In this document: piece after piece, positions 1 through 64,000 of the stretch | How the letters are laid out: every line of letters starts with the position of its first letter | Position numbering within the stretch: position 1 is the stretch's first letter | Source: a virus | Virus record (IMG/VR): IMGVR_UViG_3300045988_079613 | DNA length: 64,000 nucleotides | Direction: 5' to 3' (one strand) | Translations under genes and position numbers: made by a program | The notes under the pieces: generated by a model | What the model was told of the DNA's origin: nothing | Databases searched by the model: none | What the model saw: only the letters and a program-made list of their open reading frames with translations

Positions 1-31
1 TAGTAATAACAATTAAAAAAGGCTGAAAATT

Positions 32-547
32 ATGAAAACATATACAATTACATTACCGAAGAAAGAAGATACCGCAAAAATTTATAAAGATAATTTGTTG
101 AAACGAGTAATCACTGCTTACCCTTGGTTGACAGTAGATAGTAAATTTGATTATCCGTATTCCAATAATGGTGTAGAGTATGCATCTGCAGGAGATGTTA
201 TCACTCTTGGTTTGAGCAATACTCATAAAGTTAGCTGGCTTCCTAAAGAATGCACTAACTGTCCGTTTAAGTGTTGGAACGAAGATACTATTAATTTCGA
301 TCTTGAGAAAGAATTCTTTAAAGCAATTAATGCTCTTGATATATTTGCTAAAGAAAACTATCCGTTTAAGAAAGATTATGACTTTGAAGACGAATTTGGT
401 ACCCCTATCAAGATCTTCGATAATTTCGTACAGATTGGATACGATATTATTCCAATTATGCCGGGTTCATTGAATCATTTGAAACCTAAAACAAAGAAAA
501 CTATTATCAATATCACGATTAAGATTAAAAATCGTGGTTTATTCTAA
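32..547 (+). CDS. hypothetical protein (171 aa)
   Basis: Uninterrupted ATG..TAA ORF. First gene of the co-directional plus-strand block. No motif recognised. Confidence 0.55.
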   Translation: MKTYTITLPKKEDTAKIYKDNLLKRVITAYPWLTVDSKFDYPYSNNGVEYASAGDVITLGLSNTHKVSWLPKECTNCPFKCWNEDTINFDLEKEFFKAINALDIFAKENYPFKKDYDFEDEFGTPIKIFDNFVQIGYDIIPIMPGSLNHLKPKTKKTIINITIKIKNRGLF

Positions 548-566
548 TAAAATAATTATTCCATAT

Positions 567-594
567 ATCAGAAACTTATCAGAAACTTATCAGA
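567..594 (+). promoter_or_regulatory. 2.5 tandem copies of ATCAGAAACTT in the intergenic region upstream of the ATPase gene
   Basis: Read directly: atcagaaactt atcagaaactt atcaga. The same TCAGAAA heptamer forms a perfect inverted repeat at 2095-2111. Confidence 0.35.
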
Positions 595-617
595 GGAATA
601 TAACATAAATAAGCTTT

Positions 618-1358
618 ATGATTGTATTACCAAAAGAAAAGATAAAAGCCAAGGTAGAAAATCCTAGATTTTTAATACTATTTGGCAAACCAAAAGCTGG
701 TAAAACTACTTTAGTATCTAGATTAGATAATAATCTAATTATAGACTTAGAAGGAGGATCAGAGTTTTTGGAAGCATTAGCTGTACAAGCTAGATCTGTA
801 AAGGATTTAGGAGATATAGCTAGTGCTATTAAAGAAGAAATTAAACAAACAGGTAAAAAACCTTATAAGTATATTACTATAGATAATGCTTCTAGATTAG
901 AAGAAATGTGCATGAGTTTTGCAGTACAATTGTATAAGGCTACTCCAATGGGAAAAGGTTATACCGGTTCTGATGTTAGAACACTGCCAAATGGATCTGG
1001 TTACTTATATTTACAACAAGCTGTAAGAAAAGTAATAGATATGTTTAAAGAACTATGCGATAATCTAATCCTAATTGGTCACTTAAAAGATAAAATGATT
1101 AATAAAGAAGGAGAAGAATTATCTGAAATGTCTCTTGATTTGGTAGGTAAACTTGCAAATATTATATGTGGTGAAGCGGATGCAGTAGGCTATGTATATA
1201 GAAAGAAGAATGAAACTCATATTTCTTTTGAAGGAGGAGATAATTCTGTAAGAGAAGCAAGAGCACCTCATTTAAGAGGAAAAAACATAGTAGTAGCAGA
1301 AAGTGATGCAGATAATGTAATTACTACTTATTGGGACAAAATTTATTTACCTGAATAA
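618..1358 (+). CDS. RecA-fold ATPase, Sak4/AAA_24-like (recombination/annealing-associated)
   Basis: Walker A FGKPKAGKTT near the N-terminus. About 245 aa. Lies directly upstream of an SSB-like gene, as in many phage recombination modules. Confidence 0.65.
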   Translation: MIVLPKEKIKAKVENPRFLILFGKPKAGKTTLVSRLDNNLIIDLEGGSEFLEALAVQARSVKDLGDIASAIKEEIKQTGKKPYKYITIDNASRLEEMCMSFAVQLYKATPMGKGYTGSDVRTLPNGSGYLYLQQAVRKVIDMFKELCDNLILIGHLKDKMINKEGEELSEMSLDLVGKLANIICGEADAVGYVYRKKNETHISFEGGDNSVREARAPHLRGKNIVVAESDADNVITTYWDKIYLPE

Positions 1359-1371
1359 AAATGATTAAGTT

Positions 1372-1974
1372 ATGATTTACAGCACAGAATTAGCAAACAA
1401 AATAGAAACTACAGACGTTTTAAAAAGTAAATACTTAGAAGCAGGTATTCACGAAGACGTACAGCTTGTAGGAGCAAAAGTTGACAAGTCTATTAATGGA
1501 AATATCTTTCTTGAGGTAAAATTTACTAAAGAAGGACAAGATTTAACTCATACAGAATGGGAATCTACTAAGAAACCTGGAGAATCTGATGAAGAATGTC
1601 AAACTAGAGGTAGTAAACAGGTTAAGAGAATTATGCAAATTCTTGAATGTTTCTACCCTAAAGAAGCGCTAGTATTTGCTGGTTCTTCTTATAAAGACTT
1701 TGTTGATTGGGTTGCTATGATGCTAAATGCAGCAAACAAGAATATTTTACTTAGAGTAAAGATAGTATATAATAAAAAGGGATATACTACATTGCCTAAT
1801 TATTGTAAGTTTACTTTTATCGAACCAATGAATCTTCCTGAAGGAGAGAAGAGTAAAATTGCAGAATTGAGTATAGACCAATTTACTAAACCTATAATAG
1901 CAGATGTAGAAACTAAGGATACTAATCCTCTAATGGAAACATCTTCTGATCCAACAGGTGATCTTCCTTTTTAA
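1372..1974 (+). CDS. single-stranded DNA-binding protein-like
   Basis: The C-terminus ...SSDPTGDLPF resembles the acidic D-(I/L)-P-F tip of SSBs. Position between ATPase and primase. Confidence 0.5.
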   Translation: MIYSTELANKIETTDVLKSKYLEAGIHEDVQLVGAKVDKSINGNIFLEVKFTKEGQDLTHTEWESTKKPGESDEECQTRGSKQVKRIMQILECFYPKEALVFAGSSYKDFVDWVAMMLNAANKNILLRVKIVYNKKGYTTLPNYCKFTFIEPMNLPEGEKSKIAELSIDQFTKPIIADVETKDTNPLMETSSDPTGDLPF

Positions 1975-2021
1975 AGAAGAAAATAAAATAACAGTAGCTA
2001 CCTAGAGCATAAGCTAGGAAT

Positions 2022-2082
2022 ACGTAGGTTAGTGCACCGCACTATGAAAAATGAGTGATACACAATAGTGCACAACCTACGT
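2022..2082 (+). terminator. long imperfect hairpin followed by a short T-run (terminator or structured RNA)
   Basis: ACGTAGGTT-a-GTGCAC ... GTGCAC-AACCTACGT (15 bp with one bulge), then TTT. An alternative inner hairpin is TAGTGC-acc-GCACTA. Confidence 0.35.
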
Positions 2083-2088
2083 TTTAAA

Positions 2089-2176
2089 TAGGAGTTTCTG
2101 ATATTCAGAAATATGGTATAAATAAGAAAAAGATGTATTTCTCATTTATTATAGAGTTCGAATCTCTATACTCCTA
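2089..2176 (+). other. tRNA-like remnant: perfect 7-bp acceptor-like stem plus canonical T-arm, but no credible D or anticodon arm
   Basis: TAGGAGT (2089-2095) pairs with ACTCCTA (2170-2176). ATAGAG-TTCGAAT-CTCTAT (2151-2169) has a T-psi-C-type loop. The interior does not fold into a cloverleaf and has no CTA anticodon. Confidence 0.25.
2095..2111. promoter_or_regulatory. perfect inverted repeat TTTCTGA-TAT-TCAGAAA upstream of the primase gene
   Basis: Read directly. Shares the TCAGAAA heptamer with the 567-594 tandem repeats. Confidence 0.35.
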
Positions 2177-2191
2177 CTAAAAATATATCAT

Positions 2192-3172
2192 ATGATTTAC
2201 GATACAACGAAAATAATAAAAGATGATGATAATATTACTTTAGATTATATACTTTCTAAAGTAACAGAGTATGATATATATGCTGCGTATATAGGTAATT
2301 TTAAAGTAGGAATGATTTATAATAGTCCATTTCGTAAAGATAGAAACCCATCATTTGGATGTTTCTATAGTAAGACTAGTAAACAATTAATGTTTAAAGA
2401 TCATGGAACTGGAGAATGTGGTAATGTTATTAAATTTGTAAGCATTTATACAGGATTAACAAATTATAATGATATACTTAAGGATATTATTCAGAAACTT
2501 AAAATTACTAAAGATACGCAATTAGTTAGCTCTAAGCAATATATACCGTCAACTGAAACAGTAATTGGTGTAGTACGTCAGAATTTCACTGATACTGACA
2601 TCAATTACTGGAAGCAGTTTAATATTACGGTAGATACTTTAAAGAAGTTTGGAGTAAGTAGTATAAAATACTACCTATGTAATGGCATAGTAAAAAGCAT
2701 TTATAAAGATGAAAATCCAATGTACGCATATAAGGTGTACAATCACTTTAAGATATATAAACCTTTAGCAGACAAATATACGAAATGGCGTAATAATTTA
2801 ACTGAATATGATATTCAGGGATATAAACAATTACCTAAAACTGGGGACATACTTATTATAACAAAGAGTATGAAAGACGTCATGTGTTTATATGAAATGG
2901 GGATACCAGCAATATCTCCTTCTTCAGAGTCAACTTTTATACCCAATAAGGTTGTAGAACAGCTTAAGAAGCGTTTTAAGCGTATTATTATAATGTTTGA
3001 TAGAGATGAAGCTGGAGTTAAATATCTTCGTAAAATGAGCCTTAAAACAGGTTTAGAAGGATTACTAGTCCATAAAAAATTTAAAGCAAAAGATATATCT
3101 GATGCGATTAAAGCAAATGGATTTGAGAAAGTAAAAAAATGGTTATATGAAGAAATAGAAAAAACAAGGTAG
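2192..3172 (+). CDS. DNA primase (TOPRIM domain)
   Basis: C-terminal half has TOPRIM-type acidic motifs (ITKSMKD..., IIMFDRDEAG). N-terminal FRKDRNPSFGCF looks primase-like. It is the only plus-strand gene whose ORF ends in TAG (3170-3172), with a TAA 7 codons downstream (3191-3193). Confidence 0.7.
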   Translation: MIYDTTKIIKDDDNITLDYILSKVTEYDIYAAYIGNFKVGMIYNSPFRKDRNPSFGCFYSKTSKQLMFKDHGTGECGNVIKFVSIYTGLTNYNDILKDIIQKLKITKDTQLVSSKQYIPSTETVIGVVRQNFTDTDINYWKQFNITVDTLKKFGVSSIKYYLCNGIVKSIYKDENPMYAYKVYNHFKIYKPLADKYTKWRNNLTEYDIQGYKQLPKTGDILIITKSMKDVMCLYEMGIPAISPSSESTFIPNKVVEQLKKRFKRIIIMFDRDEAGVKYLRKMSLKTGLEGLLVHKKFKAKDISDAIKANGFEKVKKWLYEEIEKTR

Positions 3173-3527
3173 AGTTCGAAACGCAACCCCTAATGAATAT
3201 GAAGGAATTAAATTTCGAAGCAAACTTGAAACCTATACATACAAAAAGCTGAAAGAAGCAAATATCCTAGCAGATTATGAAATGCATAGGTATGAGCTAC
3301 TTCCAGCTTTTACTTTTAACAATAAAAAATATAGAGCAATAACCTATTTACCAGACTTTGTTGGTAAAGGTTTTATAATTGAATGTAAAGGCTTTCCTAA
3401 TGAAGCTTGGCCTTTGCGTGAAAAGCTATTTAACTATTATTTGTACACACATGAGCCTAAGACAGCGTTCTATGTAGTACATACACAGAAACAAGTTGAT
3501 GAGTTAATCAACAAGTTAAAAACATAA
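3147..3527 (+). CDS. DUF1064-like PD-(D/E)xK nuclease (start requires decoding TAG at codon 4)
   Basis: The track ORF (3282-3527) lacks the conserved N-terminal part. The same frame upstream reads ATG AAG AAA TAG AAA AAA CAA GGT ... NEYEGIKFRSKLETYTYKKL, which resembles the typical DUF1064 opening. YLPDF...IIECKG supplies the D...ExK core. Confidence 0.5.
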
Positions 3528-3529
3528 AA

Positions 3530-4378
3530 ATGAATATTATGGCAGAATTTATTAAGATCGGAAATGAGATTACAGTTAAACCTAAGTTAGAAGGTATTTC
3601 TTATGAACTCATAAGTAACAAAGTATACGATCTAGAGTATGATAGAATGCAAGGTAGATCTTATCTCAAAGAAAATGGAGATTTGAATATGCCAAAGAAA
3701 TTATACAAACTAGAAGAAGATAATAAATTTATTAAACGTGTATTAAGTTATTTTAATTCTGATAATTCTGGAAAGACAACCGGTATATTACTTGCAGGTA
3801 CTAAAGGTACAGGCAAAACAATGCTCTCTAAACGTATTGCCTTAGAAAGTAATTTACCTATTATTATAGTAGCAAACGACTACCCTGCTAATAAACTTAC
3901 TAGTTTCTTTAAACATTTTACTACTCCTGTAGTAGTTATGTTTGATGAGATTGAAAAAAATACTTATTGGTGGGAAACTAAGGATCTGTTAGGATTCTTA
4001 GACGGTGTAGAAGCTACATCTAAAAAACTGGTATTGATGACCTGTAACAAAACAGATCAGATAGACGATAACTTCTTTGATCGTTGTTCACGTGTTCGTT
4101 ATTTTAAAGAATATGAAGCAAACTCTAATTCTGTATTTGTACGCTGTATAGCAGAAGATAAAGGAATAAAGAATATAGATGAAGTTGTGAATTTCATCGT
4201 TGAACATATAGAAGTTAAATCATTTGATAATATTTCAGCATTCTTAGATGAAGTTGTTCTCTTCGAAGATATTCCATTAGACAAATTAGCTAAAGATATG
4301 AATCTTAGCTTAAATGGAGTAATAAGAACAGGAACTAATATTTCTGATGAGGATGAAATAAATGAAGTTCTATTCTAA
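3530..4378 (+). CDS. AAA+ ATPase
   Basis: Walker A GTKGTGKTM, Walker B VVVMFDEIEK, sensor-like LMTCN. Confidence 0.7.
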   Translation: MNIMAEFIKIGNEITVKPKLEGISYELISNKVYDLEYDRMQGRSYLKENGDLNMPKKLYKLEEDNKFIKRVLSYFNSDNSGKTTGILLAGTKGTGKTMLSKRIALESNLPIIIVANDYPANKLTSFFKHFTTPVVVMFDEIEKNTYWWETKDLLGFLDGVEATSKKLVLMTCNKTDQIDDNFFDRCSRVRYFKEYEANSNSVFVRCIAEDKGIKNIDEVVNFIVEHIEVKSFDNISAFLDEVVLFEDIPLDKLAKDMNLSLNGVIRTGTNISDEDEINEVLF

Positions 4379-4429
4379 TGATACTATTTTATTCAATACT
4401 TATTTATAAACTTACTAAATTCTTACAAT

Positions 4430-5305
4430 ATGAAAATATGTGGAATTAGTGATATACATGGGAATCTTTATAATGAGATTCCTAAATGTGATGTATTGTG
4501 CATTTGTGGTGATATAGTTCCTTTAAACATTCAGAGAGATATGAAAGAATCTGATAAATGGTTTACTGAAGACTTTACTAAATGGATAAATAATTTACCG
4601 TGTAATAAAGTAATAATAGTACCTGGGAATCATGATTTCTATCTTGAAAGAATGTATATTGAAGGAACATGGGACGTAGTTAAAGCACTTATGAGAGCTA
4701 TAACTAATGATAAAGTAGAAATGCTTATTGATGAGTCTTATACTTATAAAGGAGTTAGTTTCTACGGAACGCCATGGATAAACCCTATTTTGTTTCAGCA
4801 AGGAAGGTGGGCATTTGAATTACAAGATAATGAACTATATAATAAGATACCAAAATGTGATATACTAATTACTCATGATAATCCTAATTATAATAACGCA
4901 TTAGGTTATTATACTTTTGGTAAAGCCAAAGTTCATTTATTTGGACATTGGCATGAAGGAGTATCTAATAAAAATCACAGAAAATATAACTGTTCTATAC
5001 TAGATAATAGTTATAACTTTAAAAAGGATTTAAATATAGTAACATTAGATTTTATGACACAAGAAGGAATTGCATTAAAAACTGAATTTATAGAGTATTT
5101 AAGACTTGTTATAAAAGACTATTTTAAACTAAATGGAAATAAACCTCTTACTCTAGAAGAGTGTAATACTTTTCTTGATATGCAGAAAGAGTTTATAGAA
5201 GCTCTAGAAGAAGACAATAACGAATGGGATACTTCTGGGAGTTTCTGTAGTGATTATAATGAGGAAGAAGATACTCCTAAATTAGAATTAGAAGAAGCAG
5301 CATGA
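4430..5305 (+). CDS. calcineurin-like metallophosphoesterase
   Basis: Motifs ISDIHGN, CGDIVP, PGNHD, GHWH in canonical order. Confidence 0.8.
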   Translation: MKICGISDIHGNLYNEIPKCDVLCICGDIVPLNIQRDMKESDKWFTEDFTKWINNLPCNKVIIVPGNHDFYLERMYIEGTWDVVKALMRAITNDKVEMLIDESYTYKGVSFYGTPWINPILFQQGRWAFELQDNELYNKIPKCDILITHDNPNYNNALGYYTFGKAKVHLFGHWHEGVSNKNHRKYNCSILDNSYNFKKDLNIVTLDFMTQEGIALKTEFIEYLRLVIKDYFKLNGNKPLTLEECNTFLDMQKEFIEALEEDNNEWDTSGSFCSDYNEEEDTPKLELEEAA

Positions 5306-6273
5306 AAATAGAAATTCCGTATTATGAAGATAACACGCGAATATCAAATTCAGCAATAGGGTGGTTCTTGAAAAAAGGACCACGTTACCTCAAGGATATG
5401 CTTGACGGTAAAGAAGAAGGTATAAGTGGAAAATATCTTGAAAAAGGTACTATGATACACATGTACTTACTTCAGCCAGATGAATTCTGGCATAATTATA
5501 TGATTATTGACTATGAGAAGCCTAAAACAGCACAGCAGATTGCATTTTGTGAACGTTATTTTCATTCTACAGAATTATTAGAAGAAGATAAATTACTAGA
5601 TGCATATAAATCTGCATACTCTGGCAATAATATGTCTAAAGATGCAATGTTAAAGAAAGCAAAAGAGTTACAACTCAAGTTTGCAGAGTATATTGAATTT
5701 CTAGACAAAAATCAAACATTTACAGTAATATCATTTGCTGATTTAAATATGCTTAAACGAATAGAAGAGAATATTAATAATCACAAAAAAGCAAAAGATT
5801 TACTTACAAATAATCCTGGTTGGGACTGTAATAATGAGTTTCATATAAACTGGGAATCAGAAAAACAGAAGATATCTTGTAAGTCCTTATTAGACAGAGT
5901 TAAAATTGATTTTGTTAATAAGAAGATAATCCTTATAGACTTAAAAACTACAGCAGATGTTTATAATTTTAAGCACTCTGTAGAAGAATATGACTACTAT
6001 AGACAAATTGCATTCTATATTTTAGCTCTTACATGGTATATGTCTGATCTAGGATATAATATAGAGGAGTTTGACTTAGAAGCATACATTATTGCAATTC
6101 AAAGCAATGGTAATAATGAAGTAAGAGTATTTAATATGTTAAACGAAAAAGAGTTATTGGACCGTAAAGACCTAATAGCAGATACTTTAACAGAAATTTC
6201 ATACCATTATCAGACAGGAAATTGGGACCATACTCGTGAATATTACGAAGGAAATGGAACTGAAGAACTATAA
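5302..6273 (+). CDS. PD-(D/E)xK exonuclease (RecB/Cas4/lambda-exo-like)
   Basis: IILIDLKTT (D-x-K) and YRQIAFY (QxxxY-type) motifs. ATGA overlap with the upstream gene. Confidence 0.6.
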   Translation: MKIEIPYYEDNTRISNSAIGWFLKKGPRYLKDMLDGKEEGISGKYLEKGTMIHMYLLQPDEFWHNYMIIDYEKPKTAQQIAFCERYFHSTELLEEDKLLDAYKSAYSGNNMSKDAMLKKAKELQLKFAEYIEFLDKNQTFTVISFADLNMLKRIEENINNHKKAKDLLTNNPGWDCNNEFHINWESEKQKISCKSLLDRVKIDFVNKKIILIDLKTTADVYNFKHSVEEYDYYRQIAFYILALTWYMSDLGYNIEEFDLEAYIIAIQSNGNNEVRVFNMLNEKELLDRKDLIADTLTEISYHYQTGNWDHTREYYEGNGTEEL

Positions 6274-6421
6274 AAATCTAAAACAATTAAAAGGCTCTGA
6301 TGAGAGCGCTATTGAAGCTATGTATAATAATATTATTGTTGATAATACTGAAGAAGAAGCAAAGTATTCTGCAGTAGAAGTAGATGAAGGGACTTGTGTA
6401 GAAGATGGAATTGACGCCTGA
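6236..6421 (+). CDS. small acidic hypothetical protein (61 aa)
   Basis: ORF overlaps both neighbours. Coding status uncertain. Confidence 0.3.
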   Translation: MNITKEMELKNYKNLKQLKGSDESAIEAMYNNIIVDNTEEEAKYSAVEVDEGTCVEDGIDA

Positions 6422-6824
6422 AGTAATTCTACTATCTCCTAGAGTATTAAGTAAAAGGAAACCCTTAGAACATAAGTCATTTAAAGGACTATATACTAGT
6501 CTTTACGACGAATATTCTAAGGGTTTTATTTATTTAGACTACGTATTCAACAATATTGAAGAAGAAAAAGATATCGAAGGTTGGCTTACTTGTGAAAAAA
6601 CGTATTTTAATAAGAGAATTTTCAATATTAATTCAAGTAAACATACTATATTTACTTTAAAATCTGAAGATAGTAGAGAACTAGAAGATTATAAACAAAC
6701 TGGTAATCTAGGTTTTGGAATAACAGATTGGTATCCTATCTTTCAGTTTTGGGGAGATAGAACAAAAGATATAAAAGATACTGTTTATAATACGATAACA
6801 GATTTAAATAATAGGTTTGAATAA
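6405..6824 (+). CDS. hypothetical protein (139 aa)
   Basis: Last ORF of the plus block. Followed by a terminator hairpin. Confidence 0.5.
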   Translation: MELTPEVILLSPRVLSKRKPLEHKSFKGLYTSLYDEYSKGFIYLDYVFNNIEEEKDIEGWLTCEKTYFNKRIFNINSSKHTIFTLKSEDSRELEDYKQTGNLGFGITDWYPIFQFWGDRTKDIKDTVYNTITDLNNRFE

Positions 6825-6829
6825 GAAAA

Positions 6830-6860
6830 GGGCTGTTGTGAAACAGCCCTATCTTTTTAT
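6830..6860. terminator. bidirectional rho-independent terminator between convergent modules
   Basis: GGGCTGTT-GTGA-AACAGCCC (6830-6849), A-rich before and T-rich after. TAA 6822-6824 (plus gene) and TAA 6857-6859 (minus gene, if TAG is read through) flank it. Confidence 0.75.
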
Positions 6861-7456
6861 TCTCCAAGTATCTATTTTTTGTAATAATTTCTTTTACTTT
6901 GTATATCTTTTAATTCCTATATATTCCTAAATGGAGTAAGTTTTAAAAGGTTGCGCTCTTGTTCAGTCCATCCTTTATAAGCACCTCGCTTAATAGTAGC
7001 ATCATAATAAGTTTCTTTTAACCACCAGTACTTAATCCTTTCATATAATAAACTAACAGGATTAGAGAATAATTCAAACATATTACTAACATAGTCTGTA
7101 ATAGCAGAAGGTGACTTGATAATAGATGCCATATCCAGAAGATTATATGGAGCTAATGTTTCAAATTGCGATCTTATTATAGTATATGCCAGTAGTTGTT
7201 TAATGATGTTTTTCTTGTCGTCGTCCGCTGACTGCTCTAATAGCGGTCTAAGAAACCAAACAAGGCCTCCATATAATATACCTTCAAAGACCAATCTAGC
7301 CAAATTTTCTCTTACTAGAGGATCTTCTTGATTAAGTCTTTTATAAGTCTTAATTACGTTTTCATTGTTTTCTATAGCATTATCAAATAATCTTACTACA
7401 GTTTTGAATACTCCTTCTCTGTATCTCTAAGCTTGATAATCCCATTGTCTTGTCAT
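6857..7456 (-). CDS. hypothetical virion-module protein, or the C-terminal part of the 7523-11278 ORF
   Basis: Same reading phase as 7523-11278, separated from it only by one TAA (7523-7525). First ATG after that TAA is at 7456. Three in-frame TAGs (7421-7423, 6917-6919, 6872-6874). Ends at TAA 6857-6859 next to the terminator. Confidence 0.4.
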
Positions 7457-7522
7457 TAACCATCTCTCTTGTAAAACAACCGGTAAATATTGTCTGTGCA
7501 TCATAACAAACTATCCTGCCCA

Positions 7523-10500
7523 ATTAGCCAAAATCACAGGCTTTTGTAAAGAAGTAAGCTACCCATCGGCTGATTGTGCTAGAGTTTTGGCAATATAAGC
7601 TATTTTATTCATAGCCTCATCTACTGCTTTCTAGTTTGTTTTATCTTTTGCTACCATTTTACCACCTACAAATTCTACAGCATCATAGAATGAAGTTTTA
7701 TTTCCTAGATTCCAATCCATGTAATCGCCGGGAGCATAAGTAGGAAGTTTATGTTTTCTTTTATATTCCTCTCTACTCATAAAAATTTTTTTACCGCCTT
7801 CTTCTACTAGCTTAAAATTATGCATAACAGAAGCAAGAATCTATCCTTTTACTACATGATCCATTAATGAATATGGACCGAATGCCCAATGTTTAGTGAC
7901 AGCATTAACTAATTGCATTCTGTTTGTAGCATTTGGATTAATTTCTGCACCTATTTCGAAAAGTTCCATAGCTTGAGTTATGAATGTTTTTTTCCTAGAA
8001 ACTCCCAGAACGTTCGATATAGCAAAAAATGAATCTGCTACAATATCAAAGAACGCATGACCAGCATCTATAGGATTGTAATATCTTTGTATTAACATAT
8101 TTGTAATATGCTAATGTAAAGCTGTATAAGCCCCTGTTAACGCACAAGCAAGATTTAAACCTAGATTTCTAAGAGTACCTAACATCTTAAGTATAGATAA
8201 CATTTTTGTAATGTTAATTTCTCTTGGTTTACTTATATCATAAGTAAGTCCAAAAACATTGCCTTTATACGGAATCAAGCCTAATACTTTTCCAGTAGGG
8301 TTATCTCCATATCTTACACTAACGTCTTGAGTTTTTATATCATACAAATTCATGTCTATAAAGTTTTTAACGAATTTGTATGTATTACTGTTTCCGGTTT
8401 TTTCCTCTCCTCTTTTGTTAGTGTATTTAATACCTTGTACGTATCTTTTTAATATTTCTATTCTAGGTTGTATTTGAGTTTTATTTTTCCAACTTTCACA
8501 CGACTTATAGAACTATATTACTGAACCAACTAAATCCGCAGTTAAATACTCAGGATTATCTAATCTTTTAAGATAATATTGAGGTATTACATTTAATCTT
8601 TCTCCATTAGGTTTAGTGAGAGCTCTATTAAAACCAACATCATCGTTTCTACATGATATAAGATCTTTCCAATAATCAATAAACCCTTTAAATGCTCCAG
8701 ATATATAATTTCTTTTCCAACCTGCATGTATATATTTTAACAAACTACCAGATTTCTGTGGAACCCTATAAGGATAAGTCTTATGCAGGTTAGTTAACTT
8801 ATCGTTAGATTCTTTTATAGTATCTAAGATAGCTTGTCTAAGATTCTTTAGAGCCTCATTATTCATTACTTTATGATAATTCTTACTATTATCATAAGAC
8901 TCAACTATTTTACCATCTTCTATTACTTTAGATTTTGGTATCCAGTATTCATTCTATAAGTCTGGGTACTTTTCCTAAGTCTCATAGTAAGATTTGTTAT
9001 AGAATTTGGATTCTTTAGATACCTCTAGCCAGTTACTATTAGGAGCATATTCTATCAAACTTTTATCCTTTGGTACTACTTTTGTATACCATGCTTTTGG
9101 ATTTTTAATGTCATAAGCATTAGCTTTTAGCCACATTTCAGCAGATTCTGGATCTTCTAATACTACATTATAGTAATACTTTTTAAGATCCCTATACCAC
9201 TGTTCTGTTGGTATTGTCTCTGCAATGTCCTCAAATTTGGCATCTCCTTCTTGTATTTCAACTTTTTTGTTTTTTCTAATGATAGACATCTATCTAGACA
9301 ATCTTTGTATAGCAGCTTTAGAATTAGCTGACATATGATCTATGTCTATATTACCCGTCATATCATCCCTATGTTGATTTAATATAGATCTGCGCCTTTC
9401 TTGTAGTTCTGCGTATACAGGACCGTAATATTTTTTTTCTAGCTTTTCTAGTTTCTGATAAAACTCATCTTTATAGCGTACTTGAGAATTTCGTTCTAAC
9501 CATTTCTGTTTTTGTTCTTTTGTCAGATTTGGATCAGCCATAATTTTAGCTTTTTCCTCCTCATATGCTTTACTATTCTTAGTCATAGTAAGACCTTCAG
9601 ATAACTTCTTATTCAGTTCCTATAATTCTTCAGCTATTTTAAGCTTCTCTCCTTGCTTTTTAATACCTGTAGTATCATATAAACTAGCCAGTTGTTTTTT
9701 CTCAAGTAAATAAGCTCTATATGTGTTATATTCCTTATCGCTAAGTCTATCTAGATGTGCTATACCAGCAGAATCTCTAGTTTTATCTACTAGCTGTCGT
9801 ATTTTTAATTGAATCTCCTCTCTAGCTGCTACCGTACCTTCACTTAAATGATTAAACATATCATAATACTCTCTAGTATATCTTCTATCTGTATGTTTAG
9901 ATAACCATTCATTTCTTCTCTTATTATACTCAATACGCAGCTATCTATTTTCTGGAGCTTTTATATCAGTAAGATCTACACCTAATTCTGATGCTATTTT
10001 TTTCATAGCATCTGCATAGTTCTTTTCAAATTTACCATAGTTTCTAGCTCGTACTATATAACCAGTAGTATTACCATCATCATCTACTTCAAATAACATT
10101 CTCTGATTATATTTTCCAGCTTTACTAAGTAAATCCTCAAGTTTTCTTATAACCTGGTAAGTATTTCTATTTGTTTCTTCTTCTGCTTTATTGATTAAGT
10201 AGAATATTGTCTTAATAGAATCATTGTTTATCTTATCACCAGCACCTATATAGTATGTAAGCCAAGCTATATCTCTCTAAGATGGTGATGGATTAGACAT
10301 TGAATAGTCATAGATAGTTGAGGACTTTACTTCTAGACCTACTTGCTTTAAATTCTATCTAGCATTATCAGCTATTTTACCTTTTACTATAGAATAACCA
10401 TCAGTAAGCATAGCTTGGTAGTCTTTAGCTCTTTTAAGCATTCTATCAAGTATATATTCACCACTACTATCTTTTCCTATTATTTCTCTGTAGTTGTCTT

Positions 10501-11278
10501 TATATATTAATTGACTTACTATCTCATCTACTATATCATTATAGAAACCAAAGAAGTTCTGATCTAGATCATTCAACTTAGTATCATCTATGTCCAGTCC
10601 TTTTCTACGGACATTAACGAGATATTCGAAGGTAGGTCGCAATTCAAATCTTAAATTAGCTAAAAATTCATTAATGTTATCTAAATCTGATTTAAGACCT
10701 TCACTAATATTTGCAATTAGCCATTCTGATTCTTTTTTTATCTTAGTTCTAAGTTCTGCGTCAGGATTAGTATTTACTTTTAATCTTGACTATAAACCTT
10801 TCAGTATCTTTACATTTATGTCTCTTAAAATACTATCTAGTTCTTCCTTTTCTTTAGAATTATAATTATCTTTTGTCTATTCTAATCCTATTTCTAAGTC
10901 ATTGTAAGCCTAATCAACGCGTTCTCTTAAGTCTTTATCTGTGTCAAAAAAAGACTTAGCTTCTTCACTTAAAGAATCTTGTGATTGATACTCTAACACC
11001 TACTAAGCAGTTGGTTCTATAGTTAAATCTTTATAAGTATTCTTAAAACCAATTAAAAAAACTTTAGATTTTTCCCTGATAGCCATTTTAGAATCATTGT
11101 TAAAATGACTTAAAAGATCCTAATATAACTTAGAATCTTTACCTTCACTATCAAACTCTAAGCCATAACCATTATTTTCAGATAAGACATAATAGGCAGC
11201 ATCATAGCTACCTAATATGTCAGTATACTCTTTTAACTATGCCTTTATTTCAGGCAATTCTGTTCTTAAACACGTCAT
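7523..11278 (-). CDS. large virion-associated protein (about 1,251 aa with TAG read as sense)
   Basis: Nine track ORF fragments (7631..10642) share one phase. Every gap was hand-translated: only TAG interrupts. ATG 11278 overlaps the upstream TGA (ATGA). Confidence 0.6.
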
Positions 11279-14200
11279 GATTTCTTACAATGTTTTTTAC
11301 GTTTTTTACCTTCTTCTTTAAGGTTATTCAGATACTCATTTACTTCTGTAATACCTGTTTCAGAGTCCTACAAGGATCCTATAATATCATCTACCAACTC
11401 TGTAGAATCAAAATAGGATTCGTCAGGCATTGCATAATCTTCTCCAAATGTATCATTAGCTTCTTCAATTCCTCCTAACATTTGATCTATTTCACCAAAA
11501 TCTTCTATTGTAGTAGAATTATCCGAAGTATCTACAAAACTTAAAGAAGGATCGCTATCAATTGATTCTGGATCAGATTGTATTCCACTATCTCCAAATG
11601 ATTCAATTAATTCATTTTGAAGTTCTTGATCTAAATTGGAATACTCCTAAGTTTTACCAACTTCAATATTAGAATACTACTCATCCTTAACAAACTGAGA
11701 ATCTTTAATAGTTTTAATATATTTATCTACTATACTATCTATATCCTCAACGGTTTGTTTGATCATTGTGTCTGTAAACTTGTTATTCTCGAATGCAGAT
11801 TGTTCTGTACCATTTTTATATAACTCATATATAGAACTTGCTCCATTATTGAAACCTAACTTAGGTATAGCAACATATACAATGCCGATAGTATTACCGT
11901 CTGCATCTACTATTTGTCCAGATCTCTGGTATAATACCGTATTAGTAGATCTAGAACCTCCTATTTTTACAAACTTATTATTCTTATTTATGTCTGATCT
12001 ACCTAATGCAATAAATACAGTATTCACAGAACTATTAGTACGGTCTTTAGAACTAGCTAGATACATTGTATTAGATTTAGATTCTTCTCCATATCTAACA
12101 TCTACTTTTGGTATATACAATGGAACTACATCATTATCTGCCCAGTAATTTCTTACCATATTTAAATAGATAGAATCTGTTAGTTCTTCTAAAGTAGAAG
12201 CATCCTAAATTATATCTATATCATTCCTTATCAGTTTGTTCATTGCATCTTTTATAGAATCTAAATATCCAATCTATTGTTTGTATTCCATTGGAACTAC
12301 ATTAAAGAATGAATTAGGAGTTCTATTATCATAACTAGTAACAAATGCATATTTTACCAAATCTTCTGCCAACTCTCTGACCATTTCGTCATCATTTGTA
12401 AGAAGATCGTAAAATGCTGACCTAAGTCTATCTTCATAATATCTCGAATTATTTAAAGAAGAAGTAGCAGTAACTATTTTGTTAGCTTTGTTTTTATTAG
12501 ATATGGTAATACCTTGTAGATAATTTAATAAATCGTTAGTAATATTGCCCTATTCATCTACTAAAGTAACTAAATTAGGATCCTATTTATTCTTTCTAAT
12601 ATAATTCTTGACAGCATTAAGTCTGCTAGCTATATTGTCCTTACCAAATGCCATACTGTTTAACTGTTCATCAGACAATCTAATATCAGTACCAGCTATC
12701 ACTACTTTAGCACGAATTATACTCTCTACTTTCTCATTTATTTTTTTCACTAATTCTTTATTACTAGTAGGTCTATATAACTATATAGAAAGAGAACCAT
12801 TAACTTGCTATGGATAATTACCACCTCTTAAATTATGCATTATACTCGTGAATATAGTCTTATAACCATTGGTAGCTCCAAATACTTGAGTTTTAAGTAT
12901 ATTATTAGCTAAATCCATAGCATATACTAATTTCTTATTTAAGAACGTCTTATTAAAGTAGTCCTCAAGCCCATTAAGATCCTCTCTACCTTCAGTATCA
13001 GGAGTAGAGAAGTCCTGTTGATGGTCTTTTATAAATGTCTGATATGAATTATAAAAGTTCTATAATTGAGTAATGTTATTACCATACTTTTTAGTATCTA
13101 TCTGAGAACGTTGAACTAAGTCTGCCATAGTTTGAGCATCTCCACTTAATTCATTATAAGCTGTAAGTACGATTAACTACATTTTAATATCCTGTGGAGT
13201 TACCTAGCCTCTTCTAAATGCATCTAATGTACGAGACAATCTATCCTTGTCAAATGCTAATTTTTTATCTTCATCTGTTATCTTAAGAATAGATTCCTTA
13301 TAAGACTATGATATAGGATAATTATTTAACATTTTAGTATATTTGTCTATCAGTCTACTAATTATAGTATTATCATACTACTGTTTAGATCCAATAGCAC
13401 CATTATTAGCAATCTTAATATTAGCAAATTCCTTTAATATAGGTTGAGCTAAGAAGAAGAACGTATTTTCTCCCTTTCCACCACGTAACAATAAACTAGT
13501 CATATTATATGTTACTTGATTCACATTAAGTTTAATAATGTAAGGATCTTTAGCTACATCGACATGAGCATTAATCATTGCAGATAACCAGTCTAATATT
13601 TTGAAACCATCCTGTCCATTGATTTCATCAAATTGACCAAGACCATAAATATTGTTATGTGAAAATTTCATATGTAGATGTGTGGCTTGAGTCAAGCAAT
13701 GGTTAGTAGAGTTAAGAGCAAAAGGTGCTATACCAGCTTTACCCCAAGTATATTCCATCTTTCTATACTCTTGGAACGATGGCATTAATTCATACATATA
13801 ATCTGCTTCTTTCATCTCATCTACACTTACTTTTGGAAGTATTTCCTTAGTAAGGATACCGGTTAATGTATCAATAGATGCTCTAGTTTCAGACAATGTT
13901 TTTTCATCAGATATTACTAGCGTATAACTATCTAACAGTTTATTTATCAGAGCTCCTTTAGATTGGTCAGAATAGGTTTTAGCATCTTCTTTCCAAGTAT
14001 ATCTCTGATGCGTATTAGGATCATACGAATATGTAGCTATATACAATTTATCAATATCAAAGTCAGAACCAGTCATAGCAGTAAATTCATCAGGTACTAC
14101 TATGGTATCTCCGGTCTATGCTGGTAAAACATCAGCTACTATGAAAGAGAAAGTAGATGACAAACCCTGAGTAGGTATACGATAACCTATACCATATGGA

Positions 14201-17200
14201 TCACTTTGACTACCTATTATATTATTATCCAGCAACCATTTTCTTATTGCTACGTAACCCTATTCCTATACATCCTATGGTACTACATCTCTAAAGAAGT
14301 TAGTACTAAGCATTACTTCCATACTACCTCTTTTAGGATCGAAACTAAGTTTTTTACCATCATTAAAAGGTCTAGTATCTTCGTTAGCATCTGTTATTAC
14401 ATCATTAGCTTTAAAACCAAATGATGCCATTTGAATAGCAGAACCTCCTGGAGTATTTACGTCTATTACTTCTTTATTTATTAAAGAAATTATTTTACTT
14501 TCAATCCAATTACGAACGCTAAGTGCTGCTATAGGAGCTTTAAAGTTACCCTTACTGTCAAGTTTTAATGCATCTATTATTTCTTGAGACATTCCATTTC
14601 CAGTAGCTTCTTCTACTAAATATCTAGACAAAGCAGCTTTATCTATAGAACCGTCTAATTTGAAGAATCTACCTTTCTTTTTCTTTCCATTGATAGTTCC
14701 TCCTTTTAAAGAAGTATAACCTAACGTAGACAATGCTTTAATACAACCAAATATATCCTTTTTTATTTGAGATCCAGATACATGCTTTCCTTTGTTATGA
14801 CCATAGTATCTATCATCTACTACATTACCCATACCAATTTTTATCGCTTGAGTACCGAATGATCTATCTGTATGTTCATGTGGATCTGTATTAAGCTGCA
14901 ATCTTAACTGTTTAATATCTTGAATTCTAGTTGTTAATCCATCATTAAGTCTTTCAACGGCATTACCATTCGTAACTATCATAGTAGATGGCTTATTTAA
15001 GCCTTCTTTATTGAAACTTGTATTTCTGTTGTCATTATAGGCTTTGAACTTATCTTGAGGAGCACCGACCTTAACTGCAGATTCAAACAATAACATGTCT
15101 ATCACACCCAATTCTTCATTATTCATTCTGTCATATAAATACTTATTATCCGCTTTGGCTAGTATCTTAAACATAGGGAATAATGCCATTTTATCGAATG
15201 TAGGTACATTTAATTTAGCTACAGAATCATAGTAATCACCAAAATACATCATCTTTAATGGTTTTATTGATGCTCTTAGAGCTTTACTATACAATTCTGG
15301 ATTACTAAGAACATCATCTGAAGATTCTAGTATATTATATGCTTCTTCTATCTCAGGAGACCATTCTCCTAAAGCTTGCATAATTCTCTTATACATAGCT
15401 GGTCTGATATATACAGCAGCATCTGCTTGATTTATATTGCCACTATTATTCTCATCATCATATGCATAAGGATTTGCAGCTTTCTCAGACTGTTTATCAA
15501 CAAATTTCTTGGAATCATCAGATAAACTGTCATAAGATTCTTGCATTCTATCTTCATTCTTAGTAGCATCAAATAGCTATTTATCTGTCATGTCTGGATG
15601 CTCTTTCTGTAACATAGTTCTTATGAAAGATGCTCTAAATATCTATTTCAATGAATCGTGATATTCAGACCCTATATTGTTATCCTACATAACAGCACTA
15701 ACGAATTTAGTATCATTTCGTGGATCTCCTTCTCCCCAGTATGTTCTGAGATTAGTACCAGTAGATAATACAGAAGACAAACGTTTGATTTTATCCACAT
15801 CTCTCTGGAATACACCTACTTCTTTGCTGGACTTCCACTTATAAAAAGCAGGATCTCCAACAAAACACTTTTCTACTTCTTCTATAGATATTGCGCAATT
15901 AGTTACAAAATTAGCTATTATACTATATATAGCATCATTAGAATTTATATCGTCATAAGATGATTGAAACTATGCTTTATATTTTGCATATATATTAGTA
16001 GGAAGATTACCAGAAGTAAGTTTACCAGATGAATCCCTAGATATTACTCCTAGTTTAATAGCTTCTTCTACTTCTTGATCTACTCTTCTTAATAACATTC
16101 TATTAAGAATATCATGCATACCAGCTACATCTTCTATGAACAATTTTCTGATATTGTCTAAAGTTTCATTAATTAACTTTGGATCATTGCTTTCTTCTGC
16201 AAATTGTAATAGATCATTTAATGAACGTATTTCTCCATCAGGCATTATTATTTGGTTAAAATATCTGAATCTACCACCATTTCCGCCTGGTTTCATTTTA
16301 CCATCTTTCCCTATTTTGCCGTGATAGTTAGAATAATATCTCGATCTTCCTTGTTCTACGTCAGACTTTGTATTATAATATTCAGTAATAGCATTAAATT
16401 CGTCTACAAAATAATTATAGAATATATTTAAAGTATTTTTACTAAATCTAAAATCAACTGGTACTTCTATTGTTTCCCCTTCAAAATTTGTAGTTGTAAC
16501 AACAGAATGTAGAAAATCTTTAGGAACATCTATTCCTTCTATGCTATACCATGTCTTTTTATCAGACATTGTAGGTAAAACTAATCTATTATTTTCAGAT
16601 AAAGTTAACTTTGTAATATAATCCTCCAATGGAGTTATACCAAAATAATCCCTACTAGTATCTGTTAACTCATCATTAATAGCTAATAAAGTATGCAGTT
16701 TTAATTTAGGTTTATTTTTTCCTAGCAGTGCTTTTACAATAAGACTATTCTTACAATAAGGAGTATTGTTTAAGTTCTGCAATTTTCCATATGCGTTAGT
16801 GTTTAACCATCTGATCTAATCGGACATATAGTTATTCTATGTGATAGGATATACTAAGCTACCATCTGCCCCAGTTACACTAAATTCTTCTGGAGTAGGA
16901 TGTGTTTCTCCATATGCAATAGCCATTAAGTTCAATACGCTGTTTGGATTATAATAATTAAATATCTTATCTGCACTAATAGTCACTCCTCTAAATTTAG
17001 TAACTAAAGTTTTATTAGCCGCCATTGCTCTAATATTCTCATATACAGAGTTTCTTATAGAATTTATAGCTGCTCCATTTTTAGAGTCTGTATTCTTAGT
17101 TCTGAATATCAAGTTAAAAGCGTCTACACCATCTATTCCAGTAGATTCCTTAGTACTTATACTACCTAATAAATAAGTAAGAGCATCATTGTCAAAATTG

Positions 17201-20200
17201 ATACCCAGATTATTAACTAAATCTAGAAAGTCATTCTTAATATCTTCAAACAATTTTATATTTTCAGGAGTACGTTTGCCTTTTAATATTAAATTAAGAC
17301 CAGAATCTATTCTATTTATTAATTTAGTTATTTCTGCTAAAGCTTTAGAATTTATAACAGATCTGTTCTTACTATCTGTAGTAATCATAGTAGACAGCAT
17401 AAAATTCTGCGACCATTGGGAAGGAAGTCTAGCTATTTTTCTTAAGTTATCACTGTCTTGTACTTCCCAAGTTCTTTTTCCTAATTCAGGATTAACATTT
17501 GCTGTAGATTTAATATCAATAGTATCCATACTATTCTTAGCACTCTGTATAGTAGTTAACAACTAAGTAATAGTATTTTCAGGAAGTGGATATTCAGGAT
17601 TATCTATATAGTCTCTGAGAGTAGCAAAGAACGGATCTGATTTCGCTAATCTTCTTACTTTTGATAACAAATCGTTCCAGTCATTAGAAGACCATAAATT
17701 CTCTAATATTTTATTCCAAGTAATATCAAATGGTTGTACTACATCCATATCAAAGATAGGATCTTTAATAGTATCTGTAATCTTTCCATCCTCTGTGAGA
17801 ATAAATTTGCTCTTAGGAATAGAATAGAAGAACAACTTAGCATTAAATGCTACATTGGCTTTTTTACTTATTTCATATGAATTTCTATCCCATATATTAT
17901 CATAAGTATCTCCAGGATCTTTAAGCATCTATTCAGCAACTTCTGTCTCTTCTCTTTCAATACTCTTAATACCTAATTCTTGTAAGAAAGCTCTAATTTG
18001 TTTAGCAAATATTTCTTTATTCTTTAATACATCTTCTACTATTTGTTTATTAGTAAGATTTTCATCATATACTCCATAATCATAGTTATACTGTATTATA
18101 TTAAATACGTCATCTAACTTCAAATTACGTATGTCATCCATAGTACGAATATTCAAAGTAGCAAGAGCTGTACTACTCAATGATTCTATAATATTGTACA
18201 TAGTAGATGCATTAGTTATATGCGGTGTAGACTTTTGTTGAACATCTGATATACCAGGAGCATAATAATACATGCCTTCTGGGTGTCTTTTAGCAAATTC
18301 TGATAGTATTTCCTGTCCGATAAACGGTTTACTATTTTTAAATTTACCAGATCTTATAGCTTGGAACAATGTCTGCTATGCATTAAGAGGTCTATTACGG
18401 AAAGATGTAACAAGATTCCACAAAGCTTTGAAGAATTTTTTCATCCTATATATAGGGGAAATATTAGATTCATTTATCATATAGGTTCTGAATTCCTCTG
18501 CTAATACTTCTTCCATCTGATCTTTAGTGTACCCTTTATACTCAGGATGAGCTTTTATATAATCCGAATACACCTAATTTCTTTGTTCTTCACTAAGAAT
18601 TAGTTGACTGACATAGTGAAATGCTTCGTGATATTCTATGCCCTATCCAGCCTATTCAGACAAAACTATCTATGGATTAAATTCTTTGAATATTCTATTA
18701 AAAGATACTTTCATTAGACCATATACTTCTGGAGCATCAGCCATTCTCATAACAGCTCCAGTAACCAGTACATTGTCAATATCTAAACCTAATTTATCTT
18801 TTAACCATTTTCTAGCTTTCTATTCATCAAACTTACCTCTCCTTTTTGTAGTAGAATAAATACCTGAACTCTTCTTCAGTTTAGCTACAATTGGATTATG
18901 ACTTGGCAACATTACAGTAGTACCATCCTCCTTAAGGATATATTCCCATCTTGGTTTAGGAGTAAGCCCCATGGATAATGCTTCATCTTTAGATAGAAGT
19001 TTGTCTTTAGAAGATGGCTTACTAGCTGGAGCTATCGCTTCTTGTTTTACTTCAGTATCTTGTGTACTTTCAGTAGGTACATTATCCTTTCTAGGAGTTT
19101 CTGTAGTAGTAGGTCCAGTTATAGTAGGAGTAACTGGAGTAGGATCTCCTACTTCTTGTGCTCCATCCGCGTATATAAAAGGATCTTTAAATGCCTGTTC
19201 TCCTACACTAGTTTTTATTACTTGATGATTAATCATCCAAGACATTAAAGTAGGTGCTTCTTCGTGAGCTCTAACTACTTCTCCTTTATCGTTCTTGGTA
19301 AGTCCTAGATCCTACATAGTGAATATCAGATCATCACAGTTTAGTACTCTATAATAATCTGTTTTATATTCATTCATATACTGTATAGCATGTTCTACAA
19401 TGCTATCTGGAATAGGATCTTGCATCATTTGTTTGTCAGTATTCCAGTGTATATTATTAGATATATCTCTAATAGTTTGCCAAGCTTCTGCTTCTGAAAA
19501 TACAGGTTGACCCTTAGCATCTTTTACTTTAAGATACTTAGTAGTATAGAATCCTTCAGGAGTTCTACTTCCATACATCAAAAAGGTTTCTCCTTTTTCG
19601 TTCTAGAAAGAATGTAAAGTCTTTCTAACATAGAATGATAACTTTTCTACACGAGAGTCACCCAGAGTAATAGTAGATGGTCCATGATTACATAAGATAT
19701 TCAATATATCTTTGTATACCTATTGATTACTTATTGGCAATGTACCGGTAACTAGTCTAAATACTAATTCAGCACTGGTAAGAGGTATACGTTTGCCATT
19801 ATCATCATATTTAGCTTTACCATTAGGAGTATAAGATGTAACAAGGGTGCTAGATCCTCCTGGTATGAAATGTCTTTTCTCAGATAGCATAATTGGAGCA
19901 CTAACTCTCTAAGATGGAGTATTTGCTACTTTTGGAATTATGTATAATTTACCAGCATATCCTGTTCCCTAAGCACTTGTCTTAGTAGAACCATCAAACT
20001 ATACTATAGTAAATGCATCTGCCGGATCAAGAGGAAAAGGACCTTTACCGTAACCAAATTCTACTTCTCCAGACAATATTTGGTCACTCATTTCATATGG
20101 ATCAGCACTAAGTCCGAATTCAGGTACACTTGTTAATGATCTGTATATAGGATTATTACCTTCCTATTGGCTGTTTATAGAACCATTACTTTGTCGTAAA

Positions 20201-23200
20201 TTTACTGGAACAATACCATTTTGAGGATTAATTGGTAAAGTCACTTCAGCATTACTAAAATAATTAGGAGCGTATTTTCTTATATATTTACCAATTATCT
20301 CTCTTCTAAGTTCTCGTAATTTACGTACTTCCTCATTTTGTTTATCTGTAGGAACACCCCATTTTCTTACCTTAGTTCTAGCTTTATCTGGAGTATACAA
20401 TGCAGCATTATAGATATATTTTTTTCCATCTATATCTTCTTCAATTATCATATGTACAGCAAGTCTATCTGCTGCATCTTTTTCTAACTTTCTAGTTTCT
20501 TTAGAATCTGTGACTATATAGTATACTTTCTATTTAGATAACCAACCTGGTATAGCTAACTTTTTAGACAATTCAGAACCAGGCATTCTAGTTCCATTGA
20601 ATTTGACATCTACAGATTTACCTTTTACTTGGGTCTATATAGGCATTACTTCTGTATTATCATACGCAAAGAAGAATGTAGAATGGATTCTATTAGTCTC
20701 TACTTTTTTCTTACTGTCTAAACCAGGACTTTTATCACTTTGACCCAATAGTTCTGCAGCTCTAGTAGTAGCTGCCAGATCTACAGAGTCTAGTTCTTCC
20801 ATAGCATTTTGTAAGGCTAGTTGACTATCTTCTATATGAGTTCCTAGAGATGGGTCTTCATTACCTACCCATACATCAGTTCCATCAGAATACACCATAT
20901 TTGATGGTTCTTCTATTGTAATAGTTACATCCTATGTATTAGAACCATCAAATGATTCTGCTGTAACAATTACCTTAGTAGGTTCATCAGGCTATTTTGC
21001 AGTGGCTACCTCTATAGGCTAATCTGTTTTCTCTTCTTTATCTTGTTCTTCTACAGTAGGTTGCGGGGATTCATCGGCAACAGTAGATTCAATAACCTAT
21101 TGTGGGGTTTGATCCTATGTATCAGGTTCTATACCATCTTCTACAGCGATAGGTTGCCCATCCTCTACTTGCTCTAGTTTTGCTCTTATTGCATCTTCTT
21201 GTAGTACATCATCTGATACTCTATCTAATTCAGATGCTTCTACAGGAGTATCAGTTTCTACTCTATCCTCTGGAAGTATTCCTGTACTATCTTCCATCAA
21301 TATCTTGTTAGGATCCTATTCTAAAGTATCCTCTAATATTCTATCTATATCCTCCTATGTAGATAACTATACCTCATCTACTGGCGGTTGTTCTTGAGTA
21401 GAAGAGTCTACAGAATCTACAGGGGCTTGAGCAGTTGTTCTGTTCTATTCTGTATGTTCTGTAGTAACATTTACTTCATCTGGAGTATCGCTTTTTTCTC
21501 TATTTACTTGAGGTTTTATTTCAGGTTGGTCTATTATTTTTTCTTGAGTATCGGATTGCTCTTTATCATTAGCTAATTGCTCTGAAGTTTGTTCTCCATC
21601 GTTTTCAGCAGCTCTGTGTCCAGTCTCCTGTTCAATTTCAGTTTTAGCCTATGTTTCTTCTTGAACATCTCTTCTATTATTACTTAAAAATAAAGAATTG
21701 GCTAGAAATCTTTCAGTCTACTCTACATTAGCATCATTCTCCAAAGCACTCCATTGGTCTTGAATAGTTTTATTATAGTAGGCTATTACTTGTTTCCTAG
21801 TCGGCTCTTCATCTGTACTATACTGTTGTTTATATTTCTCAGAGTATTTCTATAGTACATTCTATTTATCTTCATCTGATAAATTGGAATATATAGGTTT
21901 ACTTTCTACTAAATATCTATCCTTTGTAGATAGTCTACCTGTAGTATAAGCATTAAGCTATGCATTTAAACTGCTAAGAATACCAGTATTTAATGCATTT
22001 ATAGCCATTTCTTGTTCTAATTCCTGTTTATTTCCGAAATCTGGAGCCTTAGACATTATATGGTCGATCCACTTATCTTTCTATCTTAAACTATTTTGTT
22101 CTCCTTGTAGATCTTTTAGTGAATCGTTTATGTACTTTAACATACCCTCTACACCAGTAATAGATACCTATATTCCATATTCGTCCTTTAACTATTCCAA
22201 AGTCTTCTTTCTAGATGTAAGATCTCTTTTCAGATTAGTAAGAGTGTTTGTCAAGGTTCTAGAACTAACAGCGTTTACTATTGATGATTTAAATTGCTGC
22301 TTTGTTATTGGTTCTGCATTCTATTTTCTTTGTGCGTTAGCATAAGCTTCATATTCTGAATTTATAAATGAATTAAAATCATTTACATCTTCATTATTTA
22401 TTATAGAGTTATTAATGTCACTTATACGTTTATCACTTTCGTTTTTAGCACTTGAAGCATCCTTCTATTTATCATAAAGGCTTACAGTAGTCTATACAAA
22501 TCTCTCAAAAAATTTATCTTTTTTACGATCTACACCTATATCTTTTAGATTCTGATCAATAAGCTTATTTCTATAAATAGCAGATACATCTTTTGCAAGA
22601 CGTATATCATCATCAATCATATCATCTGTAACACCTTCTGTTTTATACTTTTTGAAATCTTCTAAACTAGTAGTGAGGCTGTTGATATCTCTACCTTTTC
22701 TAGAGTAATCCAGAAATTGAGCTATTTTAAAGTTATTTTCAGCATTTTCAAACCCCTTAGCAGCTAATGCTTTTACTACATTGTCTCCTTGTAATTGATG
22801 TCTGATATCGTTGATATTTGTTAGATTTGCTCCACTTCCCATAAGAGCTCCGATAAATCCTCCAATACCCATTTCTATCTTTAATTGTTCATCGGTGTTA
22901 TATTTATCGTCCCAGTGCATACCTCTATATGCTAAATTAGCTTCTAAAGCTAATCTACCAGCTGTGGCGGCACCTCTAAATATATTATATGTATCTGGTA
23001 CCTATGCATTATCAGGAAGATCCTAATACCATCTTCCTATCATTCCTTGCTATCCTTCTTCAGTACTTTCAAACAACCATCTCTTACCTAAAGCTAATGC
23101 CATGTCTGTTCCAGCATCTCTAACATGTTTAGCCTTCATTCTAGTCACAGGACTTTTCATAAGTTTAACTGCGGCTTTATCTATCTTTGAATTAAGTTTA

Positions 23201-24738
23201 GATAAAAGAGCAGCAGTTGTCTTGTTTTTGGTAGCTAAATCTACAGCCTTGTTCATTATAGCTTTGAAACCTATAGATTTATTCAACAGCTTACCACCAT
23301 AACTTAAACCTAAGTTTTCAGCATAATCACCTAGAGCTAAAGCGTTATTAGTTTCTTCTATCTGTGTTAAACCTTTGCGAGCATCCTTGGCAAAAGTATT
23401 GTAGTTATTATCTTTAGTAGGTATATTATATGCCAAACCAAACTACAATGTTTCCATTTCATCCATTTTATCAGCATCGTAACCCATGGCTTTCAAACCA
23501 GCAGCATAGTCATTCAATACTGTAGATAAATCAAATTTACCATCTGCAGCAGCATTAGCTAATTTTTCAACATAATTAGACATTACTTCTCCTGCAGTTT
23601 CTTTATGTCTAAAATATCGTGTAAATAAAGAGTTGACAACAGCTTCCCCAGCAGCCCAAGCCAAAGGACCACCACCTAATTTGGTACCATATTTCACACC
23701 AAGTGCGGTAAGCATTTGCCATCCCATTCCCTATAATTCTGATGCACTACTACCTATATGCAACATACCATACTTCCAAGTAGTTGGATCTAAAGCAGAT
23801 ATCTAAACTTCTCCACGTTTCTTATCAAGAATAGGATCAATTACTTCAGGATTGTAAAATATTGGCATCGGAACAATTCCAAATAGAGGATCATGTAACC
23901 AATGCGCTGTCTTTAAACTCTATTGTTTCTATTTTAATTCATCATCTTTACTATCATATTCTAACTTAGCATCAGATAATTGCTTTTGTAAATTAGCAGC
24001 TTTTATATCTAACTAGCTAACTGTAGTTGGAAATGTATTAGTAAAATCGGGGTTATTCTATTTCCAAGATAAATCAGCATAGTAAGGAGATAATCTTCCT
24101 TCCGCTAGTTGATTCCTTACTGTAGAAGCTTCTATTGTTCTACTTGGTAACAAAGGGTTTACAGACTCTGTTACAGCTCCATAAAATACATTACTTAGAT
24201 AAGGATTGGTCTTAGCTTTCTATTTTATATCTTCTTGTAATTTCAACAACTCTTCAAGTTTCTGTTGTGAGGCTTGAATGAGATCTGTATTCTATGGGTT
24301 AGCTTTTAATTGATTTTGGAGTTGGATATATTCTTTCTAACCCTATATATAATTCTGCGCTTCTTCAATCTCTGGTAACCATTTACCTTCAGTATCCATT
24401 AGTTCTTTCTGTCTAGAAGTAATGTTCAAAGATAAAGCGTCTCTAGTATTTATATTAACTGCCTATTCAGCAAATGTAGTAGTTTTTCCAGATTCTGTAG
24501 TAGGCTCAAATAGTTTCTTACCACCAATAACTACAGAAGAAGCTATAGGATTTAGCAAAAATGCAGATACTTTGTTTATAATACCTAGACTAGTTTCTTG
24601 TTTATCTTCAGAAATGTTAGATTCCTGTTCCTATATAGGAGTGGCATATTCATCATCTATACGTCCGTAATAACCTGTACCGAACTAACTATCATTAGTT
24701 CTATTTATTACTGATAAAAAATCGTCAGAAAATTTCAT
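11275..24738 (-). CDS. giant multidomain virion protein containing a crAss-type virion RNA polymerase domain (4,487 codons)
   Basis: The listed ORF fragments between 11677 and 23727 share one phase. All gaps were hand-translated: about 78 in-frame TAGs and no TAA/TGA from ATG 24738 to TGA 11275-11277. GSDFDIDKLY (DFDID at 14050-14064) matches the DxDxD metal-binding signature of crAss-like virion RNAPs (phi14:2 gp66 type). HEAFH at 18616-18630. Acidic low-complexity linker at about 20900-21700. Confidence 0.75.
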
Positions 24739-24749
24739 AAGTTATTATA

Positions 24750-26423
24750 TTAAAGGTTTTCTTCCTAAGATAACATATCTTGTATATCTTGTGTTTTTGT
24801 TTGTATTCCAAGATTCTTGTCCATCCAAGCTGCATCAGAAGTTATGGCAGCTTCTCCACTTCTAGGTAATTGCTGTAGTACAGTAATTCTGATAGTTTTT
24901 ACAGGAGTACTTGAAGATGTGGTAGTACTCTCCAAATTTCCTCTATTGTCATATCTTTCTGTAGTTTTAGGACCTGCATCCACAGTTACTGGAGTACCCA
25001 AAGCTGATAATGATTTTCTATCTATTCTGGCTTTTAGTAATTGATCTTCTGGAATGTATGCATGTTTTACTATATATATATCATTACCATCAGATATCAT
25101 TCTCTGGTCAGAAGATATTTTAAAGTTAGAGAAATTATTTCCATCATTCCACAGACTAATAAACTTCTATAATCCTTTGTCAGCATCTTTTCCAATTGTA
25201 TTATATACTAATTCTTTGGCTAACTTGAAATTTGAACTATTATTTGCTGTGTAGAAACCATCTTTATCCTATTTTCCTGTAGTACCATAGGCTGCATACT
25301 TATCAGAAGCTTCATAGCTTATAGGAGTAGACATAAGATCAATTACAGCATTTTCTGCAGTACTTCTCCTTCTTGTATCTTTCAGTACCTGATCGTAGTA
25401 ATTTTTCATTTTACTTTCTACATAACCTGGATTCTTAAGATTAAGAACCTCCTGTTGCTTTTCAGGAGAAAGGGCTTTAAAACCTTGTTCTGCAAATGCA
25501 TCCACTTCCTATGGAGTAAGGTTGGTAAACCTAAGTAAGTGATTCCTGGTAGCATCTGATTCTAGTACTCTGGTAAGATTGAGTAAATTATTGGCAGTAT
25601 TAGCAGCAGACGCATATTTGCGTTGTAACCTCATATTTTCTATAGCTACAGGATCTCTGTCTGCTTTATTCCATGTATACTCTCTACCTGCAGTATATAT
25701 CTCATTAAGTAATTGTTGTTGAGCCTGTTCAGGATTAAGCCCCATTTTCTAATATGTTTCTAGATATTTCTGGTACTGAGGAGTATTCTGTATACTTGAC
25801 AAATTTTTCTATAGTTGAGCATCTGTCATTTCATTAGTAACACCATTCCATAGAAATCCATTCTTAGAACCAAGAAATTCGCCTTTAAGGTTATTAACAT
25901 AAGGCTCTACTAATTCCCTTACAGACATATAAGGAAGAGGAGTTATATCATCAAATATTTTCTTACTACCTAACGTATCATAATTAGCAAAGTCTACGTC
26001 ATGCCATAGGGGGTTAAACCTATTCTCTAACATTAATCTTTGATTAATTTCTTGACGTTTTAGCATAGCATCTCTACTAGATTTTAGATTACTTAACGCT
26101 GCGTAATCTACACTGTTTATCATAGACTGTAATTGTGATCTAAATGCGGCATCTTTCAATGCATCAGGATTAGATACCATCTGATTAATAGCATTCTAGA
26201 AATCATTTCTACCTACAGTAAGATCATAATATCTCTGGGTATCTATTAGAGAAGGAGACTAAAATTCATTAAATCTCTACAGTTGAGCTCCAAACTATTG
26301 AGCTGCTTCATCTATAGCAGCTTTCTAGGCTGCCCCAATTCTATATAACTCTCCAAAATTAATCGGAGCATAAGTATTTATAAACTGAGCCTACGCGGCT
26401 TGATCGTACATATTTGCTGCCAT
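24750..26423 (-). CDS. hypothetical virion protein (about 557 aa)
   Basis: Four same-phase fragments joined by TAG only. ATG 26423 lies 1 nt after the upstream TAA (26425-26427). Ends ...DMLS-TAG-EENL-TAA. Confidence 0.55.
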
Positions 26424-26424
26424 A

Positions 26425-28677
26425 TTATCCTCTTCTAAATTGTTTCATTAAATTAATATAATCTCCAGATTTATAAGCGGCCTCTAAGAATGGAGCATAC
26501 GCTTCTAGCATAGCAATATCTCTATTTCTTTGATTTCTCATAAGTTCCTTATTCTAGAAGTAATTGCTTAATTGTGATAATCCTGCTCTATTAATGTTTC
26601 TAGAAGAAGCTCTACTTCTAGCATTTTGATCTATGGATAAATTTCTAGAACCAACGAATTGTTGTCCAAGATTATTTAAAGTATTTGCATAATCACTCTT
26701 ATATTGATTATCTATGTTATTTTTCTGTGAATATAAATCTGATATAGCCTTGTCAGCAGCTATTTGACTCTATAGTCTATATGCTAAATTAGCTCCTGTG
26801 GTAGGATTGTATTGGGAGGCATTATAATTTGATATAGCTCTATTTTCTCGTATAGCTCTCTTAGCTGGTGCAATATCAAATTTTCTACCAGACATTGTTC
26901 TTATAATATTATCAGCATACGGATTGTATACAGCTTCAAAATTTTCTGGACTTGCCATTAGATTTGAAAATATCGGAGCTATTTGTGATATGTTAGAAGT
27001 GATATCTCCTAAAATTTTTCTCCAATCATCTTTATCTTTAGGAGTATTTTCGTTATTGCTATCTTTTTTATTCTGATTATTTACTGCTGTAGAAACCAGT
27101 GTCTCATAAGGTATTACTTCATCTCCTACTCTTGATATAGCTTCTCCACTAAGATCTATTTCATTGTTAATGGGTTCTACTATAGATTTTCTATTAGGTT
27201 TACTTATTGTAGTACCGGTAGATCTTCTGGTTTTAGTTGGAGTTACAGATATGTTAGGTATATTTACAGAGTTATCGGTCGTTGTACTATTAATGGGAGT
27301 TGTATAATCAGAACCTGATAACAACCAATAAGGTACTCCACCTCTCCATTCTCCACTATTTACCAAGTTATCTGATGCCAATGTTTTAGCAGCAAGAGAA
27401 GAAGCATTTGTAAAGTAATTAGGAACGGATCTTCTAGGTACAGCTATTTGTTCATCAGGCACTCTAGCATAAGCTTCATTATTTAGATCAATATTATTTT
27501 CTATTAACTAAGGAGCTTTTCTAACATACTTACTTGGTTTATATTCGTTTATTGGAAACACTGTATCTAATTTAGCTTGAGGCTGTATATCATACAAATT
27601 ACCAATTGATTCCCCATTGTATGGGGTATAGGTTCCTGTCTTACTATCTTTTATCCATTTTCTTCCAGCCCTAGTAATAATATCACCGTCTGCTGCTGCC
27701 TATATGCCGTTCTTAACCTTAGATCTTTTATTCTTAGTTATTTCTTGAATAGCAAACAACTCATCGTGAATAGCCTAATCATTCATTTCATTAAGCATTG
27801 CAGAATTCTCTGCATATTTATCTTTACCTTTTGTCTTCTGTTTAGACATCAATCTTTTACCCATTTGTGCAAATGTTTCTTTACTTCCTGGTACTTTTAA
27901 CGTATCACTCAATACTCTACTACCTTCCGGTAAATTTACTAAATTACTATCTGTTGGTTTTCCTTCCTCTGGAACTTCTAGTATCTGTCCTTGAGGTGTG
28001 TTAATTAGTTCTCCATCGTCTACATATGCCATGCTAGAAGGAATCTAACCTCCAAACTCCATAGTATACACATTTTGATCATAATCTTCATCCCATTCCT
28101 ATTGAGCTTGCGCTCCAATACTAGCTCCAATTCTATGTTGCCCTGCTAAAGTTTTAGCAGCTTCGTACCTACGTTTTAAACCCTTATTACTAATGGCTCC
28201 TCGTATACCTGTACCCAGAGTAAGAGTAGGGTCTTCATAGAATCCGCCACCTGATATTTTACCTTTCTTACCTACCAATCCTGTAGCCAATCCTGCAGCT
28301 CCACCTACAATAGCTCCAACTGGACCAGCAACTGATCCCATCTGAGCACCCGTAGCAGCACCTCCTATTACATTTTGTATTGATTGTTGTACTGCTTCTC
28401 CTTTAGTAGTAGCTGTAGAAGGACCGGCTAACATACTGGCTATATTAGTCATACCTCCTATTATATCTGAACCTTTGCCTAATATATCTGTAATATTTAT
28501 ATTATTAGTAGAAGTAGATGTATTTCCAGTAGATCCAAGAGATGCTCTTTGGGCAGCATTAGGACCGTACTTAGAAAAATTAGGTACTCCTAATAACTGT
28601 TCTGTCATCTAACGTTGCCAATCTACTCCTCCGTATTGGTATTTCTTAATACCCTTAATTTTTCCTTTACTTTTCAT
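26425..28677 (-). CDS. glycine-rich internal virion/ejection-type protein (about 750 aa)
   Basis: Same-phase fragments with all gaps hand-checked (TAG only). Gly/Ala-zipper segment GGAATGAQMGSVAGPVGAIVGGAAGLATGLVG. ATG 28677 lies 2 nt after the upstream TAA. Confidence 0.55.
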
Positions 28678-28679
28678 GA

Positions 28680-31600
28680 TTATACTAATGAGTATCTATA
28701 TGTTGTATTAATATTTGGAAGATTGAAATTATGTTGATTATCACAATTAATAGTATAATCACATATCAAATATTTGCCTCTTAACCTACCAGGCAATGAT
28801 AATTCATCTTCATGAGTGCCTTCTCGACCTATAGCAAACCTATAAGTATCTTCTCTATAATCTATAGCATATCCTCCAGTTAGATAGTTTTCCTATATAG
28901 TACCAACCTAATTCTTAGTAGTAAACTTTGCATCTATTAACATGCTATTTATATCTCTGAACTAGCCACTGAAAAAAACATTATCAAATGTTTTAGTTAC
29001 TAATGGATCTTTATTAACCACATACTGTAACTTAGACTACATAGTATTTAACGGAAAATCTGCATTTTCCATTATCTTATTATTGTATATATACAATAAC
29101 TTATCAGAAAATCTGAGATGAGCTTTAGGATTAAACGTATAAAATGAAGTAAACCTCTAAGTATATTCATTAAATACTAATACTGCATTATCGAAGCACA
29201 TCTGTACTTCATTAAATTTGTTATCATATATGCTGGTACGTACTTGAATATCTGGATTATTATTCAAGTAAGTCTATACATTTTTTTCTTTAGATAACTT
29301 ATGTATTCTATCAGAAAAAGAACATATCTCATTCTTGTCCGTATCGTACCAATATAGAGAAGCATCTGATGCTACTATACTCTAATCATTAGATATAGAA
29401 GATCCATTATTAGTAGATACATAATCGTACCTAGTAAGGATTCCTCCAGTACCTAAAGTAAGAGTACTAACATTATTGTCTGTAATCAAAGATCTATCAT
29501 TTACAGATGCTATTCCTAATGCAGAATCTTGCCAGAAGAATAACTTATCTCCGAAAGCTTTCATATTAGTAACCGGTCCGTATTGACTATCTACTTCCAT
29601 ATAATTGGCAGGTTTAAACTAAGCCCAACTATCTGTAATCTCATTAGCAGTTTTAGTCTCAGAATAAATTATTTTGTTCGGCAATCTTAAGTTAGCCATA
29701 GAAGTAGTAGAATCTGCCACATACATCTGTGTACTAGGCTATAACGAGTAGACATCATTATATGCATAATATGGTTTAGTCTAATTAGAAAAACCTAAAC
29801 TATGTATATAATTAGTTAAATACGGATTGGGACAATTTCCTCTTTGTCTACTCATACTTTCACCATAAGCAAGGTTTAGATTAATGGTAGTTTCTAACGG
29901 AATGTAATCACTTAAACTTACTTTAGTTTGTCTACTATCATACTTTCCTCCTCCTTGTCCATCTGCAATAGGTGATCCAGTTCTATGGTCTAATACTCCA
30001 AGATAAGTATCTCCTCCAAATACATAGTTAACATTACTATCTGCTTCAGATATTAACTTATATGATGACGTGGATATATACGTAGAATTGCTTCTAGCAT
30101 TATAATTATTACCTCCATAAGGAACAACTCTCCTTTTTATATTTACTACAGGAGTTGAGAAAGGAGTATGATTATAGAAATTTATCAAATTCTTAACCCC
30201 TTCCCCCACAGCTATCTTATCGTCTACAGCAATAGAATGTTGTCTAGGAAAATAACCATTTAGTTCTACTACAGCACAACTTCCGAAGTAACACATTTTT
30301 GCACTAAGCCAGTCAAACTATTCCTAGTTATTCCACATAACTCCAAAATTTAAATAGGAACGTGATCCTATGCCTCTATAGTAAGCTTGAATATTACCTA
30401 ATTCTCCATTAGGTATAATAGGAGTAGTTATTGCTCTATTTATGTCAAATTGTATTCTATTTCCACCCTATAAATTCTGATAGTGAGTGATATACCTTTT
30501 CCCTATCATATTAACTACCATCTCGTCATCATCAGAACTATCCATATTAACCGCATTATAGAAGAATCCATCTTGTTTGAATATTGATCCTAAGAAACTT
30601 GGTTGAACGTAGGCAGTCTATGTGTTCATAGCATATGTCTGATACGGAGTCTGAAAATACTTAACAAATCCCTCTAACTTTATATTTTGGTTGTTTAATA
30701 CAGGTATAATTCTAGTAGTGTTAGGCATTCTAGTGTCACACCAATGACACAAGTCTAGATAAGTATTGTCACCTAATTCAGATATAACTTCATCGCCTGT
30801 AAAATCTATTTCTGGAGTTATTAAACTGAATATATTTTTAACTATACGATCCTAATTTAAATAAAGTTCTCCGTCTCTATAAGTAGTAGGTGCGTTATAG
30901 AAACTAACACCTCCACATATAGACATGTTAGTATCTGTAACTCCAAGAGGTATTCTAGGTCTTGTATCCATTTCACTTTTTAGCCATGTACCTGTAGTAG
31001 CATTAGGCCAAGGAAATGCAGTAGTATCTGACAGTATACCCTACATTAATACAGTTCTATCTTCTGCTGTTCTTTTGCATCTTACTATTTCGTATGCCAC
31101 AGCTCCGTCCGGAAAATTCTTTATATTAAACTTAACCCCTATAGCTTTACCTATAAATTCCTATGTAATAGAATTAGTAAGATCTCCATTTACAAACGAC
31201 ATGTAAAAATACCAAGGAGATACTTCAAATGAATGCGGGAATTTGATATCTGCTATCCAGTAAACAGGACTAGCAACATTCTTATTATTAAAAAATATTA
31301 TACCAAATCTGTATATTTCGTCTCTCTAATACCCTTTATATTTTGAATCTATATAAGGGTCGCAATAATTAGGTATTCTTTGTTTTACTTCAGGGTATTT
31401 TACTACAATGTTACTACCATCACTAATCTGATGTATTATTTTTCCTTCGTCCTATTTCCTAGGTACACTCATGAAATTATAATCTAGAGTGGTATCTAAC
31501 ATTATGTCTGTAGTTATAAACTCATAATCTATATTTAAACCAGTACCACCTAATACCGGTAACTGTTCTGAAGAAGACTTAAATTTATATTTTGAAACAG

Positions 31601-32852
31601 TATTATCATTAAGCTTATAATCTGATAAGTTTAATGGACACATACAATCATGTTTTTTATCTATAGATGATAATACCTACTTTAAAGTACTATCTGTAGG
31701 AGTAACAGATATACTAGATCCTGAATCAGCTGCCTATAATATTAACTTGTTACTTCCAGTAAATCTATACGACCTAGCATCATACTCTTCTCCATTTATC
31801 ATTGGTTTCCAAGTAGTTTCTCTGACATCTGCAGCAAACAATATATTATCTTTCTTTTCTAGAGTAGCTACAGTGAAATCACTACCGATGTTAGCGTTAA
31901 ATTCTTCTATAGTTACAGTATTCAACGTTTTATTACCTAAATCGGTATATGTTAAAGAATTACCGGAAGGTAAATCTATTTCGTCAATAACATCTATATT
32001 AGCTATTTCGGTATTATCCACGTATTGTATTCTTACTATTCTACACTTGTCAAATAATCCAGAAACTACATTAGATAAATCAATTACAATATTAGCACTT
32101 TTGCCAGTATTGACATCTTTATTTACTCCTTGATATTCTGCAGAATCGGTAGTAGTATTACTAGATGTTAAGTGCATAGTGTTGCTAGCAGGAGCATATC
32201 CAGTACTAGAACCTCTTTCATTATATAACTGATAAGTGTACTATACTTGTCCAGATAATAATGACCCATTAGTTCCAAGACTAACTATTTTAGGAGCAAC
32301 TAGCAATGTGCTTGGTATTATGTCCAACGAATCCGGATTCTTTATATTACCTTCTTCATCTAATGCTGGATTAGCACCTTCAGAGTTTTGTACGTATCTA
32401 TCGCTCATTATATTTAGTGATCTAATACTACTCTCTCCATCTGTAAAATACATTTTAATAATAGAATCAGATTCATAGTTAGCAACTATTTTAACTCTGC
32501 TAAATCTGTTATAATTAAGTCTTCCTTTTAATACTAGTGTGTGCTGTATTAATCCTTCTTCGTAACCCTCTACTCTATATATTCTAGTTATACCATATGG
32601 ATCTGCAGTGAGTATGATACCATATTGATTAATTATGGCTGTAGCTAATACTACCTCGTCACTATCCATAAAATCACCACCTTGTATTAATCTAGTGCTT
32701 TGTATATTCTAAAGTACTCCACTAGTACCATCTTTATTAGTAAGGATACGTACATTTTCTGCATACCTGTATTGTGATTCTGGTATAGCAGTAATATCAA
32801 TATCCAAATTCATCCCTTCGATGAAACTATTCGTCTAGAAAGTATTACTCAT
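28680..32852 (-). CDS. large tail/virion structural protein (about 1,390 aa)
   Basis: Five same-phase fragments. The gaps 31452->30296 and 29382->28680 were hand-translated (TAG only). Begins MSNTF-TAG-TNSFIEGMNLDID. Function inferred from size and position. Confidence 0.55.
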
Positions 32853-33567
32853 AACATTTCCTTTCTGTATATTTCCATTTATACCCACCAGCTGTTTTAT
32901 GAATTTTTTTCAAACTAAGAACAGATTGTATAGCAGTTTTAGCGATTCCTGTACATTTACTAGCACAACGTATAGATTTATAAGTATTCACTAAAACGTC
33001 GTCTCTAGTAAACTGAGACACAGGTTTACAATTTGCATATACTTCTTTTCTAGTCCAACTTCCGATATTCTAAGTTTTATTGTAACTCCACTAAAAACCT
33101 TTGTATGATTTTTTATTCTTTCTGTGCTCACAACAACCTTTAATGTTGTCAACATAACCGTTTATTGATTTTGCTGCAATTAATAAATTATCATAACTAC
33201 ATATGTAATTTCCATTCATATCATAACAGTGTACCTATTTTCCACTAACTTTATTTATATTATAATTTCCACACTGTTCAATATACTTATTCTCTAAAAA
33301 TTTAATAGTGCTACGATTGTCTTCACATTCTTCTAGTATTATAAATGAGAATTTATCTATACCGAATATATCTACAGCGTTCTATAAATTTATATTGTGA
33401 CATTTTCCACAAGAAAGATTCTACAAATGAAAACCCAATCTATTTTTTATATTTGTTGAAGATCCAACGTACATGTTATTATCTATATCATTTCGTATAG
33501 CGTATATTCCACAACAGAAGTTACGAATTGAATTTATATTTTTTCTGGTAAATTTATAACATTTCAT
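32845..33567 (-). CDS. GIY-YIG homing endonuclease with IENR/NUMOD-like DNA-binding repeats (240 aa, 5 in-frame TAGs)
   Basis: CGIYAIRN...NMYVGSSTNIKNRL is a GIY-(10-11 aa)-YxG motif. Two C-terminal modules (VHCYDMNGNYI..., VSQFTRDDVLV...YKWKY). Fully hand-translated. TAA 32845-32847 overlaps the next gene by 8 nt. Confidence 0.7.
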
Positions 33568-33568
33568 A

Positions 33569-34486
33569 TTAGTAATTATTCTAGTTATATATCTATTGTT
33601 CCTCACCCAAATGTTCAAAAAAGCTATCGTGTTCTCCTAATTCTGGATATAAACGGTTCCACTAATTTTGAATACTATGAAGTTCGTCTGGACCAGGCAT
33701 CATAGCTTCAGCATAAGCCTATCTTCTGTAGAAGTTCCAAGAGTTTTTCATATCGTAATATATATTCTATGACATCTACCCTTTCAAATATTTAGGATAA
33801 GATAATTTCATCGCTACATACCAGAATATGGCTTCAAAATAGGAAGGATTGTCAGGTATCATAGGCATACTATCTTCATCCGTAAATATTGCATGATAAG
33901 ATATCTTCACCCAACCACATGGAACGTTAACTGTAATATATCCTGGTTTAGTAGAATACTAAAGAGTACTATTCATTACAGAAGGGTTACCGGGTATTAA
34001 TCTACCATTTACACTAGGTATAGTATACTGATTTACTAGAGCGCTTAGTGTATTTCTTATGTTAGGATCAGAATTAAGTATCTTTAAAGCATCCTTATCT
34101 TCTATTACATTATACAGATTCTTTACTAGTGGTAATAAAGCATCATTTTTTACCAACATTTCTGGATTACAATTGTCATTGCAACACTTCTTATATATAC
34201 CAAAAGAGTTAGTCACCTTTCTCATTGGTAACCAACCGCAATCGTTGTTAAATGAAAATGCAACCTAATTCATTCTATACAGATCACATGGTAATTTAGC
34301 TTGATAATTCTCAATTGGAATATTAACTACTTTATGTTCTAGTTGCTATATGGCACCTATTTTTTCCATAGCTTCACCAATCCATTCGGAAATGTCTGTT
34401 ATTTTTATTTCATCTTCTTTTAGATCTAAATCGGCTATGATTTTAGCTAACACAGCCTTTGAACTAACTAATCTATTATCTATCAT
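33569..34486 (-). CDS. hypothetical structural protein (about 305 aa)
   Basis: ATG 34486 to TAA 33569-33571 with TAG read-through. The TAA lies 1 nt before the HEG ATG. Confidence 0.5.
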
Positions 34487-34491
34487 AACCG

Positions 34492-34914
34492 TTATTTGAT
34501 TTCTAGGTAATCGTATTCTTTATTCTTAATTATTTGAGCTAATCTTCTTTTATTGGCTCTAGTTGCTACAAACTAATATCTTGTTTTATTAGTTAATAAT
34601 GATTCTTTTTTAGACCACAAAAATCTGTACTTAAAATAATTGGAATGTTCATTAATAAAATAAACAGCTTTACCCTGTATAGCACTTTCATGATAGTCTA
34701 TTCTAAGACTCTTGTTATCAAAGTTTTTAGGCTATCTCTTAACAATACTTAAGTACCCTAATCTACACGGTAATCTAAATTCTTTACTATGCTCCATTAT
34801 TTCTTCTACTATAAATCTAAAGTAATCTTCAACTATCTGTCTATATACTTTGTAGTCAACATCGTATACAGTATTTCTTTCTATATTAGATAAGTAGAAC
34901 TAATAGAAGTCCAT
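34492..34914 (-). CDS. hypothetical protein (140 aa, 3 TAGs)
   Basis: Hand-translated ATG 34914 to TAA 34492-34494. Invisible in the standard-code track. Confidence 0.45.
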
Positions 34915-34937
34915 TATAGTATATGATTTCTTATTCA

Positions 34938-35594
34938 TTATTGCTATTGTTTATATATGTTCTACATATCGTCATTAGAGTTATTAGTAGTATCCGTAGG
35001 CATCTTAGGCATAACATTCAGCTCTTTACTGAATATAAGATCTTTTATAGTAGGAATCATATGTGCTGGTGCTGGATACGGCCCGTCCGGATCAAAGCAT
35101 TCATTAGCATCTGCAGGATTCTCTAGTATAACATCAGCCTCTATATATTCTAACTGATTGTTACCTCCTTCTACGTATATACGACTGTCTTTTAAGTAAG
35201 CAATATAATCCTTACATGTATATTTTCTATACTTCTAAAGTTTCATTTTGGACTCACTACCTAACTATATCAGATTACCATACATATCCTTTACAGAAAC
35301 TAGACCTGTTCTGAAGTGAAAGTCTATGAGTTTAGGTAACGTTATATCACTAACATATACAAAGTGACCTGGTATACACTCTTTCCTTTCTAAGTGTATA
35401 CATCTAATAGTTTGAACATACATGGGATTGATATCTCTACCCTTATCTATGTCTTGCTTAATTAGTAAAGCTCGGTAATTGTTAATCCATTGCTCTATCT
35501 ATATTCTACTTATGTGTTCTGATTCAGAAACAGAACTATTGCGCAATTCAAGTAAAATATCATCAATAACAGTATTCAATGTGTTTAATTTCAT
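34938..35594 (-). CDS. hypothetical structural protein (218 aa, 5 TAGs)
   Basis: Hand-translated ATG 35594 to TAA 34938-34940. Invisible in the standard-code track. Confidence 0.45.
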
Positions 35595-35704
35595 AATGCA
35601 TTATTTATTAAATATATCTATAACGTATTTTAAGGACTTTTTAGACACTTTATATGTAAAGTAGTACAATTGACAAGATATAGTAATAGCGTTTAAATAA
35701 AAGG

Positions 35705-35737
35705 CTTAAAATAAAAAAGGCTAGTATTAACTAGCCT
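35705..35737 (-). terminator. rho-independent terminator
   Basis: On the minus strand: AGGCTAGT-TAAT-ACTAGCCT followed by TTTTTTATTTT. The hairpin contains the stop codon of the upstream gene. Confidence 0.7.
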
Positions 35738-36293
35738 CATTCATTGCTTTTTGCATATTCTATGGTAACATCTATTTCATCTAAGGTGGAACCATATTTC
35801 CTGCTTGTTTTATCAAATTCTTAAGTTCACCTACCTGATCTTGTAGTTCCTTTATTCTAGGATCTTCTTTATCAGGTTCTTTGTCATTATAATCTAACTA
35901 CTTTAATATTGATTCACATTTTGCCATTTCTTCGTCATACTTTGCCATTGCTTCTTTTTTAGCTTTACACTCATCGTAGTTAGCTTTAACCATATTAATT
36001 ATTTGTTGTTTATCAGTTGCTACTGTTAAACCTATTGAACCATCTGTTACTATTGACTTGTTATCTTCTACAGATAACTTCTTTGATTCTCCATCACAGC
36101 TGATTACTATGTCTACTAACTTCTTTCTAGTCTAGTTAGGCATAGGAAACTACTATGGTGGTAATGGTTCATCATATACTTTGGACACATTGGTAACCAT
36201 TCCTTTATAGTATGTAGTACTCTTCTTAAAAGTACCAACTACTTCAAGTACATGGATAGGTTCTCCAATGTTTAATTGTGAAAATGTAATCAT
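35727..36293 (-). CDS. hypothetical protein (188 aa, 7 TAGs, Gln-context tail)
   Basis: Hand-translated. TAGs fall in PLPP-TAG-TAG-FPMPN and MVPP-TAG-MK-TAG-MLP-TAG-NMQKAM, which read naturally as Gln-rich. Confidence 0.5.
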
Positions 36294-36312
36294 AATAAGT
36301 ACTTGTTTTTAT

Positions 36313-36332
36313 AAGGGCTCCGAAGAGCCCTT
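36313..36332 (-). terminator. stable UUCG-tetraloop hairpin just after a stop codon (RNA stabiliser/terminator)
   Basis: Minus strand AAGGGCTC-TTCG-GAGCCCTT, 4 nt downstream of TAA 36337-36339. No strong T-run follows. Confidence 0.4.
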
Positions 36333-36336
36333 GTTG

Positions 36337-36780
36337 TTAAGCTGCAGGAGCTGCAGTTGGTGTTACAATGTGGTTGACTACTTGGAATATTCCATTACAC
36401 TTATTATAGTATACGAAATATTTATTTCCAACTGTAACCTCTTGATTAACCATCTGTTCTCCAGAACCGTTTATTAACTATTTTCCACCAGCAGAAATGT
36501 TACTTGAAGTATTAGCATTAGAACTAGTATGAGTAGGATCTATTAAGATAGGAGCTTCTGCAGGAGTACCAGCAGCTGGAGCATGCTGTACATTCAAAAG
36601 TAATATACCTTCATTTGGTAATTGCCTCCATTGATATGGACACAAACCGTAAGTAACCTGGTTGGCTTCAGTATCTGTAGTCACGTAAATTGTACGTGCT
36701 ACAGGTATACCGGCTCTATCTAATCTCTATACATTATTTCTACGGGGAAATCCGTAACCGAAATTATAGAAAGGATACAT
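36337..36780 (-). CDS. hypothetical protein (147 aa, 2 TAGs)
   Basis: ATG 36780 is preceded by AGGAGG (36786-36791). The track fragment 36478..36684 is extended on both sides through TAG. Confidence 0.55.
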
Positions 36781-36796
36781 AATTACCTCCTTTCTA

Positions 36797-37645
36797 TTAG
36801 CAACCACATCCATCGTTGTATCCGAATGCTCCATACGCGCCATAGCAGCAGTTAGGATTCGGAACTACGTATGCAGGAGTAGGACACGGAGTCTTTAATT
36901 GAGAAACAATATTAGCTGTCTGAGCTTGAGTAAGGGCTGCTGCTTCTAGAGCTGCTTTTTCACTACGCAATGTATCAATCTTGCTTTGCATTTCACGCAT
37001 TTCAAGCTGACAGAATTTATCGTTGATTATTTGAGTTTGAGCGTCTATTTTAGCACCCAAAATATTAAATTGAGTATTAGCGTTGCTAGTCAGAGTATTC
37101 GTCTGGTTTACTATAGCTAACTGACTTTCATAACCCTGAGTAGTTATAGCATTACGAATATCGCAGCAGCAAGAAGCCAACTGAGATGCAAGGCTTGCAT
37201 TACCGCTCTGGATAGCGTTGATTACTTGTGCACCTGTCAATTTAGTATCACAAGCGATCTGGCTAACACTAGTATTAATAGTGTTCAGTGCATTCTGTAC
37301 TGCATTAATATCACAATTCAAAGTATTAGACAAAGTAGCGATAGCTTCTTTGTTACCATTGATTGCTTGCATTAGCAGATTAGTGTTGGCATCAGTATTT
37401 AATTGAGAAGCAAGCTGTGAAGCTTCACCGCTTCTGTTACCGAAGCCATTACCACCCCAACCGCCCCAAACAAAGAACAGTAAGATGATCCAGATCCACC
37501 AACAACCGTTGCCACCGAAACCTCCATTGTTATTCATCATAGCCATGAGAGCTGCAGGGTCCATACTTTTATTACCATTCTGCATTAATGCAGCTAGACC
37601 AGCGTCAAAACCACGGTCTTGAACAATAATTTTATCTTCTAACAT
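36797..37645 (-). CDS. membrane-anchored coiled-coil protein with Cys-rich C-terminus (282 aa, TAG-free)
   Basis: Hydrophobic segment CWWIWIILLFFVWGGWGG, a long N/Q/A/T heptad-like region, and a C-terminal NPNCCYGAYGAFGYNDGCGC. Confidence 0.65.
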   Translation of the reverse strand: MLEDKIIVQDRGFDAGLAALMQNGNKSMDPAALMAMMNNNGGFGGNGCWWIWIILLFFVWGGWGGNGFGNRSGEASQLASQLNTDANTNLLMQAINGNKEAIATLSNTLNCDINAVQNALNTINTSVSQIACDTKLTGAQVINAIQSGNASLASQLASCCCDIRNAITTQGYESQLAIVNQTNTLTSNANTQFNILGAKIDAQTQIINDKFCQLEMREMQSKIDTLRSEKAALEAAALTQAQTANIVSQLKTPCPTPAYVVPNPNCCYGAYGAFGYNDGCGC

Positions 37646-37677
37646 AATTGATTTTATTTAGGATTGATTTAATTTGA

Positions 37678-38280
37678 TTAATATCTAATGTAGCGCACAG
37701 AACGACCACGTTTGAATTCTTCTTCCATAGGAAAGGATTTTTCTCTTTCTCTCTCCTTCTCAAAGTCTCTTTCATCGTATTCTCTGTCGTATTCTCTACG
37801 TCTACCATATGAAGATCTACCCATTCTACGGTAGTTTCCATAACGTTCCTCTTCGTCATCATCTTCGTACTTGCTGTAATGTCTTTCATAAAGATCTTCT
37901 TCAGCGTTTCTAATCTTATCACACATGACATAAATATAGTAGAACCACATCTTACCTTCATCTATATCTTTGTCACAGATCCAAGCTTTAGCTAATTCTA
38001 CGAAGAACTTCGTATTGTTAGTGCCGGTAATGTTAACAATGACACGATAGTAATCAGAGTATACCATATTCAATGCAACGTACCAATCATATTTGTTTAT
38101 CTTTTCATCTAAACGAATACCATATTGATTAGCTAATGCTGTAGTTTCTTCTAATGACCAATGTTGACCTCTTGTTCCGTCTTCATTTTCCATTTTATTT
38201 ACAGCTTTACGAGCATGTTCTTCATTGAAATGAGGACCGTGTTCAGCTTCATAAGCTTTTGTACGGATTATTCTATGCAT
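37678..38280 (-). CDS. hypothetical protein with R/E/D/Y-rich charged tail (200 aa, TAG-free)
   Basis: Uninterrupted ORF ending in TAA. C-terminal YGNYRRMGRSSYGRRREYDREYDERDFEKEREREK. Confidence 0.6.
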   Translation of the reverse strand: MHRIIRTKAYEAEHGPHFNEEHARKAVNKMENEDGTRGQHWSLEETTALANQYGIRLDEKINKYDWYVALNMVYSDYYRVIVNITGTNNTKFFVELAKAWICDKDIDEGKMWFYYIYVMCDKIRNAEEDLYERHYSKYEDDDEEERYGNYRRMGRSSYGRRREYDREYDERDFEKEREREKSFPMEEEFKRGRSVRYIRY

Positions 38281-38315
38281 ATTATTATTGATTAATTTAT
38301 GTTTATAATAATAGT

Positions 38316-38954
38316 TTATTTGATTTCTATTATTCTGGTATCAGTTACTTTGATAAGTTTATTGGAATTATCTATAGTAAATTTGCGAATTTTATCTTTT
38401 TTAAAGTCAAAGTGAAAGAACCTGGACAGCCACGATTTGTACTAATTACGATACACTTTTTTTTCTTCTATGAACAATGTCTAAGCATTCTTCAAATCTA
38501 ATGTGACTGATAAGATTGAATCTTTTCTACTTACTATGATTGTCGTTAATTTATTGAGTTTTAACTTCTTACTAAAATCTGATTCTTTTGTTTGGATTAC
38601 TGTTTTGATTGAATCCTTTACTTCTGTATTGATTACTTGAGCTTGTACCAGGTTCTTATCTTTAACTTTTAATTTCTTTTTGGTTTCATTAAGCTATTCA
38701 ATTATACTGTCTTTACTACATTTTAACTAATCTATAGTAAGCTATAATGTTCTATTAGCCTAATCTTTCTTGTCAAATAGAGATTCATAGTAACTAGTAT
38801 TATTAACTAGCCTAGCTATCTCTGCATCCTTTTTTTTCAGTTGGTTGTACATAAAAAAAGCACTTACCGTTAGAATACATATGAAACTTATGGTAAGTGC
38901 TTTGAAATTTCCTTTCAACCAATTAACTACTGTGAGTATTGCTGTTATTATCAT
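38316..38954 (-). CDS. N-terminal TM plus coiled-coil protein (i-spanin-like candidate, about 212 aa)
   Basis: TM segment ALTISFICILTVSAFFMY followed by charged helical sequence. Overlaps the end of the holin-like gene by 32 nt. Extended through 6 TAGs to TAA 38316-38318. Confidence 0.4.
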
Positions 38955-39456
38955 TATTGGTATTTTTTAAATCATTAATGTCAATATCTACTCCGAGATA
39001 TTTCTCACCTTTAGATTTGATAACCTTTCCTAAAACTTTTTCTATTACTTTACAAATCTTGCAATCTGGATGTAAATCTTTCATAGATTCAAGCCAAGAT
39101 ATAAACTCTGTTCCACATATCATACCAGATATAAACTCTACAGCATGCAAATCTATAGAAGTAACTATACTAGTATCTATTACATGTGCTCCTGCTATCA
39201 ACAGTACAGCCTCAAATAACTTATTTATAGTCTTCCATAATTTGTAGTACTCTATCTACTTATGACCATACTTACGAGAAACTTTATAACCAAGAATTAC
39301 ATCTACAATGATAAATAAACATACGCAAACAACAGTTACTGAAATTGGTGTAAAGTAGCTAGTGATTCCCGCTAGTATTCCAGCAGATGTTTTTTGTGCA
39401 CTGCTGAACATACTTTTTAATAGTGTCATAACCGGATCTCCTATATTGTGAATCAT
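38923..39456 (-). CDS. holin-like small membrane protein (177 aa, 1 TAG)
   Basis: Track fragments 39256..39456 and 38923..39201 are in the same phase and joined by one TAG. Hydrophobic segments GILAGITSYFTPISVTVVCVCLFIIVDVILG and LLIAGAHVI. The call rests on these segments and on adjacency to a TM/coiled-coil gene. Confidence 0.4.
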
Positions 39457-39467
39457 AGCAAGTGTTT

Positions 39468-39506
39468 TGAAAAGTAAAACCCTAGCTGATAATTAGTCTG
39501 CCAGGG
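39468..39506 (-). terminator. terminator-like hairpin after the RT gene
   Basis: Minus strand CCCTGG-(15 nt)-CTAGGG followed by TTTTACTTTT. The loop region carries a direct repeat TTATCAGC x2. Confidence 0.45.
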
Positions 39507-39569
39507 CTGATAATATTGTTTTGATATACTTATAAAACGTATATATTTATATATAGTTTCTTAGTCTAA

Positions 39570-40577
39570 TTATTCTTTAATATATTCTAATAGCTCTTTA
39601 TATTTAGACATTTTATTTAATAAGTTACGTCCATTACAGTATTTAATCCAACCTATATAGCTACATATTTTTTGCTTATACGTATCTTTATCTAGGTTCT
39701 ATTTTTTATTTAACTTGTTTATCTTTTTGCAGAATCTCTTTTTTATACGCTTTCTTAATAACGTATGAGTATGAAATACTCTATATCCTACAAAATCTAT
39801 ACCTCTCGAATCTACCTTAAATATCTACCAATTATCTTTAAAGTTTAACTTTAATTTATTATTAAGATAATCCTGTATGTTATAGAATAAATCTCGTAAC
39901 TACTACTTATCTCCACCTAATATTACAATATCATCTGCATATCTAAAGTAGTATCTAACTTTCTTTTGTTCTTTAATCCAGTGATCTAAATAAGTAAGAT
40001 ATAAATTAGCAAAGAACTAGGATAAGTAATTACCAATAGGTACTCCCTAAGCTGATTCTATTATTTCATCTAACAGACTTAATAGTCTTTTGTCTTTTAT
40101 TTTTTTCCTTATTATTGTTTTTAATATATCATGATCTATAGAAGAATAGAACTTTCTGATATCTAACTTTAAACAGTATTGCGTATTTATTTCATCCTTT
40201 AAAGCAAATTTAACATCTTTCAAAGCTTTGTGTATACCGCGCTTTCTAATGCAACTATAAGTTCCTTTTATAAATGCAGATACCCATATAGGCTCCATTA
40301 TATTCATAATTGCGTGATGTACAATTCTATCAGGATAGTATGGTAGCTTAAATATTTCTCTTTCTTTTGGTTCATATATTTTGAAAACATAATATTCGGA
40401 AGTTTCGTATTCCCCATTTATTAGTTTTCTTTGTAGATCTAGAAGTAACTTGTCTTTGTTCTTATCAAATAACATTACTTCAGGTCTATGTGATTTCTAT
40501 CTTCTAGCTTTTTTATCAGCCTCATATAAGTTATCTAAACTTACTATTTTATCAAATAAATTATTGTATCTTTTCAT
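39570..40577 (-). CDS. DGR-type reverse transcriptase (335 aa, 6 in-frame TAGs)
   Basis: MKRYNNLFDKIVSLDNLYEA opening. PKEREIFKLPYYPDRIVHHAIMNIMEPIW (motifs 1-2). LKLDIRKFYSSIDHD (motif 3). GVPIGNYLS-TAG-FFANLYL (motif 4, (I/L)GxxxSQ). RYADDIVILG (YxDD). Fully hand-translated from ATG 40577 to TAA 39570-39572. Confidence 0.85.
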
Positions 40578-40704
40578 CTGAAATCCTATTTCGAGTTTTC
40601 ACAAAGTTACTAACACGAAGATTTTAATTAGTCATTTTTTACCTAGTGGTAAAGTCTCCTCTAACAGTTTTTTCATCTTATTATTCAGATGTGTTTTGTT
40701 AAGG

Positions 40705-40802
40705 TTTCAGTGTACTGACATTGGCATTAGCATTGCTAAGTGTATTGTTAGAATTCAAATTGAGCAAACTGGAATTCGTACTATTACTAGTGTTACTGCT
40801 TA
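40705..40802 (-). repeat. DGR template repeat (TR)
   Basis: 98-nt match to 40849-40946 at an offset of 144. In the VR frame it reads AGC AGT AAC ACT AGT AAT AGT ACG AAT ..., which is rich in AAY/AGY codons. Confidence 0.8.
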
Positions 40803-40820
40803 ATGACAGAGGACAACTTT

Positions 40821-40848
40821 ATCTATATTTAAATTACGGTATATAGAT
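40821..40848. repeat. 8-bp inverted repeat abutting the 3' end of VR and enclosing the target stop codon
   Basis: ATCTATAT (40821-40828) and ATATAGAT (40841-40848) with a 12-nt loop containing TAA 40834-40836. Confidence 0.5.
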
Positions 40849-42075
40849 CAACCGAGTACCGACATAGGCACTAGCATTGCCAAGCGTATCGCGAGAACCC
40901 AAACCGAGCCAACCGGAATACGCACTATAACTAGCGCCACCGCCTACAATTAAGGTTCTATTTGAAGTGCTATTATTGGTATAATTATAATCACACCAGT
41001 ATGTAGTAGCACTTCCTCCATATGCCTCATCAATTGGTGGAAACAAATCAAATGATTCATTATAAATGAGTCTCTTCTTATAACCATCAGTAGTTACAGT
41101 ACTACATTGTAAGTTATAATCTGAAATGTTAGTCGAACCAAATTTACTTACATCGGTAGTAACATAAACGTCATTTTTCGTAGAAGTTGCATTATAATGT
41201 ATAAGTGTGTCTATACAATTTTTCCATACGTGACCGAATGGATTCTCTATTCCTCTGTAAGTAGGAACACTGTAAGTCTTCTGAGTAACAACTCCCTCTG
41301 CATCACTGCTATCAACAGTAACTGAAGTAATTCCTGTAGAATTACCGTGTTCATCAGTACTACCACAGGGTATGAAATTATATTTAGCTACTCCGTTCAC
41401 TTGTATACTACCAGTAGTAACACCATCTCCTAGACCTCCCTGATGATAACCTTCTGCAGTTAATTCAGCATTAAATGCTTTTTGAGAATTAGTACAAGCA
41501 TATTCTACTAAATATAGTATAGTAAGTACCTTGTGTGCATTATAAGTATATATATTCCAATTAGTACTACCGGCCTTATTAGCCCTAGCTCTTTGTTGCA
41601 TTGTGGTTCTTGCAATATTAACTGAAGGAGTAATATTATCACCTTTAATAGACTTATATACATCTTCAACATTAGATGCTTCGTATGCTGAAATATAGAA
41701 CTTCTCTACATGCTCTACTCCAGGTATCATGGGATCTGCAGGATACAAATTTAGATATACGGTATTGTCATCCTTCATACACTTATACCAAAACTCAGGT
41801 ATTTCTACCATAGTATTTAAAGTCATATCTCTATCAGAACCATCTTCATATTTAGTTCTATCGTCTGCTTTAAGATATTTAACCACACCATCAGCAGTAA
41901 GTGTACATGATTTCATTTTAGATTGAATCGGTAATTCTTTATGCCAAGGCATATAACCAATTCTAGTCAAAGTAGTACTTTGAGGTTCTATAGGGAAACT
42001 AACCCCATAATAATTAGTAAATACGTTAGCGTTTCCTAAACGGACAGCTACAATATTTTTATCTCCAAGTTCCAT
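40834..42075 (-). CDS. DGR target protein, tail-associated receptor-binding candidate (413 aa, TAG-free)
   Basis: Uninterrupted ORF. The C-terminal ...IVGGGASYSAYSGWLGLGSRDTLGNASAYVGTRLIYIP is encoded by VR and resembles C-type-lectin-fold DGR variable regions. ATG lies 2 nt after the TAA of a small fibre-like gene. Confidence 0.75.
   Translation of the reverse strand: MELGDKNIVAVRLGNANVFTNYYGVSFPIEPQSTTLTRIGYMPWHKELPIQSKMKSCTLTADGVVKYLKADDRTKYEDGSDRDMTLNTMVEIPEFWYKCMKDDNTVYLNLYPADPMIPGVEHVEKFYISAYEASNVEDVYKSIKGDNITPSVNIARTTMQQRARANKAGSTNWNIYTYNAHKVLTILYLVEYACTNSQKAFNAELTAEGYHQGGLGDGVTTGSIQVNGVAKYNFIPCGSTDEHGNSTGITSVTVDSSDAEGVVTQKTYSVPTYRGIENPFGHVWKNCIDTLIHYNATSTKNDVYVTTDVSKFGSTNISDYNLQCSTVTTDGYKKRLIYNESFDLFPPIDEAYGGSATTYWCDYNYTNNSTSNRTLIVGGGASYSAYSGWLGLGSRDTLGNASAYVGTRLIYIP
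40849..40946 (-). repeat. DGR variable repeat (VR)
   Basis: 27 differences from TR. 25 are at positions where the TR coding strand is A (25 of 37 TR adenines changed, against 2 of 61 other positions). Confidence 0.8.
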
Positions 42076-42077
42076 AA

Positions 42078-42584
42078 TTATTCGTAAATTAAGTATAATG
42101 TTTTAGAATTTTTATTAGGTAATGCGTTATATTCTGCTTGAGTCATAGTAACTATGTTGTTAACAACCTCTGATGATATACAATTAGTTAAATCTACAGT
42201 TTCTGATAATTTATCCCATTCTGCTGGATCAGCATTAATGCATACATAATTAGCTCCTGTATCATCCACGTTGTACACATCTCCGACTACAGATACCTCA
42301 GGTAAAGAATCAAAGTCTGCTACAGTACCTTTTACTCTATATACAGATGCTACCTTAGCGTCTACCTATTCCTTATTATAGGTATCAGACTTATCTGCTT
42401 TGTTATCAATCTTCTCTTCTAGTTGTTCTATTACTTCTGTATCTCCACTGATAGGAGCCCAACCAGAATTCTTATAAACTTTAATTACAGCACCTGTTGG
42501 ATCTTCTTTTAGATCAATCCAGTAATTTACTTCCTTAGGATCTGGAGCTGTAACACTGGCTTTAAAATTTATGTTTTCTTTCAT
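42078..42584 (-). CDS. small tail-fibre-like protein (168 aa, 1 TAG)
   Basis: Fragments 42366..42584 and 42078..42278 are in the same phase. Confidence 0.5.
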
Positions 42585-42593
42585 TGTTATATG

Positions 42594-43148
42594 TTATTTA
42601 CTTAAGTTTATAATTAACTTATCTGGATATCCAACAGTATAGTCATAATTGTTAATTTGTTCTTTACTGTTTAGTTTTTTAATGTTGGCTATATGTTGTT
42701 GAGTAGTATTATAACATTCAGATGCGTATAACTCTATATTATCCATTATACTGTCAAATTGGTTTAATGGTATGATAGTCTTATTATTATTGTACCATAC
42801 GGTTATATCTGCTTCTCCATTAGCTTTTTTGATATTGGCTAATTCTCTTATAGATAATCTCTCCGTTTTATTAAGCCAAATGGAAGCTCCGTCAATAATT
42901 ACAGAATTAACAATATCTGATTTATCATACCGCTCTATATTCTATATAGTTATCTTCTTTACTTCGTCTATAGTAGCTACGTAATCTACAGCTATAGGAT
43001 ACCCATTCTCATCTTCAGATATTAATTTACCTTGAGATTGAGCAAATAATAATTCCTACCAATATTCTTCTGTTATTTCTACCCCTCCGTCTACCGGTTC
43101 ACAATAAAACCCTTGTTTCCAATATATTCTATTACTTATATTCTTCAT
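42594..43148 (-). CDS. DUF4376-like tail-fibre-associated protein (184 aa)
   Basis: Hand-translated. C-terminal ELYASECYNTTQQHIANIKKLNSKEQINNYDYTVGYPDKL resembles the DUF4376 consensus (from memory). Confidence 0.45.
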
Positions 43149-43149
43149 A

Positions 43150-46100
43150 TTATCTTTTCCATTTACCTATTGCTATATAACTTACTGGTTGTGTAGTATA
43201 TGCTGCCGAAGTACTCATATCAGCTTCTGTCGCTCTATATGTGAAACCAGCCGCGTAAACCTATGTAACTACTGCACTATACATATTACGATAAGTATTA
43301 TTATTGGTTTTGAATGAGACCATTACAGTCCATGGAACAGCGTAAAAACCAATAGGAAACGTTACAGTTCTTAACTCTGTAGAAGCACTAGGTGTATGTG
43401 TACCCCAGCATATCTATAGTCCGTTTATAAATCTCTAATATCCATCAGTATTAAATCTACTGCTTTCGTTCCAATTTTTCATACTAACAACAGCCTGATC
43501 GTTAGTAGTAAATGTGCCACTATCGTAGTCTTCAACATTAAATACTTCAGATATACAATTTCCTTGATCGTCTATAATGGAAGCATATACTGCAACCCCA
43601 TTAGACAAACCTCCGCTGTCTAAATCAGAGTTTGCTATAACCATTGGAAATGTACCGTAGTCACCTTGAGGGTTACCATAATATAAGAATTGATACTCGT
43701 TTAAATCTACATCATTATTTATTTTTTTTAGTATAGCAACATCTGCACTATTGAGAGTGACATAAGTACTTCTATCTGTCTTAAATAAATCATTAGTAGT
43801 AAATATTGCTACTTTACTATTAGCAGGTTCACCTTGAGGTCCTTGTGGTCCAACATCACCTTTATCTCCTTTATCACCTTTGTCCCCCTTCGGCCCAGTA
43901 GGACCAGTGTCTCCTTTGTTTCCTTTCGGACCCTATTTTCCTTGCAATCCTGTATGACCTTGAGGTATACCAAATCTGAATGTTCTGGCACTAGCTGTAC
44001 CACCCATTGTTACTGTTGCTTCTGAAGTATAAGGTAGAGTAACAGCAGATACCTCTGTAATAGTTGCTGCAGTACCGGTATCACCTTTAGGTCCCTGAGC
44101 CCCTGTATCACCCTTGGGTCCAGCTTCACCTCTAGAAGGTTTACCGGTATTAGTATCTCCTAAATACCAGTTACCATTGGAACCAATAGTTGGTGTTATA
44201 CCGTTCTCACCTGGATCCCCTTTATCTCCCTTAGGCCCCGATGCAGATGCTGGTATGTTAATTGTTTTAGCTGCAGATCCATCCCAAGTTCCTGTTACAG
44301 CTCCAGTAAATGTCAATGCATATGGAGTTGGCAGTTTATCCGCTGTAGTAGCTATTTTCTTCCAAGTGTTCCATCCGGCATCATTTATCGCGTCTCTGAA
44401 AAATAGATGATCTCTGTCCCCATGTGATAAAGCTAATTGCAACGTAAAATTGCCTGTATTGCCAGGTAATATAGAAGACGAACTAGCTATTTGTACTATT
44501 TCTCCATATAGTCCACTAATTGGAATAGTACCTTCATTATCTGGAGCATATGCTCCAAAGAACGAACCAGTCACTTGATCTATATTATTAACATTTAGCA
44601 ATCTAGTAAAATCAGTAACTGATTTAGTAGTTCCGTTACCAAGCAACATATGAGAACCATCTGAACCAGATACTACATAACCGGTTGCCCATAATCTAGA
44701 TGAAGAGTCTCTCTATGCTACAGAATTAGCAACAGAAGATGAGGAGAATGTAGGTTTATTAGCTATATTACCCCAAGTTAAATCATTGTAATAGGCTAAA
44801 GCTTTCCATTCTGCATCTGCCAATGTTCTAGTAGTCCCATTGAAATCACTTCTAACATACATTCTTACTACCCTTATAGTACTCTATCTTAGATCTGGAA
44901 TATAAAACTAAGTGATACTAGTACCGCTAGTAAAACTTAAGAACTACCCATAATCATATGATCCGGTTCCTAAATCATCTGCATTAGTATATCCTATAGC
45001 TTCTATGTAACACGTATCAGCGTAATTTTTACTTACTGGACCAACGCTCTTAGCATACTTATTAGAATCCTTACCATCAAGCAATTGAGCATTAAGATTA
45101 GTAACCAAATTAGTATTAGTCATAGTACCACCAGATAAACTAAGTTTACCAGATAATCCACTATTCAATTCTGTCTTAGTAGCTAACGCACTAGTATCGG
45201 GTATAGTAGGTTTATTAGTTAGATCATTATAGTTACCAGAGAATTCAATAATCTCAGACCATGCAGCATTTCTTCTACCATATTTTTTATTATCCTTTGG
45301 TGCTTCACCTACTTCTCCAGCTCCTGCTGTAATTTCAATATTACCTGCTCCAACTAAAGATTCCCCATTAACCGTCTTTATGTTAGTACCACTTACCAGG
45401 GTGTTTTGTTTCTACGAATCTAGTGCGTATATTTGACCTACTAGGTTATTCTCTACCTCTGTAGCTCTAGCAGTTTCTGCTTCTATTGATCCTATCAACT
45501 GCTAATTAGATTCTTCAAACTCTGATCTAACAGAATTAATAGCTGCAGCTACACCTGTTAATTTTACACCATTAGGGCCTACTGTCAAATATGAATCTGA
45601 TGTAGAGTCTATAACTACATTAAATTTATTAGACGCAGCAAGTTGTAACCCATTTCCAGCAGTATATACATCTACTAAATCACCTATGTTAACCCTTACT
45701 ATAGAATCTCCATCTTCTGCTACAAAAGTGAATACTAAACTAGTAGTATCTGCATCATATACAACTCCTTTAAGAAATCTATCTTTAGGTATACTAATTT
45801 CTCCAGCATTAATAGAATCTACCATTAATGTGTAATGCAAACTATTCTACTAATCCTAGATCAATTCTACTGATGCTACTTTACTATTTTGGAGATTAGT
45901 TATTAAAGTGTCTTGTGCGTCATTACGATTCTTCTCAGTAGTAATTTTATTAGTATTAGCATTTTCTGCATTAGTAGCTCTGGTAATTTCATCAGTAATT
46001 CTTTGTCCTAAAGCATTATCTGCGGCTTTGTATGCAGTCTCAACTTCATCTATTCTATCAGAAAGACCACTATCACTACCAATTGATTCTTTCAATTCTG

Positions 46101-46548
46101 TAATAGATTCTTTAACATAGCTATCTAAGGAATATACAGAACCAATTATTTGATTCTCTGCAGTTTGTGCTCTACTTATTTCTGTATTAATAGCATCAGT
46201 ATTCTTTGACTCAGCAGCTTTAGCTCTATCTGATTCATCTTTAATAGCTTTAGTATTAGTTTCTTCAGCCTATTTAGCTCTAGCTATTTCATTATTTATT
46301 TTTTCAAGATTATCTGCTTCTGCCTGTTGAGCTCTTGCTGTTTCTGCAGACACACTATTCTATATGTCTCTTTCTGCTTGAGTAGCTCTAGCAATCTCTT
46401 CATCGAGTTCTGTTTTTAAGCTATTCGTACTCTGGTTAATATCAGATTGGTACTTCTATAAATCTTTATCCCAAGTTTGATCGGTATTGACTATCTTAGG
46501 ATCTGTAGTATCATTAACCAGGGTACCATATATTTTAATGTTTGCCAT
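43150..46548 (-). CDS. tail fibre with coiled-coil N-terminal repeats and collagen-like G-X-Y tracts (about 1,132 aa)
   Basis: Same-phase fragments 43435..46095. GPKGDKGDPGENG, GEAGPKGDTGAQGPKGDTG, and after a TAG GPKGNKGDTGPTGPKGDKGDKGDKGDVGPQGPQG. ATG 46548. TAA 43150-43152 hand-checked. Confidence 0.7.
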
Positions 46549-46562
46549 AATATATTTTATTC

Positions 46563-47900
46563 TTATCCAATTGTAAAATCAAACGTTCCAGCATTAAGCT
46601 ACCCACTTGTACGATAACATTTATATGTACCCTTGCTATCTACAGTTACTGAAATAGGATTTTCCATGGGAACTCCAAATCCAGAAGATGTCACTTTAGA
46701 TATATTAAAATTAGATGGTACGCATAACCATACGTAATCACCTTGATTTACATTCATAGAATATGTCCCATTTGGTGAACTCTTGATAGGCTACTTAGTA
46801 AAGCCCGTTATATCTGTAGAAGTTAAACTGGTTTTTGGAGAATGACCAAAAAACATAGGGTAGTATGTACGAACTGTTGCAGTAGCTGATTTTTGTACTT
46901 CATTACTTATTATATCTACTCTATAGACAACACTATCGCTAGTAGTATCAAGATTATCTGTAATGCCATTAAGGTTATCTACTGGAGTATTATGTATAAC
47001 TACAGAATCTCTTTTAAGAGTTACACTCTATGGAATAAAAGGTTCATTGTTAAATAAGAATCTACCAGCCATTTTAATAGAAGTAGAAACTCCTTTTTCG
47101 ATTATAGTGGGAGAAACTGAAAATCCTGAAATAACTGTAAATTGATTATACAGTACTTCCCACACTTCTTCGTGTCTACCACCTGCGATCTATCCATCTA
47201 GAACCTTAATATTATTTATTAAATCTTTAGAATTACTAAGATAATTAGTATCTGATAGATCTGGTAGATTTCCATCACTAGTAATACCTATAATTCTATT
47301 GGTATTTGATAATTGTGCTCTGGTTGCGTAAGTATTCTAAGCCTCTTCTTTAGTAAGATACGGGGACAAATCTATAGGGGCTTGATATTCTCCCATCAAT
47401 TCCCAATGATTATTCACATATATGTACTCTTTCCATATATTACCTTCCTCTCCGTCTTCATCTAATACCAAATATATTTTGGTAGGATCAATATCTTCAG
47501 TAGGTAATTCAAGTACTACCTTATATAAAGTTAAGTCTACTATGCAAGATATTACATTATCAGATATATTGATACCAGCACCGGCTACTAACTTATCTTG
47601 TTTACCTTGTTTTAATGACTCTATATCTTGATCTACAATAGCTATTTGACCCTCAATAATCTTAATCTTCTCATCTACACGTTCTTCGTATGATTCTAAT
47701 TGCTATTGTACATATTTTTTAATCTTCTCTTCAAATTCTGGTAGTGTACCTTCTAATACTCGAAGAGTTTCCCAATACCCTTCCGCATTCCAAGATTTAA
47801 TACTACCTCCTAGAGGATCAGTAGCCAGATCTACCCAATACATTACTTCATCTGGATTAGGCTAAATATCTGTTGCTCTAAAGTTTACAAATCTTACCAT
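46563..47900 (-). CDS. tail fibre/receptor-binding-type protein (about 445 aa, 7 TAGs)
   Basis: Fully hand-translated from ATG 47900 to TAA 46563-46565. No fragment of 60 aa or more appears in the standard-code track. Confidence 0.5.
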
Positions 47901-48091
47901 TTTTCTGTGCTTATTAACTATTTTTTAACTGTGTATAGTGCTGGCATTTCATCAAAGTTTCACTCTCATTTACACTCTTGCGAGGAACAAGGTTACGCTT
48001 GTCTATTTCCTCTTGAGGAACCTCTTGCAAGTCAATTGTTGGGAATACAGTGTATTTCATATGCTTTACTATTGAATTACTATCAGACTAA

Positions 48092-49906
48092 TTATACTTG
48101 CTCCCAAGTAACACTCCCATCCTCGTTGAAGATAATTCTCTTACCTGCTATCTCAACTACTGTATGAGAAGATGAACCTATTATGATCTGATTACTATCG
48201 GATGCTTTAACATTGTACCCTATAACAATAGAATTTTCTATCACTGCCGGAGTGCTCTTAGAATGCAGTTTAGCTAAATGTCCTATACAGATATTATTCT
48301 TACCGTCGACATCATAATTGTTCATTGCATCCATTCCTATAGCAACATTTCCTTCACCTTCTATATACAATGCAGCATTAGCCCCGACAGCAACACATTT
48401 AGTGTTATTACGCACACCAGCAGATGCCCCGACAGCAACACATTTTGATTTAGCAAAATGTGCAGAACCACCACTTAATGTTCTATGCCCTATAGCTACG
48501 TTATCGACGAAATCATTGCTATTTGTCTGCCCTAACGCATTTGTCCCAATTGCGACATTGCGTTCTCCTTGCCCTCTAACCTCTCCCAATGCAGCCTTAC
48601 CTATTGCTACATTATCCTCTCCTTTTGGTATATACCACGCCGCATCAGAACCTATTGCTATATTTCTATCTCCCTCAATTAGGCGCGTTAGGGGGAATGT
48701 TCCTATACCGATATTCCTTGCTCCATATTTTAAGGAGCTTAACGATCTCTGACCTATTGCAATGTTGCGGGATCCATTCTGGTTCTTTGCAAGGGCATCG
48801 GTTGCACCTATTGCAATGTTCCACCAGCCTGTAATGTTATCTGTCATTGTGCCTCCTTCAACATTTTCGTAGTGCTTATTACTATCAGAATCAAGTTCTA
48901 CCTCTATTGATGCCTCATCCTCAGAAACAATTTTACGAAGTTCCACTCCATACACACTTCCATCATATGCTGATGATGCGGTAATTTTAAGACTACCACC
49001 GTCCGATATCATACCAACATAGAATTTACCTAACGTTCCATTATAGATATCACATAATCCCCCCTCACCGATACTAACACAAACATCCTTTTCGTATGTG
49101 CCGACTTTAGAATAATTGAATATTGCTACATATTTTTCACCCTCAATAGTAGCATGATCAAAAATAAGAGTATCTGTATTGCCTATAGCATGCGTATAAA
49201 CCCCTTCTGTGTATTGCCAGTTATCTCCATTGCCAACAATTGAACTGATAAGGTTATCGCCAAGATATAATTTTTTACTTACTTTTCTACGAATGCAAGT
49301 TTTAATATCTTCGGATTGAATATCTTCGTCAAGAGTCACAATCCCATCTGGTCCAACTCTGAGAAATTTCCCTGCGTTGTTTATTCCTTGCTGTTTATCA
49401 ACCTTGCCATTTATTAATCCAGATTCTGATTTGTATTCAATATTGGTAGGTTCATAGCTTACTCCAGATGAATTAGCGCAATAGACATATAGGTAATTAC
49501 AATCAGAAGGTAATACTATCTCAAATGGAAAGTAGTGAGTCTCAATGCTTGTATATCCGTCACAAGCATTAACAATTGAACCGGATACGAAATCGCAATC
49601 TTTTACAGGCAACACGGAGGCTCCATGAGCCGTATCTATCGGTGTAATCATCAGATTTCTTCCCGCCACAACAGGGATAACCTTGTGCTTTGTCAATCCA
49701 TAATTTCCATTAGTTCTGAAAACTAAATCACTACTTGTAATTAATCCACTCCGATAATCATACAAATTCAAGTCGATTGCTTGGGCTTCAATACCAGTAA
49801 TTTTATCTACCTTTGAAAATATTTCCTCAAAGTTCCCATCAATCGCAGCAGCTAAAGTACCCCATGATTTTTCAGAGTCTTTTGCTATATCAAATATCTT
49901 TTCCAT
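48092..49906 (-). CDS. tailspike/fibre with degenerate NIAIG-type repeats (604 aa, TAG-free)
   Basis: Uninterrupted ORF. C-terminal array of (R/D)N(I/V)AIG repeats reminiscent of YadA-head/trimeric-adhesin repeats. Visibly higher GC than its neighbours. Confidence 0.7.
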   Translation of the reverse strand: MEKIFDIAKDSEKSWGTLAAAIDGNFEEIFSKVDKITGIEAQAIDLNLYDYRSGLITSSDLVFRTNGNYGLTKHKVIPVVAGRNLMITPIDTAHGASVLPVKDCDFVSGSIVNACDGYTSIETHYFPFEIVLPSDCNYLYVYCANSSGVSYEPTNIEYKSESGLINGKVDKQQGINNAGKFLRVGPDGIVTLDEDIQSEDIKTCIRRKVSKKLYLGDNLISSIVGNGDNWQYTEGVYTHAIGNTDTLIFDHATIEGEKYVAIFNYSKVGTYEKDVCVSIGEGGLCDIYNGTLGKFYVGMISDGGSLKITASSAYDGSVYGVELRKIVSEDEASIEVELDSDSNKHYENVEGGTMTDNITGWWNIAIGATDALAKNQNGSRNIAIGQRSLSSLKYGARNIGIGTFPLTRLIEGDRNIAIGSDAAWYIPKGEDNVAIGKAALGEVRGQGERNVAIGTNALGQTNSNDFVDNVAIGHRTLSGGSAHFAKSKCVAVGASAGVRNNTKCVAVGANAALYIEGEGNVAIGMDAMNNYDVDGKNNICIGHLAKLHSKSTPAVIENSIVIGYNVKASDSNQIIIGSSSHTVVEIAGKRIIFNEDGSVTWEQV

Positions 49907-50279
49907 AATTATTTTTAATTAGTTTCTAATTCTAAATTAATGTAGCATTCTTTATTAATACTGTGTAATTCACTTCAGGAGGTACTGGAGTTGATATCTA
50001 TAGTTTCCATTCCCCCAACACCACAGCTCCTAAATCTGTATATAAATTTATTCTAATCCAAGAATCTTTGAACTCTGATAGATCTATCTTATTAGTATTA
50101 GAATAATACCTAATAAGCTTACTATCTCCATTAGCAATTACCTTTACTTCTATTATTCCGGAATACTTGGCAGGTTCAATGGTAGCATCTTTCTATTCCA
50201 CTAACTAACCATTCAGATTTGGAAATACGTAATAAGCCTGTGGATTAATAAATATAGGATTATATAAAATTGTTTTCAT
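49890..50279 (-). CDS. hypothetical protein (about 129 aa)
   Basis: Its ATG 50279 lies inside copy 1 of a 24-nt direct repeat. 5 TAGs. TGA 49890-49892 overlaps the next gene. Confidence 0.35.
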
Positions 50280-50300
50280 CTGTATCCGCCTCTGTGTTAC
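50277..50300. repeat. 24-nt perfect direct repeat, copy 1 (CATCTGTATCCGCCTCTGTGTTAC)
   Basis: Identical to 50428-50451. Spans the TAA of the DUF5675-like gene and the ATG of the next gene. Confidence 0.8.
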
Positions 50301-50758
50301 TTAATAGTAATAGTAATTTCTTCTCCGTTTTCTACTGCTTCTTGCATCTTAGCATATAATGCTTTAAATGTTACAGTACTTTCCGTTACTTTACCAACTA
50401 CGTTATTTTTTCCTACTAACAAGCATCCATCTGTATCCGCCTCTGTGTTACCTATATGAATTAAAATACCATTGAAACCAGGTACATCTAATAGTCTAGG
50501 CAATTTCCCATTACAGAATTTATACTGTTTATATTTATTAAATTTAGGAGACACAACATCTAAAGTAACTTTATACGTACCAATAGGTATCGCAGTCTTA
50601 CCATATACTTTAATCTTCTATATGTCTTCTAGCGGTGTATCTTGTGTAAGTCCTCTATCTGTATCTTCAAGAACATTGCAGAATTTAACGCCATCTATAT
50701 ACATATTACTTATAGTATATGTACTTCTTTTAGCTATTCTTTCTGATATTATATGCAT
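50297..50758 (-). CDS. DUF5675-like protein (153 aa, 1 TAG)
   Basis: Fragments 50618.. and 50297..50554 are in the same phase. LLDVPGFNGILIHIGNTEADTDGCLLVG resembles the DUF5675 core (from memory). Confidence 0.5.
50428..50451. repeat. 24-nt perfect direct repeat, copy 2
   Basis: Lies inside the DUF5675-like CDS, encoding GNTEADTDG. Confidence 0.8.
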
Positions 50759-51012
50759 AACTTCAATAATAATATTATACCTACTTGGATTGCTTGACCA
50801 ATAATACCACCTATCATAGTAGCTATCCAGTCCAACCAATCCCATTTACCGCCGTGTTGTTTATCTTTAAACTCCATACCTGTAGCTAAACCAGCTACAA
50901 ATAATATAGTGAACAGAGCACCTGGTAGTATTGCGTACTTCAGGTGCTTCGTTCTATTACTTTCTTTTAACCATTTAATTTGCATATCTTGTAGTTCTAG
51001 GTTGAGCATCAT
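50749..51012 (-). CDS. small membrane protein (87 aa)
   Basis: Two hydrophobic segments (ILPGALFTILFVAGLATG, IGGIIGQAIQVGIILLL). Confidence 0.45.
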   Translation of the reverse strand: MMLNLELQDMQIKWLKESNRTKHLKYAILPGALFTILFVAGLATGMEFKDKQHGGKWDWLDWIATMIGGIIGQAIQVGIILLLKLCI

Positions 51013-51166
51013 ATACTATACTACCGAGTAAATCTGCAGCAAGATTCATTCCAAATTGTTTATCATCGTTATCAATTTCGTTTACTCTTACTATTACATA
51101 TTGTAACATAGTATATATTGCTTCTAACAATTCCCTATCACTGTATTCACTCAGCTTGTTGGTCAT
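50975..51166 (-). CDS. hypothetical protein (63 aa)
   Basis: ORF with overlapping junctions on both sides. Confidence 0.35.
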   Translation of the reverse strand: MTNKLSEYSDRELLEAIYTMLQYVIVRVNEIDNDDKQFGMNLAADLLGSIVYDAQPRTTRYAN

Positions 51167-51437
51167 TGTTTTCAGAATTTATAATTTCATCTAACATAGG
51201 TATTACAGATTCTTGAACTATGGCTAAGAAGCCATTAGATACTACACCTTTTATAGAAGTTGCAGCATCTTTGTCAAGTTCTACTTCACCATTATCATAA
51301 ATGTTCTTAGCTAGTTCTAATCCTTCTTTACTTATAGCAGATCTATAAAGAATTTTACCTAACTCTTTTGACATATCTATATTCTCTTCATTACCCTCAA
51401 TATCTCTAATAACTATATTTTTAAAATCTATTTTCAT
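51147..51437 (-). CDS. hypothetical protein (96 aa)
   Basis: ATG..TGA ORF in the same operon-like string. Confidence 0.45.
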   Translation of the reverse strand: MKIDFKNIVIRDIEGNEENIDMSKELGKILYRSAISKEGLELAKNIYDNGEVELDKDAATSIKGVVSNGFLAIVQESVIPMLDEIINSENNDQQAE

Positions 51438-51471
51438 AATTTACATATTTAGTTAATAATAATACTGAACG

Positions 51472-51738
51472 TTAATTTGAGCAACAGGTCCTGCAATAAT
51501 TACAGTCTTTACAATTTATTATGTTACACACTTTAACTAACTTTAAAGGTATATCTTTATCTATTTGTCTATTAATTCCACAGATCATAGATTCTAGCAT
51601 CTATCTATCTTGAACAAATTCTACTTTAGTAAGTAGAAACTATAACTCGTTAGAGCATATAGCAGATACTACGTCTCTGTTATTATACTTTACAGAATAT
51701 AATAGTTTATTATTTACGTAATTATTTATATCATTCAT
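51472..51738 (-). CDS. small Cys-rich hypothetical protein (88 aa, 2 TAGs)
   Basis: Hand-translated. Ends ...CNIINCKDCNYCRTCCSN-TAA. Confidence 0.35.
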
Positions 51739-51740
51739 AA

Positions 51741-54700
51741 TTATATTTGTCTCTAGAAATCAGACCCATTTTCAACCATCCAAGCAGGACAATTAAATGG
51801 AACAACAGTACCACCAGACATTACATATCCAGAAGCCATATTAGTGTATTTAAGCTGTACAAATTTATTAGGAGTTAGTGTTATTATACTCAAACTTAAT
51901 GAACCGTTATATAAGAATTTACCAACTCCTCCAGGTAAATCACTTTGAGAGTTCTCAGTTACTACTCTCAGTGCATAGTTGCCAGTACCAGTAGTAGAAG
52001 TATAAAATATATATAATGACATACCTTCGTAGGCGTCATTAAAAGGTAATGATATAGTGTAATCGGTAGCTCCGACATCATCTATTACCATTAACTACTT
52101 ATTAGATGTAATATTAGGTCTATATACTGAGGTGCTGCCAGTTAGCTATGAGTAGTATAACTTATCATATTCCTCAGCACTTCTCATTCTTATTACACCT
52201 CTATTCATATCTACCTGTCCAGTGACAGCGTTCACCATGAAATTAGGAATAAACACACTACTTATATAAAATTCAAACGATACGCTTAAAGATCCAGTAC
52301 CAAACTGTGCTATCTCTATAGATGTAGTATAGTCTCCTCCACTGCCAGCTTCACTAGACGGTAAAGTATATTCTACTGTAGAACTAGTTATAGGCATCTG
52401 TATGTACTCTAGATTCCCATTTTTAATATATTTGTATTGCAATTGTACAGTTGCCGAAGGGTAAGTTTTTACTCCTTTCACTTTTATTTTAAACTCAGGT
52501 GTCTATTTAGTAGTACTAACTATATCTGTATTAACTCCCCACATCATAGATACAACAGCATTACGTACAGTTACCTTATATGTCTCTATTGATACGTCAT
52601 CCACCCAGTTGGAATCTGAGGGCATGGTAAAATGGTTAGTGAAATTAACTGTATTATTGGTAAAATTCTAATAATCACTAGTAGCATTTCCTCCACCGTC
52701 AACTCCTTCTTGGCTGAACATGTAGTCTCCGTTGAATATAAATTTACCCATACTACCACCATCCGCAATTAATATCTTGGTAAACAAAGCTTCGTATTTA
52801 TCCATTAAGATCCATGTAGCATTACTGCCATTGGTGTTCCAATCTTGTTCTGGAGTCTTTCCAGTGCTAGTGCCCAACCAATTACCATTTTTGTTCATCA
52901 CATAGTACTCATCATTAAAGAATACATACGGTGCCTTTTCATCAGTACAAGTGTATGTCTTACTATCACTGTAAGTACCTACTGGATATATTATCCTACC
53001 CTTGTTACCATCAGCTCCTACCCACTTAGTCCATTCGTAGACTTCATAATCTGTACTTTCTACAGGGCTAGTCTTATTATATGCTATACCAATATATTTA
53101 GTATATCTATTAGGTGTATCATATATGTCAGCATCAGAAGTAGGTTCGTTATCTGAATATTTTATCCAGGTATACAACGTTGCTCCTGGTTCTCCATCCT
53201 ATCCTGTTTCACCACTTATTCTTACAGGAGTACTCCAACCAGATTCCAGTTCATCATTAGGGGTTATAACTGCCATTATCATCCATAGTGTTTCTATATC
53301 TTCATCTACAGAAGGTACTGTAGTATTCCATCCTGCTGGATTACGGACCTACTGAGGAGTACCGGGAGAATAACCTGTAGTCACAGCTTTGAATCTAAAT
53401 TCAGTATATTTACCGTCCTAAGCTACTCCATCTTTACCATTTAATGGAACTACCTCTCCCCAAACATGAACACTATTGGTTTCTCCGTATACTAAACCTA
53501 TACATTGCCACCATTGTCCCGTAGAAGAATCTGGAAAGTCAACCCAACCGTCTAATCCTCCGGGTTGAGGAACTCTAAAAGTAGGTTTATCTGGTTTAGT
53601 GTTTGACTACTTATATACGTAAGTCTTCCAATTTGGAACAGTTCCAGGTTGTCCGTCTTCACCATCCTTACCATCTCTAATAACGTATATAGTTTCTGTA
53701 TCCACTGTTACTCTATTGCCTGATCTCTCATCGTATAAAGTAAATGTCACCTGAGCTGTAATGGAACTACTGGCTACTACACTACCTATTGAATAATTAG
53801 CTTCACCTCCATTATCTACTTTGTATGTGAACTTATACCCAGTCGGAGTAGTACTTAGAGTTTTAATAGTATCTCCTTCTATTAATTGAAGATCGCACCA
53901 AACGGAGTTTACTTCATTGCTGTCATCTTTAAATCTATGAATAGCGTTTACTGAAGGTAATAAAGAATATACTTTTGCATTCTCTCCATCTGCTCCTGGT
54001 CTTATCTTATTTATAGTAAATATTACATCTCTAACATATTGAGTACCTTCATTAGAAGCTTTAACATTTACAGGAATTCTTATAACATCTCCAGTAGTAG
54101 AAGATATGCTTGTTACTGTAATTACTCCTGTTGATGCATTTGCATTAGCAGTTATTCCTTCTACAGATCCTACAGCTAGACTATCTAGTACTAACTTAGT
54201 AGTACCGTAGTACATGCTTACTGTGGTAGTTAATGGCAATCCAGAAATTACATTACCTTTAGAATCACAAGCAACAGACTGCATATCATTATCAAAGTCT
54301 GTTACTAATCCTCCTACACCATCAACTCCATCCTTACCATCACTTATTTTGAATACAGTCTCTTTATCTACTAGAGTTTCTCCGTTAGTAAGTAGGAATG
54401 TTACCTTTTTATCTATAGAAGTAACAGATAAATTCTAATCTATAGTATAGTTCTCTGCTAAGTCTTCGTCTATCACGTATTTAAATTGGAATCCGGAAGG
54501 AATAGAAGTGAGCATAGTAGTAACTTTTCCTTGGGTCTTCTTAATCCCACAGCTGATAAACTTAACATCAGCTACTCCTTTTTTGTCCACATGCATAGCA
54601 TCTACAGAAGGCACTAAAGAATATAATATTGCATCCTGACCATCTGCTCCTGGTTTAATTTTATTAATAGTAAGATAAGTGGTTCTTTCTATCAACTCAT

Positions 54701-57104
54701 TGTTCCATACACATGAAGCATCAATAGGTATACGAATATTAGTAGGAGCTGAAGGAGTTATGGTACTTACTGTTATTATACCAGTCTTTCTATCTGCTGT
54801 AGCTGTAATTCCATCTACTTGACGTACACTTAAGGAACTAAGATTCAGTTCGGTAGTACCATAATACATAGTCAATTTGGTAGTAACCGGCAATCCAGAT
54901 ATTACAGCCCCTAAATTATCTGTAGCTACCGATTGAACTTCATTGTCCAAGTCTAATACGATACTACCTAGTCCGTCTAAACCATCTTTACCATACTTAG
55001 CCCATAATGAAGGTCCTGTGTAAGCTCTCCATCGACCTCCTCTAAACTTTCTTTGACACACCCATTCATACTATAGTTCTTTAGTAACTCCTTGCGGGTT
55101 ATCAGTCCAACCATCTCCTGGTATATATTCAATACCTTCGAAGTCTCCAGTTTCTTGATATGCGTCTGAATTAGTATTATTTGGAGTAGGATTATCAGGA
55201 TCATTGTTCGTAGCGGTTCTATAGAATATATATTGAACTCCATCTCCGTCCTATCCGTTCTCTCCCCACTTAGACCATAATGCAGGGGTGCTAAATTCTC
55301 CCCATTTATTATCCTTTTTACTTCTGGTACTAACCCATTCTGCTTTTAATATAGAAGTTACTCCCTTAGGATTATCTGTCCAATTAATAGGAATAAAATC
55401 ATCTATGTCTTCTCCTACAGGAGTTTCAGGAGCATCACCTACTCCCGAATCAGTTGTACGAGTATAAATAAATTCTACTGAATTACCATCAGTTCCAGCT
55501 GCACCGTCTTGCCCAGATATCTTTATAGGTTCTGACCATTCTCCTTGTATATTAGGATTAGATGTAAACACTTTATTGGACATCCATACAGGTGGAGTTA
55601 ATTCTTCGTCATTACTAGACCAACCTTCTGGATATACTATAATATTAGTATCAGCATCCCATTCACCTCCTACTGGTTTTTCTGGTTTTTCTATACTAGA
55701 TTTATACGCAAACACCGTGTTATAAGTATCCCCAGGTTCTCCCTATCCAGGTTCACCTTGTGGCCCTTGTTCACCGGTTATTCTTATTGGGCCCTACCAT
55801 TCCTTGACTAACTCGTTGTTCTCATCTATAAGAGCATTAATCATCCACATAAACTCACCTGGAGCTAATGTAGGTGGAGTATCTTCCCAACCAACAGGGT
55901 TTCTACTAGTTTTATTTAAGGCCGGTATTATATTTATGGATACACTCTTAGAATACTTGAAATCCATATAGGTATTAGTTTTACCGTCTTCAGCTGTGCA
56001 CTATACAGGATCAGACCAAGTGGCTACAGTATTTGTACTACCGTCTACTAAACCCATAGACATCCACCATTTACCTTCAGCGCTAGGACCATCAAACCAA
56101 CCATCAATACCGGATACTCCAGGAGTAGGGGTAACAAAAGTAGGTTTAGATGGCTGCAATTCTGCTTGCTTAAATACCCATGTATTCCAATTTGGTTTCA
56201 CAGATTGCCCTGGTTTTCCATCTAATCCATCTTTACCAGGAGGTCCTTGTTCTCCTTGAGGACCTTGAAAGCCTCTTTCCCCTCTTAAACCTTGTGCACC
56301 CTATGGACCTACAAATTTAGCCCACACGTAATCTAATGGATTATTACTTGGCTCTTCGGTTTCTTTATTGGAAGCAATACCAATATACTATGAGTCTTCT
56401 TCCGGTTGATCTGTCATCTAGTCTCCATATTGAGAAGGAGAATATTTAATCCAAGTAAATTTGGTATACTCATTAGTAATATTAGGCGTAGAAAGATCTA
56501 TCTTGTTATTATTTACTACCGCTATTAAGCTATCCTTAATTGAATCGTAGTATATCTATCCGTCTTTATAGGTACCTGTAACATTCCCTTCTATATGTTC
56601 TGCTACATCAATACCCTATGGTAATATCATAGTATCGTTTAATACTACGTCACCGTTTACAAACTTACCTCCTTCGAATGACAATATACTATTGTTTGGT
56701 ATAGTGATAGTTTTACCTTGTAAATCAAATTCGTATTGAATTACATATATAGTATCACTGCTATCAAAATCAGTTTGTAGCAGTATATTTTTGTTATTAA
56801 CTATTCTTTTTCGTAGAATTTTTCTACCTAATCCACTATATTTGCTAGGATTATACTCTTTATCAGCAAATTTAAGACTAAAATCATCATCTACTTTTAT
56901 ATCCTCACCATCAGCATATACTACACTTATAGGCTGCCAATATGATTCGTTAGTCAAACTTATATTACTTGGTACTTCTTTTATAGATATGAAAGACCTA
57001 TATTGTTCGTCATAGACTAAACATAATCTATCATATTCTTTAGAAGAATCATGCTTACCGTCGCAAGTAAGAGTAACTTTACCTAATAATTTTGTGTATT
57101 CCAT
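51741..57104 (-). CDS. very large tail fibre/spike with tandemly duplicated domains (about 1,787 aa)
   Basis: Eight same-phase fragments (51753..57104). N-terminal LGRKILRKRIV...TIYVIQYEFDLQGKTITIPNNSILSFEGGKF is typical of phage fibre/beta-helix N-termini (from memory). Paralogous ~190-aa modules at 53607-54284 and 54435-55061. Only the 55251->55061 gap was hand-checked. Confidence 0.6.
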
Positions 57105-57291
57105 TCTAAAAAATTAATTTTGTATCTGGTTTAATAAAGTCTTTAACATCTGGTTCATCAAAAGTAATCTAGTTATCTTTTGGATCAACTTCTACATTAG
57201 GATAACTAGCATAATCTGATATTACTACGATGTTACCCTAGAAGTCTAGAGCAACATATAAGAACTATTTTAATTCATTACATGTGCACAT
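57079..57291 (-). CDS. small hypothetical protein (70 aa, 4 TAGs)
   Basis: Hand-translated. Overlaps the fibre gene start by about 25 nt. Weak call. Confidence 0.25.
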
Positions 57292-57298
57292 AATATTT

Positions 57299-57922
57299 TT
57301 ATAATTTACATACTCCGTTAATACATTTATTACAAGGAGTGCTAGCTATATTACTGTCTATATTAACGTCTAATAACTTACTTAATTCTAAGTAAAACTG
57401 TAAAGCCTCTTTATTATGAGAAGTAGCAATAGCCTATTCTAGAAGCTGTCTTTTAAAGACTACTAACATTATAGTTTGCATTTGTCTATCATCTAAACAG
57501 GTGCTACAATAATTGTGTAATACTCTTATTTCAGCATTATAAAGTATGTTAGGATTATAGTACACTCCATCTGCATAATCATTTGCATATCTTTCTGTAG
57601 TACAAAACATTTTAATGTACTTAATATTAGTATCAAACTTAGATATAATATCTGATGTAGCAGATATCTCATACGCATACTGTGTAGTTACTTCTTTCTC
57701 TTCTCCATCTCTTACAATTTCTTTTAGAGTAAACTCACAATTAGTATAATTCAATACATAATCATGATTATCTGCACTATCACAGTAAATATTAGCGACA
57801 TTTAAACATTCGTCAATATATATAACTATGTCATTAGTATTTACTATAGATATAGTACTATATACTTCAAAAGTCATAGTATCGTTTTTAAAGTTTACAT
57901 TAACTATTTTATTCATAATCAT
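57299..57922 (-). CDS. hypothetical structural protein (about 207 aa, 1 TAG)
   Basis: Track ORF 57434..57967 trimmed to ATG 57922 (the upstream part is the terminator hairpin) and extended through a TAG to TAA 57299-57301. Confidence 0.5.
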
Positions 57923-57967
57923 AAAATAAAAAAGTGGAGTGGGAAGGAATAATCCAACCCGCCCCAC
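57923..57967 (-). terminator. strong rho-independent terminator
   Basis: Minus strand GTGGGGCGGG-(14 nt)-CCCACTCCAC followed by TTTTTTATTTT, downstream of TAA 57992-57994. Confidence 0.7.
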
Positions 57968-57991
57968 TTTCGTTTAGTAAAATGTTAATTA

Positions 57992-58963
57992 TTAGGCAGC
58001 AATGAAGTTTTCGATACCTTTTGCTACAATAGAAGAAGCAAAACCAGTTGAATGCTTAACATACAGTTCAGTAGTAAGCGGAGTGGTTTTGATGTATTGA
58101 TTATCATTACTCAGATACTTATTATCGTTTTCTACAGTAATATAATCGTAAGTAGCATCTTGCTCTACCATTCTATCTTGTACTACTTCAGGATAAGCTC
58201 CAGTAAATACATGACCTTGGTAGCCCATATAACGTACTTCAGCGTCACGTACTTGTTTCCAGTAACCTTTACCAGGATTACCAGGAGTTTTAACAATAGT
58301 AGCACCAGGGATAGCGTCAGGCTGATTACTCAAAATAGCACCAGGAATAGTAACATACAGACTAGCTTCCATATCTACTACAGAATATTCATTCAATGAA
58401 TATACACCGTTATTGTCATCTTTTTCCATTGCAGTTAAAGTGATAACTGCAGCAGATGCAGACGCATTAACTCTACGGTTAGCATGTTTGTTAATCTTTT
58501 TAACGATAGCAGCAGCTAAGTCAGCAGCAGTAGTGTTAGCAGCAAATACTTCGTATGTGTGCGTAAACTGACCCGGAGCTTCATACATGTCTTTATATAC
58601 TATTCTTAGTACATATCTATGACCTGCAATGATAGTAGCATTAGTAAGAGTAATAACGATCTTGTTCTGAGCTGGAGCTACATATTCTCCAATAACTGCA
58701 CTTGGATTGGAATTCTTCTGAATTTCATTACCAAATTTAATATTAGCCTTATCAGCTACCTTACCATCAGGCATAGTAACTTTTACTTTATTCTGAGCTA
58801 CACCTATATACAAAGAAGTAGCCTTAGCTGCATCAGTAGCAGTTTTGATAATAGCTCTATTCTGGTCAAACAGAGCAACATCACCCGCAGAAAGTGCATC
58901 AGCAGTAGTATAAGCTGACGGAAGATTTTTACCGATCAAAACGGTATTTACGTGTTGAATCAT
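57992..58963 (-). CDS. abundant virion structural protein candidate (323 aa, TAG-free)
   Basis: Uninterrupted, Ala/Thr/Val-rich, higher GC. It has its own upstream intergenic region and a strong terminator. Confidence 0.65.
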   Translation of the reverse strand: MIQHVNTVLIGKNLPSAYTTADALSAGDVALFDQNRAIIKTATDAAKATSLYIGVAQNKVKVTMPDGKVADKANIKFGNEIQKNSNPSAVIGEYVAPAQNKIVITLTNATIIAGHRYVLRIVYKDMYEAPGQFTHTYEVFAANTTAADLAAAIVKKINKHANRRVNASASAAVITLTAMEKDDNNGVYSLNEYSVVDMEASLYVTIPGAILSNQPDAIPGATIVKTPGNPGKGYWKQVRDAEVRYMGYQGHVFTGAYPEVVQDRMVEQDATYDYITVENDNKYLSNDNQYIKTTPLTTELYVKHSTGFASSIVAKGIENFIAA

Positions 58964-59060
58964 TTTAAAATTTATTTTTAGTTTAACATAAATGCGCGCT
59001 CATGTAAACTTAGTTCATGTTCTACTTTCCTTATTTCAGATTTCCACGTTCATGAACGCA

Positions 59061-59726
59061 TTATTGTTCATCAGATTTCTCTGATCTTTGTGTTGAAGCA
59101 GCTTGTGCTATATACATATTTACAGCCGCATCTACAATTTCCTAATGAGTATGCTCAGGTAATTCTGTGTACTCTTTGGTTAAATTCTAACCTATATTTT
59201 TTGCAGACCTTAGAAAAGTGAGGGTATATTTGTGAATAGCATAATTACCGTCAGTATACAATACAATATTGTTTTCTGTTTGTAGTCTAACTGGTCTGGC
59301 CTAATTATGATGTAAGTGATATTCCGAAAGACTGTTTTCCAATATTCGATCTATCGTTTCAATAGTAGCTTCAATAACATCTCTAGTTTTAGTTATTAAG
59401 TTAGGACATTTATTATCAAGTATTTTAATCTAAACTTCTTCACCTAAACTGAATAAATAATTGTTGGGATATTGTACTATCCACTTGTTATCCTATACTT
59501 TAAAGTCTAAGGAATTATACGTATTTGTCTATACTAATGTACGTAACTTATCAGATAATTCTTGATTCTATTGAAATACTCTATATACCTGTTTTACGTA
59601 TTCATCTTTAGCTTTATTGATATAGAAGAATATAGTGTCTGAAGGTAACTTTACCTTTAGATTATAACCAGGAACTATAGTACTCAACTATCTTTCAAAT
59701 GCTATTTGAAATTCTCTTTCTGTCAT
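59061..59726 (-). CDS. hypothetical head/neck-module protein (221 aa)
   Basis: ATG 59726 lies 2 nt after the upstream TAA. TAG read-through to TAA 59061-59063. Only the start and the C-terminal ~35 codons were checked codon by codon; the interior was read once without coordinate checks. Confidence 0.45.
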
Positions 59727-59728
59727 AA

Positions 59729-60427
59729 TTATTCAGATAATTGGTTTAACTGTAATTTACTAGAGGTTCTTTGAGATTCAATATTTTCTAATGCTAACAC
59801 TACAGCTCTATTTATTACTTCTGACATTACATCATCCGGTAAATCTAATTCACCGTCTAGATTAGTATAGTCAAATTGAGTAGGTTTCTTTATATAAGTA
59901 ATATTTATTGCATACTTATTATTAGATGGAGCGTATTCGGTTTGTTGCATCAATATTGGATCAACGTACAGTAACATTTTATTATCCTCTAATACTACCA
60001 CAGGTACCTCTACCCAAGGTATATTGTTATACGTCTGTTTGAATAACATTGCAGTATTATGATCAACAATCATGCAGTTAGCAAAATTATTACCATACTT
60101 TAGTGTTACTGCCCATATTGTTACTCTATTCCCATCATCATGCACATTATCTAATACAAATTCATTATATGCATTCTTCTACATTATTAGATTTTCATCT
60201 GTACGTATGAGCTTATCTAATTCAGATATTCTCTATAATGATCCTTCAAAACCTAACTTTAGTATATTGTTACCACTTATTTTGTTGCTTATTACATCAT
60301 CCTAAGCCTAGTTAAGAAATAAATCTATCTCCTAAGGTAGGAATGCAGGAGCTCCCCCAAAGGCAACTCCCTAAGCATTCTTATCTAGGATAACTTTAAA
60401 CTAAATATGTGCAGTACGGTTATTCAT
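59729..60427 (-). CDS. head-tail adaptor-like protein (232 aa, 7 TAGs)
   Basis: Hand-translated. EIDLFLN-TAG-A-TAG-DDV and FEGSL-TAG-RISELDKL read as FLNQAQ and SLQR, resembling adaptor/neck protein motifs (from memory). ATG shares a base with the upstream TAA (TAATG). Confidence 0.4.
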
Positions 60428-61179
60428 TATTTAGACTTAATTTCATTTAAGATTGCCATCTTAATATCATTATTCTTCTTATCTTTTAAATAAGCTATTA
60501 CATCTTCCAAACCATTACCAATCAGATCTGTACCAAAGTAATATTGAGCCCTATTCTTTCTAATGATATTCTTTGCAATAGCTTCTTCAATTACAAAGTT
60601 TATTTCTTTGTTTGGGTTTTCTACCCATTTAAGTATATAAGATCTAGGATCTTTTTCAATCTGTTCTGTCAATTTAGCTTCAATAAGCTCATTAGACATG
60701 TTTTCAGATCTAATTCCATAAAGTCTTAAACACTTGCGCATGTCTTCAATAGACATCTTATCCATTTCTCTATACGCTTCACGTTTGATCTTATTGATCT
60801 TATTAGCTTCTTCAGCTTCACTGTTCTTGTTAATAATAACATAATCAGTAGCAGGTGTTATTTTATTCAACCCATTTGCCACTCTCTTATGTCCTTTAAG
60901 GAACAGATATTTTAGTTCATCTTCAGGTTTATCGGTATCAAGTAATACATCCTTTTTACCAATCTTAATGGCAAAAGTATCCCAATAGTTACTATTAGGT
61001 GCCAAATTACCTTCTGCAAAACCTAATTCTTTTTCTAATCTAGCTGCATCTTCTGCAGTTAAACCAGTATATAAATTACCGGATCTAGTCCAGTATGAGC
61101 TTACATAATCATAACATGTAGGCCATTTTGTAATCCCTGTCCAAGGATTTGATTTAATTATTCTAACGATTATTTCCAT
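60427..61179 (-). CDS. hypothetical capsid-module protein (250 aa, TAG-free)
   Basis: Uninterrupted ORF between the HEG and the adaptor-like gene. Confidence 0.6.
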   Translation of the reverse strand: MEIIVRIIKSNPWTGITKWPTCYDYVSSYWTRSGNLYTGLTAEDAARLEKELGFAEGNLAPNSNYWDTFAIKIGKKDVLLDTDKPEDELKYLFLKGHKRVANGLNKITPATDYVIINKNSEAEEANKINKIKREAYREMDKMSIEDMRKCLRLYGIRSENMSNELIEAKLTEQIEKDPRSYILKWVENPNKEINFVIEEAIAKNIIRKNRAQYYFGTDLIGNGLEDVIAYLKDKKNNDIKMAILNEIKSK

Positions 61180-61183
61180 AATA

Positions 61184-62197
61184 TTAAATATTAGATTGTT
61201 CAGTTAGTTGTTCTTTATATTTCCAGATATACTTAGCGTTATTCCACGCTCTTTTGTTATTGGGGTCTATAGGATTTTGTAATTGCCTTTGAATTCCTCT
61301 TCTATCACAGTTGGATATTCTACTAGCTTCAGAGATAGAAACATACTCCGTTATCAAATTATTATTTTTATCATATTGACAAATAGATTTAGCTACCTTT
61401 AACCCATTTTCTATAGCAATTTGTCTTTGCTTTTCTGTAACTTTTCTATTTTTTCTTGATTCTAAGTCTGCTTTTCTACAAACTTCAGAGATAGTTGGTT
61501 TCCAATTAGGATCTTTAGCAAATAAACTAGAAGGGACAGTAGTTGGTACGTCAGGATAATTCTCTTTATACACCCATATATATGGGTTTACTTTAGATTC
61601 TGTAATATTCTTTCGCTTCAATGCATTCGACAAAGTAGTAGTATGTATTCCTGTTAGTCTAGAAGCCTCGTTTACTCCTGAAAATTCTTGAATAAAATTA
61701 CCTTCTTTAGTATATTGTAATACTGCTTTTTTTCTAGTACTACCAATCTGGCCGGATTCCCAATAAGCTTTTCTTGCATCAGTTACTACTTTACCAGCTT
61801 CTGACAGCTTTAACCTAGTAGTTTCTGTTATTTCTCTTCCTAAAGCTTTCTGACGAATTTTATCTTTAGTTTCTTCAGTATGTTGTCTACCGAAAGTTCC
61901 ATCACCCCCTTCAGTCATATTATAACCAAATTCGTCTTGTATAGAATTATATTTAGAAATATAATATTGTTCTTTTTCTGTGAGTTCTTCCCAATTGTTG
62001 CAGAAATCCACGAGTTCTATTGAAAAGCTCTCTTTACCGTACTTTCGTATAGCGTTGTGTAATTTAAAAGGACAGCCGTGCTCGGCATTGTAGAGGTGTT
62101 CTTTCCACCGAGCACTTACTCCTTTACTTGTAATTCCTATATATACTTTATTATTAATCTTGTTAGTTATTTTATAAACATCGTAAGAATGCATCAT
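61184..62197 (-). CDS. GIY-YIG homing endonuclease with NUMOD3/IENR-type repeats (337 aa, TAG-free)
   Basis: VYKITNKINNKVYIGIT...RWKEH is a GIY-YIG core. GRQHTEETKDKIRQKALGRE looks NUMOD3-like. Two IENR-like modules end in IWVYKE and IWKYKE. Confidence 0.8.
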   Translation of the reverse strand: MMHSYDVYKITNKINNKVYIGITSKGVSARWKEHLYNAEHGCPFKLHNAIRKYGKESFSIELVDFCNNWEELTEKEQYYISKYNSIQDEFGYNMTEGGDGTFGRQHTEETKDKIRQKALGREITETTRLKLSEAGKVVTDARKAYWESGQIGSTRKKAVLQYTKEGNFIQEFSGVNEASRLTGIHTTTLSNALKRKNITESKVNPYIWVYKENYPDVPTTVPSSLFAKDPNWKPTISEVCRKADLESRKNRKVTEKQRQIAIENGLKVAKSICQYDKNNNLITEYVSISEASRISNCDRRGIQRQLQNPIDPNNKRAWNNAKYIWKYKEQLTEQSNI

Positions 62198-62278
62198 AAT
62201 ATATAATTTTTAGTTATACATTATATAACGCAGAACTTGCCGCAAGGTTCCTAATAATTGTATAATAAAGTTAGTTTA

Positions 62279-63748
62279 TCACTCAGCTTCCATGATCAGT
62301 TCCCCACACGCACGTGGATCCCTTAACATTATTCCCATTTCTCCAAGGAAGAATACAGTATAACCATCCTTACCATTAGATCTCAGAGTATTCTTAGAGT
62401 TTGCATAACCAGACGGAGCAACTGCACCACCAGTATACCAAGTAACAAACTCGCGATCTTTACGAACTACTTTTACGATGTTAGCTTCACCATCACGTCT
62501 ACCAAGATCTAAGAATGTCATACGATATGACTCTAGAGGTTTCAACGTAACAGGATGTAATTGACGATTATAAGTAACATCATCATACAACGGGAAGTAC
62601 TTCAGAGTCAATTCAATACCATTAGTCATTTTGTAAGTCTTAAACTGACCACCAAAAGTAAGATTATCACCAGAACCTGTAACAAATACTGTGTCAATAA
62701 GATTCATATTGACCATCTTTTCTTTCAAGATTCTATCAAATTCTCTCATACCCATCTCACCGGTCAATGCAACAAACTTACGTTCATTAGTACCAAGTAC
62801 ATTATATGACAGATCAAATAAGAAGTCTTCTAATAAGGCTGCAGTAAGTCTAGTATAGTAACGTTTGTTAGACGGAGCAATCTGTTCCAACAAACCAGCA
62901 CCCATAAATACAGGACGCCCGTTAGTACCTTTCAGATTACAAGTACCATCTTTGTTTACATTGTTCTTCATGTAAACCAACATTCTTTCACATCTCTTAT
63001 ACCACTCTCTCATGGCAACCCATTCTTGGTAGTCTGCCCACAGATAAGATTTCTTACCTGTCTTAGGATCCTGCAATGCAATAGCCATTACTGTAGAATA
63101 AGCTGAACCAGTAATATCATAATTGATACGAATTGTAGTCAAATAATTACGCATCTTAAATGCAGTATTATAGTTCAGGATATCACCTTCTTCACTATAT
63201 TCTTCTACAGCAGAAGCTAGACGTGACACTTGGCAACCAGGTTTCAGGTATTCAGCAGGAATATAAGAAGTAGGTTGGCCGTCTGCAATATAACAGGTAT
63301 AAACCCATAGATTGCCATCTTGGTAAGGAGCACCTGCAACACGTACTTGGAAGTCTTTGTTATCAAATTCCAATACAGCAGTAGGTCCAAACCAATTATC
63401 TTCCAGCCACAACATGATTGGAGTATTACCCAAACCAGCTGTAGTCGTATCTGTGATGGCTGCGCCATTCCATTTAGCATCTCTAATTGTTACTGCTCTG
63501 TCAGCGTCAATCATTACATTCCACTCCCAACTAGGCTGATCAATGGTCATCACATTACCAAGACCACCAGTGAGCATATCCAAAGAAGTGTTGTAACCAT
63601 TATCTTTAGTACCAAATACATAAGACAATACGGTAGCAACCTGATACGGATTCTATTGTGAAGCTGCTGAAATTTTAGCAGTATCAATCAGATCACTGAA
63701 CCACTTGCCTTTGTACAAAACCAAATTGTTTAATATATTGTTATCCAT
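62279..63748 (-). CDS. major capsid protein candidate (489 aa, single TAG at 63653-63655)
   Basis: The track ORF starts at an internal TTG. The frame extends through one TAG to ATG 63748 (MDNNILNNLVLYKGKWF...). Size and position fit an HK97-fold MCP of crAss-like phages. Higher GC, HEGs on both sides. Identity is inference. Confidence 0.55.
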
Positions 63749-63753
63749 ATATT

Positions 63754-64000
63754 TTAGTTATTATTTTTAAATTTCCAAATAAAATTTTTTACTGTTTTAT
63801 ATCGTCCACTACATGCTCTAAGAATGTCTCTAGCATAAAACTATTTTAATCCTAAAGAGTATGCCGCTTCAGTAGCACTATCGTGTTCTCTTATGAATAC
63901 TCCGTCAAGTGTAAATTGTAATACTGGAATACGTCTACTTAAAGTTTTCCTATATTTTCCAGTGCCATAATTAACATTATACTTAGCATCACACCATTCT
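63754..64000 (-). CDS. homing-endonuclease C-terminal DNA-binding module (partial, runs off the window; 1 TAG)
   Basis: ...VLQFTLDGVFIREHDSATEAAYSLGLK-TAG-FYARDILRACSGRYKTVKNFIWKFKNNN-TAA has the same IENR-like module as the other two HEGs. TAA 63754-63756 lies 5 nt before the capsid-gene ATG. Confidence 0.5.

What the first reader, a model, noticed from the sequence alone, without database searches (positions are those of the whole stretch)
3147..3193. The only TAGs in the plus-strand replication module cluster at the primase/nuclease junction, a possible translational timing switch
About 2,200 plus-strand codons are TAG-free except in two places. (i) The primase ORF ends in TAG 3170-3172, backed up by TAA 7 codons later. 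(ii) The DUF1064-like nuclease has its conserved N-terminus (NEYEGIKFRSKLE) upstream of the first internal ATG, and can only start at ATG 3147 if TAG 3156-3158 (codon 4) is decoded (MKK-TAG-KKQGRV...). If suppression is only available late, TAG would stop the primase early in infection and block nuclease synthesis until the code switch. This fits the proposed regulatory use of recoding in phages.
Basis: inference. Interest (0 to 1): 0.7.

Follow-up and report, generated by a model that had tools for sequence, protein, structure and literature searches.

The report
Amber-gated resolvase gene in a crAss-like phage
In this gut phage, which reads the stop codon TAG as glutamine in its late genes, the only replication-block gene with an internal TAG is a small DNA-junction-cutting nuclease. 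That TAG sits at codon 4 and is kept across many relatives, so the nuclease can probably be made only once the phage's own suppressor tRNA is working.

Summary
The window is a TAG-recoded crAss-like phage (Suoliviridae, Buchavirus). Late-strand genes carry 266 in-frame TAGs. The plus-strand replication genes carry none, apart from the primase stop (TAG 3170-3172, backup TAA 3191-3193) and codon 4 of the DUF1064 Holliday-junction-resolvase gene (ATG 3147, TAG 3156-3158).

No ATG, GTG or TTG lies between that TAG and ATG 3282. All homologues start upstream of the invariant NATPNEY-FRSKLE block.

New evidence: across 104 unique resolvase sequences from relatives, 87 carry a TAG in the short basic N-terminal leader. 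It occurs in many sequence contexts, some with no overlapping gene. Five neighbouring replication genes have 0 TAG in about 89,000 aligned codons. TAG is 59% of Gln codons in the leader, 12% in the rest of the gene and 33% in late genes.

The closest relative carries a tRNA(CUA) at the head of its TAG-rich late block.

The nuclease gating idea is therefore well supported, but its timing is untested. The primase TAG is a lineage-specific ordinary stop with a nearby backup and is not part of a switch. This is a new, clean instance of a mechanism already proposed for recoded phages.

The parts
2192..3172 (+). DnaG-type primase CDS (326 aa) ending in TAG 3170-3172 under the standard code
   Evidence: ORF list. 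Pfam Toprim_2 and Zn_ribbon_DnaG. Annotated 'DNA primase' in cr56_1, cr109_1 and others.
3173..3193 (+). 7-codon read-through tail of the primase (Q-SSKRNP) closed by backup stop TAA 3191-3193
   Evidence: RefSeq relatives annotate the primase through to this TAA. The TAA is embedded in the nuclease codons CCT AAT.
3147..3527 (+). DUF1064 / Holliday-junction-resolvase-like PD-(D/E)XK nuclease CDS, 126 aa, with TAG as codon 4
   Evidence: Pfam DUF1064 7e-11. PHROG 190 'Holliday junction resolvase' 3.6e-14. 824 homologues of 116-138 aa. Annotated from this ATG in cr109_1, cr113_1 and cr60_1.
3147..3149 (+). Start codon of the nuclease, the only ATG in the open frame (opens at 3135) upstream of the conserved domain
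   Evidence: The region is unstructured and A-rich.
3156..3158 (+). In-frame amber codon (codon 4), the proposed translational gate
   Evidence: Leader TAG conserved in 87 of 104 unique homologous genes. It lies in the basic N-terminal tail; the six residues that follow it (KKQGRV, the first residues modelled) have pLDDT below 50.
3180..3230 (+). Invariant N-terminal block N-A-T-P-N-E-Y-x-G-I-K-F-R-S-K-L-E (Glu28 at 3228-3230), upstream of the first internal ATG
   Evidence: Alignment A1 invariant columns. Pfam profile positions 9 onward.
3282..3284 (+). Internal ATG (Met46), the rejected alternative start
   Evidence: No homologue starts here.
3351..3389 (+). PD...ExK nuclease motif (Pro69-Asp70 ... 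Glu79-Cys80-Lys81)
   Evidence: Read from the sequence. Invariant in A1. Aligns with the PDF...ETKG segment of T7 endonuclease I, PDB 3cae, weakly (E 0.36).
3486..3488 (+). Gln114 codon CAG, a site that is TAG in close relatives, showing TAG = Gln in this gene family
   Evidence: Column counts are TAG 18, CAG 47, CAA 32.
6375..6401 (+). Three TAGs in frame just upstream of ATG 6405 of the last plus-strand gene. Probably non-coding, and not part of the gate.

Best explanation
The window belongs to a Buchavirus-like crAss phage that reads TAG as glutamine in its late genes. The 126-aa DUF1064 resolvase-type nuclease is encoded inside the standard-code replication block, overlapping the end of the primase gene. 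Its reading frame begins ATG-AAG-AAA-TAG.

Under the host code, a ribosome starting at ATG 3147 makes only Met-Lys-Lys and terminates, so no nuclease is produced while the co-oriented replication genes are translated. Once the phage suppressor tRNA(CUA) is active, TAG is read as Gln in a disordered basic tail where the residue is probably unimportant, and full-length nuclease is made from mRNA that is still present.

The likely purpose is to withhold a junction-cutting enzyme during replication and recombination, and to supply it when branched DNA must be resolved for packaging.

Shown: the start site, the need to decode TAG, the gene-specific and leader-specific conservation of TAG, and the presence of the suppressor in the nearest relative. 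Inferred: that the TAG is kept by selection, that suppression comes late, and the biological purpose.

The primase TAG is simply its stop codon. After the code switch the primase gains 7 residues and stops at TAA.
For: 1. Start and decoding. There is no canonical start between the TAG and 3282. The DUF1064 profile and the invariant residues extend upstream of 3282. All 120 listed homologues start with Met plus a K/R-rich leader 6-25 residues before NATPNEY. TAG aligns with CAG/CAA at codon 114.

2. Gene specificity. Across about 86 related loci, five neighbouring replication genes have 0 TAG in about 89,000 aligned codons. Mre11 has 1, and the primase has only its terminal TAG. The nuclease has 108.

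3. Leader specificity. TAG is 7.6% of leader codons and 59% of leader Gln codons. The figures are 0.25% and 12% in the gene body, and 33% of Gln codons in the window's late genes. Only 3 of 32 late genes have a TAG in codons 2-12.

4. Stability. In pairs at 90% or more nt identity, leader-TAG presence agrees in 757 of 757 comparisons. Body TAG sites differ in 86 of 193.

5. Overlap is not required. The TAG is present where no gene overlaps the leader: cr56_1, L097, L080 and cr125_1.

6. Suppressor. cr56_1 has a tRNA with anticodon CTA at 92120-92199. It lies between a TAG-poor small-gene block and the TAG-rich terminase/portal block.

7. Suppression must be efficient late. One ORF carries 78 TAGs, so a single TAG acts as an on/off gate rather than a dose limiter.

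8. Middle-gene mRNAs persist to the end of infection in crAss001 (PMC8375218).

9. Precedents. In-frame recoded stops are proposed to delay an endonuclease embedded in an early gene (Borges et al.). A T4 review lists late genes carried on early/middle transcripts that are translationally repressed, and cites the Barth et al. 1988 gene 49 (endonuclease VII) paper among its sources (PMC2988022).
Against: No expression data exist for this phage or any Loutivirinae member, so the timing of the suppressor is unknown. In cr56_1 the tRNA lies just downstream of a putative early operon and might be made early.

The gate is not universal among recoded relatives. Buorbuivirus (cr4_1 type, 8 unique sequences), the Oafivirinae (cr273, cr131, cr130, cr7) and L092 lack a leader TAG. 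It is therefore dispensable.

Many leader TAGs share the DNA motif GAAGAAATAG and lie in the overlap with an upstream ORF. They probably descend from one or a few ancestral TAGs and may be partly held by the other reading frame.

My pair counts are not phylogenetically independent.

The Holliday-junction specificity of DUF1064 proteins is an annotation, not tested here. The Foldseek matches were only weak.
Confidence: 0.6

Rival explanations
1. Neutral codon choice. The nuclease is translated when suppressor is already present, and TAG is just one of three Gln codons. Its position in the leader reflects a Gln-containing basic tail, shared ancestry of one old TAG, and constraint from the overlapping upstream reading frame. 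There is no regulatory function.
For: Relatives carry further TAGs at codons 41, 114, 116 and 123 that toggle with CAG/CAA. The shared motif GAAGAAATAG and overlap with the upstream ORF occur in most contexts. Several recoded lineages lack any leader TAG.
Against: This does not explain why five neighbouring genes on the same strand have 0 TAG in about 89,000 aligned codons. It does not explain why TAG is 59% of Gln codons in the leader but 12% in the body. It does not explain why the TAG persists in leaders with no overlapping gene. Leaders of non-recoded or ungated relatives often have no Gln at all (MPKSEGRV, MEKSKGRV, MNKKI), so Gln itself is not required.
Confidence: 0.25
2. Dose limiter rather than timer. 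Incomplete suppression at the single TAG keeps the level of a potentially toxic nuclease low throughout infection.
For: Nucleases are commonly kept at low levels. T4 homing endonucleases are down-regulated by several translational devices (PMC2988022). A codon-4 stop is the cheapest place to abort translation.
Against: Late ORFs with 78, 24, 23 and 20 TAGs require near-complete suppression per codon once the switch has occurred. A single TAG would then reduce yield very little.
Confidence: 0.1
3. The nuclease starts downstream of the TAG, either at ATG 3282 or at a near-cognate codon such as ATT 3207. The TAG merely closes a 3-codon upstream mini-ORF.
For: Under code 11 the only canonical ORF is 3282-3527.
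Against: That start deletes the invariant N12 to E28 block, including FRSKLE. No homologue starts there. The near-cognate codons are not conserved: Ile21 is ATT, ATA or GTx in relatives. RefSeq relatives annotate the gene from the upstream ATG.
Confidence: 0.03
4. Primase-nuclease fusion made by +1 slippage on the A6 run 3159-3164.
For: The nuclease frame is +1 relative to the primase frame. An A6 run lies just before the primase stop.
Against: In relatives the nuclease is a stand-alone gene. It is separated from the primase by a 52-nt gap (cr56_1) or a 213-nt gap (cr131_1), or by other genes (HNH in cr125_1, ATPase in cr118_1, small ORFs in cr52_1, cr4_1 and cr6_1), always with its own ATG. 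There is no stimulatory RNA structure (z = 0.24).
Confidence: 0.01
5. Sequencing or assembly error, or a decaying pseudogene.
For: None beyond the presence of a stop codon under code 11.
Against: The same codon-4 TAG is found in dozens of independent assemblies. The protein is under strong purifying selection, with 74% mean column identity and intact catalytic residues.
Confidence: 0.01

Closest known systems
Stop-codon recoding as a regulator of late-gene translation in alternatively coded phages (Borges et al. 2021/2022, bioRxiv 10.1101/2021.08.26.457843)
   Same: A phage infecting a standard-code host keeps its replication genes code-11 compatible and places in-frame TAG in genes that should wait for the suppressor tRNA. 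That paper already proposes that an intron homing endonuclease sitting in an early gene of Agate phages is held back by in-frame TGA.
   Different: Here the gated gene is a core recombination nuclease, not a lysis, structural or selfish gene. The gate is typically a single codon in the first 3-10 codons, conserved across a subfamily, in a gene body that is otherwise TAG-poor. The paper text does not contain 'resolvase'.
Phage T4 late genes carried on early/middle transcripts, with translation repressed by an RBS-sequestering hairpin (soc, e, 25, 26, homing endonucleases). A review, PMC2988022, cites the Barth et al. 1988 paper on gene 49 (endonuclease VII) regulation among its sources.
   Same: A gene lying in an early/middle transcription unit is kept untranslated until late by a post-transcriptional device. 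That endonuclease VII is needed late for debranching DNA before packaging is from my own knowledge.
   Different: The device in T4 is an RNA hairpin plus a late promoter, not a codon. No comparable structure is predicted here. The review's printed gene list reads '39', so I infer from the cited title that gene 49 is the gene meant.
Dual-code-compatible ('soft switch') early blocks of code-15 crAss-like phages (Yutin et al. 2021, PMC7886860; described via Pfennig et al. in bioRxiv 10.64898/2026.08.21.746148)
   Same: The primase TAG with a backup TAA 7 codons later, and four cr56_1 replication-strand genes ending in TAG with nearby backups, give nearly the same protein under code 11 or code 15.
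   Different: The nuclease is the exception inside such a block. It gives a 3-residue peptide under code 11 and a 126-aa enzyme under code 15.
DUF1064 (PF06356), PHROG 190 'Holliday junction resolvase', and T7 endonuclease I-like PD-(D/E)XK nucleases
   Same: Significant profile matches and an E...PD...ExK motif. There is weak sequence similarity to T7 endonuclease I over the catalytic segment.
   Different: There is no significant structural match in the PDB (best Foldseek E = 0.05, PvuRts1I; VRR_NUC next). Junction specificity is not established here.

Membership tests
DUF1064 (PF06356) nuclease family | Score above Pfam's gathering cutoff over most of the profile | tested here: met
   42.9 bits against a cutoff of 24.7. 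Residues 16-98 match profile positions 9-100 of 117. PHROG 190 at 3.6e-14.
DUF1064 (PF06356) nuclease family | PD-(D/E)XK catalytic residues (N-terminal Glu, PD, ExK) | tested here: met
   E28, P69-D70 and E79-C80-K81 are invariant in 24 diverse homologues.
DUF1064 (PF06356) nuclease family | PD-(D/E)XK fold confirmed by structure comparison | tested here: inconclusive
   AF2 model with pLDDT 88. The top Foldseek hits are PD-(D/E)XK nucleases but at E >= 0.05.
Holliday junction resolvase (functional class) | Structure-specific cleavage of four-way junctions | not testable with these tools
   The only evidence is annotation in RefSeq relatives and PHROGs.
Genetic code 15 (TAG = Gln) phage | Conserved long genes interrupted by many in-frame TAGs and restored when TAG is read as sense | tested here: met
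   ORF total rises from 15.4k to 26.7k aa. Example: 11275-24738 is 4,487 aa with 78 TAGs.
Genetic code 15 (TAG = Gln) phage | TAG aligns with CAA/CAG in homologues | tested here: met
   Nuclease codon 114 is TAG 18, CAG 47, CAA 32. The database homologue P0010 begins MKRQRKKKEGKV, where the cr53_1 DNA reads MKR-TAG-RKKKEGKV.
Genetic code 15 (TAG = Gln) phage | Suppressor tRNA with anticodon CUA in the genome | tested here: inconclusive
   None in the 64-kb window. Present in the closest relative, cr56_1, at 92120-92199, a region outside the part of the genome covered by the window.
Recoding-based translational gating of late functions (Borges model) | Gated gene carries in-frame recoded stops while surrounding early/middle genes avoid them | tested here: met
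Recoding-based translational gating of late functions (Borges model) | Preferential use of TAG over CAA/CAG relative to background | tested here: met
   Leader 59%, against 33% in late genes and 12% in the gene body. This holds for the leader only, not the whole gene.
Recoding-based translational gating of late functions (Borges model) | Protein appears later than its mRNA and later than co-transcribed neighbours; suppressor activity rises late | not testable with these tools
   There are no expression data for this lineage. The only analogy is crAss001 RNA-seq.
Programmed ribosomal frameshift fusion | Fusion architecture and slippery site conserved in relatives, with a stimulatory structure | tested here: not met
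   The nuclease is a stand-alone gene with its own ATG in relatives. Fold z-score is 0.24.

The most novel reading that the evidence does not exclude
A single amber codon placed in the first ten codons of a resolvase-type nuclease is a selected, subfamily-wide 'code-switch timer'. It turns one cistron of a replication operon into a late protein without any change in transcription. It would be the smallest natural example of gene-specific temporal control by genetic-code switching, and a functional analogue of the delayed translation described for late T4 genes carried on early transcripts.
Probability: 0.5. Interest if true: 0.65.

Novelty: new member of a known kind. Interest (0 to 1): 0.5.

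Why it matters
The idea that phages use stop-codon recoding to time translation rests mostly on module-level correlations, with late blocks recoded and early blocks not. This case offers a one-codon, one-gene test. The gene is surrounded by TAG-free neighbours, and a TAG-to-CAG change would be synonymous after the switch and de-repressing before it. That makes the hypothesis directly testable by reporter assays, proteomics or phage engineering.

The case also suggests which function, junction resolution, these phages need to postpone. It is also a practical warning for annotation. Code-11 or mixed-code gene callers will truncate or miss this gene, as happened in cr52_1.

Tried and rejected
- Alternative starts. 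There is no ATG/GTG/TTG between 3159 and 3281. The near-cognate codons ATT 3207, CTG 3249 and ATC 3264 are inside or after invariant residues and are not conserved.
- Frameshift fusion with the primase. Rejected from gene order in relatives and the absence of RNA structure.
- A hairpin-type gate as in T4. None was found (z = 0.24).
- A second TAG-bearing gene (6300-6824) in the block. Distant homologues begin at the Met equivalent to 6405 and the extension is poorly conserved, so it is probably not coding.
- The leader TAG as merely a consequence of the primase C-terminal EEIEK codons. This is partly true for the window lineage, but the TAG is also present in four contexts without overlap.
- Structural confirmation of a resolvase fold. 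Foldseek gave only weak hits.
- Literature search for a prior description of an amber-gated resolvase or DUF1064 gene. Nothing was found in the searchable library, which is not exhaustive.
- Suppressor tRNA in the window. None was found.

Full report
**What the window is**

The 2.5 kb around the finding is 92.5% identical to crAss-like phage cr56_1. It is 80-86% identical to nine other records, mostly Suoliviridae/Loutivirinae. GC content is 32.6%.

Reading TAG as sense raises the summed length of ORFs of at least 100 aa from 15.4k to 26.7k aa. It fuses minus-strand fragments into genes of up to 4,487 aa. Under that code the minus strand (6857-63748) carries 266 in-frame TAGs in 18,618 codons, and none of its 32 genes of at least 100 aa ends in TAG.

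The plus strand (32-6824) is a replication/recombination block:
- an AAA_24 ATPase
- a DnaG-type primase
- a DUF1064 nuclease
- an AAA ATPase
- an Mre11-like phosphoesterase
- a PD-(D/E)XK exonuclease
- three genes of unknown function

No tRNA is present in the window.

**The observation**

The sequence is exactly as described. The primase ends ...E-K-T-R-TAG(3170-3172), followed by S-S-K-R-N-P-TAA(3191-3193). In the +1 frame, ATG 3147 is followed by AAG AAA TAG(3156-3158). The frame then stays open to TAA 3525-3527.

The first canonical start after the TAG is ATG 3282. With TAG read as Gln, the 126-aa product matches DUF1064 from residue 16 (profile position 9) and PHROG 190 'Holliday junction resolvase'.

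In an alignment of 24 diverse homologues, N12, F23, S25, K26, L27 and E28 are invariant, and all lie upstream of Met46. Every one of the 120 listed database homologues begins with Met plus a short K/R-rich leader ahead of NATPNEY.

Excluding the nuclease, the plus-strand genes have 1,978 codons, 40 CAA/CAG and no internal TAG. At the late-gene TAG share of Gln codons (33%) the chance of this is about 1e-7.

RefSeq relatives annotate a longer gene there. However, homologues at 48% identity start at the Met right after the last TAG. The extension is only about 60% identical between Buchavirus lineages whose gene body is about 89% identical. I therefore treat it as non-coding.

**What relatives show**

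I read the same junction in these sources:
- six RefSeq Loutivirinae genomes
- eleven further Suoliviridae genomes
- about 145 IMG/VR loci

Nearly every Loutivirinae lineage, and the Uncouvirinae cr115_1 and cr125_1, has a TAG between the nuclease ATG and the conserved block. The TAG sits at varying positions in varying sequences:
- MKKq
- MTq
- MKRq
- MKQKKKq
- MRRKKq
- MKRKKKq
- MKKNqKKq
- MqKNq
- MRKqRKKK
- MRQKKSIAq
- MKRLTKKKGq
- MKPKNKKKq
- and others

Of 104 unique nuclease sequences, 87 have a leader TAG. Of 34 distinct leader peptides, 24 carry one.

I mapped the window's proteins onto about 86 loci by BLAST. Five neighbouring replication genes have 0 TAG in about 89,000 aligned codons. 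The Mre11-like gene has 1 in 13,431. The primase has 20, all at its terminus. The nuclease has 108 in 10,819. The convergent late gene has 1,576 in 79,108.

Within the nuclease, TAG accounts for 7.6% of leader codons and 59% of leader Gln codons. In the body the figures are 0.25% and 12%. Only 3 of 32 late genes in the window have a TAG in codons 2-12.

Among sequence pairs at 90% or more identity, presence of a leader TAG never differs (757 of 757). Body TAG sites differ in 86 of 193 comparisons. Codon 114 is TAG, CAG or CAA in 18, 47 and 32 sequences. This also shows that TAG means Gln in this gene. These pair counts are not phylogenetically independent.

**Limits of the pattern**

Many leader TAGs share the DNA motif GAAGAAATAG. 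They lie in the 26-62-nt overlap with whichever ORF is upstream, either the primase or one of several inserted small ORFs. They are therefore probably homologous, and they may be partly constrained by the other reading frame.

The TAG is nevertheless present in four contexts with no such overlap: cr56_1, L097, L080 and cr125_1.

Some recoded lineages lack it: Buorbuivirus (cr4_1 type), four Oafivirinae, and L092. Bearivirinae cr6_1 has a TAG only at codon 33. Non-recoded Boorivirinae and cr118_1 have none.

Leaders without TAG often have no Gln at all, so the amino acid itself does not seem to be required. In the AlphaFold model (pLDDT 88) the residues just after the TAG are disordered.

**The primase TAG**

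Only 20 of 86 loci end the primase in TAG. Others use TAA or TGA, and cr53-type genomes have CAA at the homologous position.

In the window the TAG is formed by the nuclease codons GGT AGA (Gly-Arg). In cr56_1, the plus-strand genes upstream of the primase (5,377 codons) contain only four TAGs. All four lie 0-8 codons before a TAA or TGA, so they are ordinary stops with close backups. Other TAGs in TAG-poor blocks of relatives are mostly C-terminal in the same way.

The primase TAG is thus a normal, dual-code-tolerant stop. Its closeness to the nuclease TAG follows from the gene overlap and not from a joint switch.

**Mechanism**

cr56_1 carries a tRNA with anticodon CTA at 92120-92199 on the late strand. 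It lies between a TAG-poor block of small genes and the TAG-rich terminase/portal block.

Because single late ORFs contain up to 78 TAGs, suppression must be nearly complete once it is established. A single TAG therefore acts mainly as an on/off condition. The complete avoidance of TAG by the neighbouring replication genes implies they are translated when suppression is absent or unreliable. A TAG at codon 4 would then block the nuclease at that time.

In cultured crAss001, replication genes are 'middle' genes whose transcripts persist to the end of infection (PMC8375218). Delayed translation from existing mRNA is therefore feasible.

The biological logic is inference on my part. It runs parallel to phage T4, where late genes carried on early/middle transcripts are translationally repressed (PMC2988022). 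That review cites the Barth et al. 1988 paper on gene 49 (endonuclease VII) regulation among its sources.

No RNA structure is predicted at the junction. Start-site, frameshift and error explanations are excluded as detailed under the rival explanations.

**Comparison with what is known**

The general model, and even an example of an endonuclease inside an early gene held back by in-frame stops, are already published (Borges et al.). Yutin et al. noted that recoding is mostly in late genes. RefSeq already translates this gene through the TAG.

I found no paper describing a conserved N-terminal amber codon in the resolvase gene as the sole recoded gene of the replication block. I therefore rate this as a new member of a known kind. 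It is well documented comparatively, mechanistically plausible and experimentally untested.

Noticed in passing
window 6300-6404 (TAGs at 6375-77, 6381-83, 6399-6401), upstream of ATG 6405: Three in-frame TAGs sit directly before the start of the last plus-strand gene. If they are read through from ATG 6300, they add a hydrophobic 35-residue extension (MRALLKLCIIILLLIILKKK...). cr53-type relatives have TAG-AAA-TAG-AAA-TAG immediately before their ATG. A late-only longer isoform is not excluded.
   Followed up: partly
window 61184-62197, 60427-61179, 48092-49906, 40834-42075, 57992-58963, 36797-37645, 37678-38280 (all minus strand): Seven genes inside the TAG-rich late strand have no TAG at all. 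One is a GIY-YIG/NUMOD1 homing endonuclease, one has a RecA C-terminal domain and one is DUF7841. Four, including a 604-aa protein, have no Pfam match. The two homing endonucleases in the late block of cr56_1 are likewise TAG-free.
   Followed up: partly
L087 (cr56_1 1-24000), genes at 3294-3770, 8128-8595, 8573-8971, 11747-12139: The only TAGs in 5,377 replication-strand codons are 0-8 codons before a TAA or TGA. Genes that stop at TAG have a close backup stop, which gives almost the same protein under either code.
   Followed up: partly
L088 12121-12200 (cr56_1 92120-92199, minus strand): The suppressor tRNA (anticodon CTA, 80 nt) sits exactly at the boundary between a TAG-poor block of small right-end genes (2 TAG in about 1,400 codons) and the TAG-rich terminase/portal block. 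A TAG-free homing endonuclease lies immediately downstream of it.
   Followed up: partly
Primase-nuclease junction in relatives: L005 2471-2719, L155 3705-3983, L156 3697-4035, L158 3445-3984, L163 3778-4011, L164 3673-3987: Different small ORFs, including an HNH endonuclease, are inserted between the primase and the nuclease in different lineages. Several end at the same stop codon embedded in the nuclease's conserved Thr-Pro-Asn codons, which suggests an insertion hot spot.
   Followed up: no
L005 2673-3053 (cr52_1, NC_055888): The nuclease gene is intact (126 aa, TAGs at codons 7, 41 and 114) but is not annotated in the RefSeq record. The stretch is left empty between a hypothetical protein and the ATPase.
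   Followed up: yes
window 11275-24738 and 6857-11278 (minus strand): Two giant ORFs of 4,487 aa (78 TAGs) and 1,473 aa (23 TAGs) converge on the replication block. Their size and position suggest they are the crAss-type virion RNA polymerase and associated proteins, but I did not test this.
   Followed up: no
window late genes, base following TAG: The base after an in-frame TAG is A in 41% and C in 8% of cases. For CAA/CAG the figures are 29% and 13%. This is a mild context bias in the direction reported, to my knowledge, to favour amber suppression. All leader TAGs of the nuclease that I inspected are followed by A, G or T.
   Followed up: partly

Follow-up and report, generated by a model that had tools for sequence, protein, structure and literature searches.

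Evidence for genetic code 15 in the late genes of a gut crAss-like phage with a standard-code early module

There is very little doubt that the DNA analysed here comes from a crAss-like phage whose late genes use genetic code 15, with UAG read as glutamine, most likely by a phage-encoded tRNA with anticodon CUA, and whose early module is compatible with the standard code. The window, a 64,000-nucleotide stretch (IMG/VR record IMGVR_UViG_3300045988_079613), is judged from its sequence to be about two thirds of a gut phage genome (Crassvirales, Suoliviridae, Loutivirinae, near Buchavirus). A head protein of family phrog_11589, a giant virion RNA polymerase (RNAP) matching PDB 6VR4 and the conserved late-gene order place it in the Crassvirales and Suoliviridae, and it is collinear with the phage genomes cr56_1, cr125_1, cr10_1 and cr1_1. 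The recoding of its late genes is real but already known for this phage lineage, and has been validated by proteomics in related phages.

TAG as a sense codon in the late block

On the minus strand between 6857 and 63748, TAG is a sense codon. Start-to-stop coverage of this block is 58% under code 11, 60% under code 4 and 98% under code 15, a gain that bears out the original prediction that TAG is read through in the minus-strand late module. Stop-to-stop open reading frames (ORFs) of at least 100 aa on this strand add up to 32.9 kb under code 11; treating TAG as sense raises the sum to 57.6 kb and lengthens the longest ORF from 609 to 4,489 codons. With TGA as sense there was no gain (34.3 kb in total, longest ORF 609 codons), and this reading was rejected along with TAA as sense, the longest ORF remaining at 609-629 codons in these readings.

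The 34 genes of the block contain 261 in-frame TAG codons, or 33% of all its glutamine codons. TAA (30 genes) and TGA (4 genes) are still the terminators in all 34, TAG in none, and the gene junctions are compact or overlapping; the seven stop/start junctions quoted in the prediction are all exact. Its statement that every long frame is broken by TAG holds for most genes but was overstated, as 9 of the 34 are free of TAG and recoding is therefore uneven. Three genes described as invisible under the standard code (34492-34914, 34938-35594 and 46563-47900) indeed offer only minus-strand standard-code ORFs of 52 aa or less. For the first of them a start at 34938 is more likely, giving a protein of 148 aa as in the cr56_1 orthologue. 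The gene at 11275-24738, for which about 78 TAG and no TAA or TGA had been counted by hand over 4,487 codons, contains exactly 78 TAG, no TAA and a terminal TGA only. Its other two frames hold 169 and 333 TAA and 60 and 218 TGA (229-551 of the two together), and from base composition the probability of finding no TAA or TGA in the coding frame is about 1e-130, in agreement with the claim that chance could not account for it.

A reading of the TAGs as true stops, in a block that is decayed or pseudogenised, misassembled, or made of genes split by introns or frameshifts, can point to the introns, inteins and homing endonucleases that do occur in crAss-like phages (Yutin 2021) and to two homing endonuclease genes within the window, but is already refuted by the frame statistics: decay would bring in all three stops and frameshifts, yet TAG alone, never TAA or TGA, interrupts the frames over 18,417 codons, 118 TAG sites are kept in cr56_1, and homologues run across the TAGs unbroken.

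Read-through yields recognisable proteins, the major head protein, a reverse transcriptase and the virion RNAP all matching known families. The features of the block are as follows.

6857-11278, minus strand: large protein, 1,473 aa, 23 TAG; last gene of the block, its ATG overlapping the TGA of the RNAP gene (ATGA)
11275-24738, minus strand: giant virion RNAP-containing protein, 4,487 aa, 78 TAG (PDB 6VR4, E 1.5e-26)
24750-32852, minus strand: three virion proteins, one of 557 aa with 12 TAG, one of 750 aa with 8 and one of 1,390 aa with 24
32845-33567, minus strand: GIY-YIG homing endonuclease, recoded, TAG at 5 of 8 Gln codons
33569-34486, minus strand: tail tubular protein, 305 aa, TAG at 9 of 14 Gln codons
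34492-36843, minus strand: four small virion or unknown proteins (34492-34938, 34938-35594, 35727-36293, 36337-36843) with 3, 5, 7 and 2 TAG
36797-38280, minus strand: two genes without TAG (0 of 21 and 0 of 2 Gln codons) inside the recoded block
38316-39456, minus strand: lysis genes, a LysB/spanin-like protein (TAG at 6 of 10 Gln codons) and a holin (1 of 2)
39570-40577, minus strand: reverse transcriptase of a diversity-generating retroelement (DGR), 335 aa, TAG at 7 of 12 Gln codons (phrog_1423, E 6e-125)
40712-40802, minus strand: DGR template repeat (TR), intergenic, between the target gene and the reverse transcriptase
40834-42075, minus strand: DGR target, Mtd-like tail protein, 413 aa, no TAG; variable repeat (VR) at 40856-40946
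43150-47900, minus strand: tail fibre, 1,132 aa, 16 TAG, and a 445-aa protein, 7 TAG
48092-49906, minus strand: tail-spike-like protein, 604 aa, TAG at 0 of 11 Gln codons; no cr56_1 counterpart
51741-57104, minus strand: collagen-repeat-containing virion protein, 1,787 aa, 20 TAG
57992-58963, minus strand: 323-aa protein, no TAG; TAG is also missing from its orthologues in two other recoded subfamilies
59061-60427, minus strand: two small head-proximal proteins, one with 8 TAG and one with 7
60427-62197, minus strand: 250-aa protein without TAG ('RecA' in the cr56_1 annotation) and a GIY-YIG homing endonuclease, TAG at 0 of 15 Gln codons
62279-63748, minus strand: major head protein, 489 aa, TAG at 1 of 13 Gln codons (phrog_11589, E 6e-137)

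Standard-code gene calling shatters this 57-kb block and hides whole genes; annotation pipelines must therefore use code 15 here. The giant protein was identified by a PDB sequence search, its match 6VR4 being the DNA-dependent RNAP gp66 of phage phi14:2, while PHROG scans of its TAG-free segments returned no matches. It carries a DFDID motif at aa 3559 and shares 32% amino acid identity with gp39 of cr56_1. The 1,390-aa virion protein is 98% identical to a 'virion structural protein' of cr56_1. The TAG-free gene pair at 36797-38280 is present in cr1_1, cr10_1 and cr125_1 and absent from cr56_1.

The DGR is recognised from a reverse transcriptase, a TR/VR pair whose mismatches fall at template adenines, and a VR at the 3' end of its target. 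The 91-nt TR and VR show 22 mismatches, of which 21 fall at a coding-strand A, and the VR lies within the final 113 nt of the target gene. A DGR whose reverse transcriptase is itself recoded may be a new detail.

Glutamine as the residue at TAG

The residue encoded by TAG was addressed by comparison with cr10_1 and cr1_1, two relatives from the Boorivirinae (Suoliviridae) whose standard code status was confirmed. Their late genes are orthologous to those of the window and in the same order (24-59% amino acid identity) but have no in-frame TAG, code 11 sufficing for full-length ORFs. Homologues were found by tblastn against the phage genomes and then aligned locally. Rather than ending at the TAG positions, they align continuously across them without changes of frame. 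At 204 aligned TAG sites the residue in the homologue is glutamine in 25.5% of cases, compared with a self-conservation of 26.4% at canonical glutamine codons. The log-likelihood at these sites is -544 for glutamine and -636 for lysine, the next-best residue, a margin of 92 natural-log units. This residue spectrum supports TAG as glutamine, and with it the translation table 15 that the original prediction had proposed. A database search with three concatenated recoded proteins, carrying X at each TAG, gave one weak match only.

It is exceedingly improbable that TAG is a sense codon for some other residue, such as lysine, glutamate, tyrosine, tryptophan or pyrrolysine. ARAGORN does call the CUA tRNA of the relatives described below 'Pyl', purely from its anticodon, and the standard-code homologues also have lysine (9%) and glutamate (7%) at TAG sites. 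However, the spectrum at TAG sites is that of canonical glutamine codons, with glutamine ahead of every other residue by at least 92 log-likelihood units. At close range, the TAGs that are replaced in cr56_1 (alignment segments of more than 85% identity) become CAG in six cases, CAA in three, TAT in one and GAG in one, so that glutamine codons account for 9 of the 11. RefSeq types the CUA tRNA as tRNA-Gln, and proteomics of two related crAss-like phages detected peptides with glutamine at TAG (Peters 2022).

Suppressor tRNA, the early module and the timing of late expression

A search of the 64-kb window for tRNA genes found none at all; its nearest relatives have one with anticodon CUA just beyond the homologous stretch. 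The genome of cr56_1 encodes a tRNA(CUA), annotated as tRNA-Gln in RefSeq, and a pattern search with its anticodon arm led to three IMG/VR contigs, 96-98% identical to the right end of the window, that carry the same anticodon arm together with a tRNA-Met. Nine IMG/VR stretches covering the window's right end with short flanks, three of them from these contigs, contained one tRNA-Met and no suppressor tRNA. In the closest relatives the tRNA(CUA) lies about 9-10 kb past the right edge of the window, on the same strand and where the recoded block begins; a TAG-free group of small genes lies on one side of it and the TerL, portal and head genes on the other. The transition is visible in cr56_1, where the 12 genes upstream of the tRNA contain 2 TAG, and TerL, portal and the subsequent genes 10-15 each. 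From relatives that are 88-98% identical, though not the same genome, it is inferred that the window's own genome carries such a tRNA, which would presumably be charged by the host GlnRS.

Recoding is limited to the late genes, and the replication block on the opposite strand is compatible with the standard code. Its relevant features are as follows.

32-6824, plus strand: replication module (P-loop protein, primase, resolvase, ATPase, MRE11-like phosphoesterase, Cas4-like exonuclease), standard-code-compatible
3147-3527, plus strand: gene of the Holliday-junction resolvase; its codon 4 is TAG (3156-3158)
3170-3193, plus strand: end of the primase gene, with TAG at 3170-3172 and TAA at 3191-3193, six codons on

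In the plus-strand module TAG accounts for 1 of 44 glutamine codons, compared with 33% in the late block. The primase TAG is probably a genuine stop backed up by the TAA. Throughout 6857-63748, that is, in the head, tail, lysis, DGR and virion RNAP genes, UAG is decoded as glutamine, with UAA and UGA as the sole terminators. The replication genes avoid TAG and are translatable in a Bacteroidales host with an unmodified standard code. Late proteins would appear only after the suppressor tRNA, most likely phage-encoded, has accumulated, because every recoded gene reaches its first TAG within 6-163 codons. Recoding may thus act as a timing switch, a model that has been described before (Borges 2021).

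Were UAG decoded as glutamine constitutively, by the host or a host suppressor, there would be neither a temporal switch nor a role for a phage tRNA. The window's lack of a tRNA fits such decoding, as do certain recoded crAss-like phages without a detectable suppressor (Yutin 2021, Borges 2021). It is nonetheless very unlikely, since the replication module shuns TAG, the primase apparently uses it as a stop with a TAA behind, and four early genes of cr56_1 have a TAG 0-8 codons ahead of their annotated ends. Close relatives moreover encode their own CUA tRNA, and published surveys predict standard-code hosts (Borges 2021).

The resolvase is the sole recoded gene of the early-strand module, and no alternative start exists upstream of its catalytic N-terminal region. 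A TAG at codons 3-10 is found in about 71 of 80 IMG/VR relatives and in cr56_1, as well as in a second subfamily, the Uncouvirinae (cr125_1, cr115_1), in leader peptides that are otherwise variable. The resolvases of the standard-code phages cr10_1 and cr1_1 have no amber codon. Conservation in close relatives (about 89%) is not above that of TAG sites in general at that distance (about 90%). It is the comparison across subfamilies that is suggestive, as only 11% of late-gene TAG sites are common to Loutivirinae (cr56_1) and Uncouvirinae. The resolvase TAG might serve as a translational gate that holds back a nuclease that cuts DNA branches until the code has switched.

Within the late block, the spanin-like and tail tubular genes are among the most TAG-rich. 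In each of three separate recoded subfamilies TAG is avoided by the major head protein and its 323-aa neighbour. If the avoidance in capsid genes is true, suppression may be costly or incomplete. The positions of TAG within genes are not more 5'-biased than those of CAA and CAG (KS p = 0.14), and the base after TAG hardly differs from the average codon context; neither result specifically supports a gating design.

These distributions bear on a purpose other than timing that the same decoding could serve, the sabotage of host protein synthesis, defence proteins included, by a suppressor tRNA that reads through host UAG stops, with late TAGs as a tolerated by-product, as hypothesised previously (Yutin 2021). 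Timing is the preferred purpose, and sabotage in its place is rather unlikely. In favour of sabotage, TAG is without significant 5' bias and is avoided in abundant head proteins as if mildly costly. Against it, recoding is especially heavy in some lysis and tail-tube genes, matching the spanin and tail-tube families reported to be preferentially recoded (Borges 2021), and the only recoded gene of the early strand retains an amber codon directly behind its start. The two purposes could also coexist. Simple handles on the timing-switch question could come from the resolvase amber, from the head genes with their few TAGs and from the TAG-rich genes for lysis and the tail tube. The amber gate of the resolvase and a costly or incomplete suppression behind the avoidance of TAG in the likely abundant capsid proteins may be undescribed, a reading that is somewhat less likely than not to hold.

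Comparison with known recoded phages

The phage cr56_1 (NC_055890.1; Buchavirus faecalis, Loutivirinae) is a collinear but mosaic relative of the window. The two share 88-96% nucleotide identity over most of 1-6.3 kb and 27.7-63.7 kb, TAG-recoded late genes, a standard-code replication module and the DGR, and the RefSeq record of cr56_1 is already annotated with read-through genes. In contrast, the giant-protein block (6.8-27.7 kb) has only 32-63% protein identity, the tail spikes (48092-49906 in the window) are unlike each other, as are the homing endonucleases beside the head gene, and the two TAG-free genes at 36797-38280 have been found in the window but not in cr56_1. The C-terminus of the primase also differs, ending at TAG in the window and at TGA in cr56_1.

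Dual-coded early blocks of multi-code phages have been described with Mgcod (preprint, 10.1101/2022.06.29.495998). As in that description, the early proteins here are near-identical under codes 11 and 15, and an early-gene end at TAG is followed by TAA or TGA a few codons on, as in the window's primase and the four early genes of cr56_1. Unlike dual coding, the window's resolvase on the early strand requires read-through at codon 4. Genes for a release factor or an aminoacyl-tRNA synthetase, which some Lak, Agate and Jade phages have, were seen neither in the window nor among the annotated genes of cr56_1.

TAG-to-glutamine recoding has been reported in 243 crAss-like phages, the Delta group among them, and chiefly affects late genes (Yutin 2021). 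In the published code-15 crAss-like phages (Yutin 2021, Borges 2021/2022, Peters 2022), TAG encodes glutamine mainly in structural and lysis late genes, as it does here. They likewise have early genes compatible with the standard code and strongly TAG-biased spanin and tail-tube genes, and their suppressor tRNA is phage-encoded. The window does not differ from them in kind, and adds a further example of a documented strategy by which gut crAss-like phages use a tRNA of their own to alter the meaning of UAG late in infection.

Open reading frames and proteins of the late block

At 32.6% G+C the window is AT-rich. Coverage of its minus-strand late block (6857-63748) depends strongly on how TAG is read. 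With a start codon required, start-to-stop frames cover 58% of the block under the standard code (code 11), 98% when TAG is read as glutamine (code 15), and 60% when TGA is read as sense (code 4). Reading through TAG likewise lifts the minus-strand stop-to-stop frames of at least 100 codons from 32.9 kb to 57.6 kb and extends the longest from 609 to 4,489 codons; TGA read-through gave no gain in this measure. The late block then resolves into 34 genes, all terminated by TAA (30) or TGA (4). Together they contain 261 in-frame TAGs, which make up 33% of the glutamine codons, and the first TAG of each recoded gene falls somewhere in codons 6-163.

The original prediction had held that TAG is a sense codon, glutamine, throughout this module, and a direct count agrees with its figures for the gene at 11275-24738, whose 4,487 codons include 78 TAGs and neither TAA nor TGA ahead of the terminal stop. 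The other two frames of this gene contain 169 and 333 TAA and 60 and 218 TGA codons, and the composition-based probability of a TAA/TGA-free frame is approximately 1e-130. Each of the stop/start junctions it quoted was exact, and where it described three genes as invisible in the standard code, minus-strand standard-code frames never exceed 52 aa. Its one overstatement was that every long frame is broken by TAG, since nine of the 34 genes have none.

A megablast search matched the window to the crAss-like phage cr56_1 (NC_055890.1; Crassvirales, Suoliviridae, Loutivirinae, Buchavirus faecalis), with positions 21.1-82.4 kb of which it is collinear, at 88-96% nucleotide identity across most of its length. 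In the giant-protein block (6.8-27.7 kb), protein identity is just 32-63%. The window is another, mosaic, member of a TAG-recoded crAss-like lineage. The CDS annotations of the cr56_1 RefSeq record already have read-through in place. The restored proteins are genuine, and also include a holin, virion structural proteins and homing endonucleases. The 4,487-aa protein contains a crAss-type virion RNA polymerase (PDB: 6VR4, phi14:2 gp66, E = 1.5e-26) with a DFDID motif at aa 3559.

Principal coding features
62279-63748, minus strand: major head protein (phrog_11589, E = 6e-137)
39570-40577, minus strand: reverse transcriptase (E = 6e-125)
32-6824, plus strand: end of the replication module (P-loop protein, primase, resolvase, ATPase, MRE11-like phosphoesterase, Cas4-like exonuclease)

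The boundary of the mosaic is sharp, with 6857-27700 set against 27700-63748, where identity to cr56_1 rises to 95-99% in the flanking late genes. This pattern points to a recombinational exchange of the ejected-protein block. Two segments have no counterpart in cr56_1. The first (47904-50037) holds a TAG-free tail-spike-like gene (48092-49906) and is probably a host-range cassette swap. The second (36474-38263) holds two TAG-free genes with orthologues in the crAss-like phages cr1_1, cr10_1 and cr125_1.

Glutamine at TAG and its uneven use

Four Suoliviridae relatives were fetched, two TAG-recoded (cr125_1 and cr273_1) and two Boorivirinae that use the standard code (cr10_1 and cr1_1). TAG was masked as X in the window proteins, which were then aligned to the standard-code pair. 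These homologues span the TAG sites instead of ending there, and at 25.5% of the 204 aligned sites they have glutamine, as compared to 26.4% conservation for canonical glutamine codons in the same alignments. Over all 20 residues, glutamine had the highest likelihood (-544), followed by lysine (-636). At the codon level, 118 TAGs are conserved in cr56_1, and in segments of greater than 85% identity the replacements are CAG (6), CAA (3), TAT (1) and GAG (1). TAG is therefore decoded as glutamine in the late block. The original prediction had named coding density and homologue alignment as the tests that could refute it; given the code 15 coverage and these alignments, neither does. Its observation is confirmed and its interpretation is supported.

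Several late genes are nearly or entirely devoid of TAG. No TAG is found among the 21 glutamine codons of a gene for a 282-aa protein (36797-37645, minus strand; P = 2e-4), the 12 of a gene for a 323-aa protein (57992-58963, minus strand), the 11 of the tail spike that is absent from cr56_1, or the nine of the retroelement target described below; the major head protein has one in 13. The 323-aa orthologues of cr125_1 and cr273_1 are likewise TAG-free, which extends this property to three recoded subfamilies. The same observation covers L004 (2025-2999) and L007 (5456-6472). The pattern is suggestive of selection that keeps TAG out of abundant virion proteins.

The minus strand carries two genes for GIY-YIG homing endonucleases (32845-33567 and 61184-62197). 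One is recoded (TAG in 5/8 glutamine codons) and the other is TAG-free (0/15), with only 43% identity to the endonuclease at the corresponding place in cr56_1, as if it had recently arrived from a standard-code source.

Early genes, suppressor tRNA and a proposed code switch

In the plus-strand module, TAG accounts for one of 44 glutamine codons. The primase frame reaches a TAG at 3170 and a TAA six codons on (3170-3193), and four early genes of cr56_1 (3294-3770, 8128-8595, 8573-8971 and 11747-12139) have a TAG 0-8 codons ahead of their annotated ends. These TAGs look like true stops with a backup TAA or TGA; therefore, suppression would lengthen the early proteins by a short tail only. This agrees with the "dual-coded" early block that has been described for multi-code phages.

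No tRNA genes were found within the 64-kb window, which ends approximately 9-10 kb short of the position matching the single tRNA of cr56_1. That tRNA has a CUA anticodon and the RefSeq label tRNA-Gln, and lies on the late strand at 92,120-92,199 (7121-7200 of locus L003), with a homing endonuclease gene and TerL directly downstream. Upstream of it, twelve small genes have two TAGs in all; downstream, TerL, the portal gene and gp73 have 10-15 apiece. Three IMG/VR contigs (053977, 006606 and 032928) with 96-98% identity to the right end of the window share the anticodon arm of the cr56_1 tRNA, and in each ARAGORN identified a tRNA(CUA) and a tRNA-Met (anticodon CAT) approximately 870 nt apart. 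In the closest relatives (cr56_1 and loci L019, L042 and L043) the CUA tRNA is 80 nt, a length suggesting that its variable region is unusually long for the Gln type; in more distant relatives it is 74-76 nt.

Most likely, an early standard-code phase is followed by tRNA(CUA)-dependent late translation, which is the best-supported mechanism. The standard machinery of the host would translate the early genes, and translation of the late genes would then be made possible by the phage tRNA(CUA), with host GlnRS as the presumed charging enzyme. We infer that this exact genome carries the tRNA, that the tRNA is charged and that the arrangement has a regulatory purpose. Some support for this timing model comes from the spanin-like gene (TAG in 6/10 glutamine codons) and the tail tubular gene (9/14), which are among the most TAG-rich and belong to the same families noted by Borges et al.; statistics on TAG position and sequence context lent it none. 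An anti-host purpose of suppression, as proposed by Yutin et al., is also conceivable.

Within the standard-code replication module, only the gene for the Holliday-junction resolvase (3147-3527, plus strand) requires read-through. Its TAG is codon 4 (3156-3158), and there is no alternative start ahead of the catalytic N-terminal region. About 71 of 80 IMG/VR relatives retain a TAG at one of codons 3-9, in leaders that are rich in Lys/Arg but otherwise varied. It occurs at codons 9-10 in the Uncouvirinae cr125_1 and cr115_1 and at codon 33 in cr6_1, and is absent from the Oafivirinae and standard-code Boorivirinae compared. The window and cr125_1 have just 11% of late-gene TAG sites in common, so a resolvase TAG kept across subfamilies is suggestive of a translational gate, although this is one site only.

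A complete diversity-generating retroelement (DGR) is found at 39570-42075 on the minus strand.

Repeats and target of the DGR
40712-40802, minus strand: template repeat
40856-40946, minus strand: variable repeat, at the 3' end of the target gene
40834-42075, minus strand: target gene, Mtd-like tail protein

Of 22 mismatches between the repeats, 21 are at coding-strand adenines. The target gene has no in-frame TAG. The reverse transcriptase has seven, and mutagenic retrohoming would therefore be expected only once the code has switched.

These side observations are of modest potential. Late-gene TAG as glutamine is a known phenomenon. Yutin et al. described TAG-to-Gln recoding of crAss-like phages mostly in late genes, often with suppressor tRNAs. 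In the crAss-like genomes of Borges et al. (2021), a single alternatively coded unit comprises the structural and lysis genes and the replication genes keep the standard code, and Peters et al. (2022) identified glutamine at TAG in peptides from two crAss-like phages. From these reports and the annotations of the nearest RefSeq record, the recoding is thus both correct and already established for this group of phages.

What the first reader, a model, noticed from the sequence alone, without database searches (positions are those of the whole stretch)
11275..24738. 4,487-codon single ORF fusing a crAss-type virion RNA polymerase to about 3,500 upstream residues
One uninterrupted frame (with TAG as sense) runs 13.4 kb. 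The DFDID motif (14050-14064, in ...PDEFTAMTGSDFDIDKLY) is the DxDxD catalytic signature described for crAss-like virion RNAPs, which are distantly related to RNAi-type two-barrel polymerases. It lies about 3,560 residues from the N-terminus. TAG density is uneven. The N-terminal third has about 1 TAG per 26 codons and includes an acidic disordered linker (about 20900-21700). The polymerase core fragments (13378-17562) have 230-420-codon TAG-free stretches. Fusion of cargo-like regions and RNAP into one polypeptide of this size is unusual.
Basis: partly seen in the sequence, partly recalled or inferred. Interest (0 to 1): 0.8.

Follow-up and report, generated by a model that had tools for sequence, protein, structure and literature searches.

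The report
Giant fused crAss-phage virion RNA polymerase gene
This 13.4-kb gene is real and encodes the virion-packaged RNA polymerase of a Suoliviridae crAss-like gut phage, fused to an upstream partner protein with a zinc-protease-like domain and read with TAG as glutamine, but the same giant gene is already annotated in every sampled relative and described in the literature, so it is ordinary for this family.

Summary
A minus-strand ORF runs from ATG 24738 to TGA 11277-11275. It has 4,487 codons, 78 in-frame TAG and no TAA or TGA (chance about 1e-102). DFDID lies at 14050-14064.

TAG is glutamine. 61 of the 78 TAGs align to Gln or TAG in the 84%-identical ortholog of crAssphage cr60_1 (Suoliviridae, Buchavirus), which carries a tRNA(CUA).

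The single frame is not an artefact. All seven sampled Suoliviridae genomes annotate one collinear CDS of 4,328-4,946 aa, four of them with no in-frame stop at all. dN/dS is 0.03-0.13 in every segment.

The polymerase module is aa 2183-4345, collinear with phi14:2 gp66 residues 113-2177. The non-polymerase part is therefore about 2,100 residues, not 3,500. It ends in a zincin-like HExxH…ExxAExF domain (aa 1921-2150) shared with the C-terminus of the ΦcrAss001-type gp47-like protein.

The downstream ORF is the gp49/gp65-type partner, which p-crAssphage fuses to its polymerase instead.

Giant fused RNAP ORFs, zincin partners and TAG recoding are published hallmarks of crAss-like phages. Verdict: real, correctly recognised, already known, low interest. 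Uneven TAG density mostly reflects Gln content.

The parts
11275..24738 (-). Giant ORF, 4,487 codons plus TGA stop; 78 in-frame TAG read as Gln
   Evidence: Ortholog of cr60_1 YP_010112422.1: 84% aa identity, collinear.
21709..23991 (-). N-terminal region conserved across Suoliviridae (aa 250-1010). Helical, with Gly/Ala-rich moderately hydrophobic stretches near aa 340-375 and 620-640. No known domain.
   Evidence: jackhmmer matches to cr118, cr10, cr50 and cr109 N-termini; alignment A5; no Pfam or PHROG hit; hydropathy only marginal.
24325..24468 (-). aa 91-138: short N-terminal copy of an RNAP-module motif (NIN..DA…G.W.PEIEEA.NY)
   Evidence: BLASTP 36% identity over 44 aa, E = 3e-6, to aa 3101-3144. 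HMM of the internal copy hits the N-terminus only in the window and cr60_1.
20869..21708 (-). Acidic low-complexity linker, aa 1011-1290 (26% D+E)
   Evidence: Highest dN/dS of the ORF (0.13) but still constrained and in frame.
19039..20868 (-). Middle region, aa 1291-1900, ending in a Pro/Thr-rich linker (about aa 1862-1915). Lineage-restricted, no known domain.
   Evidence: dN/dS 0.078.
18289..18978 (-). Zincin-like metallopeptidase domain, aa 1921-2150
   Evidence: Family profile matches the Kehishuvirus (ΦcrAss001-type) gp47-like protein, residues 2055-2264, E = 4e-28. Profile vs PDB: best hit Zmp1/PPEP-1, E = 0.0067. AF2 model has helix, three strands, HExxH helix, Glu helix. BFVD hits to crAss orthologs and polyvalent-protein domains. 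dN/dS 0.041.
18616..18630 (-). HEAFH (aa 2037-2041), putative zinc-binding and catalytic motif
   Evidence: Invariant in 8 of 8 Suoliviridae giants and in the Kehishuvirus gp47-like protein.
18490..18510 (-). E2077-x-x-A-E2081-x-F2083, putative third zinc ligand helix
   Evidence: Invariant columns E163, A166, E167 and F169 of alignment A1. Aligned to EEFFAESF of Zmp1.
18196..18288 (-). Linker of about 30 aa (aa 2151-2181) between the zincin and RNAP modules; candidate processing site
   Evidence: pLDDT below 50 at P0001 residues 229-241 and 251-259, which equal window aa 2151-2181. Junction inferred from the gp47-like and gp66 alignments.
11704..18192 (-). Two-barrel virion RNA polymerase module, aa 2183-4345
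   Evidence: Collinear with phi14:2 gp66 113-2177 (23% identity over 1,793 columns, E = 1.6e-117), the Kehishuvirus gp50-like protein 277-2394 (E = 5.7e-56) and p-crAssphage gp44 880-2172.
14050..14064 (-). DFDID catalytic motif, aa 3559-3563
   Evidence: Aligned to gp66 1361-DFDID-1365.
13693..13785 (-). Bridge-helix equivalent, aa 3652-3682
   Evidence: Mapped from gp66 1529-1559 (element limits from bioRxiv 10.1101/2020.03.07.982082).
13486..13602 (-). Trigger-loop equivalent, aa 3713-3751 (…NAHVDVAKDPYI…)
   Evidence: Mapped from gp66 1598-1636.
11278..11703 (-). Acidic C-terminal tail, aa 4346-4487 (26% D+E), ending in the basic cluster KKRKKHCKKS. No counterpart in gp66.
6857..11278 (-). 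Downstream gene (1,473 aa, 23 TAG). Its ATG overlaps the giant's TGA (ATGA). It is the gp49/gp65-type RNAP-associated virion protein.
   Evidence: Profile hits: Kehishuvirus gp49-like E = 1.1e-99, phi14:2 gp65 E = 7.6e-61, p-crAssphage gp44 residues 3181-4050 E = 9.9e-28.
24750..28707 (-). Two upstream genes (564 and 760 aa), positional counterparts of the ΦcrAss001 cargo proteins gp46 and gp45
   Evidence: Synteny and size only (PMC10172136). No significant BLAST hit to the Kehishuvirus proteins.

Best explanation
The ORF is the Suoliviridae version of the crAss-like virion transcription module. Two proteins that are separate in ΦcrAss001-type phages are encoded here as one polypeptide. One is the gp47-like RNAP-associated protein, which ends in a zincin-like metallopeptidase domain. 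The other is the gp50/gp66-type two-barrel DNA-dependent RNA polymerase.

Shown here:
- The frame is intact and under purifying selection along its whole length.
- TAG is decoded as Gln.
- aa 2183-4345 are collinear with the solved gp66 polymerase, including DFDID and the stretches that map to its bridge helix and trigger loop.
- aa 1921-2150 carry an invariant HExxH…ExxAExF gluzincin signature.
- The next gene, translationally coupled by an ATGA overlap, is the third partner (gp49/gp65 type).

Inferred from the characterised relatives phi14:2 and ΦcrAss001:
- The protein is made late in infection, once the phage tRNA(CUA) allows TAG read-through.
- It is packaged in the capsid as cargo.
- It is threaded, partly unfolded, through the tail ahead of or with the DNA.
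- It refolds in the host and transcribes the TAG-free early genes on the opposite strand.

The embedded zincin most likely cuts the polyprotein at or near the roughly 30-aa flexible linker (aa 2151-2181), or removes an inhibitory segment, so as to release or activate the polymerase. This last step is inference only.
For: Frame: 0 TAA/TGA in 4,487 codons, P about 1e-102.

Orthologs: collinear single CDS in 7 of 7 sampled Suoliviridae genomes. cr10_1, cr118_1, cr50_1 and cr1_1 have no in-frame stop of any kind.

Selection: dN/dS 0.03-0.13 in all nine segments at dS about 1.2, and no frameshift or TAA/TGA in either genome.

TAG = Gln: 45 of 78 window TAGs align to Q and 16 to TAG in cr60_1. tRNA(CUA) is present in cr60_1 just upstream of TerL. 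ORF coverage rises from 9,576 to 21,360 aa when TAG is read as sense. The plus-strand replication genes are TAG-free.

RNAP: 6VR4 E = 4.7e-31. Family profile vs gp66 E = 1.6e-117 over residues 113-2177, with DFDID aligned and the bridge-helix and trigger-loop stretches mapped.

Zincin: invariant HExxH and ExxAExF. E = 4e-28 to the C-terminus of the ΦcrAss001-type gp47-like protein. Zmp1/PPEP-1 E = 0.0067. AF2 topology matches the zincin core described in PMC5512222. BFVD matches to polyvalent-protein domains at E about 1e-3. It is the second most constrained segment.

Partner gene.

Virion packaging of all three partner proteins is shown by mass spectrometry in ΦcrAss001 (PMC10172136) and phi14:2, and early-gene transcription by gp66 is shown in bioRxiv 10.1101/2020.03.07.982082. 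That paper also states that the proteins are fused into a huge polyprotein in some phages, 'likely cleaved'.
Against: No protein-level data exist for this phage. No Suoliviridae member has been cultured (PMC10136315).

The zincin assignment is sub-threshold in Pfam (ATLF 15.4 bits against a cutoff of 27.4). It is not significant in Foldseek against PDB (best E = 0.38).

Cleavage is not demonstrated. The analogous N4 virion RNAP, also fused to a zincin, is packaged unprocessed (PMC5512222).

Outside the zincin domain, no homology was detected between the N-terminal 1,900 aa and gp47, p-crAssphage gp45 or phi14:2 gp67. Their equivalence rests on position and size.

The suppressor tRNA was not found inside the window.
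Confidence: 0.85

Rival explanations
1. Same gene, but the giant protein is never cleaved. It is packaged and ejected as one polypeptide of about 500 kDa, as N4 vRNAP is. The zincin domain then serves encapsidation, acts on host targets or peptidoglycan, or is an inactive scaffold.
For: N4 vRNAP carries a zincin domain yet is packaged unprocessed, and that region is needed for encapsidation (PMC5512222). Drobysheva et al. also raise peptidoglycan digestion as a possible role (bioRxiv 10.1101/2020.03.07.982082). No conserved cleavage motif was identified here. The fusion is stable across four Suoliviridae subfamilies.
Against: In other families the same modules work as separate proteins, so covalent linkage is not required for function. 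The zincin catalytic residues are invariant and under strong constraint, which argues for an active enzyme. A low-confidence linker of about 30 aa lies exactly at the module boundary.
Confidence: 0.3
2. The long frame is not translated as a whole. TAG still terminates, fully or partly, so the locus yields short products, or only an internally initiated RNAP is made. The N-terminal 'protein' would then be an annotation illusion.
For: With 78 TAGs, even 95% read-through per site would leave under 2% full-length product (arithmetic). No tRNA was found in the window. Standard-code ORFs of 230-430 codons cover the RNAP core.
Against: Four orthologs encode the same collinear protein with no in-frame stop. 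TAG positions align to Gln. dN/dS is 0.07-0.13 across the TAG-rich N-terminus, with only in-frame indels. The relative cr60_1 has tRNA(CUA). TAG→Gln was confirmed by metaproteomics in a Suoliviridae phage, as summarised in PMC10136315.
Confidence: 0.03
3. The single ORF is an assembly or sequencing artefact that joins two or more genes.
For: It comes from a metagenome-type sequence of unknown provenance. The size is extreme for a bacterial-virus gene.
Against: Seven other, separately deposited genome records, down to roughly 20-30% aa identity, show the same collinear single CDS of 4,328-4,946 aa. The chance of such a frame is about 1e-102.
Confidence: 0.01

Closest known systems
crAssphage cr60_1 (Buchavirus hominis, Suoliviridae) gp27, YP_010112422.1, 4,494 aa, and the equivalent CDS of cr125_1, cr109_1, cr10_1, cr118_1, cr50_1 and cr1_1
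   Same: Direct ortholog: 82% nt and 84% aa identity, collinear end to end. It sits in the same gene neighbourhood, has the same ATGA coupling to the next gene, and is TAG-recoded (55 TAG). The whole family shares the architecture N-terminal region, zincin, RNAP.
   Different: About 18% nucleotide divergence, so probably a different species or strain. RefSeq names these proteins misleadingly ('nuclear pore complex protein-like', 'DNA helicase', 'exonuclease V', 'DprA-like') and does not flag the RNAP. Four relatives use the standard code.
Cellulophaga phage phi14:2 gp66 virion RNAP (PDB 6VR4)
   Same: The two-barrel DNA-dependent RNAP is homologous over gp66 113-2177. DFDID, bridge helix and trigger loop align.
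   Different: gp66 is a stand-alone 2,180-aa protein. Its zincin-bearing partner, gp65, is the downstream gene (HExxH at residue 245). Identity is only about 23%. There is no acidic C-terminal tail and no TAG recoding.
ΦcrAss001-type gp47, gp50 and gp49 (compared here through Kehishuvirus 'tikkala')
   Same: The gp47-like C-terminal zincin matches window aa 1921-2150. The gp50-like RNAP matches aa 2274-4359. The gp49-like protein matches the downstream ORF. All three are capsid cargo by mass spectrometry in ΦcrAss001 (PMC10172136).
   Different: They are three separate genes, and gp47 is on the opposite strand from gp49 and gp50. No detectable similarity between gp47 residues 1-2050 and window aa 1-1900.
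p-crAssphage (Carjivirus communis) gp45 and gp44
   Same: Same three modules. gp45 ends in a zincin (HExxH at 1743 of 1,957 aa). gp44 is a 4,070-aa RNAP fusion protein.
   Different: The fusion partner differs. There the RNAP is fused at its C-terminus to the gp49/gp65-type protein and the zincin protein is separate. Here the zincin protein is fused at the N-terminus and the gp49-type protein is separate.
Phage N4 virion RNAP gp50 and other 'polyvalent proteins' (Iyer et al. 2017, PMC5512222)
   Same: A giant virion-packaged polymerase (about 3,500 aa) fused to a zincin-like MPTase and delivered into the host to transcribe early genes. The zincin model has BFVD matches to polyvalent-protein domains.
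   Different: The N4 polymerase is a T7-like single-subunit enzyme, not a two-barrel RNAP. The resemblance is one of architecture, not shared ancestry of the polymerase.
Thermus phage P23-45 tape-measure-fused virion RNAP (bioRxiv 10.1101/2022.12.01.518664)
   Same: A two-barrel virion RNAP embedded in a giant multifunctional polypeptide of about 5,000 aa (abstract seen).
   Different: There the RNAP is the N-terminal part of a tail tape measure protein of a long-tailed phage. No sequence comparison was made here.

Membership tests
crAss-like virion RNAP (gp66 type, two-barrel) | DFDxD catalytic motif with Ile or Val at the fourth position | tested here: met
   TGSDFDIDKLY at aa 3556-3566, aligned to gp66 1361-DFDID-1365.
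crAss-like virion RNAP (gp66 type, two-barrel) | Collinear homology across both barrel regions, connector, bridge helix and trigger loop of the solved enzyme | tested here: met
   Profile E = 1.6e-117. gp66 113-2177 corresponds to aa 2183-4345, with 1,793 aligned columns at 23% identity. The fold itself was not modelled.
crAss-like virion RNAP (gp66 type, two-barrel) | Located in the transcription block next to the structural genes of a Crassvirales genome, with gp65/gp49-type and zincin-bearing partners | tested here: met
   Synteny with 7 Suoliviridae genomes, phi14:2, p-crAssphage and Kehishuvirus.
crAss-like virion RNAP (gp66 type, two-barrel) | Packaged in virions, injected, and transcribes early genes | not testable with these tools
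   Known only for phi14:2 and ΦcrAss001 (bioRxiv 10.1101/2020.03.07.982082; PMC10172136).
Zincin-like (gluzincin) metallopeptidase, lethal-factor/Zmp1 or polyvalent-protein MPTase type | HExxH on a helix plus a downstream Glu ligand on the next conserved helix | tested here: met
   HEAFH 2037-2041 and E2077/E2081 are invariant in 8 sequences and nearly invariant in 51. They align with HETAH…EEFFAESF of Zmp1.
Zincin-like (gluzincin) metallopeptidase, lethal-factor/Zmp1 or polyvalent-protein MPTase type | Core fold: N-terminal helix, three-stranded sheet, two active-site helices | tested here: inconclusive
   The AF2 model of homolog P0012 (pLDDT 78) has that order of elements. Foldseek vs PDB is not significant (best E = 0.38), though the top hits are SPRTN, MATCAP and IrrE/PprI, with anthrax lethal toxin lower in the list (rank 40). 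BFVD gives polyvalent-protein and SprT-like hits at E = 1e-3 to 3e-2.
Zincin-like (gluzincin) metallopeptidase, lethal-factor/Zmp1 or polyvalent-protein MPTase type | Reaches a curated family threshold (Pfam) | tested here: not met
   Best hit is PF07737 ATLF at 15.4 bits against a cutoff of 27.4. No hit at E ≤ 0.1 with the long segments.
Zincin-like (gluzincin) metallopeptidase, lethal-factor/Zmp1 or polyvalent-protein MPTase type | Proteolytic activity or self-processing | not testable with these tools
   Inference only.
TAG→Gln recoded (code 15) late genes of crAss-like phages | In-frame TAG at positions occupied by Gln in orthologs | tested here: met
   Window TAGs align to Q at 45 positions and to TAG at 16, out of 78. 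In the reverse direction the counts are 26 Q and 16 TAG out of 55.
TAG→Gln recoded (code 15) late genes of crAss-like phages | Phage-encoded suppressor tRNA(CUA) | tested here: inconclusive
   None in the 64-kb window. It is present in cr60_1 at 24176-24250, upstream of TerL. By synteny that position falls beyond the window end.
TAG→Gln recoded (code 15) late genes of crAss-like phages | Early/replication genes free of in-frame TAG | tested here: met
   The seven plus-strand ORFs between 17 and 6273 have 0-1 TAG, against 11-36 per 1,000 codons in most minus-strand genes.
Suoliviridae giant fused ORF (N-terminal region, zincin, RNAP) | One collinear CDS of about 4,300-4,950 aa between the ~600-aa gene and the gp49-type gene | tested here: met
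   7 of 7 sampled genomes from four subfamilies.

The most novel reading that the evidence does not exclude
The Suoliviridae fusion may be a self-delivering, self-activating polymerase. In this reading the N-terminal ~1,900 aa thread first through the tail and envelope. This part includes the Gly/Ala-rich segments, the 280-aa acidic spacer, and in this lineage a decoy copy of an RNAP motif at aa 91-138. It pulls the polymerase in behind it. The embedded zincin then cuts in cis at the aa 2151-2181 linker inside the host to switch the enzyme on. That would be a convergent, two-barrel counterpart of the N4 vRNAP design. The different fusion partners in different crAss families would then mark different orders of ejection.
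Probability: 0.2. Interest if true: 0.45.

Novelty: already known. Interest (0 to 1): 0.15.

Why it matters
It matters little as a discovery. Orthologous single CDSs are in RefSeq, and the giant fused RNAP genes, their zincin partner and TAG→Gln recoding are published crAss hallmarks.

There is practical value in three points.
- Several RefSeq product names for these orthologs do not flag the RNAP ('nuclear pore complex protein-like', 'DNA helicase', 'exonuclease V', 'DprA-like'). They could be replaced by a residue-level module map: zincin at aa 1921-2150 and RNAP at aa 2183-4345.
- The three-module comparison shows directly that different crAss families fuse the polymerase to different partners. 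This gives natural constructs for testing whether and where the zincin processes the cargo.
- The locus is a stringent test case for near-complete TAG suppression, with 78 sites in one essential protein.

Tried and rejected
- **PHROGs and Pfam:** scans of the whole protein in three pieces found nothing usable.
- **phmmer vs PDB:** aa 1501-3000 gave only noise.
- **Structure prediction with the window's own sequence:** The 99%-identical P0001 and the compact homolog P0012 were modelled instead.
- **Foldseek vs PDB:** no significant match with either model. The zincin call therefore rests on motifs, a marginal profile hit and BFVD matches.
- **Homology of the N-terminal 1,900 aa:** none found to Kehishuvirus gp47-like, p-crAssphage gp45 or phi14:2 gp67 with BLAST, jackhmmer or hmmsearch --max.
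- **Transmembrane helices in the N-terminal half:** Kyte-Doolittle gives only marginal, non-conserved segments. A membrane-channel role is not supported by this test.
- **Differential recoding between cargo and polymerase halves:** rejected, since the TAG share of Gln codons is 39% vs 30%, p = 0.15.
- **Inteins or introns inside the giant ORF:** no sign, as it is collinear with the stop-free orthologs.
- **Index-based homolog searches:** few and fragmentary hits, mostly no longer than about 500 aa in the zincin searches. They could not be used to count fused against unfused architectures.
- **Not used:** the exhaustive representative-protein search, because it returns no names or context.

Full report
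**1. Observation**

On the minus strand, the frame that opens with ATG at 24738 runs to TGA at 11277-11275. It has 4,487 sense codons, 78 in-frame TAG, no TAA and no internal TGA. The codon just upstream of the ATG follows a TAA, so the ORF cannot be longer. Off-frame TAA+TGA rates on the same strand are 5-12% per codon. The chance of such a frame is therefore about 1e-102 or lower, and no other TAA/TGA-free frame in the window exceeds 1,790 codons. DFDID is at 14050-14064, aa 3559-3563. The TAG-free blocks in 13378-17562 and the acidic stretch (aa 1011-1290, 26% D+E) are as described.

One figure is wrong. The N-terminal third has one TAG per 38 codons, and only the first 340 codons reach one per 26. 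TAG as a fraction of all Gln codons does not differ significantly between the N-terminal half (39%) and the polymerase half (30%), Fisher p = 0.15. The unevenness mostly reflects Gln content.

**2. TAG is a sense codon, and the frame is a real gene**

Reading TAG as sense raises long-ORF coverage of the window from 9,576 to 21,360 aa, essentially full coverage. Most minus-strand genes use TAG at 11-36 per 1,000 codons. The plus-strand replication genes at 17-6273 (Sak4-like, primase, ATPase, phosphoesterase, exonuclease) have none, or one ambiguous case.

The closest database relative is crAssphage cr60_1 (Suoliviridae, Loutivirinae, Buchavirus hominis), at 81.9% nucleotide identity over 98% of the ORF. 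There the region is annotated as one CDS of 4,494 aa, YP_010112422.1. The two proteins are 84% identical and collinear. Of the 78 window TAGs, 45 face Gln and 16 face TAG in cr60_1. cr60_1 encodes a tRNA with anticodon CUA just upstream of its terminase gene. By synteny that position lies beyond the end of this window, which explains why no tRNA was found here.

dN/dS between the two genomes is 0.03-0.13 in each of nine segments. This includes the TAG-rich N-terminus and the acidic linker. dS is about 1.2, and neither genome has a frameshift or a TAA/TGA anywhere in the frame.

**3. The giant ORF is a family trait**

Every Suoliviridae genome I opened has the same gene order: virion structural protein of about 1,370 aa, a gene of about 700 aa, a gene of about 600 aa, the giant CDS, a gene of 1,380-2,000 aa, then inverted replication genes. 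The giant CDS sizes and in-frame TAG counts are:

| Genome | Giant CDS (aa) | In-frame TAG |
|---|---|---|
| cr60_1 | 4,494 | 55 |
| cr125_1 | 4,502 | 78 |
| cr109_1 | 4,328 | 70 |
| cr10_1 | 4,460 | 0 |
| cr118_1 | 4,946 | 0 |
| cr50_1 | 4,774 | 0 |
| cr1_1 | 4,551 | 0 |

The four stop-free orthologs show that the single polypeptide does not depend on how TAG is interpreted. The agreement of separately deposited genome records rules out an assembly artefact.

**4. Anatomy**

*Polymerase module.* A direct phmmer search places aa 3093-3970 on PDB 6VR4, phi14:2 gp66 residues 969-1849 (E = 4.7e-31), with TGSDFDIDK aligned. A profile built from the eight Suoliviridae giants extends this to gp66 residues 113-2177, corresponding to window aa 2183-4345 (E = 1.6e-117). 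Identity is 23% over 1,793 aligned columns. The bridge helix maps to aa 3652-3682 and the trigger loop to aa 3713-3751 (element limits from bioRxiv 10.1101/2020.03.07.982082). The same profile matches the ΦcrAss001-type gp50-like protein of Kehishuvirus (residues 277-2394, E = 5.7e-56) and p-crAssphage gp44 residues 880-2172.

The polymerase module is thus about 2,160 aa. Since gp66's own DFDID sits at residue 1361, most of the '3,500 upstream residues' are polymerase. The real extra is about 2,100 aa at the N-terminus plus a 142-aa acidic C-terminal tail.

*Zincin-like domain.* Immediately upstream, aa 1921-2150 match the C-terminal end (residues 2055-2264 of 2,310) of the Kehishuvirus gp47-like 'RNA-polymerase subunit' (E = 4e-28). 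The segment carries YHEAFH.VS (aa 2036-2044) and, 36 residues later, E-x-x-A-E-x-F. These are invariant in all eight giants and in Kehishuvirus, and nearly invariant in 51 metagenomic homologs.

- A profile of this segment finds the Clostridioides difficile zincin Zmp1/PPEP-1 as best PDB match (E = 0.0067), aligned over both motifs.
- Pfam's anthrax lethal factor family is the best but sub-threshold hit.
- An AlphaFold2 model of the compact homolog P0012 (pLDDT 78) has an N-terminal helix, three strands, the HExxH helix and the Glu helix. This is the zincin core as described in PMC5512222.
- Foldseek against PDB gives no significant match (best E = 0.38), although its top hits are the minimal zincins SPRTN, MATCAP and IrrE/PprI, with anthrax lethal toxin lower in the list at rank 40.
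- Against BFVD it finds the crAss orthologs (E down to 1e-19), then 'large polyvalent protein associated domain' proteins (E about 2e-3) and SprT-like proteins (E about 3e-2).

The segment is the second most constrained in the ORF (dN/dS 0.041). I regard 'zincin-like metallopeptidase' as well supported at motif level and only suggestively at fold level. p-crAssphage gp45 is annotated 'RNAP associated protein fused to zincin protease', with HExxH at 1743 of 1,957 aa.

*Junction.* Between the zincin and the polymerase lies a stretch of about 30 aa with low model confidence (aa 2151-2181).

*N-terminal 1,900 aa.* This part has no Pfam, PHROG or PDB match.

- aa 250-1010 are conserved across the family.
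- aa 1011-1290 are an acidic spacer.
- aa 1291-1900 are lineage-restricted.

No similarity to gp47, gp45 or gp67 outside the zincin was detected. Hydropathy gives no convincing transmembrane helix.

*Downstream gene.* The gene at 6857-11278 (1,473 aa) starts with an ATG that overlaps the giant's TGA. Its family profile matches Kehishuvirus gp49-like (E = 1.1e-99), phi14:2 gp65 (E = 7.6e-61) and residues 3181-4050 of p-crAssphage gp44 (E = 9.9e-28).

**5. Module comparison across families**

Three modules recur: A (ending in a zincin), B (RNAP) and C (gp49/gp65 type).

| Lineage | Arrangement |
|---|---|
| ΦcrAss001-type Steigviridae | A, B and C are separate genes |
| phi14:2 | Three genes; the HExxH sits in gp65 |
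| p-crAssphage | [A-zincin] and [B-C], the latter 4,070 aa |
| Suoliviridae, including this window | [A-zincin-B] and [C] |

**6. Mechanism**

Shown: an intact, constrained, TAG-recoded frame; a gp66-type polymerase with DFDID aligned and the stretches that map to the bridge helix and trigger loop; a conserved gluzincin signature directly upstream; and a coupled gp49-type gene.

Inferred from phi14:2 and ΦcrAss001: the protein is made late, packaged as capsid cargo, extruded partly unfolded through the tail, and transcribes the early genes. In those phages all three partners are virion proteins, and gp66 transcribes early genes (bioRxiv 10.1101/2020.03.07.982082; PMC10172136).

That the zincin cleaves the polyprotein, most plausibly in the aa 2151-2181 linker, is a hypothesis already voiced by Drobysheva et al. 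('likely cleaved into individual components'). The main rival is the N4 precedent of an unprocessed zincin-fused virion polymerase (PMC5512222).

**7. Novelty**

- The Crassvirales review calls RNAP genes of 'up to ~6000 aa' a hallmark. It also reports metaproteomic confirmation of TAG→Gln in a Suoliviridae phage (PMC10136315).
- Yutin et al. describe TAG recoding of RNAP genes in the Delta group (PMC7886860).
- Orthologous single CDSs are in RefSeq.

The finding is therefore real and essentially correctly interpreted, but already known. What this analysis adds is a residue-level module map, the correction of the size of the non-polymerase part, direct evidence for alternative fusion partners, and the note that the database product names are misleading.

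Noticed in passing
window 24325-24468 (aa 91-138) and 15307-15438 (aa 3101-3144), minus strand: The N-terminus of the giant protein carries a 44-aa copy of a conserved RNAP-module motif. NINTRDALSLNITSRQKELMDTEGKWLPEIEEAQNYI resembles NINQADAAVYIRPAMYKRIMQALGEWSPEIEEAYNIL (36% identity, E = 3e-6). The internal copy corresponds to gp66 residues ~953-997 and is conserved across crAss families. The N-terminal copy is detectable only in the window and cr60_1, and is weakly visible in cr125_1. Its function is unknown.
   Followed up: partly
proteins P0021, P0028, P0030 (homologs of window aa ~1921-2150) and P0055 (homolog of window aa 250-1010): Relatives carry extra enzymatic domains in the non-polymerase part. 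Some Steigviridae-type gp47 C-termini have an ADP-ribosyltransferase (PF18760 ART-PolyVal) between the zincin and the C-terminal KGWT…EER…C motif. One homolog of the N-terminal region has a family-2 glycosyltransferase at residues 1247-1402. This fits a 'polyvalent protein' style of domain accretion. The window protein has neither domain.
   Followed up: partly
window 61184-62206, minus strand: A TAG-free ORF of 340 aa matches GIY-YIG/homing endonuclease families (phrog_314, E = 6e-40). It sits among TAG-recoded late genes and is probably an intron- or intein-associated mobile element, as reported for Delta-group crAss phages.
   Followed up: no
window 36797-38340, 40834-42102, 48092-49918, 57992-58999 and 60427-61203, minus strand: Several genes in the late block contain no in-frame TAG at all. 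They include a tail protein (phrog_5302) and a tail-spike-like protein (phrog_4636). Their neighbours have 11-36 TAG per 1,000 codons. This could reflect recent acquisition, earlier expression or simply low Gln content; it was not tested.
   Followed up: no
window 6291-6824, plus strand: The last ORF of the otherwise TAG-free plus-strand block needs three TAGs read as sense to reach 177 codons. cr60_1 annotates shorter separate ORFs at the equivalent place. It is unclear whether this is one recoded gene or several short ones.
   Followed up: no
L001, L003, L005, L006, L008 (RefSeq records of cr60_1, cr125_1, cr118_1, cr50_1, cr109_1): The orthologs of the giant RNAP fusion are named 'nuclear pore complex protein-like protein', 'exonuclease V', 'DNA helicase' or 'DprA-like DNA recombination-mediator protein'. 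None of these names is supported by the domain analysis here.
   Followed up: yes
L011 12092-12567 and 24176-24250 (cr60_1): ARAGORN calls the tRNA at 24176-24250 'tRNA-Pyl' (anticodon CTA), while RefSeq calls it tRNA-Gln. It sits directly upstream of TerL at the head of the recoded late block. ARAGORN also reports a permuted tmRNA-like call overlapping a tRNA-Leu(TAA) at 12092-12567. I did not evaluate that call.
   Followed up: partly

Follow-up and report, generated by a model that had tools for sequence, protein, structure and literature searches.

The late minus-strand genes of a gut phage, among them the gene for the reverse transcriptase (RT) of a diversity-generating retroelement (DGR), almost certainly use genetic code 15, in which UAG would be read as glutamine by a phage CUA tRNA and the RT would be full length and working. 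The stretch of DNA analyzed here, called the window below, comprises the 64,000 nucleotides of IMG/VR record IMGVR_UViG_3300045988_079613, about two thirds of a genome; its sequence identifies it as a human-gut crAss-like phage (Crassvirales, Suoliviridae) near Buchavirus cr56_1. The TAG-to-Gln inference, which a preliminary description of the window had drawn from an RT motif, is correct but already known: the reassignment has been published, confirmed by proteomics and used in the annotation of a RefSeq genome 93 to 96% identical to the window. Code 15 in crAss-like phages (Crassvirales delta group, Suoliviridae) was described by Yutin et al. 2021, by Borges et al. in a 2021 preprint and by Peters et al. 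2022. The first of these reported 243 crAss-like phages with TAG-to-Gln or TGA-to-Trp reassignments, mostly in late genes, together with suppressor tRNAs (PMC7886860), and the last showed by LC-MS/MS that Gln is placed at TAG in two crAss-like phages (PMC9523058).

The RT gene of the DGR occupies positions 39570 to 40577 of the minus strand. In the translation and stop map it opens with MKRYNNLFDK, runs for 335 codons to a TAA stop (39570-39572) and contains no in-frame TAA or TGA, together with seven in-frame TAGs (codons 27, 177, 187, 225, 226, 251 and 293; the preliminary description had counted six), which amount to 7 of its 12 Gln codons. The peptide GVPIGNYLS-TAG-FFANLYLTYLD, quoted in that description, is indeed present in the minus-strand translation, but its TAG had been placed at 40047-40049, which is off by 30 nt, or 10 codons. 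The triplet there is codon 177, in the context ESA-TAG-GVPIG, a variable column just before GVPIG and outside the SQ motif; the TAG of the motif is codon 187, at 40017-40019, the last position of the motif-4 signature I-G-N-Y-L-S-(TAG) (minus strand, 40017-40037), which fits [I/V/L]GxxxSQ. Among the other minus-strand TAGs, codon 27 (40497-40499) would, as a stop, leave a product of only 26 residues; codons 225 and 226 (39900-39905) are adjacent, in GGDK-TAG-TAG-LRDLF, and both fall in variable columns; codon 251 (39825-39827), in NW-TAG-IFKV, falls in a second conserved Gln column of the RT family; and codon 293 (39699-39701) lies in a poorly conserved C-terminal stretch. From the base composition of the gene (43% A, 31% T), the probability of 335 codons free of TAA and TGA is about 9e-13. 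The same composition predicts 7.2 TAGs, against the 7 observed; TAG is therefore present at its compositional expectation while the other two stops are absent, and is not avoided.

Several lines of sequence comparison place this protein in the DGR clade of RTs. It matches the Pfam RVT_1 model at 3e-16, and in a sequence search against solved structures its top match is the Bordetella phage bRT (8ub7_A, E=1.8e-53, residues 2-324), with the best group II intron RT at 4.6e-20 and the best retron-type-named chain at 2.1e-19. The segment IGNYLS-TAG-FFAN aligns on IGSLTSQLFAN of bRT, which also has Q at the position of codon 251; the two RT alignments shown after that of bRT carry GNLSPLLAN at this site, and the aligned group II intron and retron-type chains have SP opposite the S-TAG of the window. 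The YADD catalytic motif is likewise present. The published signature of DGR RTs is [I/V/L]GxxxSQ (PMC3521204; PMC7826257), as against QGxxxSP elsewhere, and it assigns the window RT to the DGR clade only if TAG is Gln. The preliminary description had treated this Gln as invariant; it is a useful marker, but it is kept in about 90% of DGRs family-wide (PMC3521204) and in 136 of 150 representatives here. In bRT the last residue of the SQ motif is Gln187, and the Q187P substitution leaves the frequency of adenine misincorporation unchanged (PMC7826257); hence, the SQ Gln is better regarded as a family signature than as a proven essential residue.

The preliminary description had proposed that the residue conserved at each TAG column of an RT alignment would reveal the identity of the codon. 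Our homologue search used the database protein P0001, which already carries Q at the TAG positions, and this circularity was controlled by checks at the codon level; indeed, the best 120 word-index homologues listed are all 95 to 98% identical and pre-translated with Q, and are hence uninformative on the residue. Because database proteins of recoded phages may be pre-translated in this way, codons were read directly from two sets of genes. One comprises 78 standard-code RT genes without in-frame stops, 52 to 62% identical to the window RT and taken from GTDB genome contigs, mostly of Bacteroidota; the other comprises 70 distinct genes for phage RTs, taken from IMG/VR contigs, 61 to 97% identical, nearly all with 3 to 9 TAGs. 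The genome scan for RT relatives used an 8-sequence alignment. At the protein level, 150 cluster representatives at 37 to 66% identity were compared.

Only two columns are Gln-dominant among the 150 representatives, those of codon 187 (Q in 136) and codon 251 (Q in 98), and the window has TAG at each; 7 codons drawn at random would include the two with a probability of 3.8e-4. In the 78 standard-code genes codon 187 is CAA in 46 and CAG in 32, and codon 251 is CAA in 42 and CAG in 36, which makes Gln 78/78 at either site. Among the 70 phage relatives, column 187 reads TAG in 42, CAA in 25 and CAG in 3, and column 251 reads TAG in 26, CAG in 24 and CAA in 20, with nothing else at either. The converse is seen at Gln columns 49 and 302, which are CAA in the window and TAG in many phage relatives. 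The alignment thus bears out the proposed Gln, and the TAG columns are not mostly Trp, Leu or gaps. The remaining five columns are uninformative and speak neither for nor against Gln, as they vary or, where Gly is conserved, show this in distant relatives alone: codon 27 is occupied by Gly in 76 of 78 bacterial relatives and by N, Q or H in the phage clade (AAT 37, CAA 19, TAG 8); codon 177 is GAA (30), TAG (27), GAT (5) or CAA (5) in phage relatives, D, P or E in bacterial ones and E, D, P, K or Q overall; the column of codon 225 holds E, K or D, that of codon 226 Y, E or F, and that of codon 293 mostly gaps or K. Since five of the seven TAG columns are not Gln columns, and codon 27 is Gly in bacteria, the RT by itself gives only a modest margin for Gln. 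Elsewhere in the alignment, column 310 is TAG in one of the 70 phage relatives and the Trp codon TGG in all others, a single G-to-A difference that is either a sequencing error or a tolerated W-to-Q change. Recoded RT genes of the crAss-like type, with 6 to 7 TAGs, are also present on the GTDB contigs CAJMAC010000001.1 and CALEBD010000320.1. These contigs are assigned to 'uncultured Clostridiales' and 'Clostridium' MAGs, probably through mis-binning of phage DNA with bacterial genomes.

The identity of TAG across the window was examined with cr1_1 and cr50_1, standard-code members of the same family in which 4559- and 4775-aa ORFs are intact. Twenty-six window proteins, with X at TAG, were aligned to these two, which placed 174 TAG sites in 17 genes. 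The commonest residue opposite TAG is Q, in 53 of 244 cases overall and in 30 of 75 in well-aligned contexts. A likelihood ranking over the 174 sites, with substitution frequencies drawn from these alignments, places Gln first as the identity of TAG, followed by Arg (-74 ln units), Lys (-84), Glu (-85), Tyr (-244) and Trp (-321). Further, P(Q|TAG) is 0.195 against 0.215 for P(Q|CAA/CAG), the values for the other tabulated residues (K, E, R, N, D, S, T, L and W) being at most 0.052. Comparison with the close relative cr56_1 leads to the same residue: where segments are at least 85% identical, 97 of the 108 window TAGs also read TAG in cr56_1, and 9 of the other 11 correspond to CAG or CAA; conversely, 3 of 4 cr56_1 TAGs lie opposite Gln in the window; and 12 of the 15 TAG-involving substitutions between the two are TAG<->CAG/CAA. 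The two contexts that had been offered as independent support, PPXMKXMLPXNMQKAM (35727-36293) and FLNXAXDD (59729-60427), were found as quoted.

Readthrough of TAG extends the longest ORF of the window from 608 to 4488 aa and brings the ORFs to a combined 26749 aa, up from 15420, and a tightly packed minus-strand gene array emerges at 6857-63748. All 261 in-frame TAGs lie in minus-strand genes of this array, 260 of them within the recoded late-gene block (minus strand, 6857-60427), which the per-gene codon table shows to be interrupted by several TAG-free genes. Late-block Gln-type codons number 261 TAG, 391 CAA and 139 CAG, TAG being 33% of them, and one ORF of 4487 codons holds 78 TAGs. The late genes all terminate in TAA or TGA and none in TAG. 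The eight plus-strand replication genes analyzed (32-6824) have no in-frame TAG, and the pattern in cr56_1 is alike. These early genes are also unusually poor in Gln codons, CAA and CAG making up 0.6 to 3.0% of their codons as compared with 4.3% in the late block counting TAG. In the early primase gene (from 2192), a TAG at 3170-3172 is followed after 7 codons by TAA (3170-3193), and the cr56_1 ortholog stops with TGA; no other site in the window offers a plausible TAG stop. TAG-free or TAG-poor late genes are found at 48092-49906 (604 aa) and 57992-58963 (323 aa), and the major head protein gene (62279-63748) has 1 TAG in 489 codons. We considered the TAG-free late genes as counter-evidence to genome-wide recoding and rejected this, since a homing endonuclease and an inserted block are among them and recoding is gene specific in the published cases too.

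The RefSeq genome NC_055890.1 (crAssphage cr56_1, Buchavirus faecalis) is 93 to 96% identical to the window at the nucleotide level over 1-6.3, 26-48 and 50-64 kb. At 6.3-26 kb lies a giant-gene module that matches cr60_1, at about 82% identity, in place of cr56_1; by alignment, the genome is a mosaic of this cr60_1-like module and a cr56_1-like remainder. The giant genes of the module (6300-26000) encode 1473, 4487 and 557 aa and are 'nuclear pore complex protein-like' in the annotation of relatives; the preliminary description had named the module an RNAP core. The 557-aa protein is 90% identical to its cr60_1 counterpart and only 39% to that of cr56_1. As in the window, the late minus-strand block alone carries in-frame TAGs in cr56_1, where the RT (as a 335-aa protein), tail and virion genes are annotated full length. 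The two differ in the number of RT TAGs, 7 in the window and 5 in cr56_1, and in an extra TAG-free gene block of the window at about 36.3-38.3 kb. This block (36337-38280) lies outside the cr56_1 alignment, has a higher GC content (0.36-0.41) and looks like a recent insertion within the recoded late region. It includes a gene for a DUF7841 protein (37678-38280) and a 282-aa ORF (36797-37645) that had no Pfam match and has 21 CAA/CAG codons and no TAG (P=2e-4 at 33% TAG usage). A TAG-free GIY-YIG/NUMOD homing endonuclease gene (61184-62197) is flanked by the genes for a RecA-like protein and the major head protein; the homing-endonuclease gene found at this site in cr56_1 is shorter (224 codons against 337 in the window).

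A tRNA search of the 64-kb window returned none. The cr56_1 genome has exactly one tRNA, with anticodon CTA, annotated as tRNA-Gln and scoring 50.7 bits against Rfam tRNA. An identical 80-nt copy is found in cr109_1 and a diverged CUA version in cr6_1, and a 41-nt stretch of the cr56_1 tRNA that includes the anticodon is shared by IMG/VR contigs with RTs 89 to 97% identical to that of the window. In cr56_1 the tRNA gene immediately precedes the terminase gene and marks the transition from TAG-free to TAG-rich genes. The 12 genes transcribed ahead of it contain 2 TAGs over some 1400 codons, and those beyond it are TAG rich. The tRNA measures 80 nt in cr56_1 (92120-92199) and cr109_1, where the variable loop has a 6-nt insertion relative to the tRNA consensus, and 74 nt in cr6_1 (294-367 of its locus); both versions have U1:A72, G2:C71, G3:C70 and A73. 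We take these three base pairs to resemble those of Escherichia coli tRNA-Gln. The identity set of the E. coli GlnRS comprises G73, G10 and U38; the CUA tRNA has A73, A10 and C38, and for this reason its charging with Gln is only presumptive on sequence grounds. A pattern search with a degenerate anticodon, aimed at a suppressor paralog with a Gln anticodon, gave two loci, both irrelevant, and BLAST of the CUA tRNA against phages gave other CUA copies alone, so that its Gln ancestry is only putative.

The RT belongs to a complete cassette whose order is target gene with variable repeat (VR), template repeat (TR) and RT, directly followed by holin and lysis-regulator genes (38300-43200). All of its elements lie on the minus strand. 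The target gene (40834-42075) encodes a 413-aa tail protein and in the ORF list has no TAG; its ortholog in cr56_1 bears the annotation 'tail protein; similar to ... major tropism determinant', and a Pfam search and a PDB sequence search with the target protein gave no match. The VR (about 40849-40946) forms the 3' end of this gene. The TR (about 40705-40802) is noncoding, lies between the target gene and the RT and is AAY rich in the VR frame; there is no ORF in the VR-to-RT interval, and the TR is its sole element. TR and VR constitute a 91-nt direct repeat of 76% identity, with mismatches nearly all at TR adenines (A to N on the coding strand). At 40760-40770 the TR reads CAGTTTGCTC in the window and CAGTTTACTC in eight sister strains, an A-to-G change within the TR, beside the single non-adenine TR/VR mismatch. 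Among nine strains, namely, the window and eight relatives with essentially the same TR, 29 of 37 TR-adenine columns of the VR vary as compared with 4 of 59 others (Fisher p=3e-13), and the flanks are nearly identical. This pattern indicates that the DGR is active, the VR of the tail protein being rewritten at template adenines in the lineage of the window. Adenine-specific diversification of this kind implies that the RT is made in functional form and therefore that its TAGs are decoded.

The cassette may be compared with the DGR of BPP-1 (bRT, PDB 8ub7; Mtd). The RTs align end to end and share IGxxxSQ and YADD, and in both systems a tail or receptor-binding gene carries the VR at its 3' end, the TR lies by the RT and the TR/VR differences are adenine specific. 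Unlike the BPP-1 RT, that of the window encodes the SQ Gln and six other residues by TAG, and its cassette has the order target-TR-RT, with no Avd-like neighbor detected. The latter statement derives from a Pfam search for an Avd-type domain in 14 late-block proteins (36.3-62.2 kb), including those encoded by the flanking genes 42078-42584 and 42594-43148 but leaving out the RT-adjacent holin and lysis-regulator genes. A recognizable Avd is absent from many DGRs, and its absence does not exclude membership.

A further precedent is a 2023 preprint by Lou et al. (10.1101/2023.08.07.552389), which describes DGR RTs with multiple in-frame TAGs in recoded, persistent phages of the infant gut. There, too, a TAG-bearing RT adjoins a tail-protein target whose VR changes over time, and the RT printed there contains GVPIGNYLSQFFANLYL and shares 67.5% identity with that of the window across 320 residues. 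The phage is of a different strain or genus, and the study is not known to use the SQ motif in arguing which residue TAG encodes.

We weighed three other accounts of the in-frame TAGs. That TAG is a sense codon for another amino acid, such as Lys, Glu, Arg, Tyr, Trp, Ser, Leu or pyrrolysine, is very improbable. Single RT columns could be quoted in its favor, since TAG alternates with AAG or AAA at columns 10 and 39, with TAT or TAC at 226 and once with TGG at 310, and ARAGORN calls the CUA tRNA 'Pyl', although from the anticodon alone. Against these stand the 174 sites placed in the window, over which R, K and E fall 74 to 85, Y 244 and W 321 ln units below Q; the two strictly conserved RT columns, which are Gln in 78/78; the substitutions in close relatives, which go to CAG and CAA; and the proteomics of other crAss-like phages, which gave Gln (PMC9523058).

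If TAG were still a stop, the RT and late genes would be pseudogenes, fragments or products of assembly error, and it is true that the standard code breaks the RT into pieces of no more than 142 aa and that the window is without a suppressor tRNA. Such decay is at odds with 335 codons free of TAA and TGA (P about 9e-13), with the preservation of the same open frame with 3 to 9 TAGs in 70 distinct relatives at 61 to 97% identity, with an ORF of 4487 codons that holds 78 TAGs and with an ongoing VR diversification that needs a working RT; we regard this account as the least probable of all, its chance being close to nil. Readthrough of UAG by near-cognate host tRNAs, or context-dependent leaky termination, would dispense with a dedicated suppressor, in keeping with the lack of any tRNA in the window and with the report by Yutin et al. 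that some recoded crAss-like genomes have no detectable suppressor (PMC7886860). Inefficient readthrough, however, cannot complete genes with 20 to 78 TAGs, and a CUA tRNA is present in sister genomes with RTs 89 to 97% identical to that of the window, which leaves this account, too, with a very slim chance. Decoding of UAG as Gln by a phage CUA tRNA is the reading that we retain.

Based on this reading, we propose that the phage CUA tRNA, encoded outside the window and present in near-identical genomes, would presumably be charged by the host glutaminyl-tRNA synthetase and insert Gln at UAG, with TAA and TGA as the sole remaining stops. In the published model, the phage suppressor tRNA turns on the translation of late genes (PMC7886860; 10.1101/2021.08.26.457843); likewise, suppression here would switch on late-gene translation, presumably at a late stage, and the recoded RT would then be translated full length and rewrite the VR of the tail protein at template adenines. 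A further, rather doubtful possibility is that retrohoming of the DGR is translationally gated by the amber-suppressor tRNA, such that the tail would be diversified only late, at packaging, and the target could be decoded at all times. This may hold because the first RT TAG lies as early as codon 27 and the target is TAG free here and TAG poor in relatives: it has no TAG among its 9 Gln codons in the window and 0 to 3 TAGs in 75 relatives, and the adjacent RTs have 3 to 9.

For annotation, the lesson is that the standard bacterial code fragments the RT, tail, lysis and giant virion genes, and that the DGR would be missed. A near-invariant residue of a protein family, here the Gln of the SQ motif, offers a quick internal check on the identity of a reassigned stop. 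Biologically, the recoding itself is nothing new, as TAG-recoded DGR RTs of gut phages have been reported before. If the proposed gating of retrohoming were true, it would tie hypermutation to code switching at the level of regulation, a coupling not explicitly described before.

Follow-up and report, generated by a model that had tools for sequence, protein, structure and literature searches.

A gene for a reverse transcriptase (RT), an intergenic repeat (TR) and a tail protein gene carrying a second copy of that repeat (VR) lie close together in the 64,000-nt stretch of viral DNA analysed here, henceforth referred to as the window. RT, TR, VR and target gene are all on the minus strand and are ordered target gene, VR, TR, structured RNA, RT, at the end of a block of tail genes (Table 1). 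The earlier note had described the locus as a complete diversity-generating retroelement (DGR). Its TR and VR coordinates and mismatch counts were reproduced to the base, as was its 127-nt gap between TR and RT.

Table 1 Features of the DGR locus, in window coordinates.
Feature	Position	Strand	Description or basis
DGR RT	39570-40577	-	335 aa; 7 in-frame TAG (Gln); TAA terminator
TR-RT spacer	40578..40704	-	127 nt; counterpart of BPP-1 'Sp' region
Predicted structured RNA in TR-RT spacer	40591..40652	-	related to Rfam RT-17/RT-18
P2 stem, AGUA/GAA internal loop and 2-bp apical stem	40591-40618	-	part of spacer RNA
P1 hairpin, UUACC/GGUAA	40639-40652	-	part of spacer RNA
TR	40705-40802	-	98 nt, 37 adenines; repeat comparison, AAY/AGY codons in VR frame
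TR 3' end (last ~15 nt), IMH*-like, GTCAGTACACTGAAA	40705-40719	-	alignment across strains
VR-TR spacer	40803..40848	-	46 nt
Inverted repeat directly after VR, ATCTATAT / ATATAGAT	40821..40848	-	8 bp, 12-nt loop; read from sequence and folded
Target gene, 413-aa tail protein with C-terminal VR	40834..42075	-	ORF and PHROG match
VR	40849-40946	-	98 nt; repeat comparison with TR
VR 3' end, IMH-like, GTCGGTACTCGGTTG	40849..40863	-	essentially invariant in Buchavirus-type loci
VR mutagenised part	40864..40946	-	about 28 codons; TR mismatches nearly all at TR adenines

The window is 94.7% identical at the nucleotide level to the RefSeq crAss-like phage cr56_1 (NC_055890; Buchavirus, Suoliviridae) and encodes a crAss-specific protein (Pfam CrAss_Ring_2, E = 8e-80). 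Outside its late genes the phage has hardly any TAG codons; within them TAG makes up 30–60% of Gln codons, with 78 in a single 4487-aa ORF. A tRNA scan of the window returned none; a tRNA(CUA) is present in cr56_1 and, judged by its position there, falls outside the window's span. The CrAss_Ring_2 match, the identity to cr56_1 and the share of TAG in late genes identify the genome, from its sequence, as that of a TAG-recoded crAss-like phage (Suoliviridae, Buchavirus-like), in agreement with the earlier note.

The RT reading frame is interrupted by exactly seven internal stops, all of them TAG (aa 27, 177, 187, 225, 226, 251 and 293), and under the standard code no ORF in it exceeds 142 aa; a DGR finder run with that code will break the gene into pieces and miss it, which calls for caution in annotation. 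With TAG read as Gln, the full-length protein contains YADD and IGNYLSQ, a form of the DGR hallmark IGxxxSQ, and the TAG at residue 187 aligns with the Q of IGSLTSQ in bRT. The protein matches Pfam RVT_1 (E = 8e-17) and PHROG phrog_1423 (E = 6e-125), and its best PDB match is 8ub7, the Bordetella phage DGR RT (E = 1e-54, residues 2–324). By its SQ motif and YxDD the predicted enzyme belongs to the DGR clade, and the RT with YADD and DGR-type motifs claimed at the outset was thereby recovered.

RefSeq notes on relatives nevertheless call the enzyme an 'Intron reverse transcriptase' or a 'retron-type RNA-directed DNA polymerase', and generic RT models of those families give significant E-values. 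Such labels would suit a retron, group II intron or defence RT (DRT/Abi) lying beside a chance duplication under diversifying selection, a reading to which we give hardly any credence. Those family models score far under their curated cut-offs (group_II_RT_mat, 117.8 against 300 bits; retron_St85, 57 against 235; Drt3a, 74.8 against 200; Drt2, 44.5 against 390), and the DGR RT is the best solved relative by 35 orders of magnitude (group II, 2e-19; retron, 8e-19). The SQ motif is present, and no group II intron, retron or other RNA family reaches its curated Rfam threshold in the window. The RT thus stands apart from retron and group II intron RTs; a grouping with them would have contradicted the earlier note.

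TR and VR are mismatched at 27 of 98 positions, the TR-to-VR changes comprising 18 A>G, 6 A>T, 1 A>C and 2 T>G. Changes are found at 25 of the 37 TR adenines and at 2 of the 61 other TR bases (Fisher p = 3.4e-12), so that the adenine-specific asymmetry reported previously (25 of 27 mismatches at TR-A) was upheld. Both exceptions can be explained: one lies inside the fixed 3' IMH-like block and is common to all relatives, while the other (VR 40910, TTG>TGG) occurs in this strain only. VR occupies codons about 377–409 of the target and is followed by four codons (IYIP) and TAA. In the VR frame, the 28 codons of the mutagenic part of TR include 10 AAY and 6 AGY and none able to mutate to a stop, which bears out the stop-free AAY/AGY design noticed earlier. 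Its 31 mutable adenines give access to about 4.6e18 DNA and about 3e17 peptide variants. A search of the window and of the complete cr56_1 genome, its closest relative, yielded no second VR-like copy. TR itself has one point difference in this strain (G at 40765, A in sister strains), and an adenine-depleted TR was seen in 3 of about 78 natural relatives.

The 3' ends of the two repeats, GTCGGTACTCGGTT(G/A) in VR and GTCAGTACACTGAAA in TR, are both fixed across strains and differ from one another at fixed positions; upstream of its end, VR varies. The IMH-like VR end is also kept in cr109_1, which has no RT. These ends have the properties of a putative IMH/IMH* pair of the kind found in DGRs.

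Hypervariability was assessed among eight near-identical strains with near-identical TR. In VR, 27 of 36 TR-A columns were variable as opposed to 4 of 60 other columns (p = 3e-12), whereas variable columns numbered 2 of 98 in TR, 0 of 46 in the VR-TR spacer and 1 of 127 in the TR-RT spacer. Strains L018 and L025 are 99.5% identical in the gene body and 100% in TR and RT, but only 85% in VR; where the stretch from IMH through TR to RT is 100% identical between strains, 15% of VR positions differ. The test on related genomes that the earlier note had proposed therefore found VR variation confined to TR-A sites. Pooling 73 related loci gave 1761 A-to-N mismatches and 18 others, a distribution that ordinary selection on a chance duplication beside a retron or intron RT cannot yield.

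Homologous recombination among co-circulating strains or tail-gene cassettes, without reverse transcription, would be another source of VR diversity, given that crAss-like tail genes are known hot spots of recombination and horizontal gene transfer (PMC10136315) and that 11% of columns are variable among strains in the upstream 600 nt of the target. Recombination would, however, take no account of which base stands in a separate template, and the variation in VR is limited to the TR-homologous block, ends exactly at its boundary and falls on TR-A columns, with the interleaved non-A columns invariant. We see next to no chance that recombination accounts for it.

An Avd gene was detected neither in the cassette, nor among the 29 window ORFs (Avd/23S_rRNA_IVP Pfam families), nor in the cr56_1 annotation, and the spacers of 46 and 127 nt are too short to leave room for one. 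Avd is essential in the BPP-1 prototype. Among DGRs at large, about a quarter lack Avd, including all 'lineage 3' elements, and the layout found here matches the lineage 3 architecture (PMC7290462). The description of the DGR as complete consequently stands for an Avd-less TG-VR-TR-RT architecture and fails as regards an Avd gene.

The absence of Avd would also fit a fossil DGR, a cassette that once worked and is now inactive, with old differences between TR and VR. Incomplete cassettes are indeed common, occurring in 66 of 91 genus I crAss-like genomes (PMC7290462); the relative cr109_1 has lost TR and RT while keeping a VR-like end, and three related loci have adenine-depleted TRs. A fossil nonetheless seems improbable for the window, where the RT is encoded in full, with every motif in place, and TR retains its 37 adenines, and where strains with 99.5–100% identical flanks have VRs differing by ~15%, all at TR-A sites. 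Such differences between such flanks call for very recent activity in the lineage, and the DGR is apparently active now or was so very recently; the strain data bear on the lineage and do not prove present-day activity of this particular genome copy.

The target matches PHROG phrog_5302 'tail protein' (E = 5e-77) and sits inside a tail-fibre/spike cluster, the setting the earlier note had given it. It shares 45% identity with the C-terminal half of the cr53_1 target, a protein of 853 aa, and 27% (E = 2e-20) with the tail-collar fibre protein of crAssphage LMMB, and its cr56_1 homologue carries the label 'tail protein; similar to sulfatase, major tropism determinant'. By fold, its BFVD matches (TM 0.5–0.66) were tail proteins and 'tail collar fiber' proteins of crAss-like phages. 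Searched against Pfam, NCBIfam and PDB sequences, the target itself gave no match; in 38 and 61 members of its family scanned with Pfam, no domain covered the VR module, and PDB-sequence HMM searches with three profiles returned nothing relevant. The module is nonetheless very widespread, with more than 4,000 clusters at 50% identity, and has neither a Pfam model nor a solved structure. AlphaFold models were of low confidence both for the full protein (38-sequence alignment, pLDDT 55) and for the C-terminal 263 aa (139 sequences, pLDDT 47). The top Foldseek match in the PDB was TaqVP, a DGR variable protein, although weakly (E = 0.06, TM 0.34), and hhalign placed VR on the VR of BPP-1 Mtd at an insignificant level (E = 0.02, probability 2%). 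The target-family consensus ends in ...GSRLC, an ending described for CLec3 VRs in the LMMB paper (PMC7290462). The target may have a C-type-lectin fold, and its diversified end would plausibly serve in receptor binding or host range.

None of the nine Gln codons of the target is TAG, as compared with 7 of 12 in the RT. That the lack of TAG marks a target under special regulation, or one acquired recently, was considered and rejected, as sister-clade targets carry one or two TAG and several other late genes are free of TAG.

The predicted RNA in the TR-RT spacer was analysed with RNAalifold and pair counts over 18 sequences, in which 98.3% of cells were paired, compared with about 40% in slid controls, and compensatory changes were present in six pairs. 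This covariation backs the prediction of a conserved, structured RNA. The window copy scores below the Rfam gathering thresholds (RT-18, 32 bits against 41.3, E = 7e-4; RT-17, 27.6 bits), and the homologous position in two relatives scores 49.8 (L096) and 40.8 bits (L028) against the RT-17 threshold of 40.4. The AGUA/GAA loop of P2 resembles the loop-E/sarcin-ricin motif.

The loop of the inverted repeat that follows VR contains the stop codon of the target. Relatives keep the repeat, with a varying loop length, except for the Blohavirus-type clade, which lacks it; in the cr52-type clade it shows one compensatory change, ACCTATAT/ATATAGGT. Its hairpin is AT-rich, with a dG of about -3 kcal/mol that is not significant (z = -0.45). 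It was rejected as a well-supported element since its energy is no better than shuffled, the compensatory change is single and the repeat is partly coding, although the repeat could conceivably form a target-site hairpin or cruciform.

Taken together, the locus is very probably an Avd-less DGR, with IMH at the end of VR and IMH* at the end of TR, that diversifies a tail protein. TR and its downstream 127-nt spacer would be transcribed, on a transcript that may be shared with the target gene and RT since no terminator was found between them; a scan of 39300–42300 for sigma-70 promoters and intrinsic terminators returned nothing above shuffled expectation. The RT would be made only where UAG is read as Gln, and hence would rely on the phage tRNA(CUA), because seven TAG codons interrupt its gene, one of them in the catalytically important SQ motif. 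The enzyme would then reverse-transcribe TR, misincorporating opposite adenines, and the resulting cDNA would replace VR, with the fixed IMH-like 3' end directing homing and the adjacent inverted repeat possibly helping. Up to about 16–20 codons could be rewritten in the last 33 residues of the 413-aa tail protein, which would change its ligand-binding surface, with altered receptor or host specificity as the likely result.

A more elaborate proposal makes three further suggestions and is, as a whole, doubtful. P1 and the stem with the AGUA/GAA loop would scaffold or prime adenine-mutagenic cDNA synthesis. Mutagenic retrohoming would be gated to the late, suppressor-tRNA phase, as the RT is translatable only through seven UAG codons, so that only genomes near packaging would be diversified. 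The adenine-depleted TRs of relatives, unless they are assembly chimeras, would reflect occasional self-homing that burns out the template.

The DGR is well supported as real but unremarkable: elements like it were known before in this phage group, and it is not novel. DGRs have been described in crAss-like phages, including those with amber-recoded RT genes (PMC7290462, PMC11054128, PMC12386605), and have been published for alpha, delta, epsilon and zeta crAss-like phages, so the present finding adds little new. In phages of the human gut they are one of the commonest accessory systems: of 79,250 high-quality genomes, 25,620 encode an RT, and 85.7% of these carry a TR-VR pair (PMC8241571). 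The value of the locus lies in a very clean natural data set for an Avd-less DGR apparently active in an abundant, uncultured, TAG-recoded lineage.

The nearest counterparts are the RefSeq Buchavirus/Blohavirus genomes cr56_1, cr60_1, cr52_1 and cr53_1, which share the order holin, RT, tail protein, tail genes and all have TR/VR pairs with A-specific mismatches. Their records annotate 'Reverse transcriptase' and 'tail protein; similar to sulfatase, major tropism determinant', while TR, VR, IMH and the RNA element are without annotation. The window strain differs from these relatives in its own VR sequence, one TR point difference and a TAG-free target. DGR cassettes were previously found in Suoliviridae according to PMC11054128; the main text of the source cited there, Yutin et al. 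2021 (PMC7886860), mentions no DGR or RT.

The DGR of crAssphage LMMB and other candidate genus I phages (Carjivirus, Intestiviridae; Morozova et al. 2020, PMC7290462) has the same one-strand order of target, VR(IMH), TR(IMH*) and RT without avd, and likewise lies at the end of the structural block with a VR of about 33–35 C-terminal codons. The LMMB element is assigned by its authors to lineage 3 of Wu et al., and its VR to the CLec3 type (PMC7290462). The two RTs are 51% identical, and the targets are homologous (27%, E = 2e-20). In contrast to the window RT (335 aa, seven TAG), the LMMB RT has 431 aa, a C-terminal extension and no TAG; its IMH and IMH* are reportedly identical, whereas those of the window differ at fixed positions, and LMMB, a member of Intestiviridae rather than Suoliviridae, gives no RT-17/18 Rfam match at E<=0.01. 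In the zeta crAss-like phages, Crassvirales DGRs also target tail-fibre proteins, amber codons, decoded by suppressor tRNAs, occur in 7 of 18 RT genes, the RTs keep the GxxxSQ motif, most elements are without Avd, and the authors report similarity of the RTs to those of Suoliviridae. Some zeta phages have Avd and several TR-VR pairs, whereas one pair is present here, and the phage group and genome size differ.

The BPP-1 DGR (mtd-avd-TR-brt) has an RT homologous over its full length (E = 1e-54) and shares adenine-specific mutagenesis, AAY codons, fixed IMH/IMH* ends, a VR at the C-terminus of the target (in BPP-1, a receptor-binding protein of the tail) and an inverted repeat that closely follows VR (PMC3240598); its TR-RT spacer is 144 nt, compared with 127 nt here. 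Unlike BPP-1, the window has no Avd, its VR and TR are 46 nt apart and not split by avd, its target shows no significant sequence similarity to Mtd, and translation of its RT needs UAG suppression. The spacer RNA resembles Rfam RT-17 (RF03020) and RT-18 (RF03021) rather than RT-10 (Weinberg et al. 2017, PMC5737381), and shares with RT-17 and RT-18 both the site just upstream of the RT gene and the stem/internal-loop layout. In that work only RT-10 was linked to a DGR and the other motifs were a matter of speculation (PMC5737381); the present locus lends support to tying the RT-17/18 RNAs to DGR function.

The earlier note had proposed a complete diversity-generating retroelement (DGR) in this phage; the observation was confirmed, and its interpretation as a DGR is supported overall. 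The template repeat (TR) and the variable repeat (VR) align without gaps and differ at 27/98 nt (18 A>G, 6 A>T, 1 A>C and 2 T>G), with changes at 25/37 TR adenines versus 2/61 other bases (Fisher p=3.4e-12). The base just before the homology is already mismatched at a non-A position, which agrees with the start claimed previously. The VR forms codons ~377-409 of the 413-codon target gene and is followed by Ile-Tyr-Ile-Pro and the stop; gaps of 46 nt and 127 nt separate VR from TR and TR from the reverse transcriptase (RT) gene. Every number in the note (repeat coordinates, 27 differences, 25/37 versus 2/61, 335-codon RT, 127-nt gap) was reproduced. Its description of a stop-avoiding AAY/AGY design also held, as the mutagenic part of the TR comprises 28 codons in the VR frame, including 10 AAY and 6 AGY, and none of the 28 can become a stop by mutation. 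The 31 mutable adenines allow ~4.6e18 DNA and ~3e17 peptide variants. One of the two non-A mismatches falls in the fixed ~15-nt 3' end, and the other, which turns TTG (Leu) into TGG (Trp) at VR position 40910, occurs in the window strain alone. TR position 40765 is G in the window strain versus A in seven sister strains, so that one mutable adenine is lost. No second VR-like copy was found elsewhere in the 64-kb window.

Coordinates of the DGR cassette, its spacer RNA elements and the TAG-free late genes
Feature	Position	Strand	Description
TR	40705-40802	-	gapless alignment with VR, 98 nt
VR	40849-40946	-	gapless alignment with TR, 98 nt
RT	39570-40577	-	ATG 40577 to TAA 39570, 335 codons, 7 internal stops
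8-bp inverted repeat	40841-40848 / 40821-40828	-	directly after VR; 12-nt loop holds the stop codon
P1 hairpin	40639-40652	-	UUACC-N4-GGUAA, fold from 18-spacer alignment
P2 stem	40591-40618	-	encloses AGUA/GAA internal loop and 2-bp apical stem
TAG-free late gene	36797-37645	-	0/21 Gln codons
TAG-free late gene, DGR target	40834-42075	-	0/9 Gln codons
TAG-free late gene, tail spike	48092-49906	-	0/11 Gln codons
TAG-free late gene	57992-58963	-	0/12 Gln codons
TAG-free late gene	61184-62197	-	0/15 Gln codons

All internal stops of the RT gene are TAG (7/7), and the frame is open only if these are read through. With TAG read as Gln, the product matches Pfam RVT_1 (E=8e-17) and PHROG 1423 (E=6e-125). 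When all PDB sequences were searched, the best match was the Bordetella phage DGR RT 8ub7 (328 aa; E=1.1e-54, residues 2-324), followed by group II intron RTs (2e-19) and retron RTs (8e-19). In the 8ub7 alignment, PIGNYLSQFFANLY of the window RT is placed on PIGSLTSQLFANVY of the Bordetella enzyme, and YADD on YMDD. Rival NCBIfam RT models all scored far under their curated cut-offs: 118 versus 300 bits for group II RT/maturase, 57 versus 235 for retron St85, 75 versus 200 for Drt3a and 44 versus 390 for Drt2. The enzyme is therefore of the DGR type, as originally suggested, and not a retron or group II RT. In the DGR hallmark SQ, the glutamine comes from TAG at aa 187, which supports both the DGR assignment and recoding; the same glutamine is TAG in 45/82 related RT genes. 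Three to nine TAG codons occur in 79 of these 82 genes, only the more distant LMMB (the crAssphage with a published DGR), locus L096 and one other carrying 0-1. The enzyme therefore cannot be made without suppression.

Related loci were collected from IMG/VR by an exact-pattern scan with the TR 3' end (10 contigs) and a protein-guided scan with the RT (80 loci). Population variation was assessed in the window and seven IMG/VR strains with an almost identical TR. These eight strains vary at 2/98 columns of the TR, at 1/127 of the TR-RT spacer and at none of the 46 columns of the VR-TR spacer. In the VR, 27/36 A-templated versus 4/60 other columns were variable (Fisher p=3e-12), so the VR polymorphism that the earlier note proposed looking for in related genomes is present. 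Two strains, L018 and L025, have the same sequence throughout the 1265-nt IMH-TR-spacer-RT stretch (100% identity) and nearly the same target gene up to the VR (99.5% identity, 1226 nt), and their VRs differ at 13/89 positions. Across the 73 loci that have a full-length TR/VR pair, 1761 mismatches in total lie at A (1028 to G, 418 to T and 315 to C) versus 18 elsewhere. This restriction to A sites rules out ordinary mutation, selection or recombination as the source of the VR pattern. Information thus flows from TR to VR in an adenine-specific manner, and the cassette has been diversifying its VR within the time over which near-clonal strains diverged. Confidence is high that the element is a DGR and was active recently.

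Both repeats end in ~15 nt that are fixed, unlike the rest. Virtually all Buchavirus-type loci, the RefSeq relative cr109_1 among them, have a VR ending in GTCGGTACTCGGTT(G/A), and the TR ends in GTCAGTACACTGAAA; judged by sequence, these fixed, non-identical ends appear to be the expected IMH/IMH* pair. The inverted repeat after the VR is conserved, with a loop that differs in length between relatives, and one compensatory change in it was seen in the cr52-type clade. It is AT-rich, partly coding and missing from the Blohavirus-type clade, and it does not stand out from shuffled sequences in folding energy. In BPP-1, a hairpin/cruciform at the same position enhances homing (PMC3240598), and by analogy the repeat is a candidate homing hairpin.

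The TR-RT spacer encodes a conserved structured RNA. In the window, Rfam RT-18 matches at 40576-40651 (32 bits, E=7e-4) and RT-17 at 40564-40656 (27.6 bits), below the gathering thresholds of 41.3 and 40.4, respectively; two relatives score 49.8 and 40.8 bits with RT-17 at the same position, above 40.4. In an alignment of 18 distinct spacers, 98.3% of paired cells were complementary versus ~40% with partners slid by 1-3 columns, six pairs showed compensatory changes, and the covariation score was 0.45 versus <=0.03 in the slid controls. The AGUA/GAA loop may resemble a loop-E/sarcin-ricin motif. In BPP-1, RT-10 lies between TR and brt according to Weinberg et al., whose suggestion that other RT motifs might work with other DGRs was speculative (PMC5737381); the present locus supports it for RT-17/18.

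Both spacers are too short for an Avd gene, and the genes flanking the cassette encode tail proteins and a holin (Pfam Phage_holin_4_1). A scan of 29 window ORFs gave no match to an Avd family, and the annotation of cr56_1, a RefSeq Buchavirus, lists no Avd gene. The LMMB cassette, assigned by its authors to lineage 3 of Wu et al., is likewise arranged TG-VR-TR-RT and Avd-less (PMC7290462). The system may operate independently of Avd.

The target matches PHROG 5302 'tail protein' (E=5e-77), and its neighbours belong to tail-fibre-assembly, tail-fibre and tail-spike families and Pfam Phage_tail_C, which places it in a tail-fibre gene run as the note had stated. It shares 45% identity with the C-terminal half of the cr53_1 DGR target (853 aa) and 27% with the LMMB tail-collar fibre protein (E=2e-20). 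An exhaustive profile search with this ~410-aa module gave 4379 homologous clusters (50% identity) at E<=1e-3 and 886 at E<=1e-30; the module is almost always C-terminal, in proteins of 400-1600 aa. The family consensus ends in ...GGxAxxGxxAGLxxxxSxxxxSxxxAxxGSRLC, which the window end ...VGTRLIYIP fits, and a GSRLC-type C-terminal motif was tied to CLec3-class VRs in the LMMB paper (PMC7290462). No match to the module was found in Pfam, NCBIfam or PDB sequences, and thus no solved homologue by sequence. Two AlphaFold attempts both gave poor models. In BFVD, the full-length model matched crAss-like tail proteins and, from many gut phages, 'tail collar fiber proteins' (TM 0.5-0.66; best E=1e-23 for this poor model), and its top PDB match was the DGR variable protein TaqVP, a weak match at E=0.06. 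With hhalign, the VR was placed on that of Mtd, the BPP-1 target, at E=0.02 and 2% probability; the RefSeq curator note on the cr56_1 homologue reads 'similar to sulfatase, major tropism determinant'. These observations together make a predicted C-type-lectin-type display of the VR likely. Gene context and the BPP-1 precedent suggest receptor binding and host-range switching as the phenotype. The 1132-aa tail-fibre protein (43150-46548, minus strand) contains collagen-like Gly-X-Y runs, e.g. GPKGDKGDPGENG... and GPKGNKGDTGPTGPKGDKGDKGDKGDVGPQGPQGEP; its gene is longer than the cr56_1 counterpart (3399 nt versus 3174 nt).

The 2.9-kb DGR region is 94.7% identical to cr56_1 (NC_055890; Crassvirales, Suoliviridae, Loutivirinae, Buchavirus faecalis) and 76-77% identical to cr60_1 and cr52_1, and a neighbouring gene matches Pfam CrAss_Ring_2 (E=8e-80). 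Together with the TAG-encoded SQ glutamine, these matches sustain the identification of a TAG-recoded crAss-like phage. Translation with TAG=Gln gave a dense gene map. TAG is almost absent from the plus-strand early block (1-6800; 0-1 per gene at 32-6273) and makes up 30-60% of Gln codons in most genes of the minus-strand late block, which includes one 4487-codon ORF with 78 in-frame TAG (11275-24738, minus strand). The ORF matching the cr56_1 major head protein has TAG in 1/13 Gln codons, and DGR target genes of sister clades carry 1-2 TAG each. Late-gene-limited TAG-to-Gln reassignment is a published trait of delta-group crAss-like phages (PMC7886860). A scan of the 64-kb window found no tRNA; in cr56_1, a tRNA with anticodon CUA, named tRNA-Gln in RefSeq, adjoins the terminase gene, beyond the part of the genome covered by the window. 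Two further giant ORFs, encoding 1473 aa (6857-11278) and 1390 aa (28680-32852), flank the 4487-aa ORF, whose cr56_1 counterpart bears the sole annotation 'nuclear pore complex protein-like'. By position, 32845-33567 and 61184-62197 (both minus strand) correspond to cr56_1 'homing endonuclease' genes, one with a GIY-YIG note; they lie among structural genes, adjoining the tail tubular and major head protein genes.

Altered cassettes were observed in several relatives. The IMG/VR loci L037 (2279-2371), L041 (~2279-2375) and L051 (~2275-2375) have an adenine-depleted TR and an intact RT ORF. These TRs are G-rich and unlike each locus's own VR; in L037, 28/35 A (19 to G) versus 14/64 non-A positions were changed (p=3e-8), and its TR finishes with VR-like GTCGG and, after it, TR-like TACACTGAATCC. 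They could reflect self-homing of mutagenised cDNA into the TR (a 'burnt-out template') or an assembly artefact or chimera. In the Buchavirus cr109_1 (NC_055892; L004:3056-3294), the target, VR-like end, IMH-like block and inverted repeat are kept and the TR and RT are deleted, leaving a holin-target interval of only 237 nt and a frozen VR. In the cr60-type locus L029 (2145-2221), the VR lacks ~16 nt that the TR has, close to the VR 3' end, and the target has 408 codons, not 413.

In the proposed mechanism, RNA covering TR and spacer would be transcribed, and the RT would be translated only when the phage tRNA(CUA) decodes UAG, presumably at a late time. The RT would copy the TR with adenine-specific errors, with priming and a part for the spacer RNA both assumed. 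The IMH, possibly helped by the hairpin, would then direct the cDNA to the VR, and new tail-tip variants would be packaged.

DGRs are pervasive in gut phages (PMC8241571). Those of crAss-like phages were described in 2020 for genus I (PMC7290462), and the LMMB RT is 51% identical to the window RT. Later descriptions cover epsilon (PMC11054128) and zeta phages (PMC12386605), the zeta paper also noting amber suppression within RT genes and a resemblance of the RTs to those of Suoliviridae. Cassettes were stated to have been found previously in Suoliviridae (PMC11054128), although they are not mentioned in the main text of the source cited there (PMC7886860). Four RefSeq Buchavirus/Blohavirus genomes carry annotations for the orthologous genes, and IMG/VR holds near-identical contigs (97-98%); the element is therefore known in kind and lineage. 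It is a textbook case of a known system in an already annotated lineage, to which the base-level anatomy (IMH pair, RT-17-type RNA and population test) is an incremental addition.
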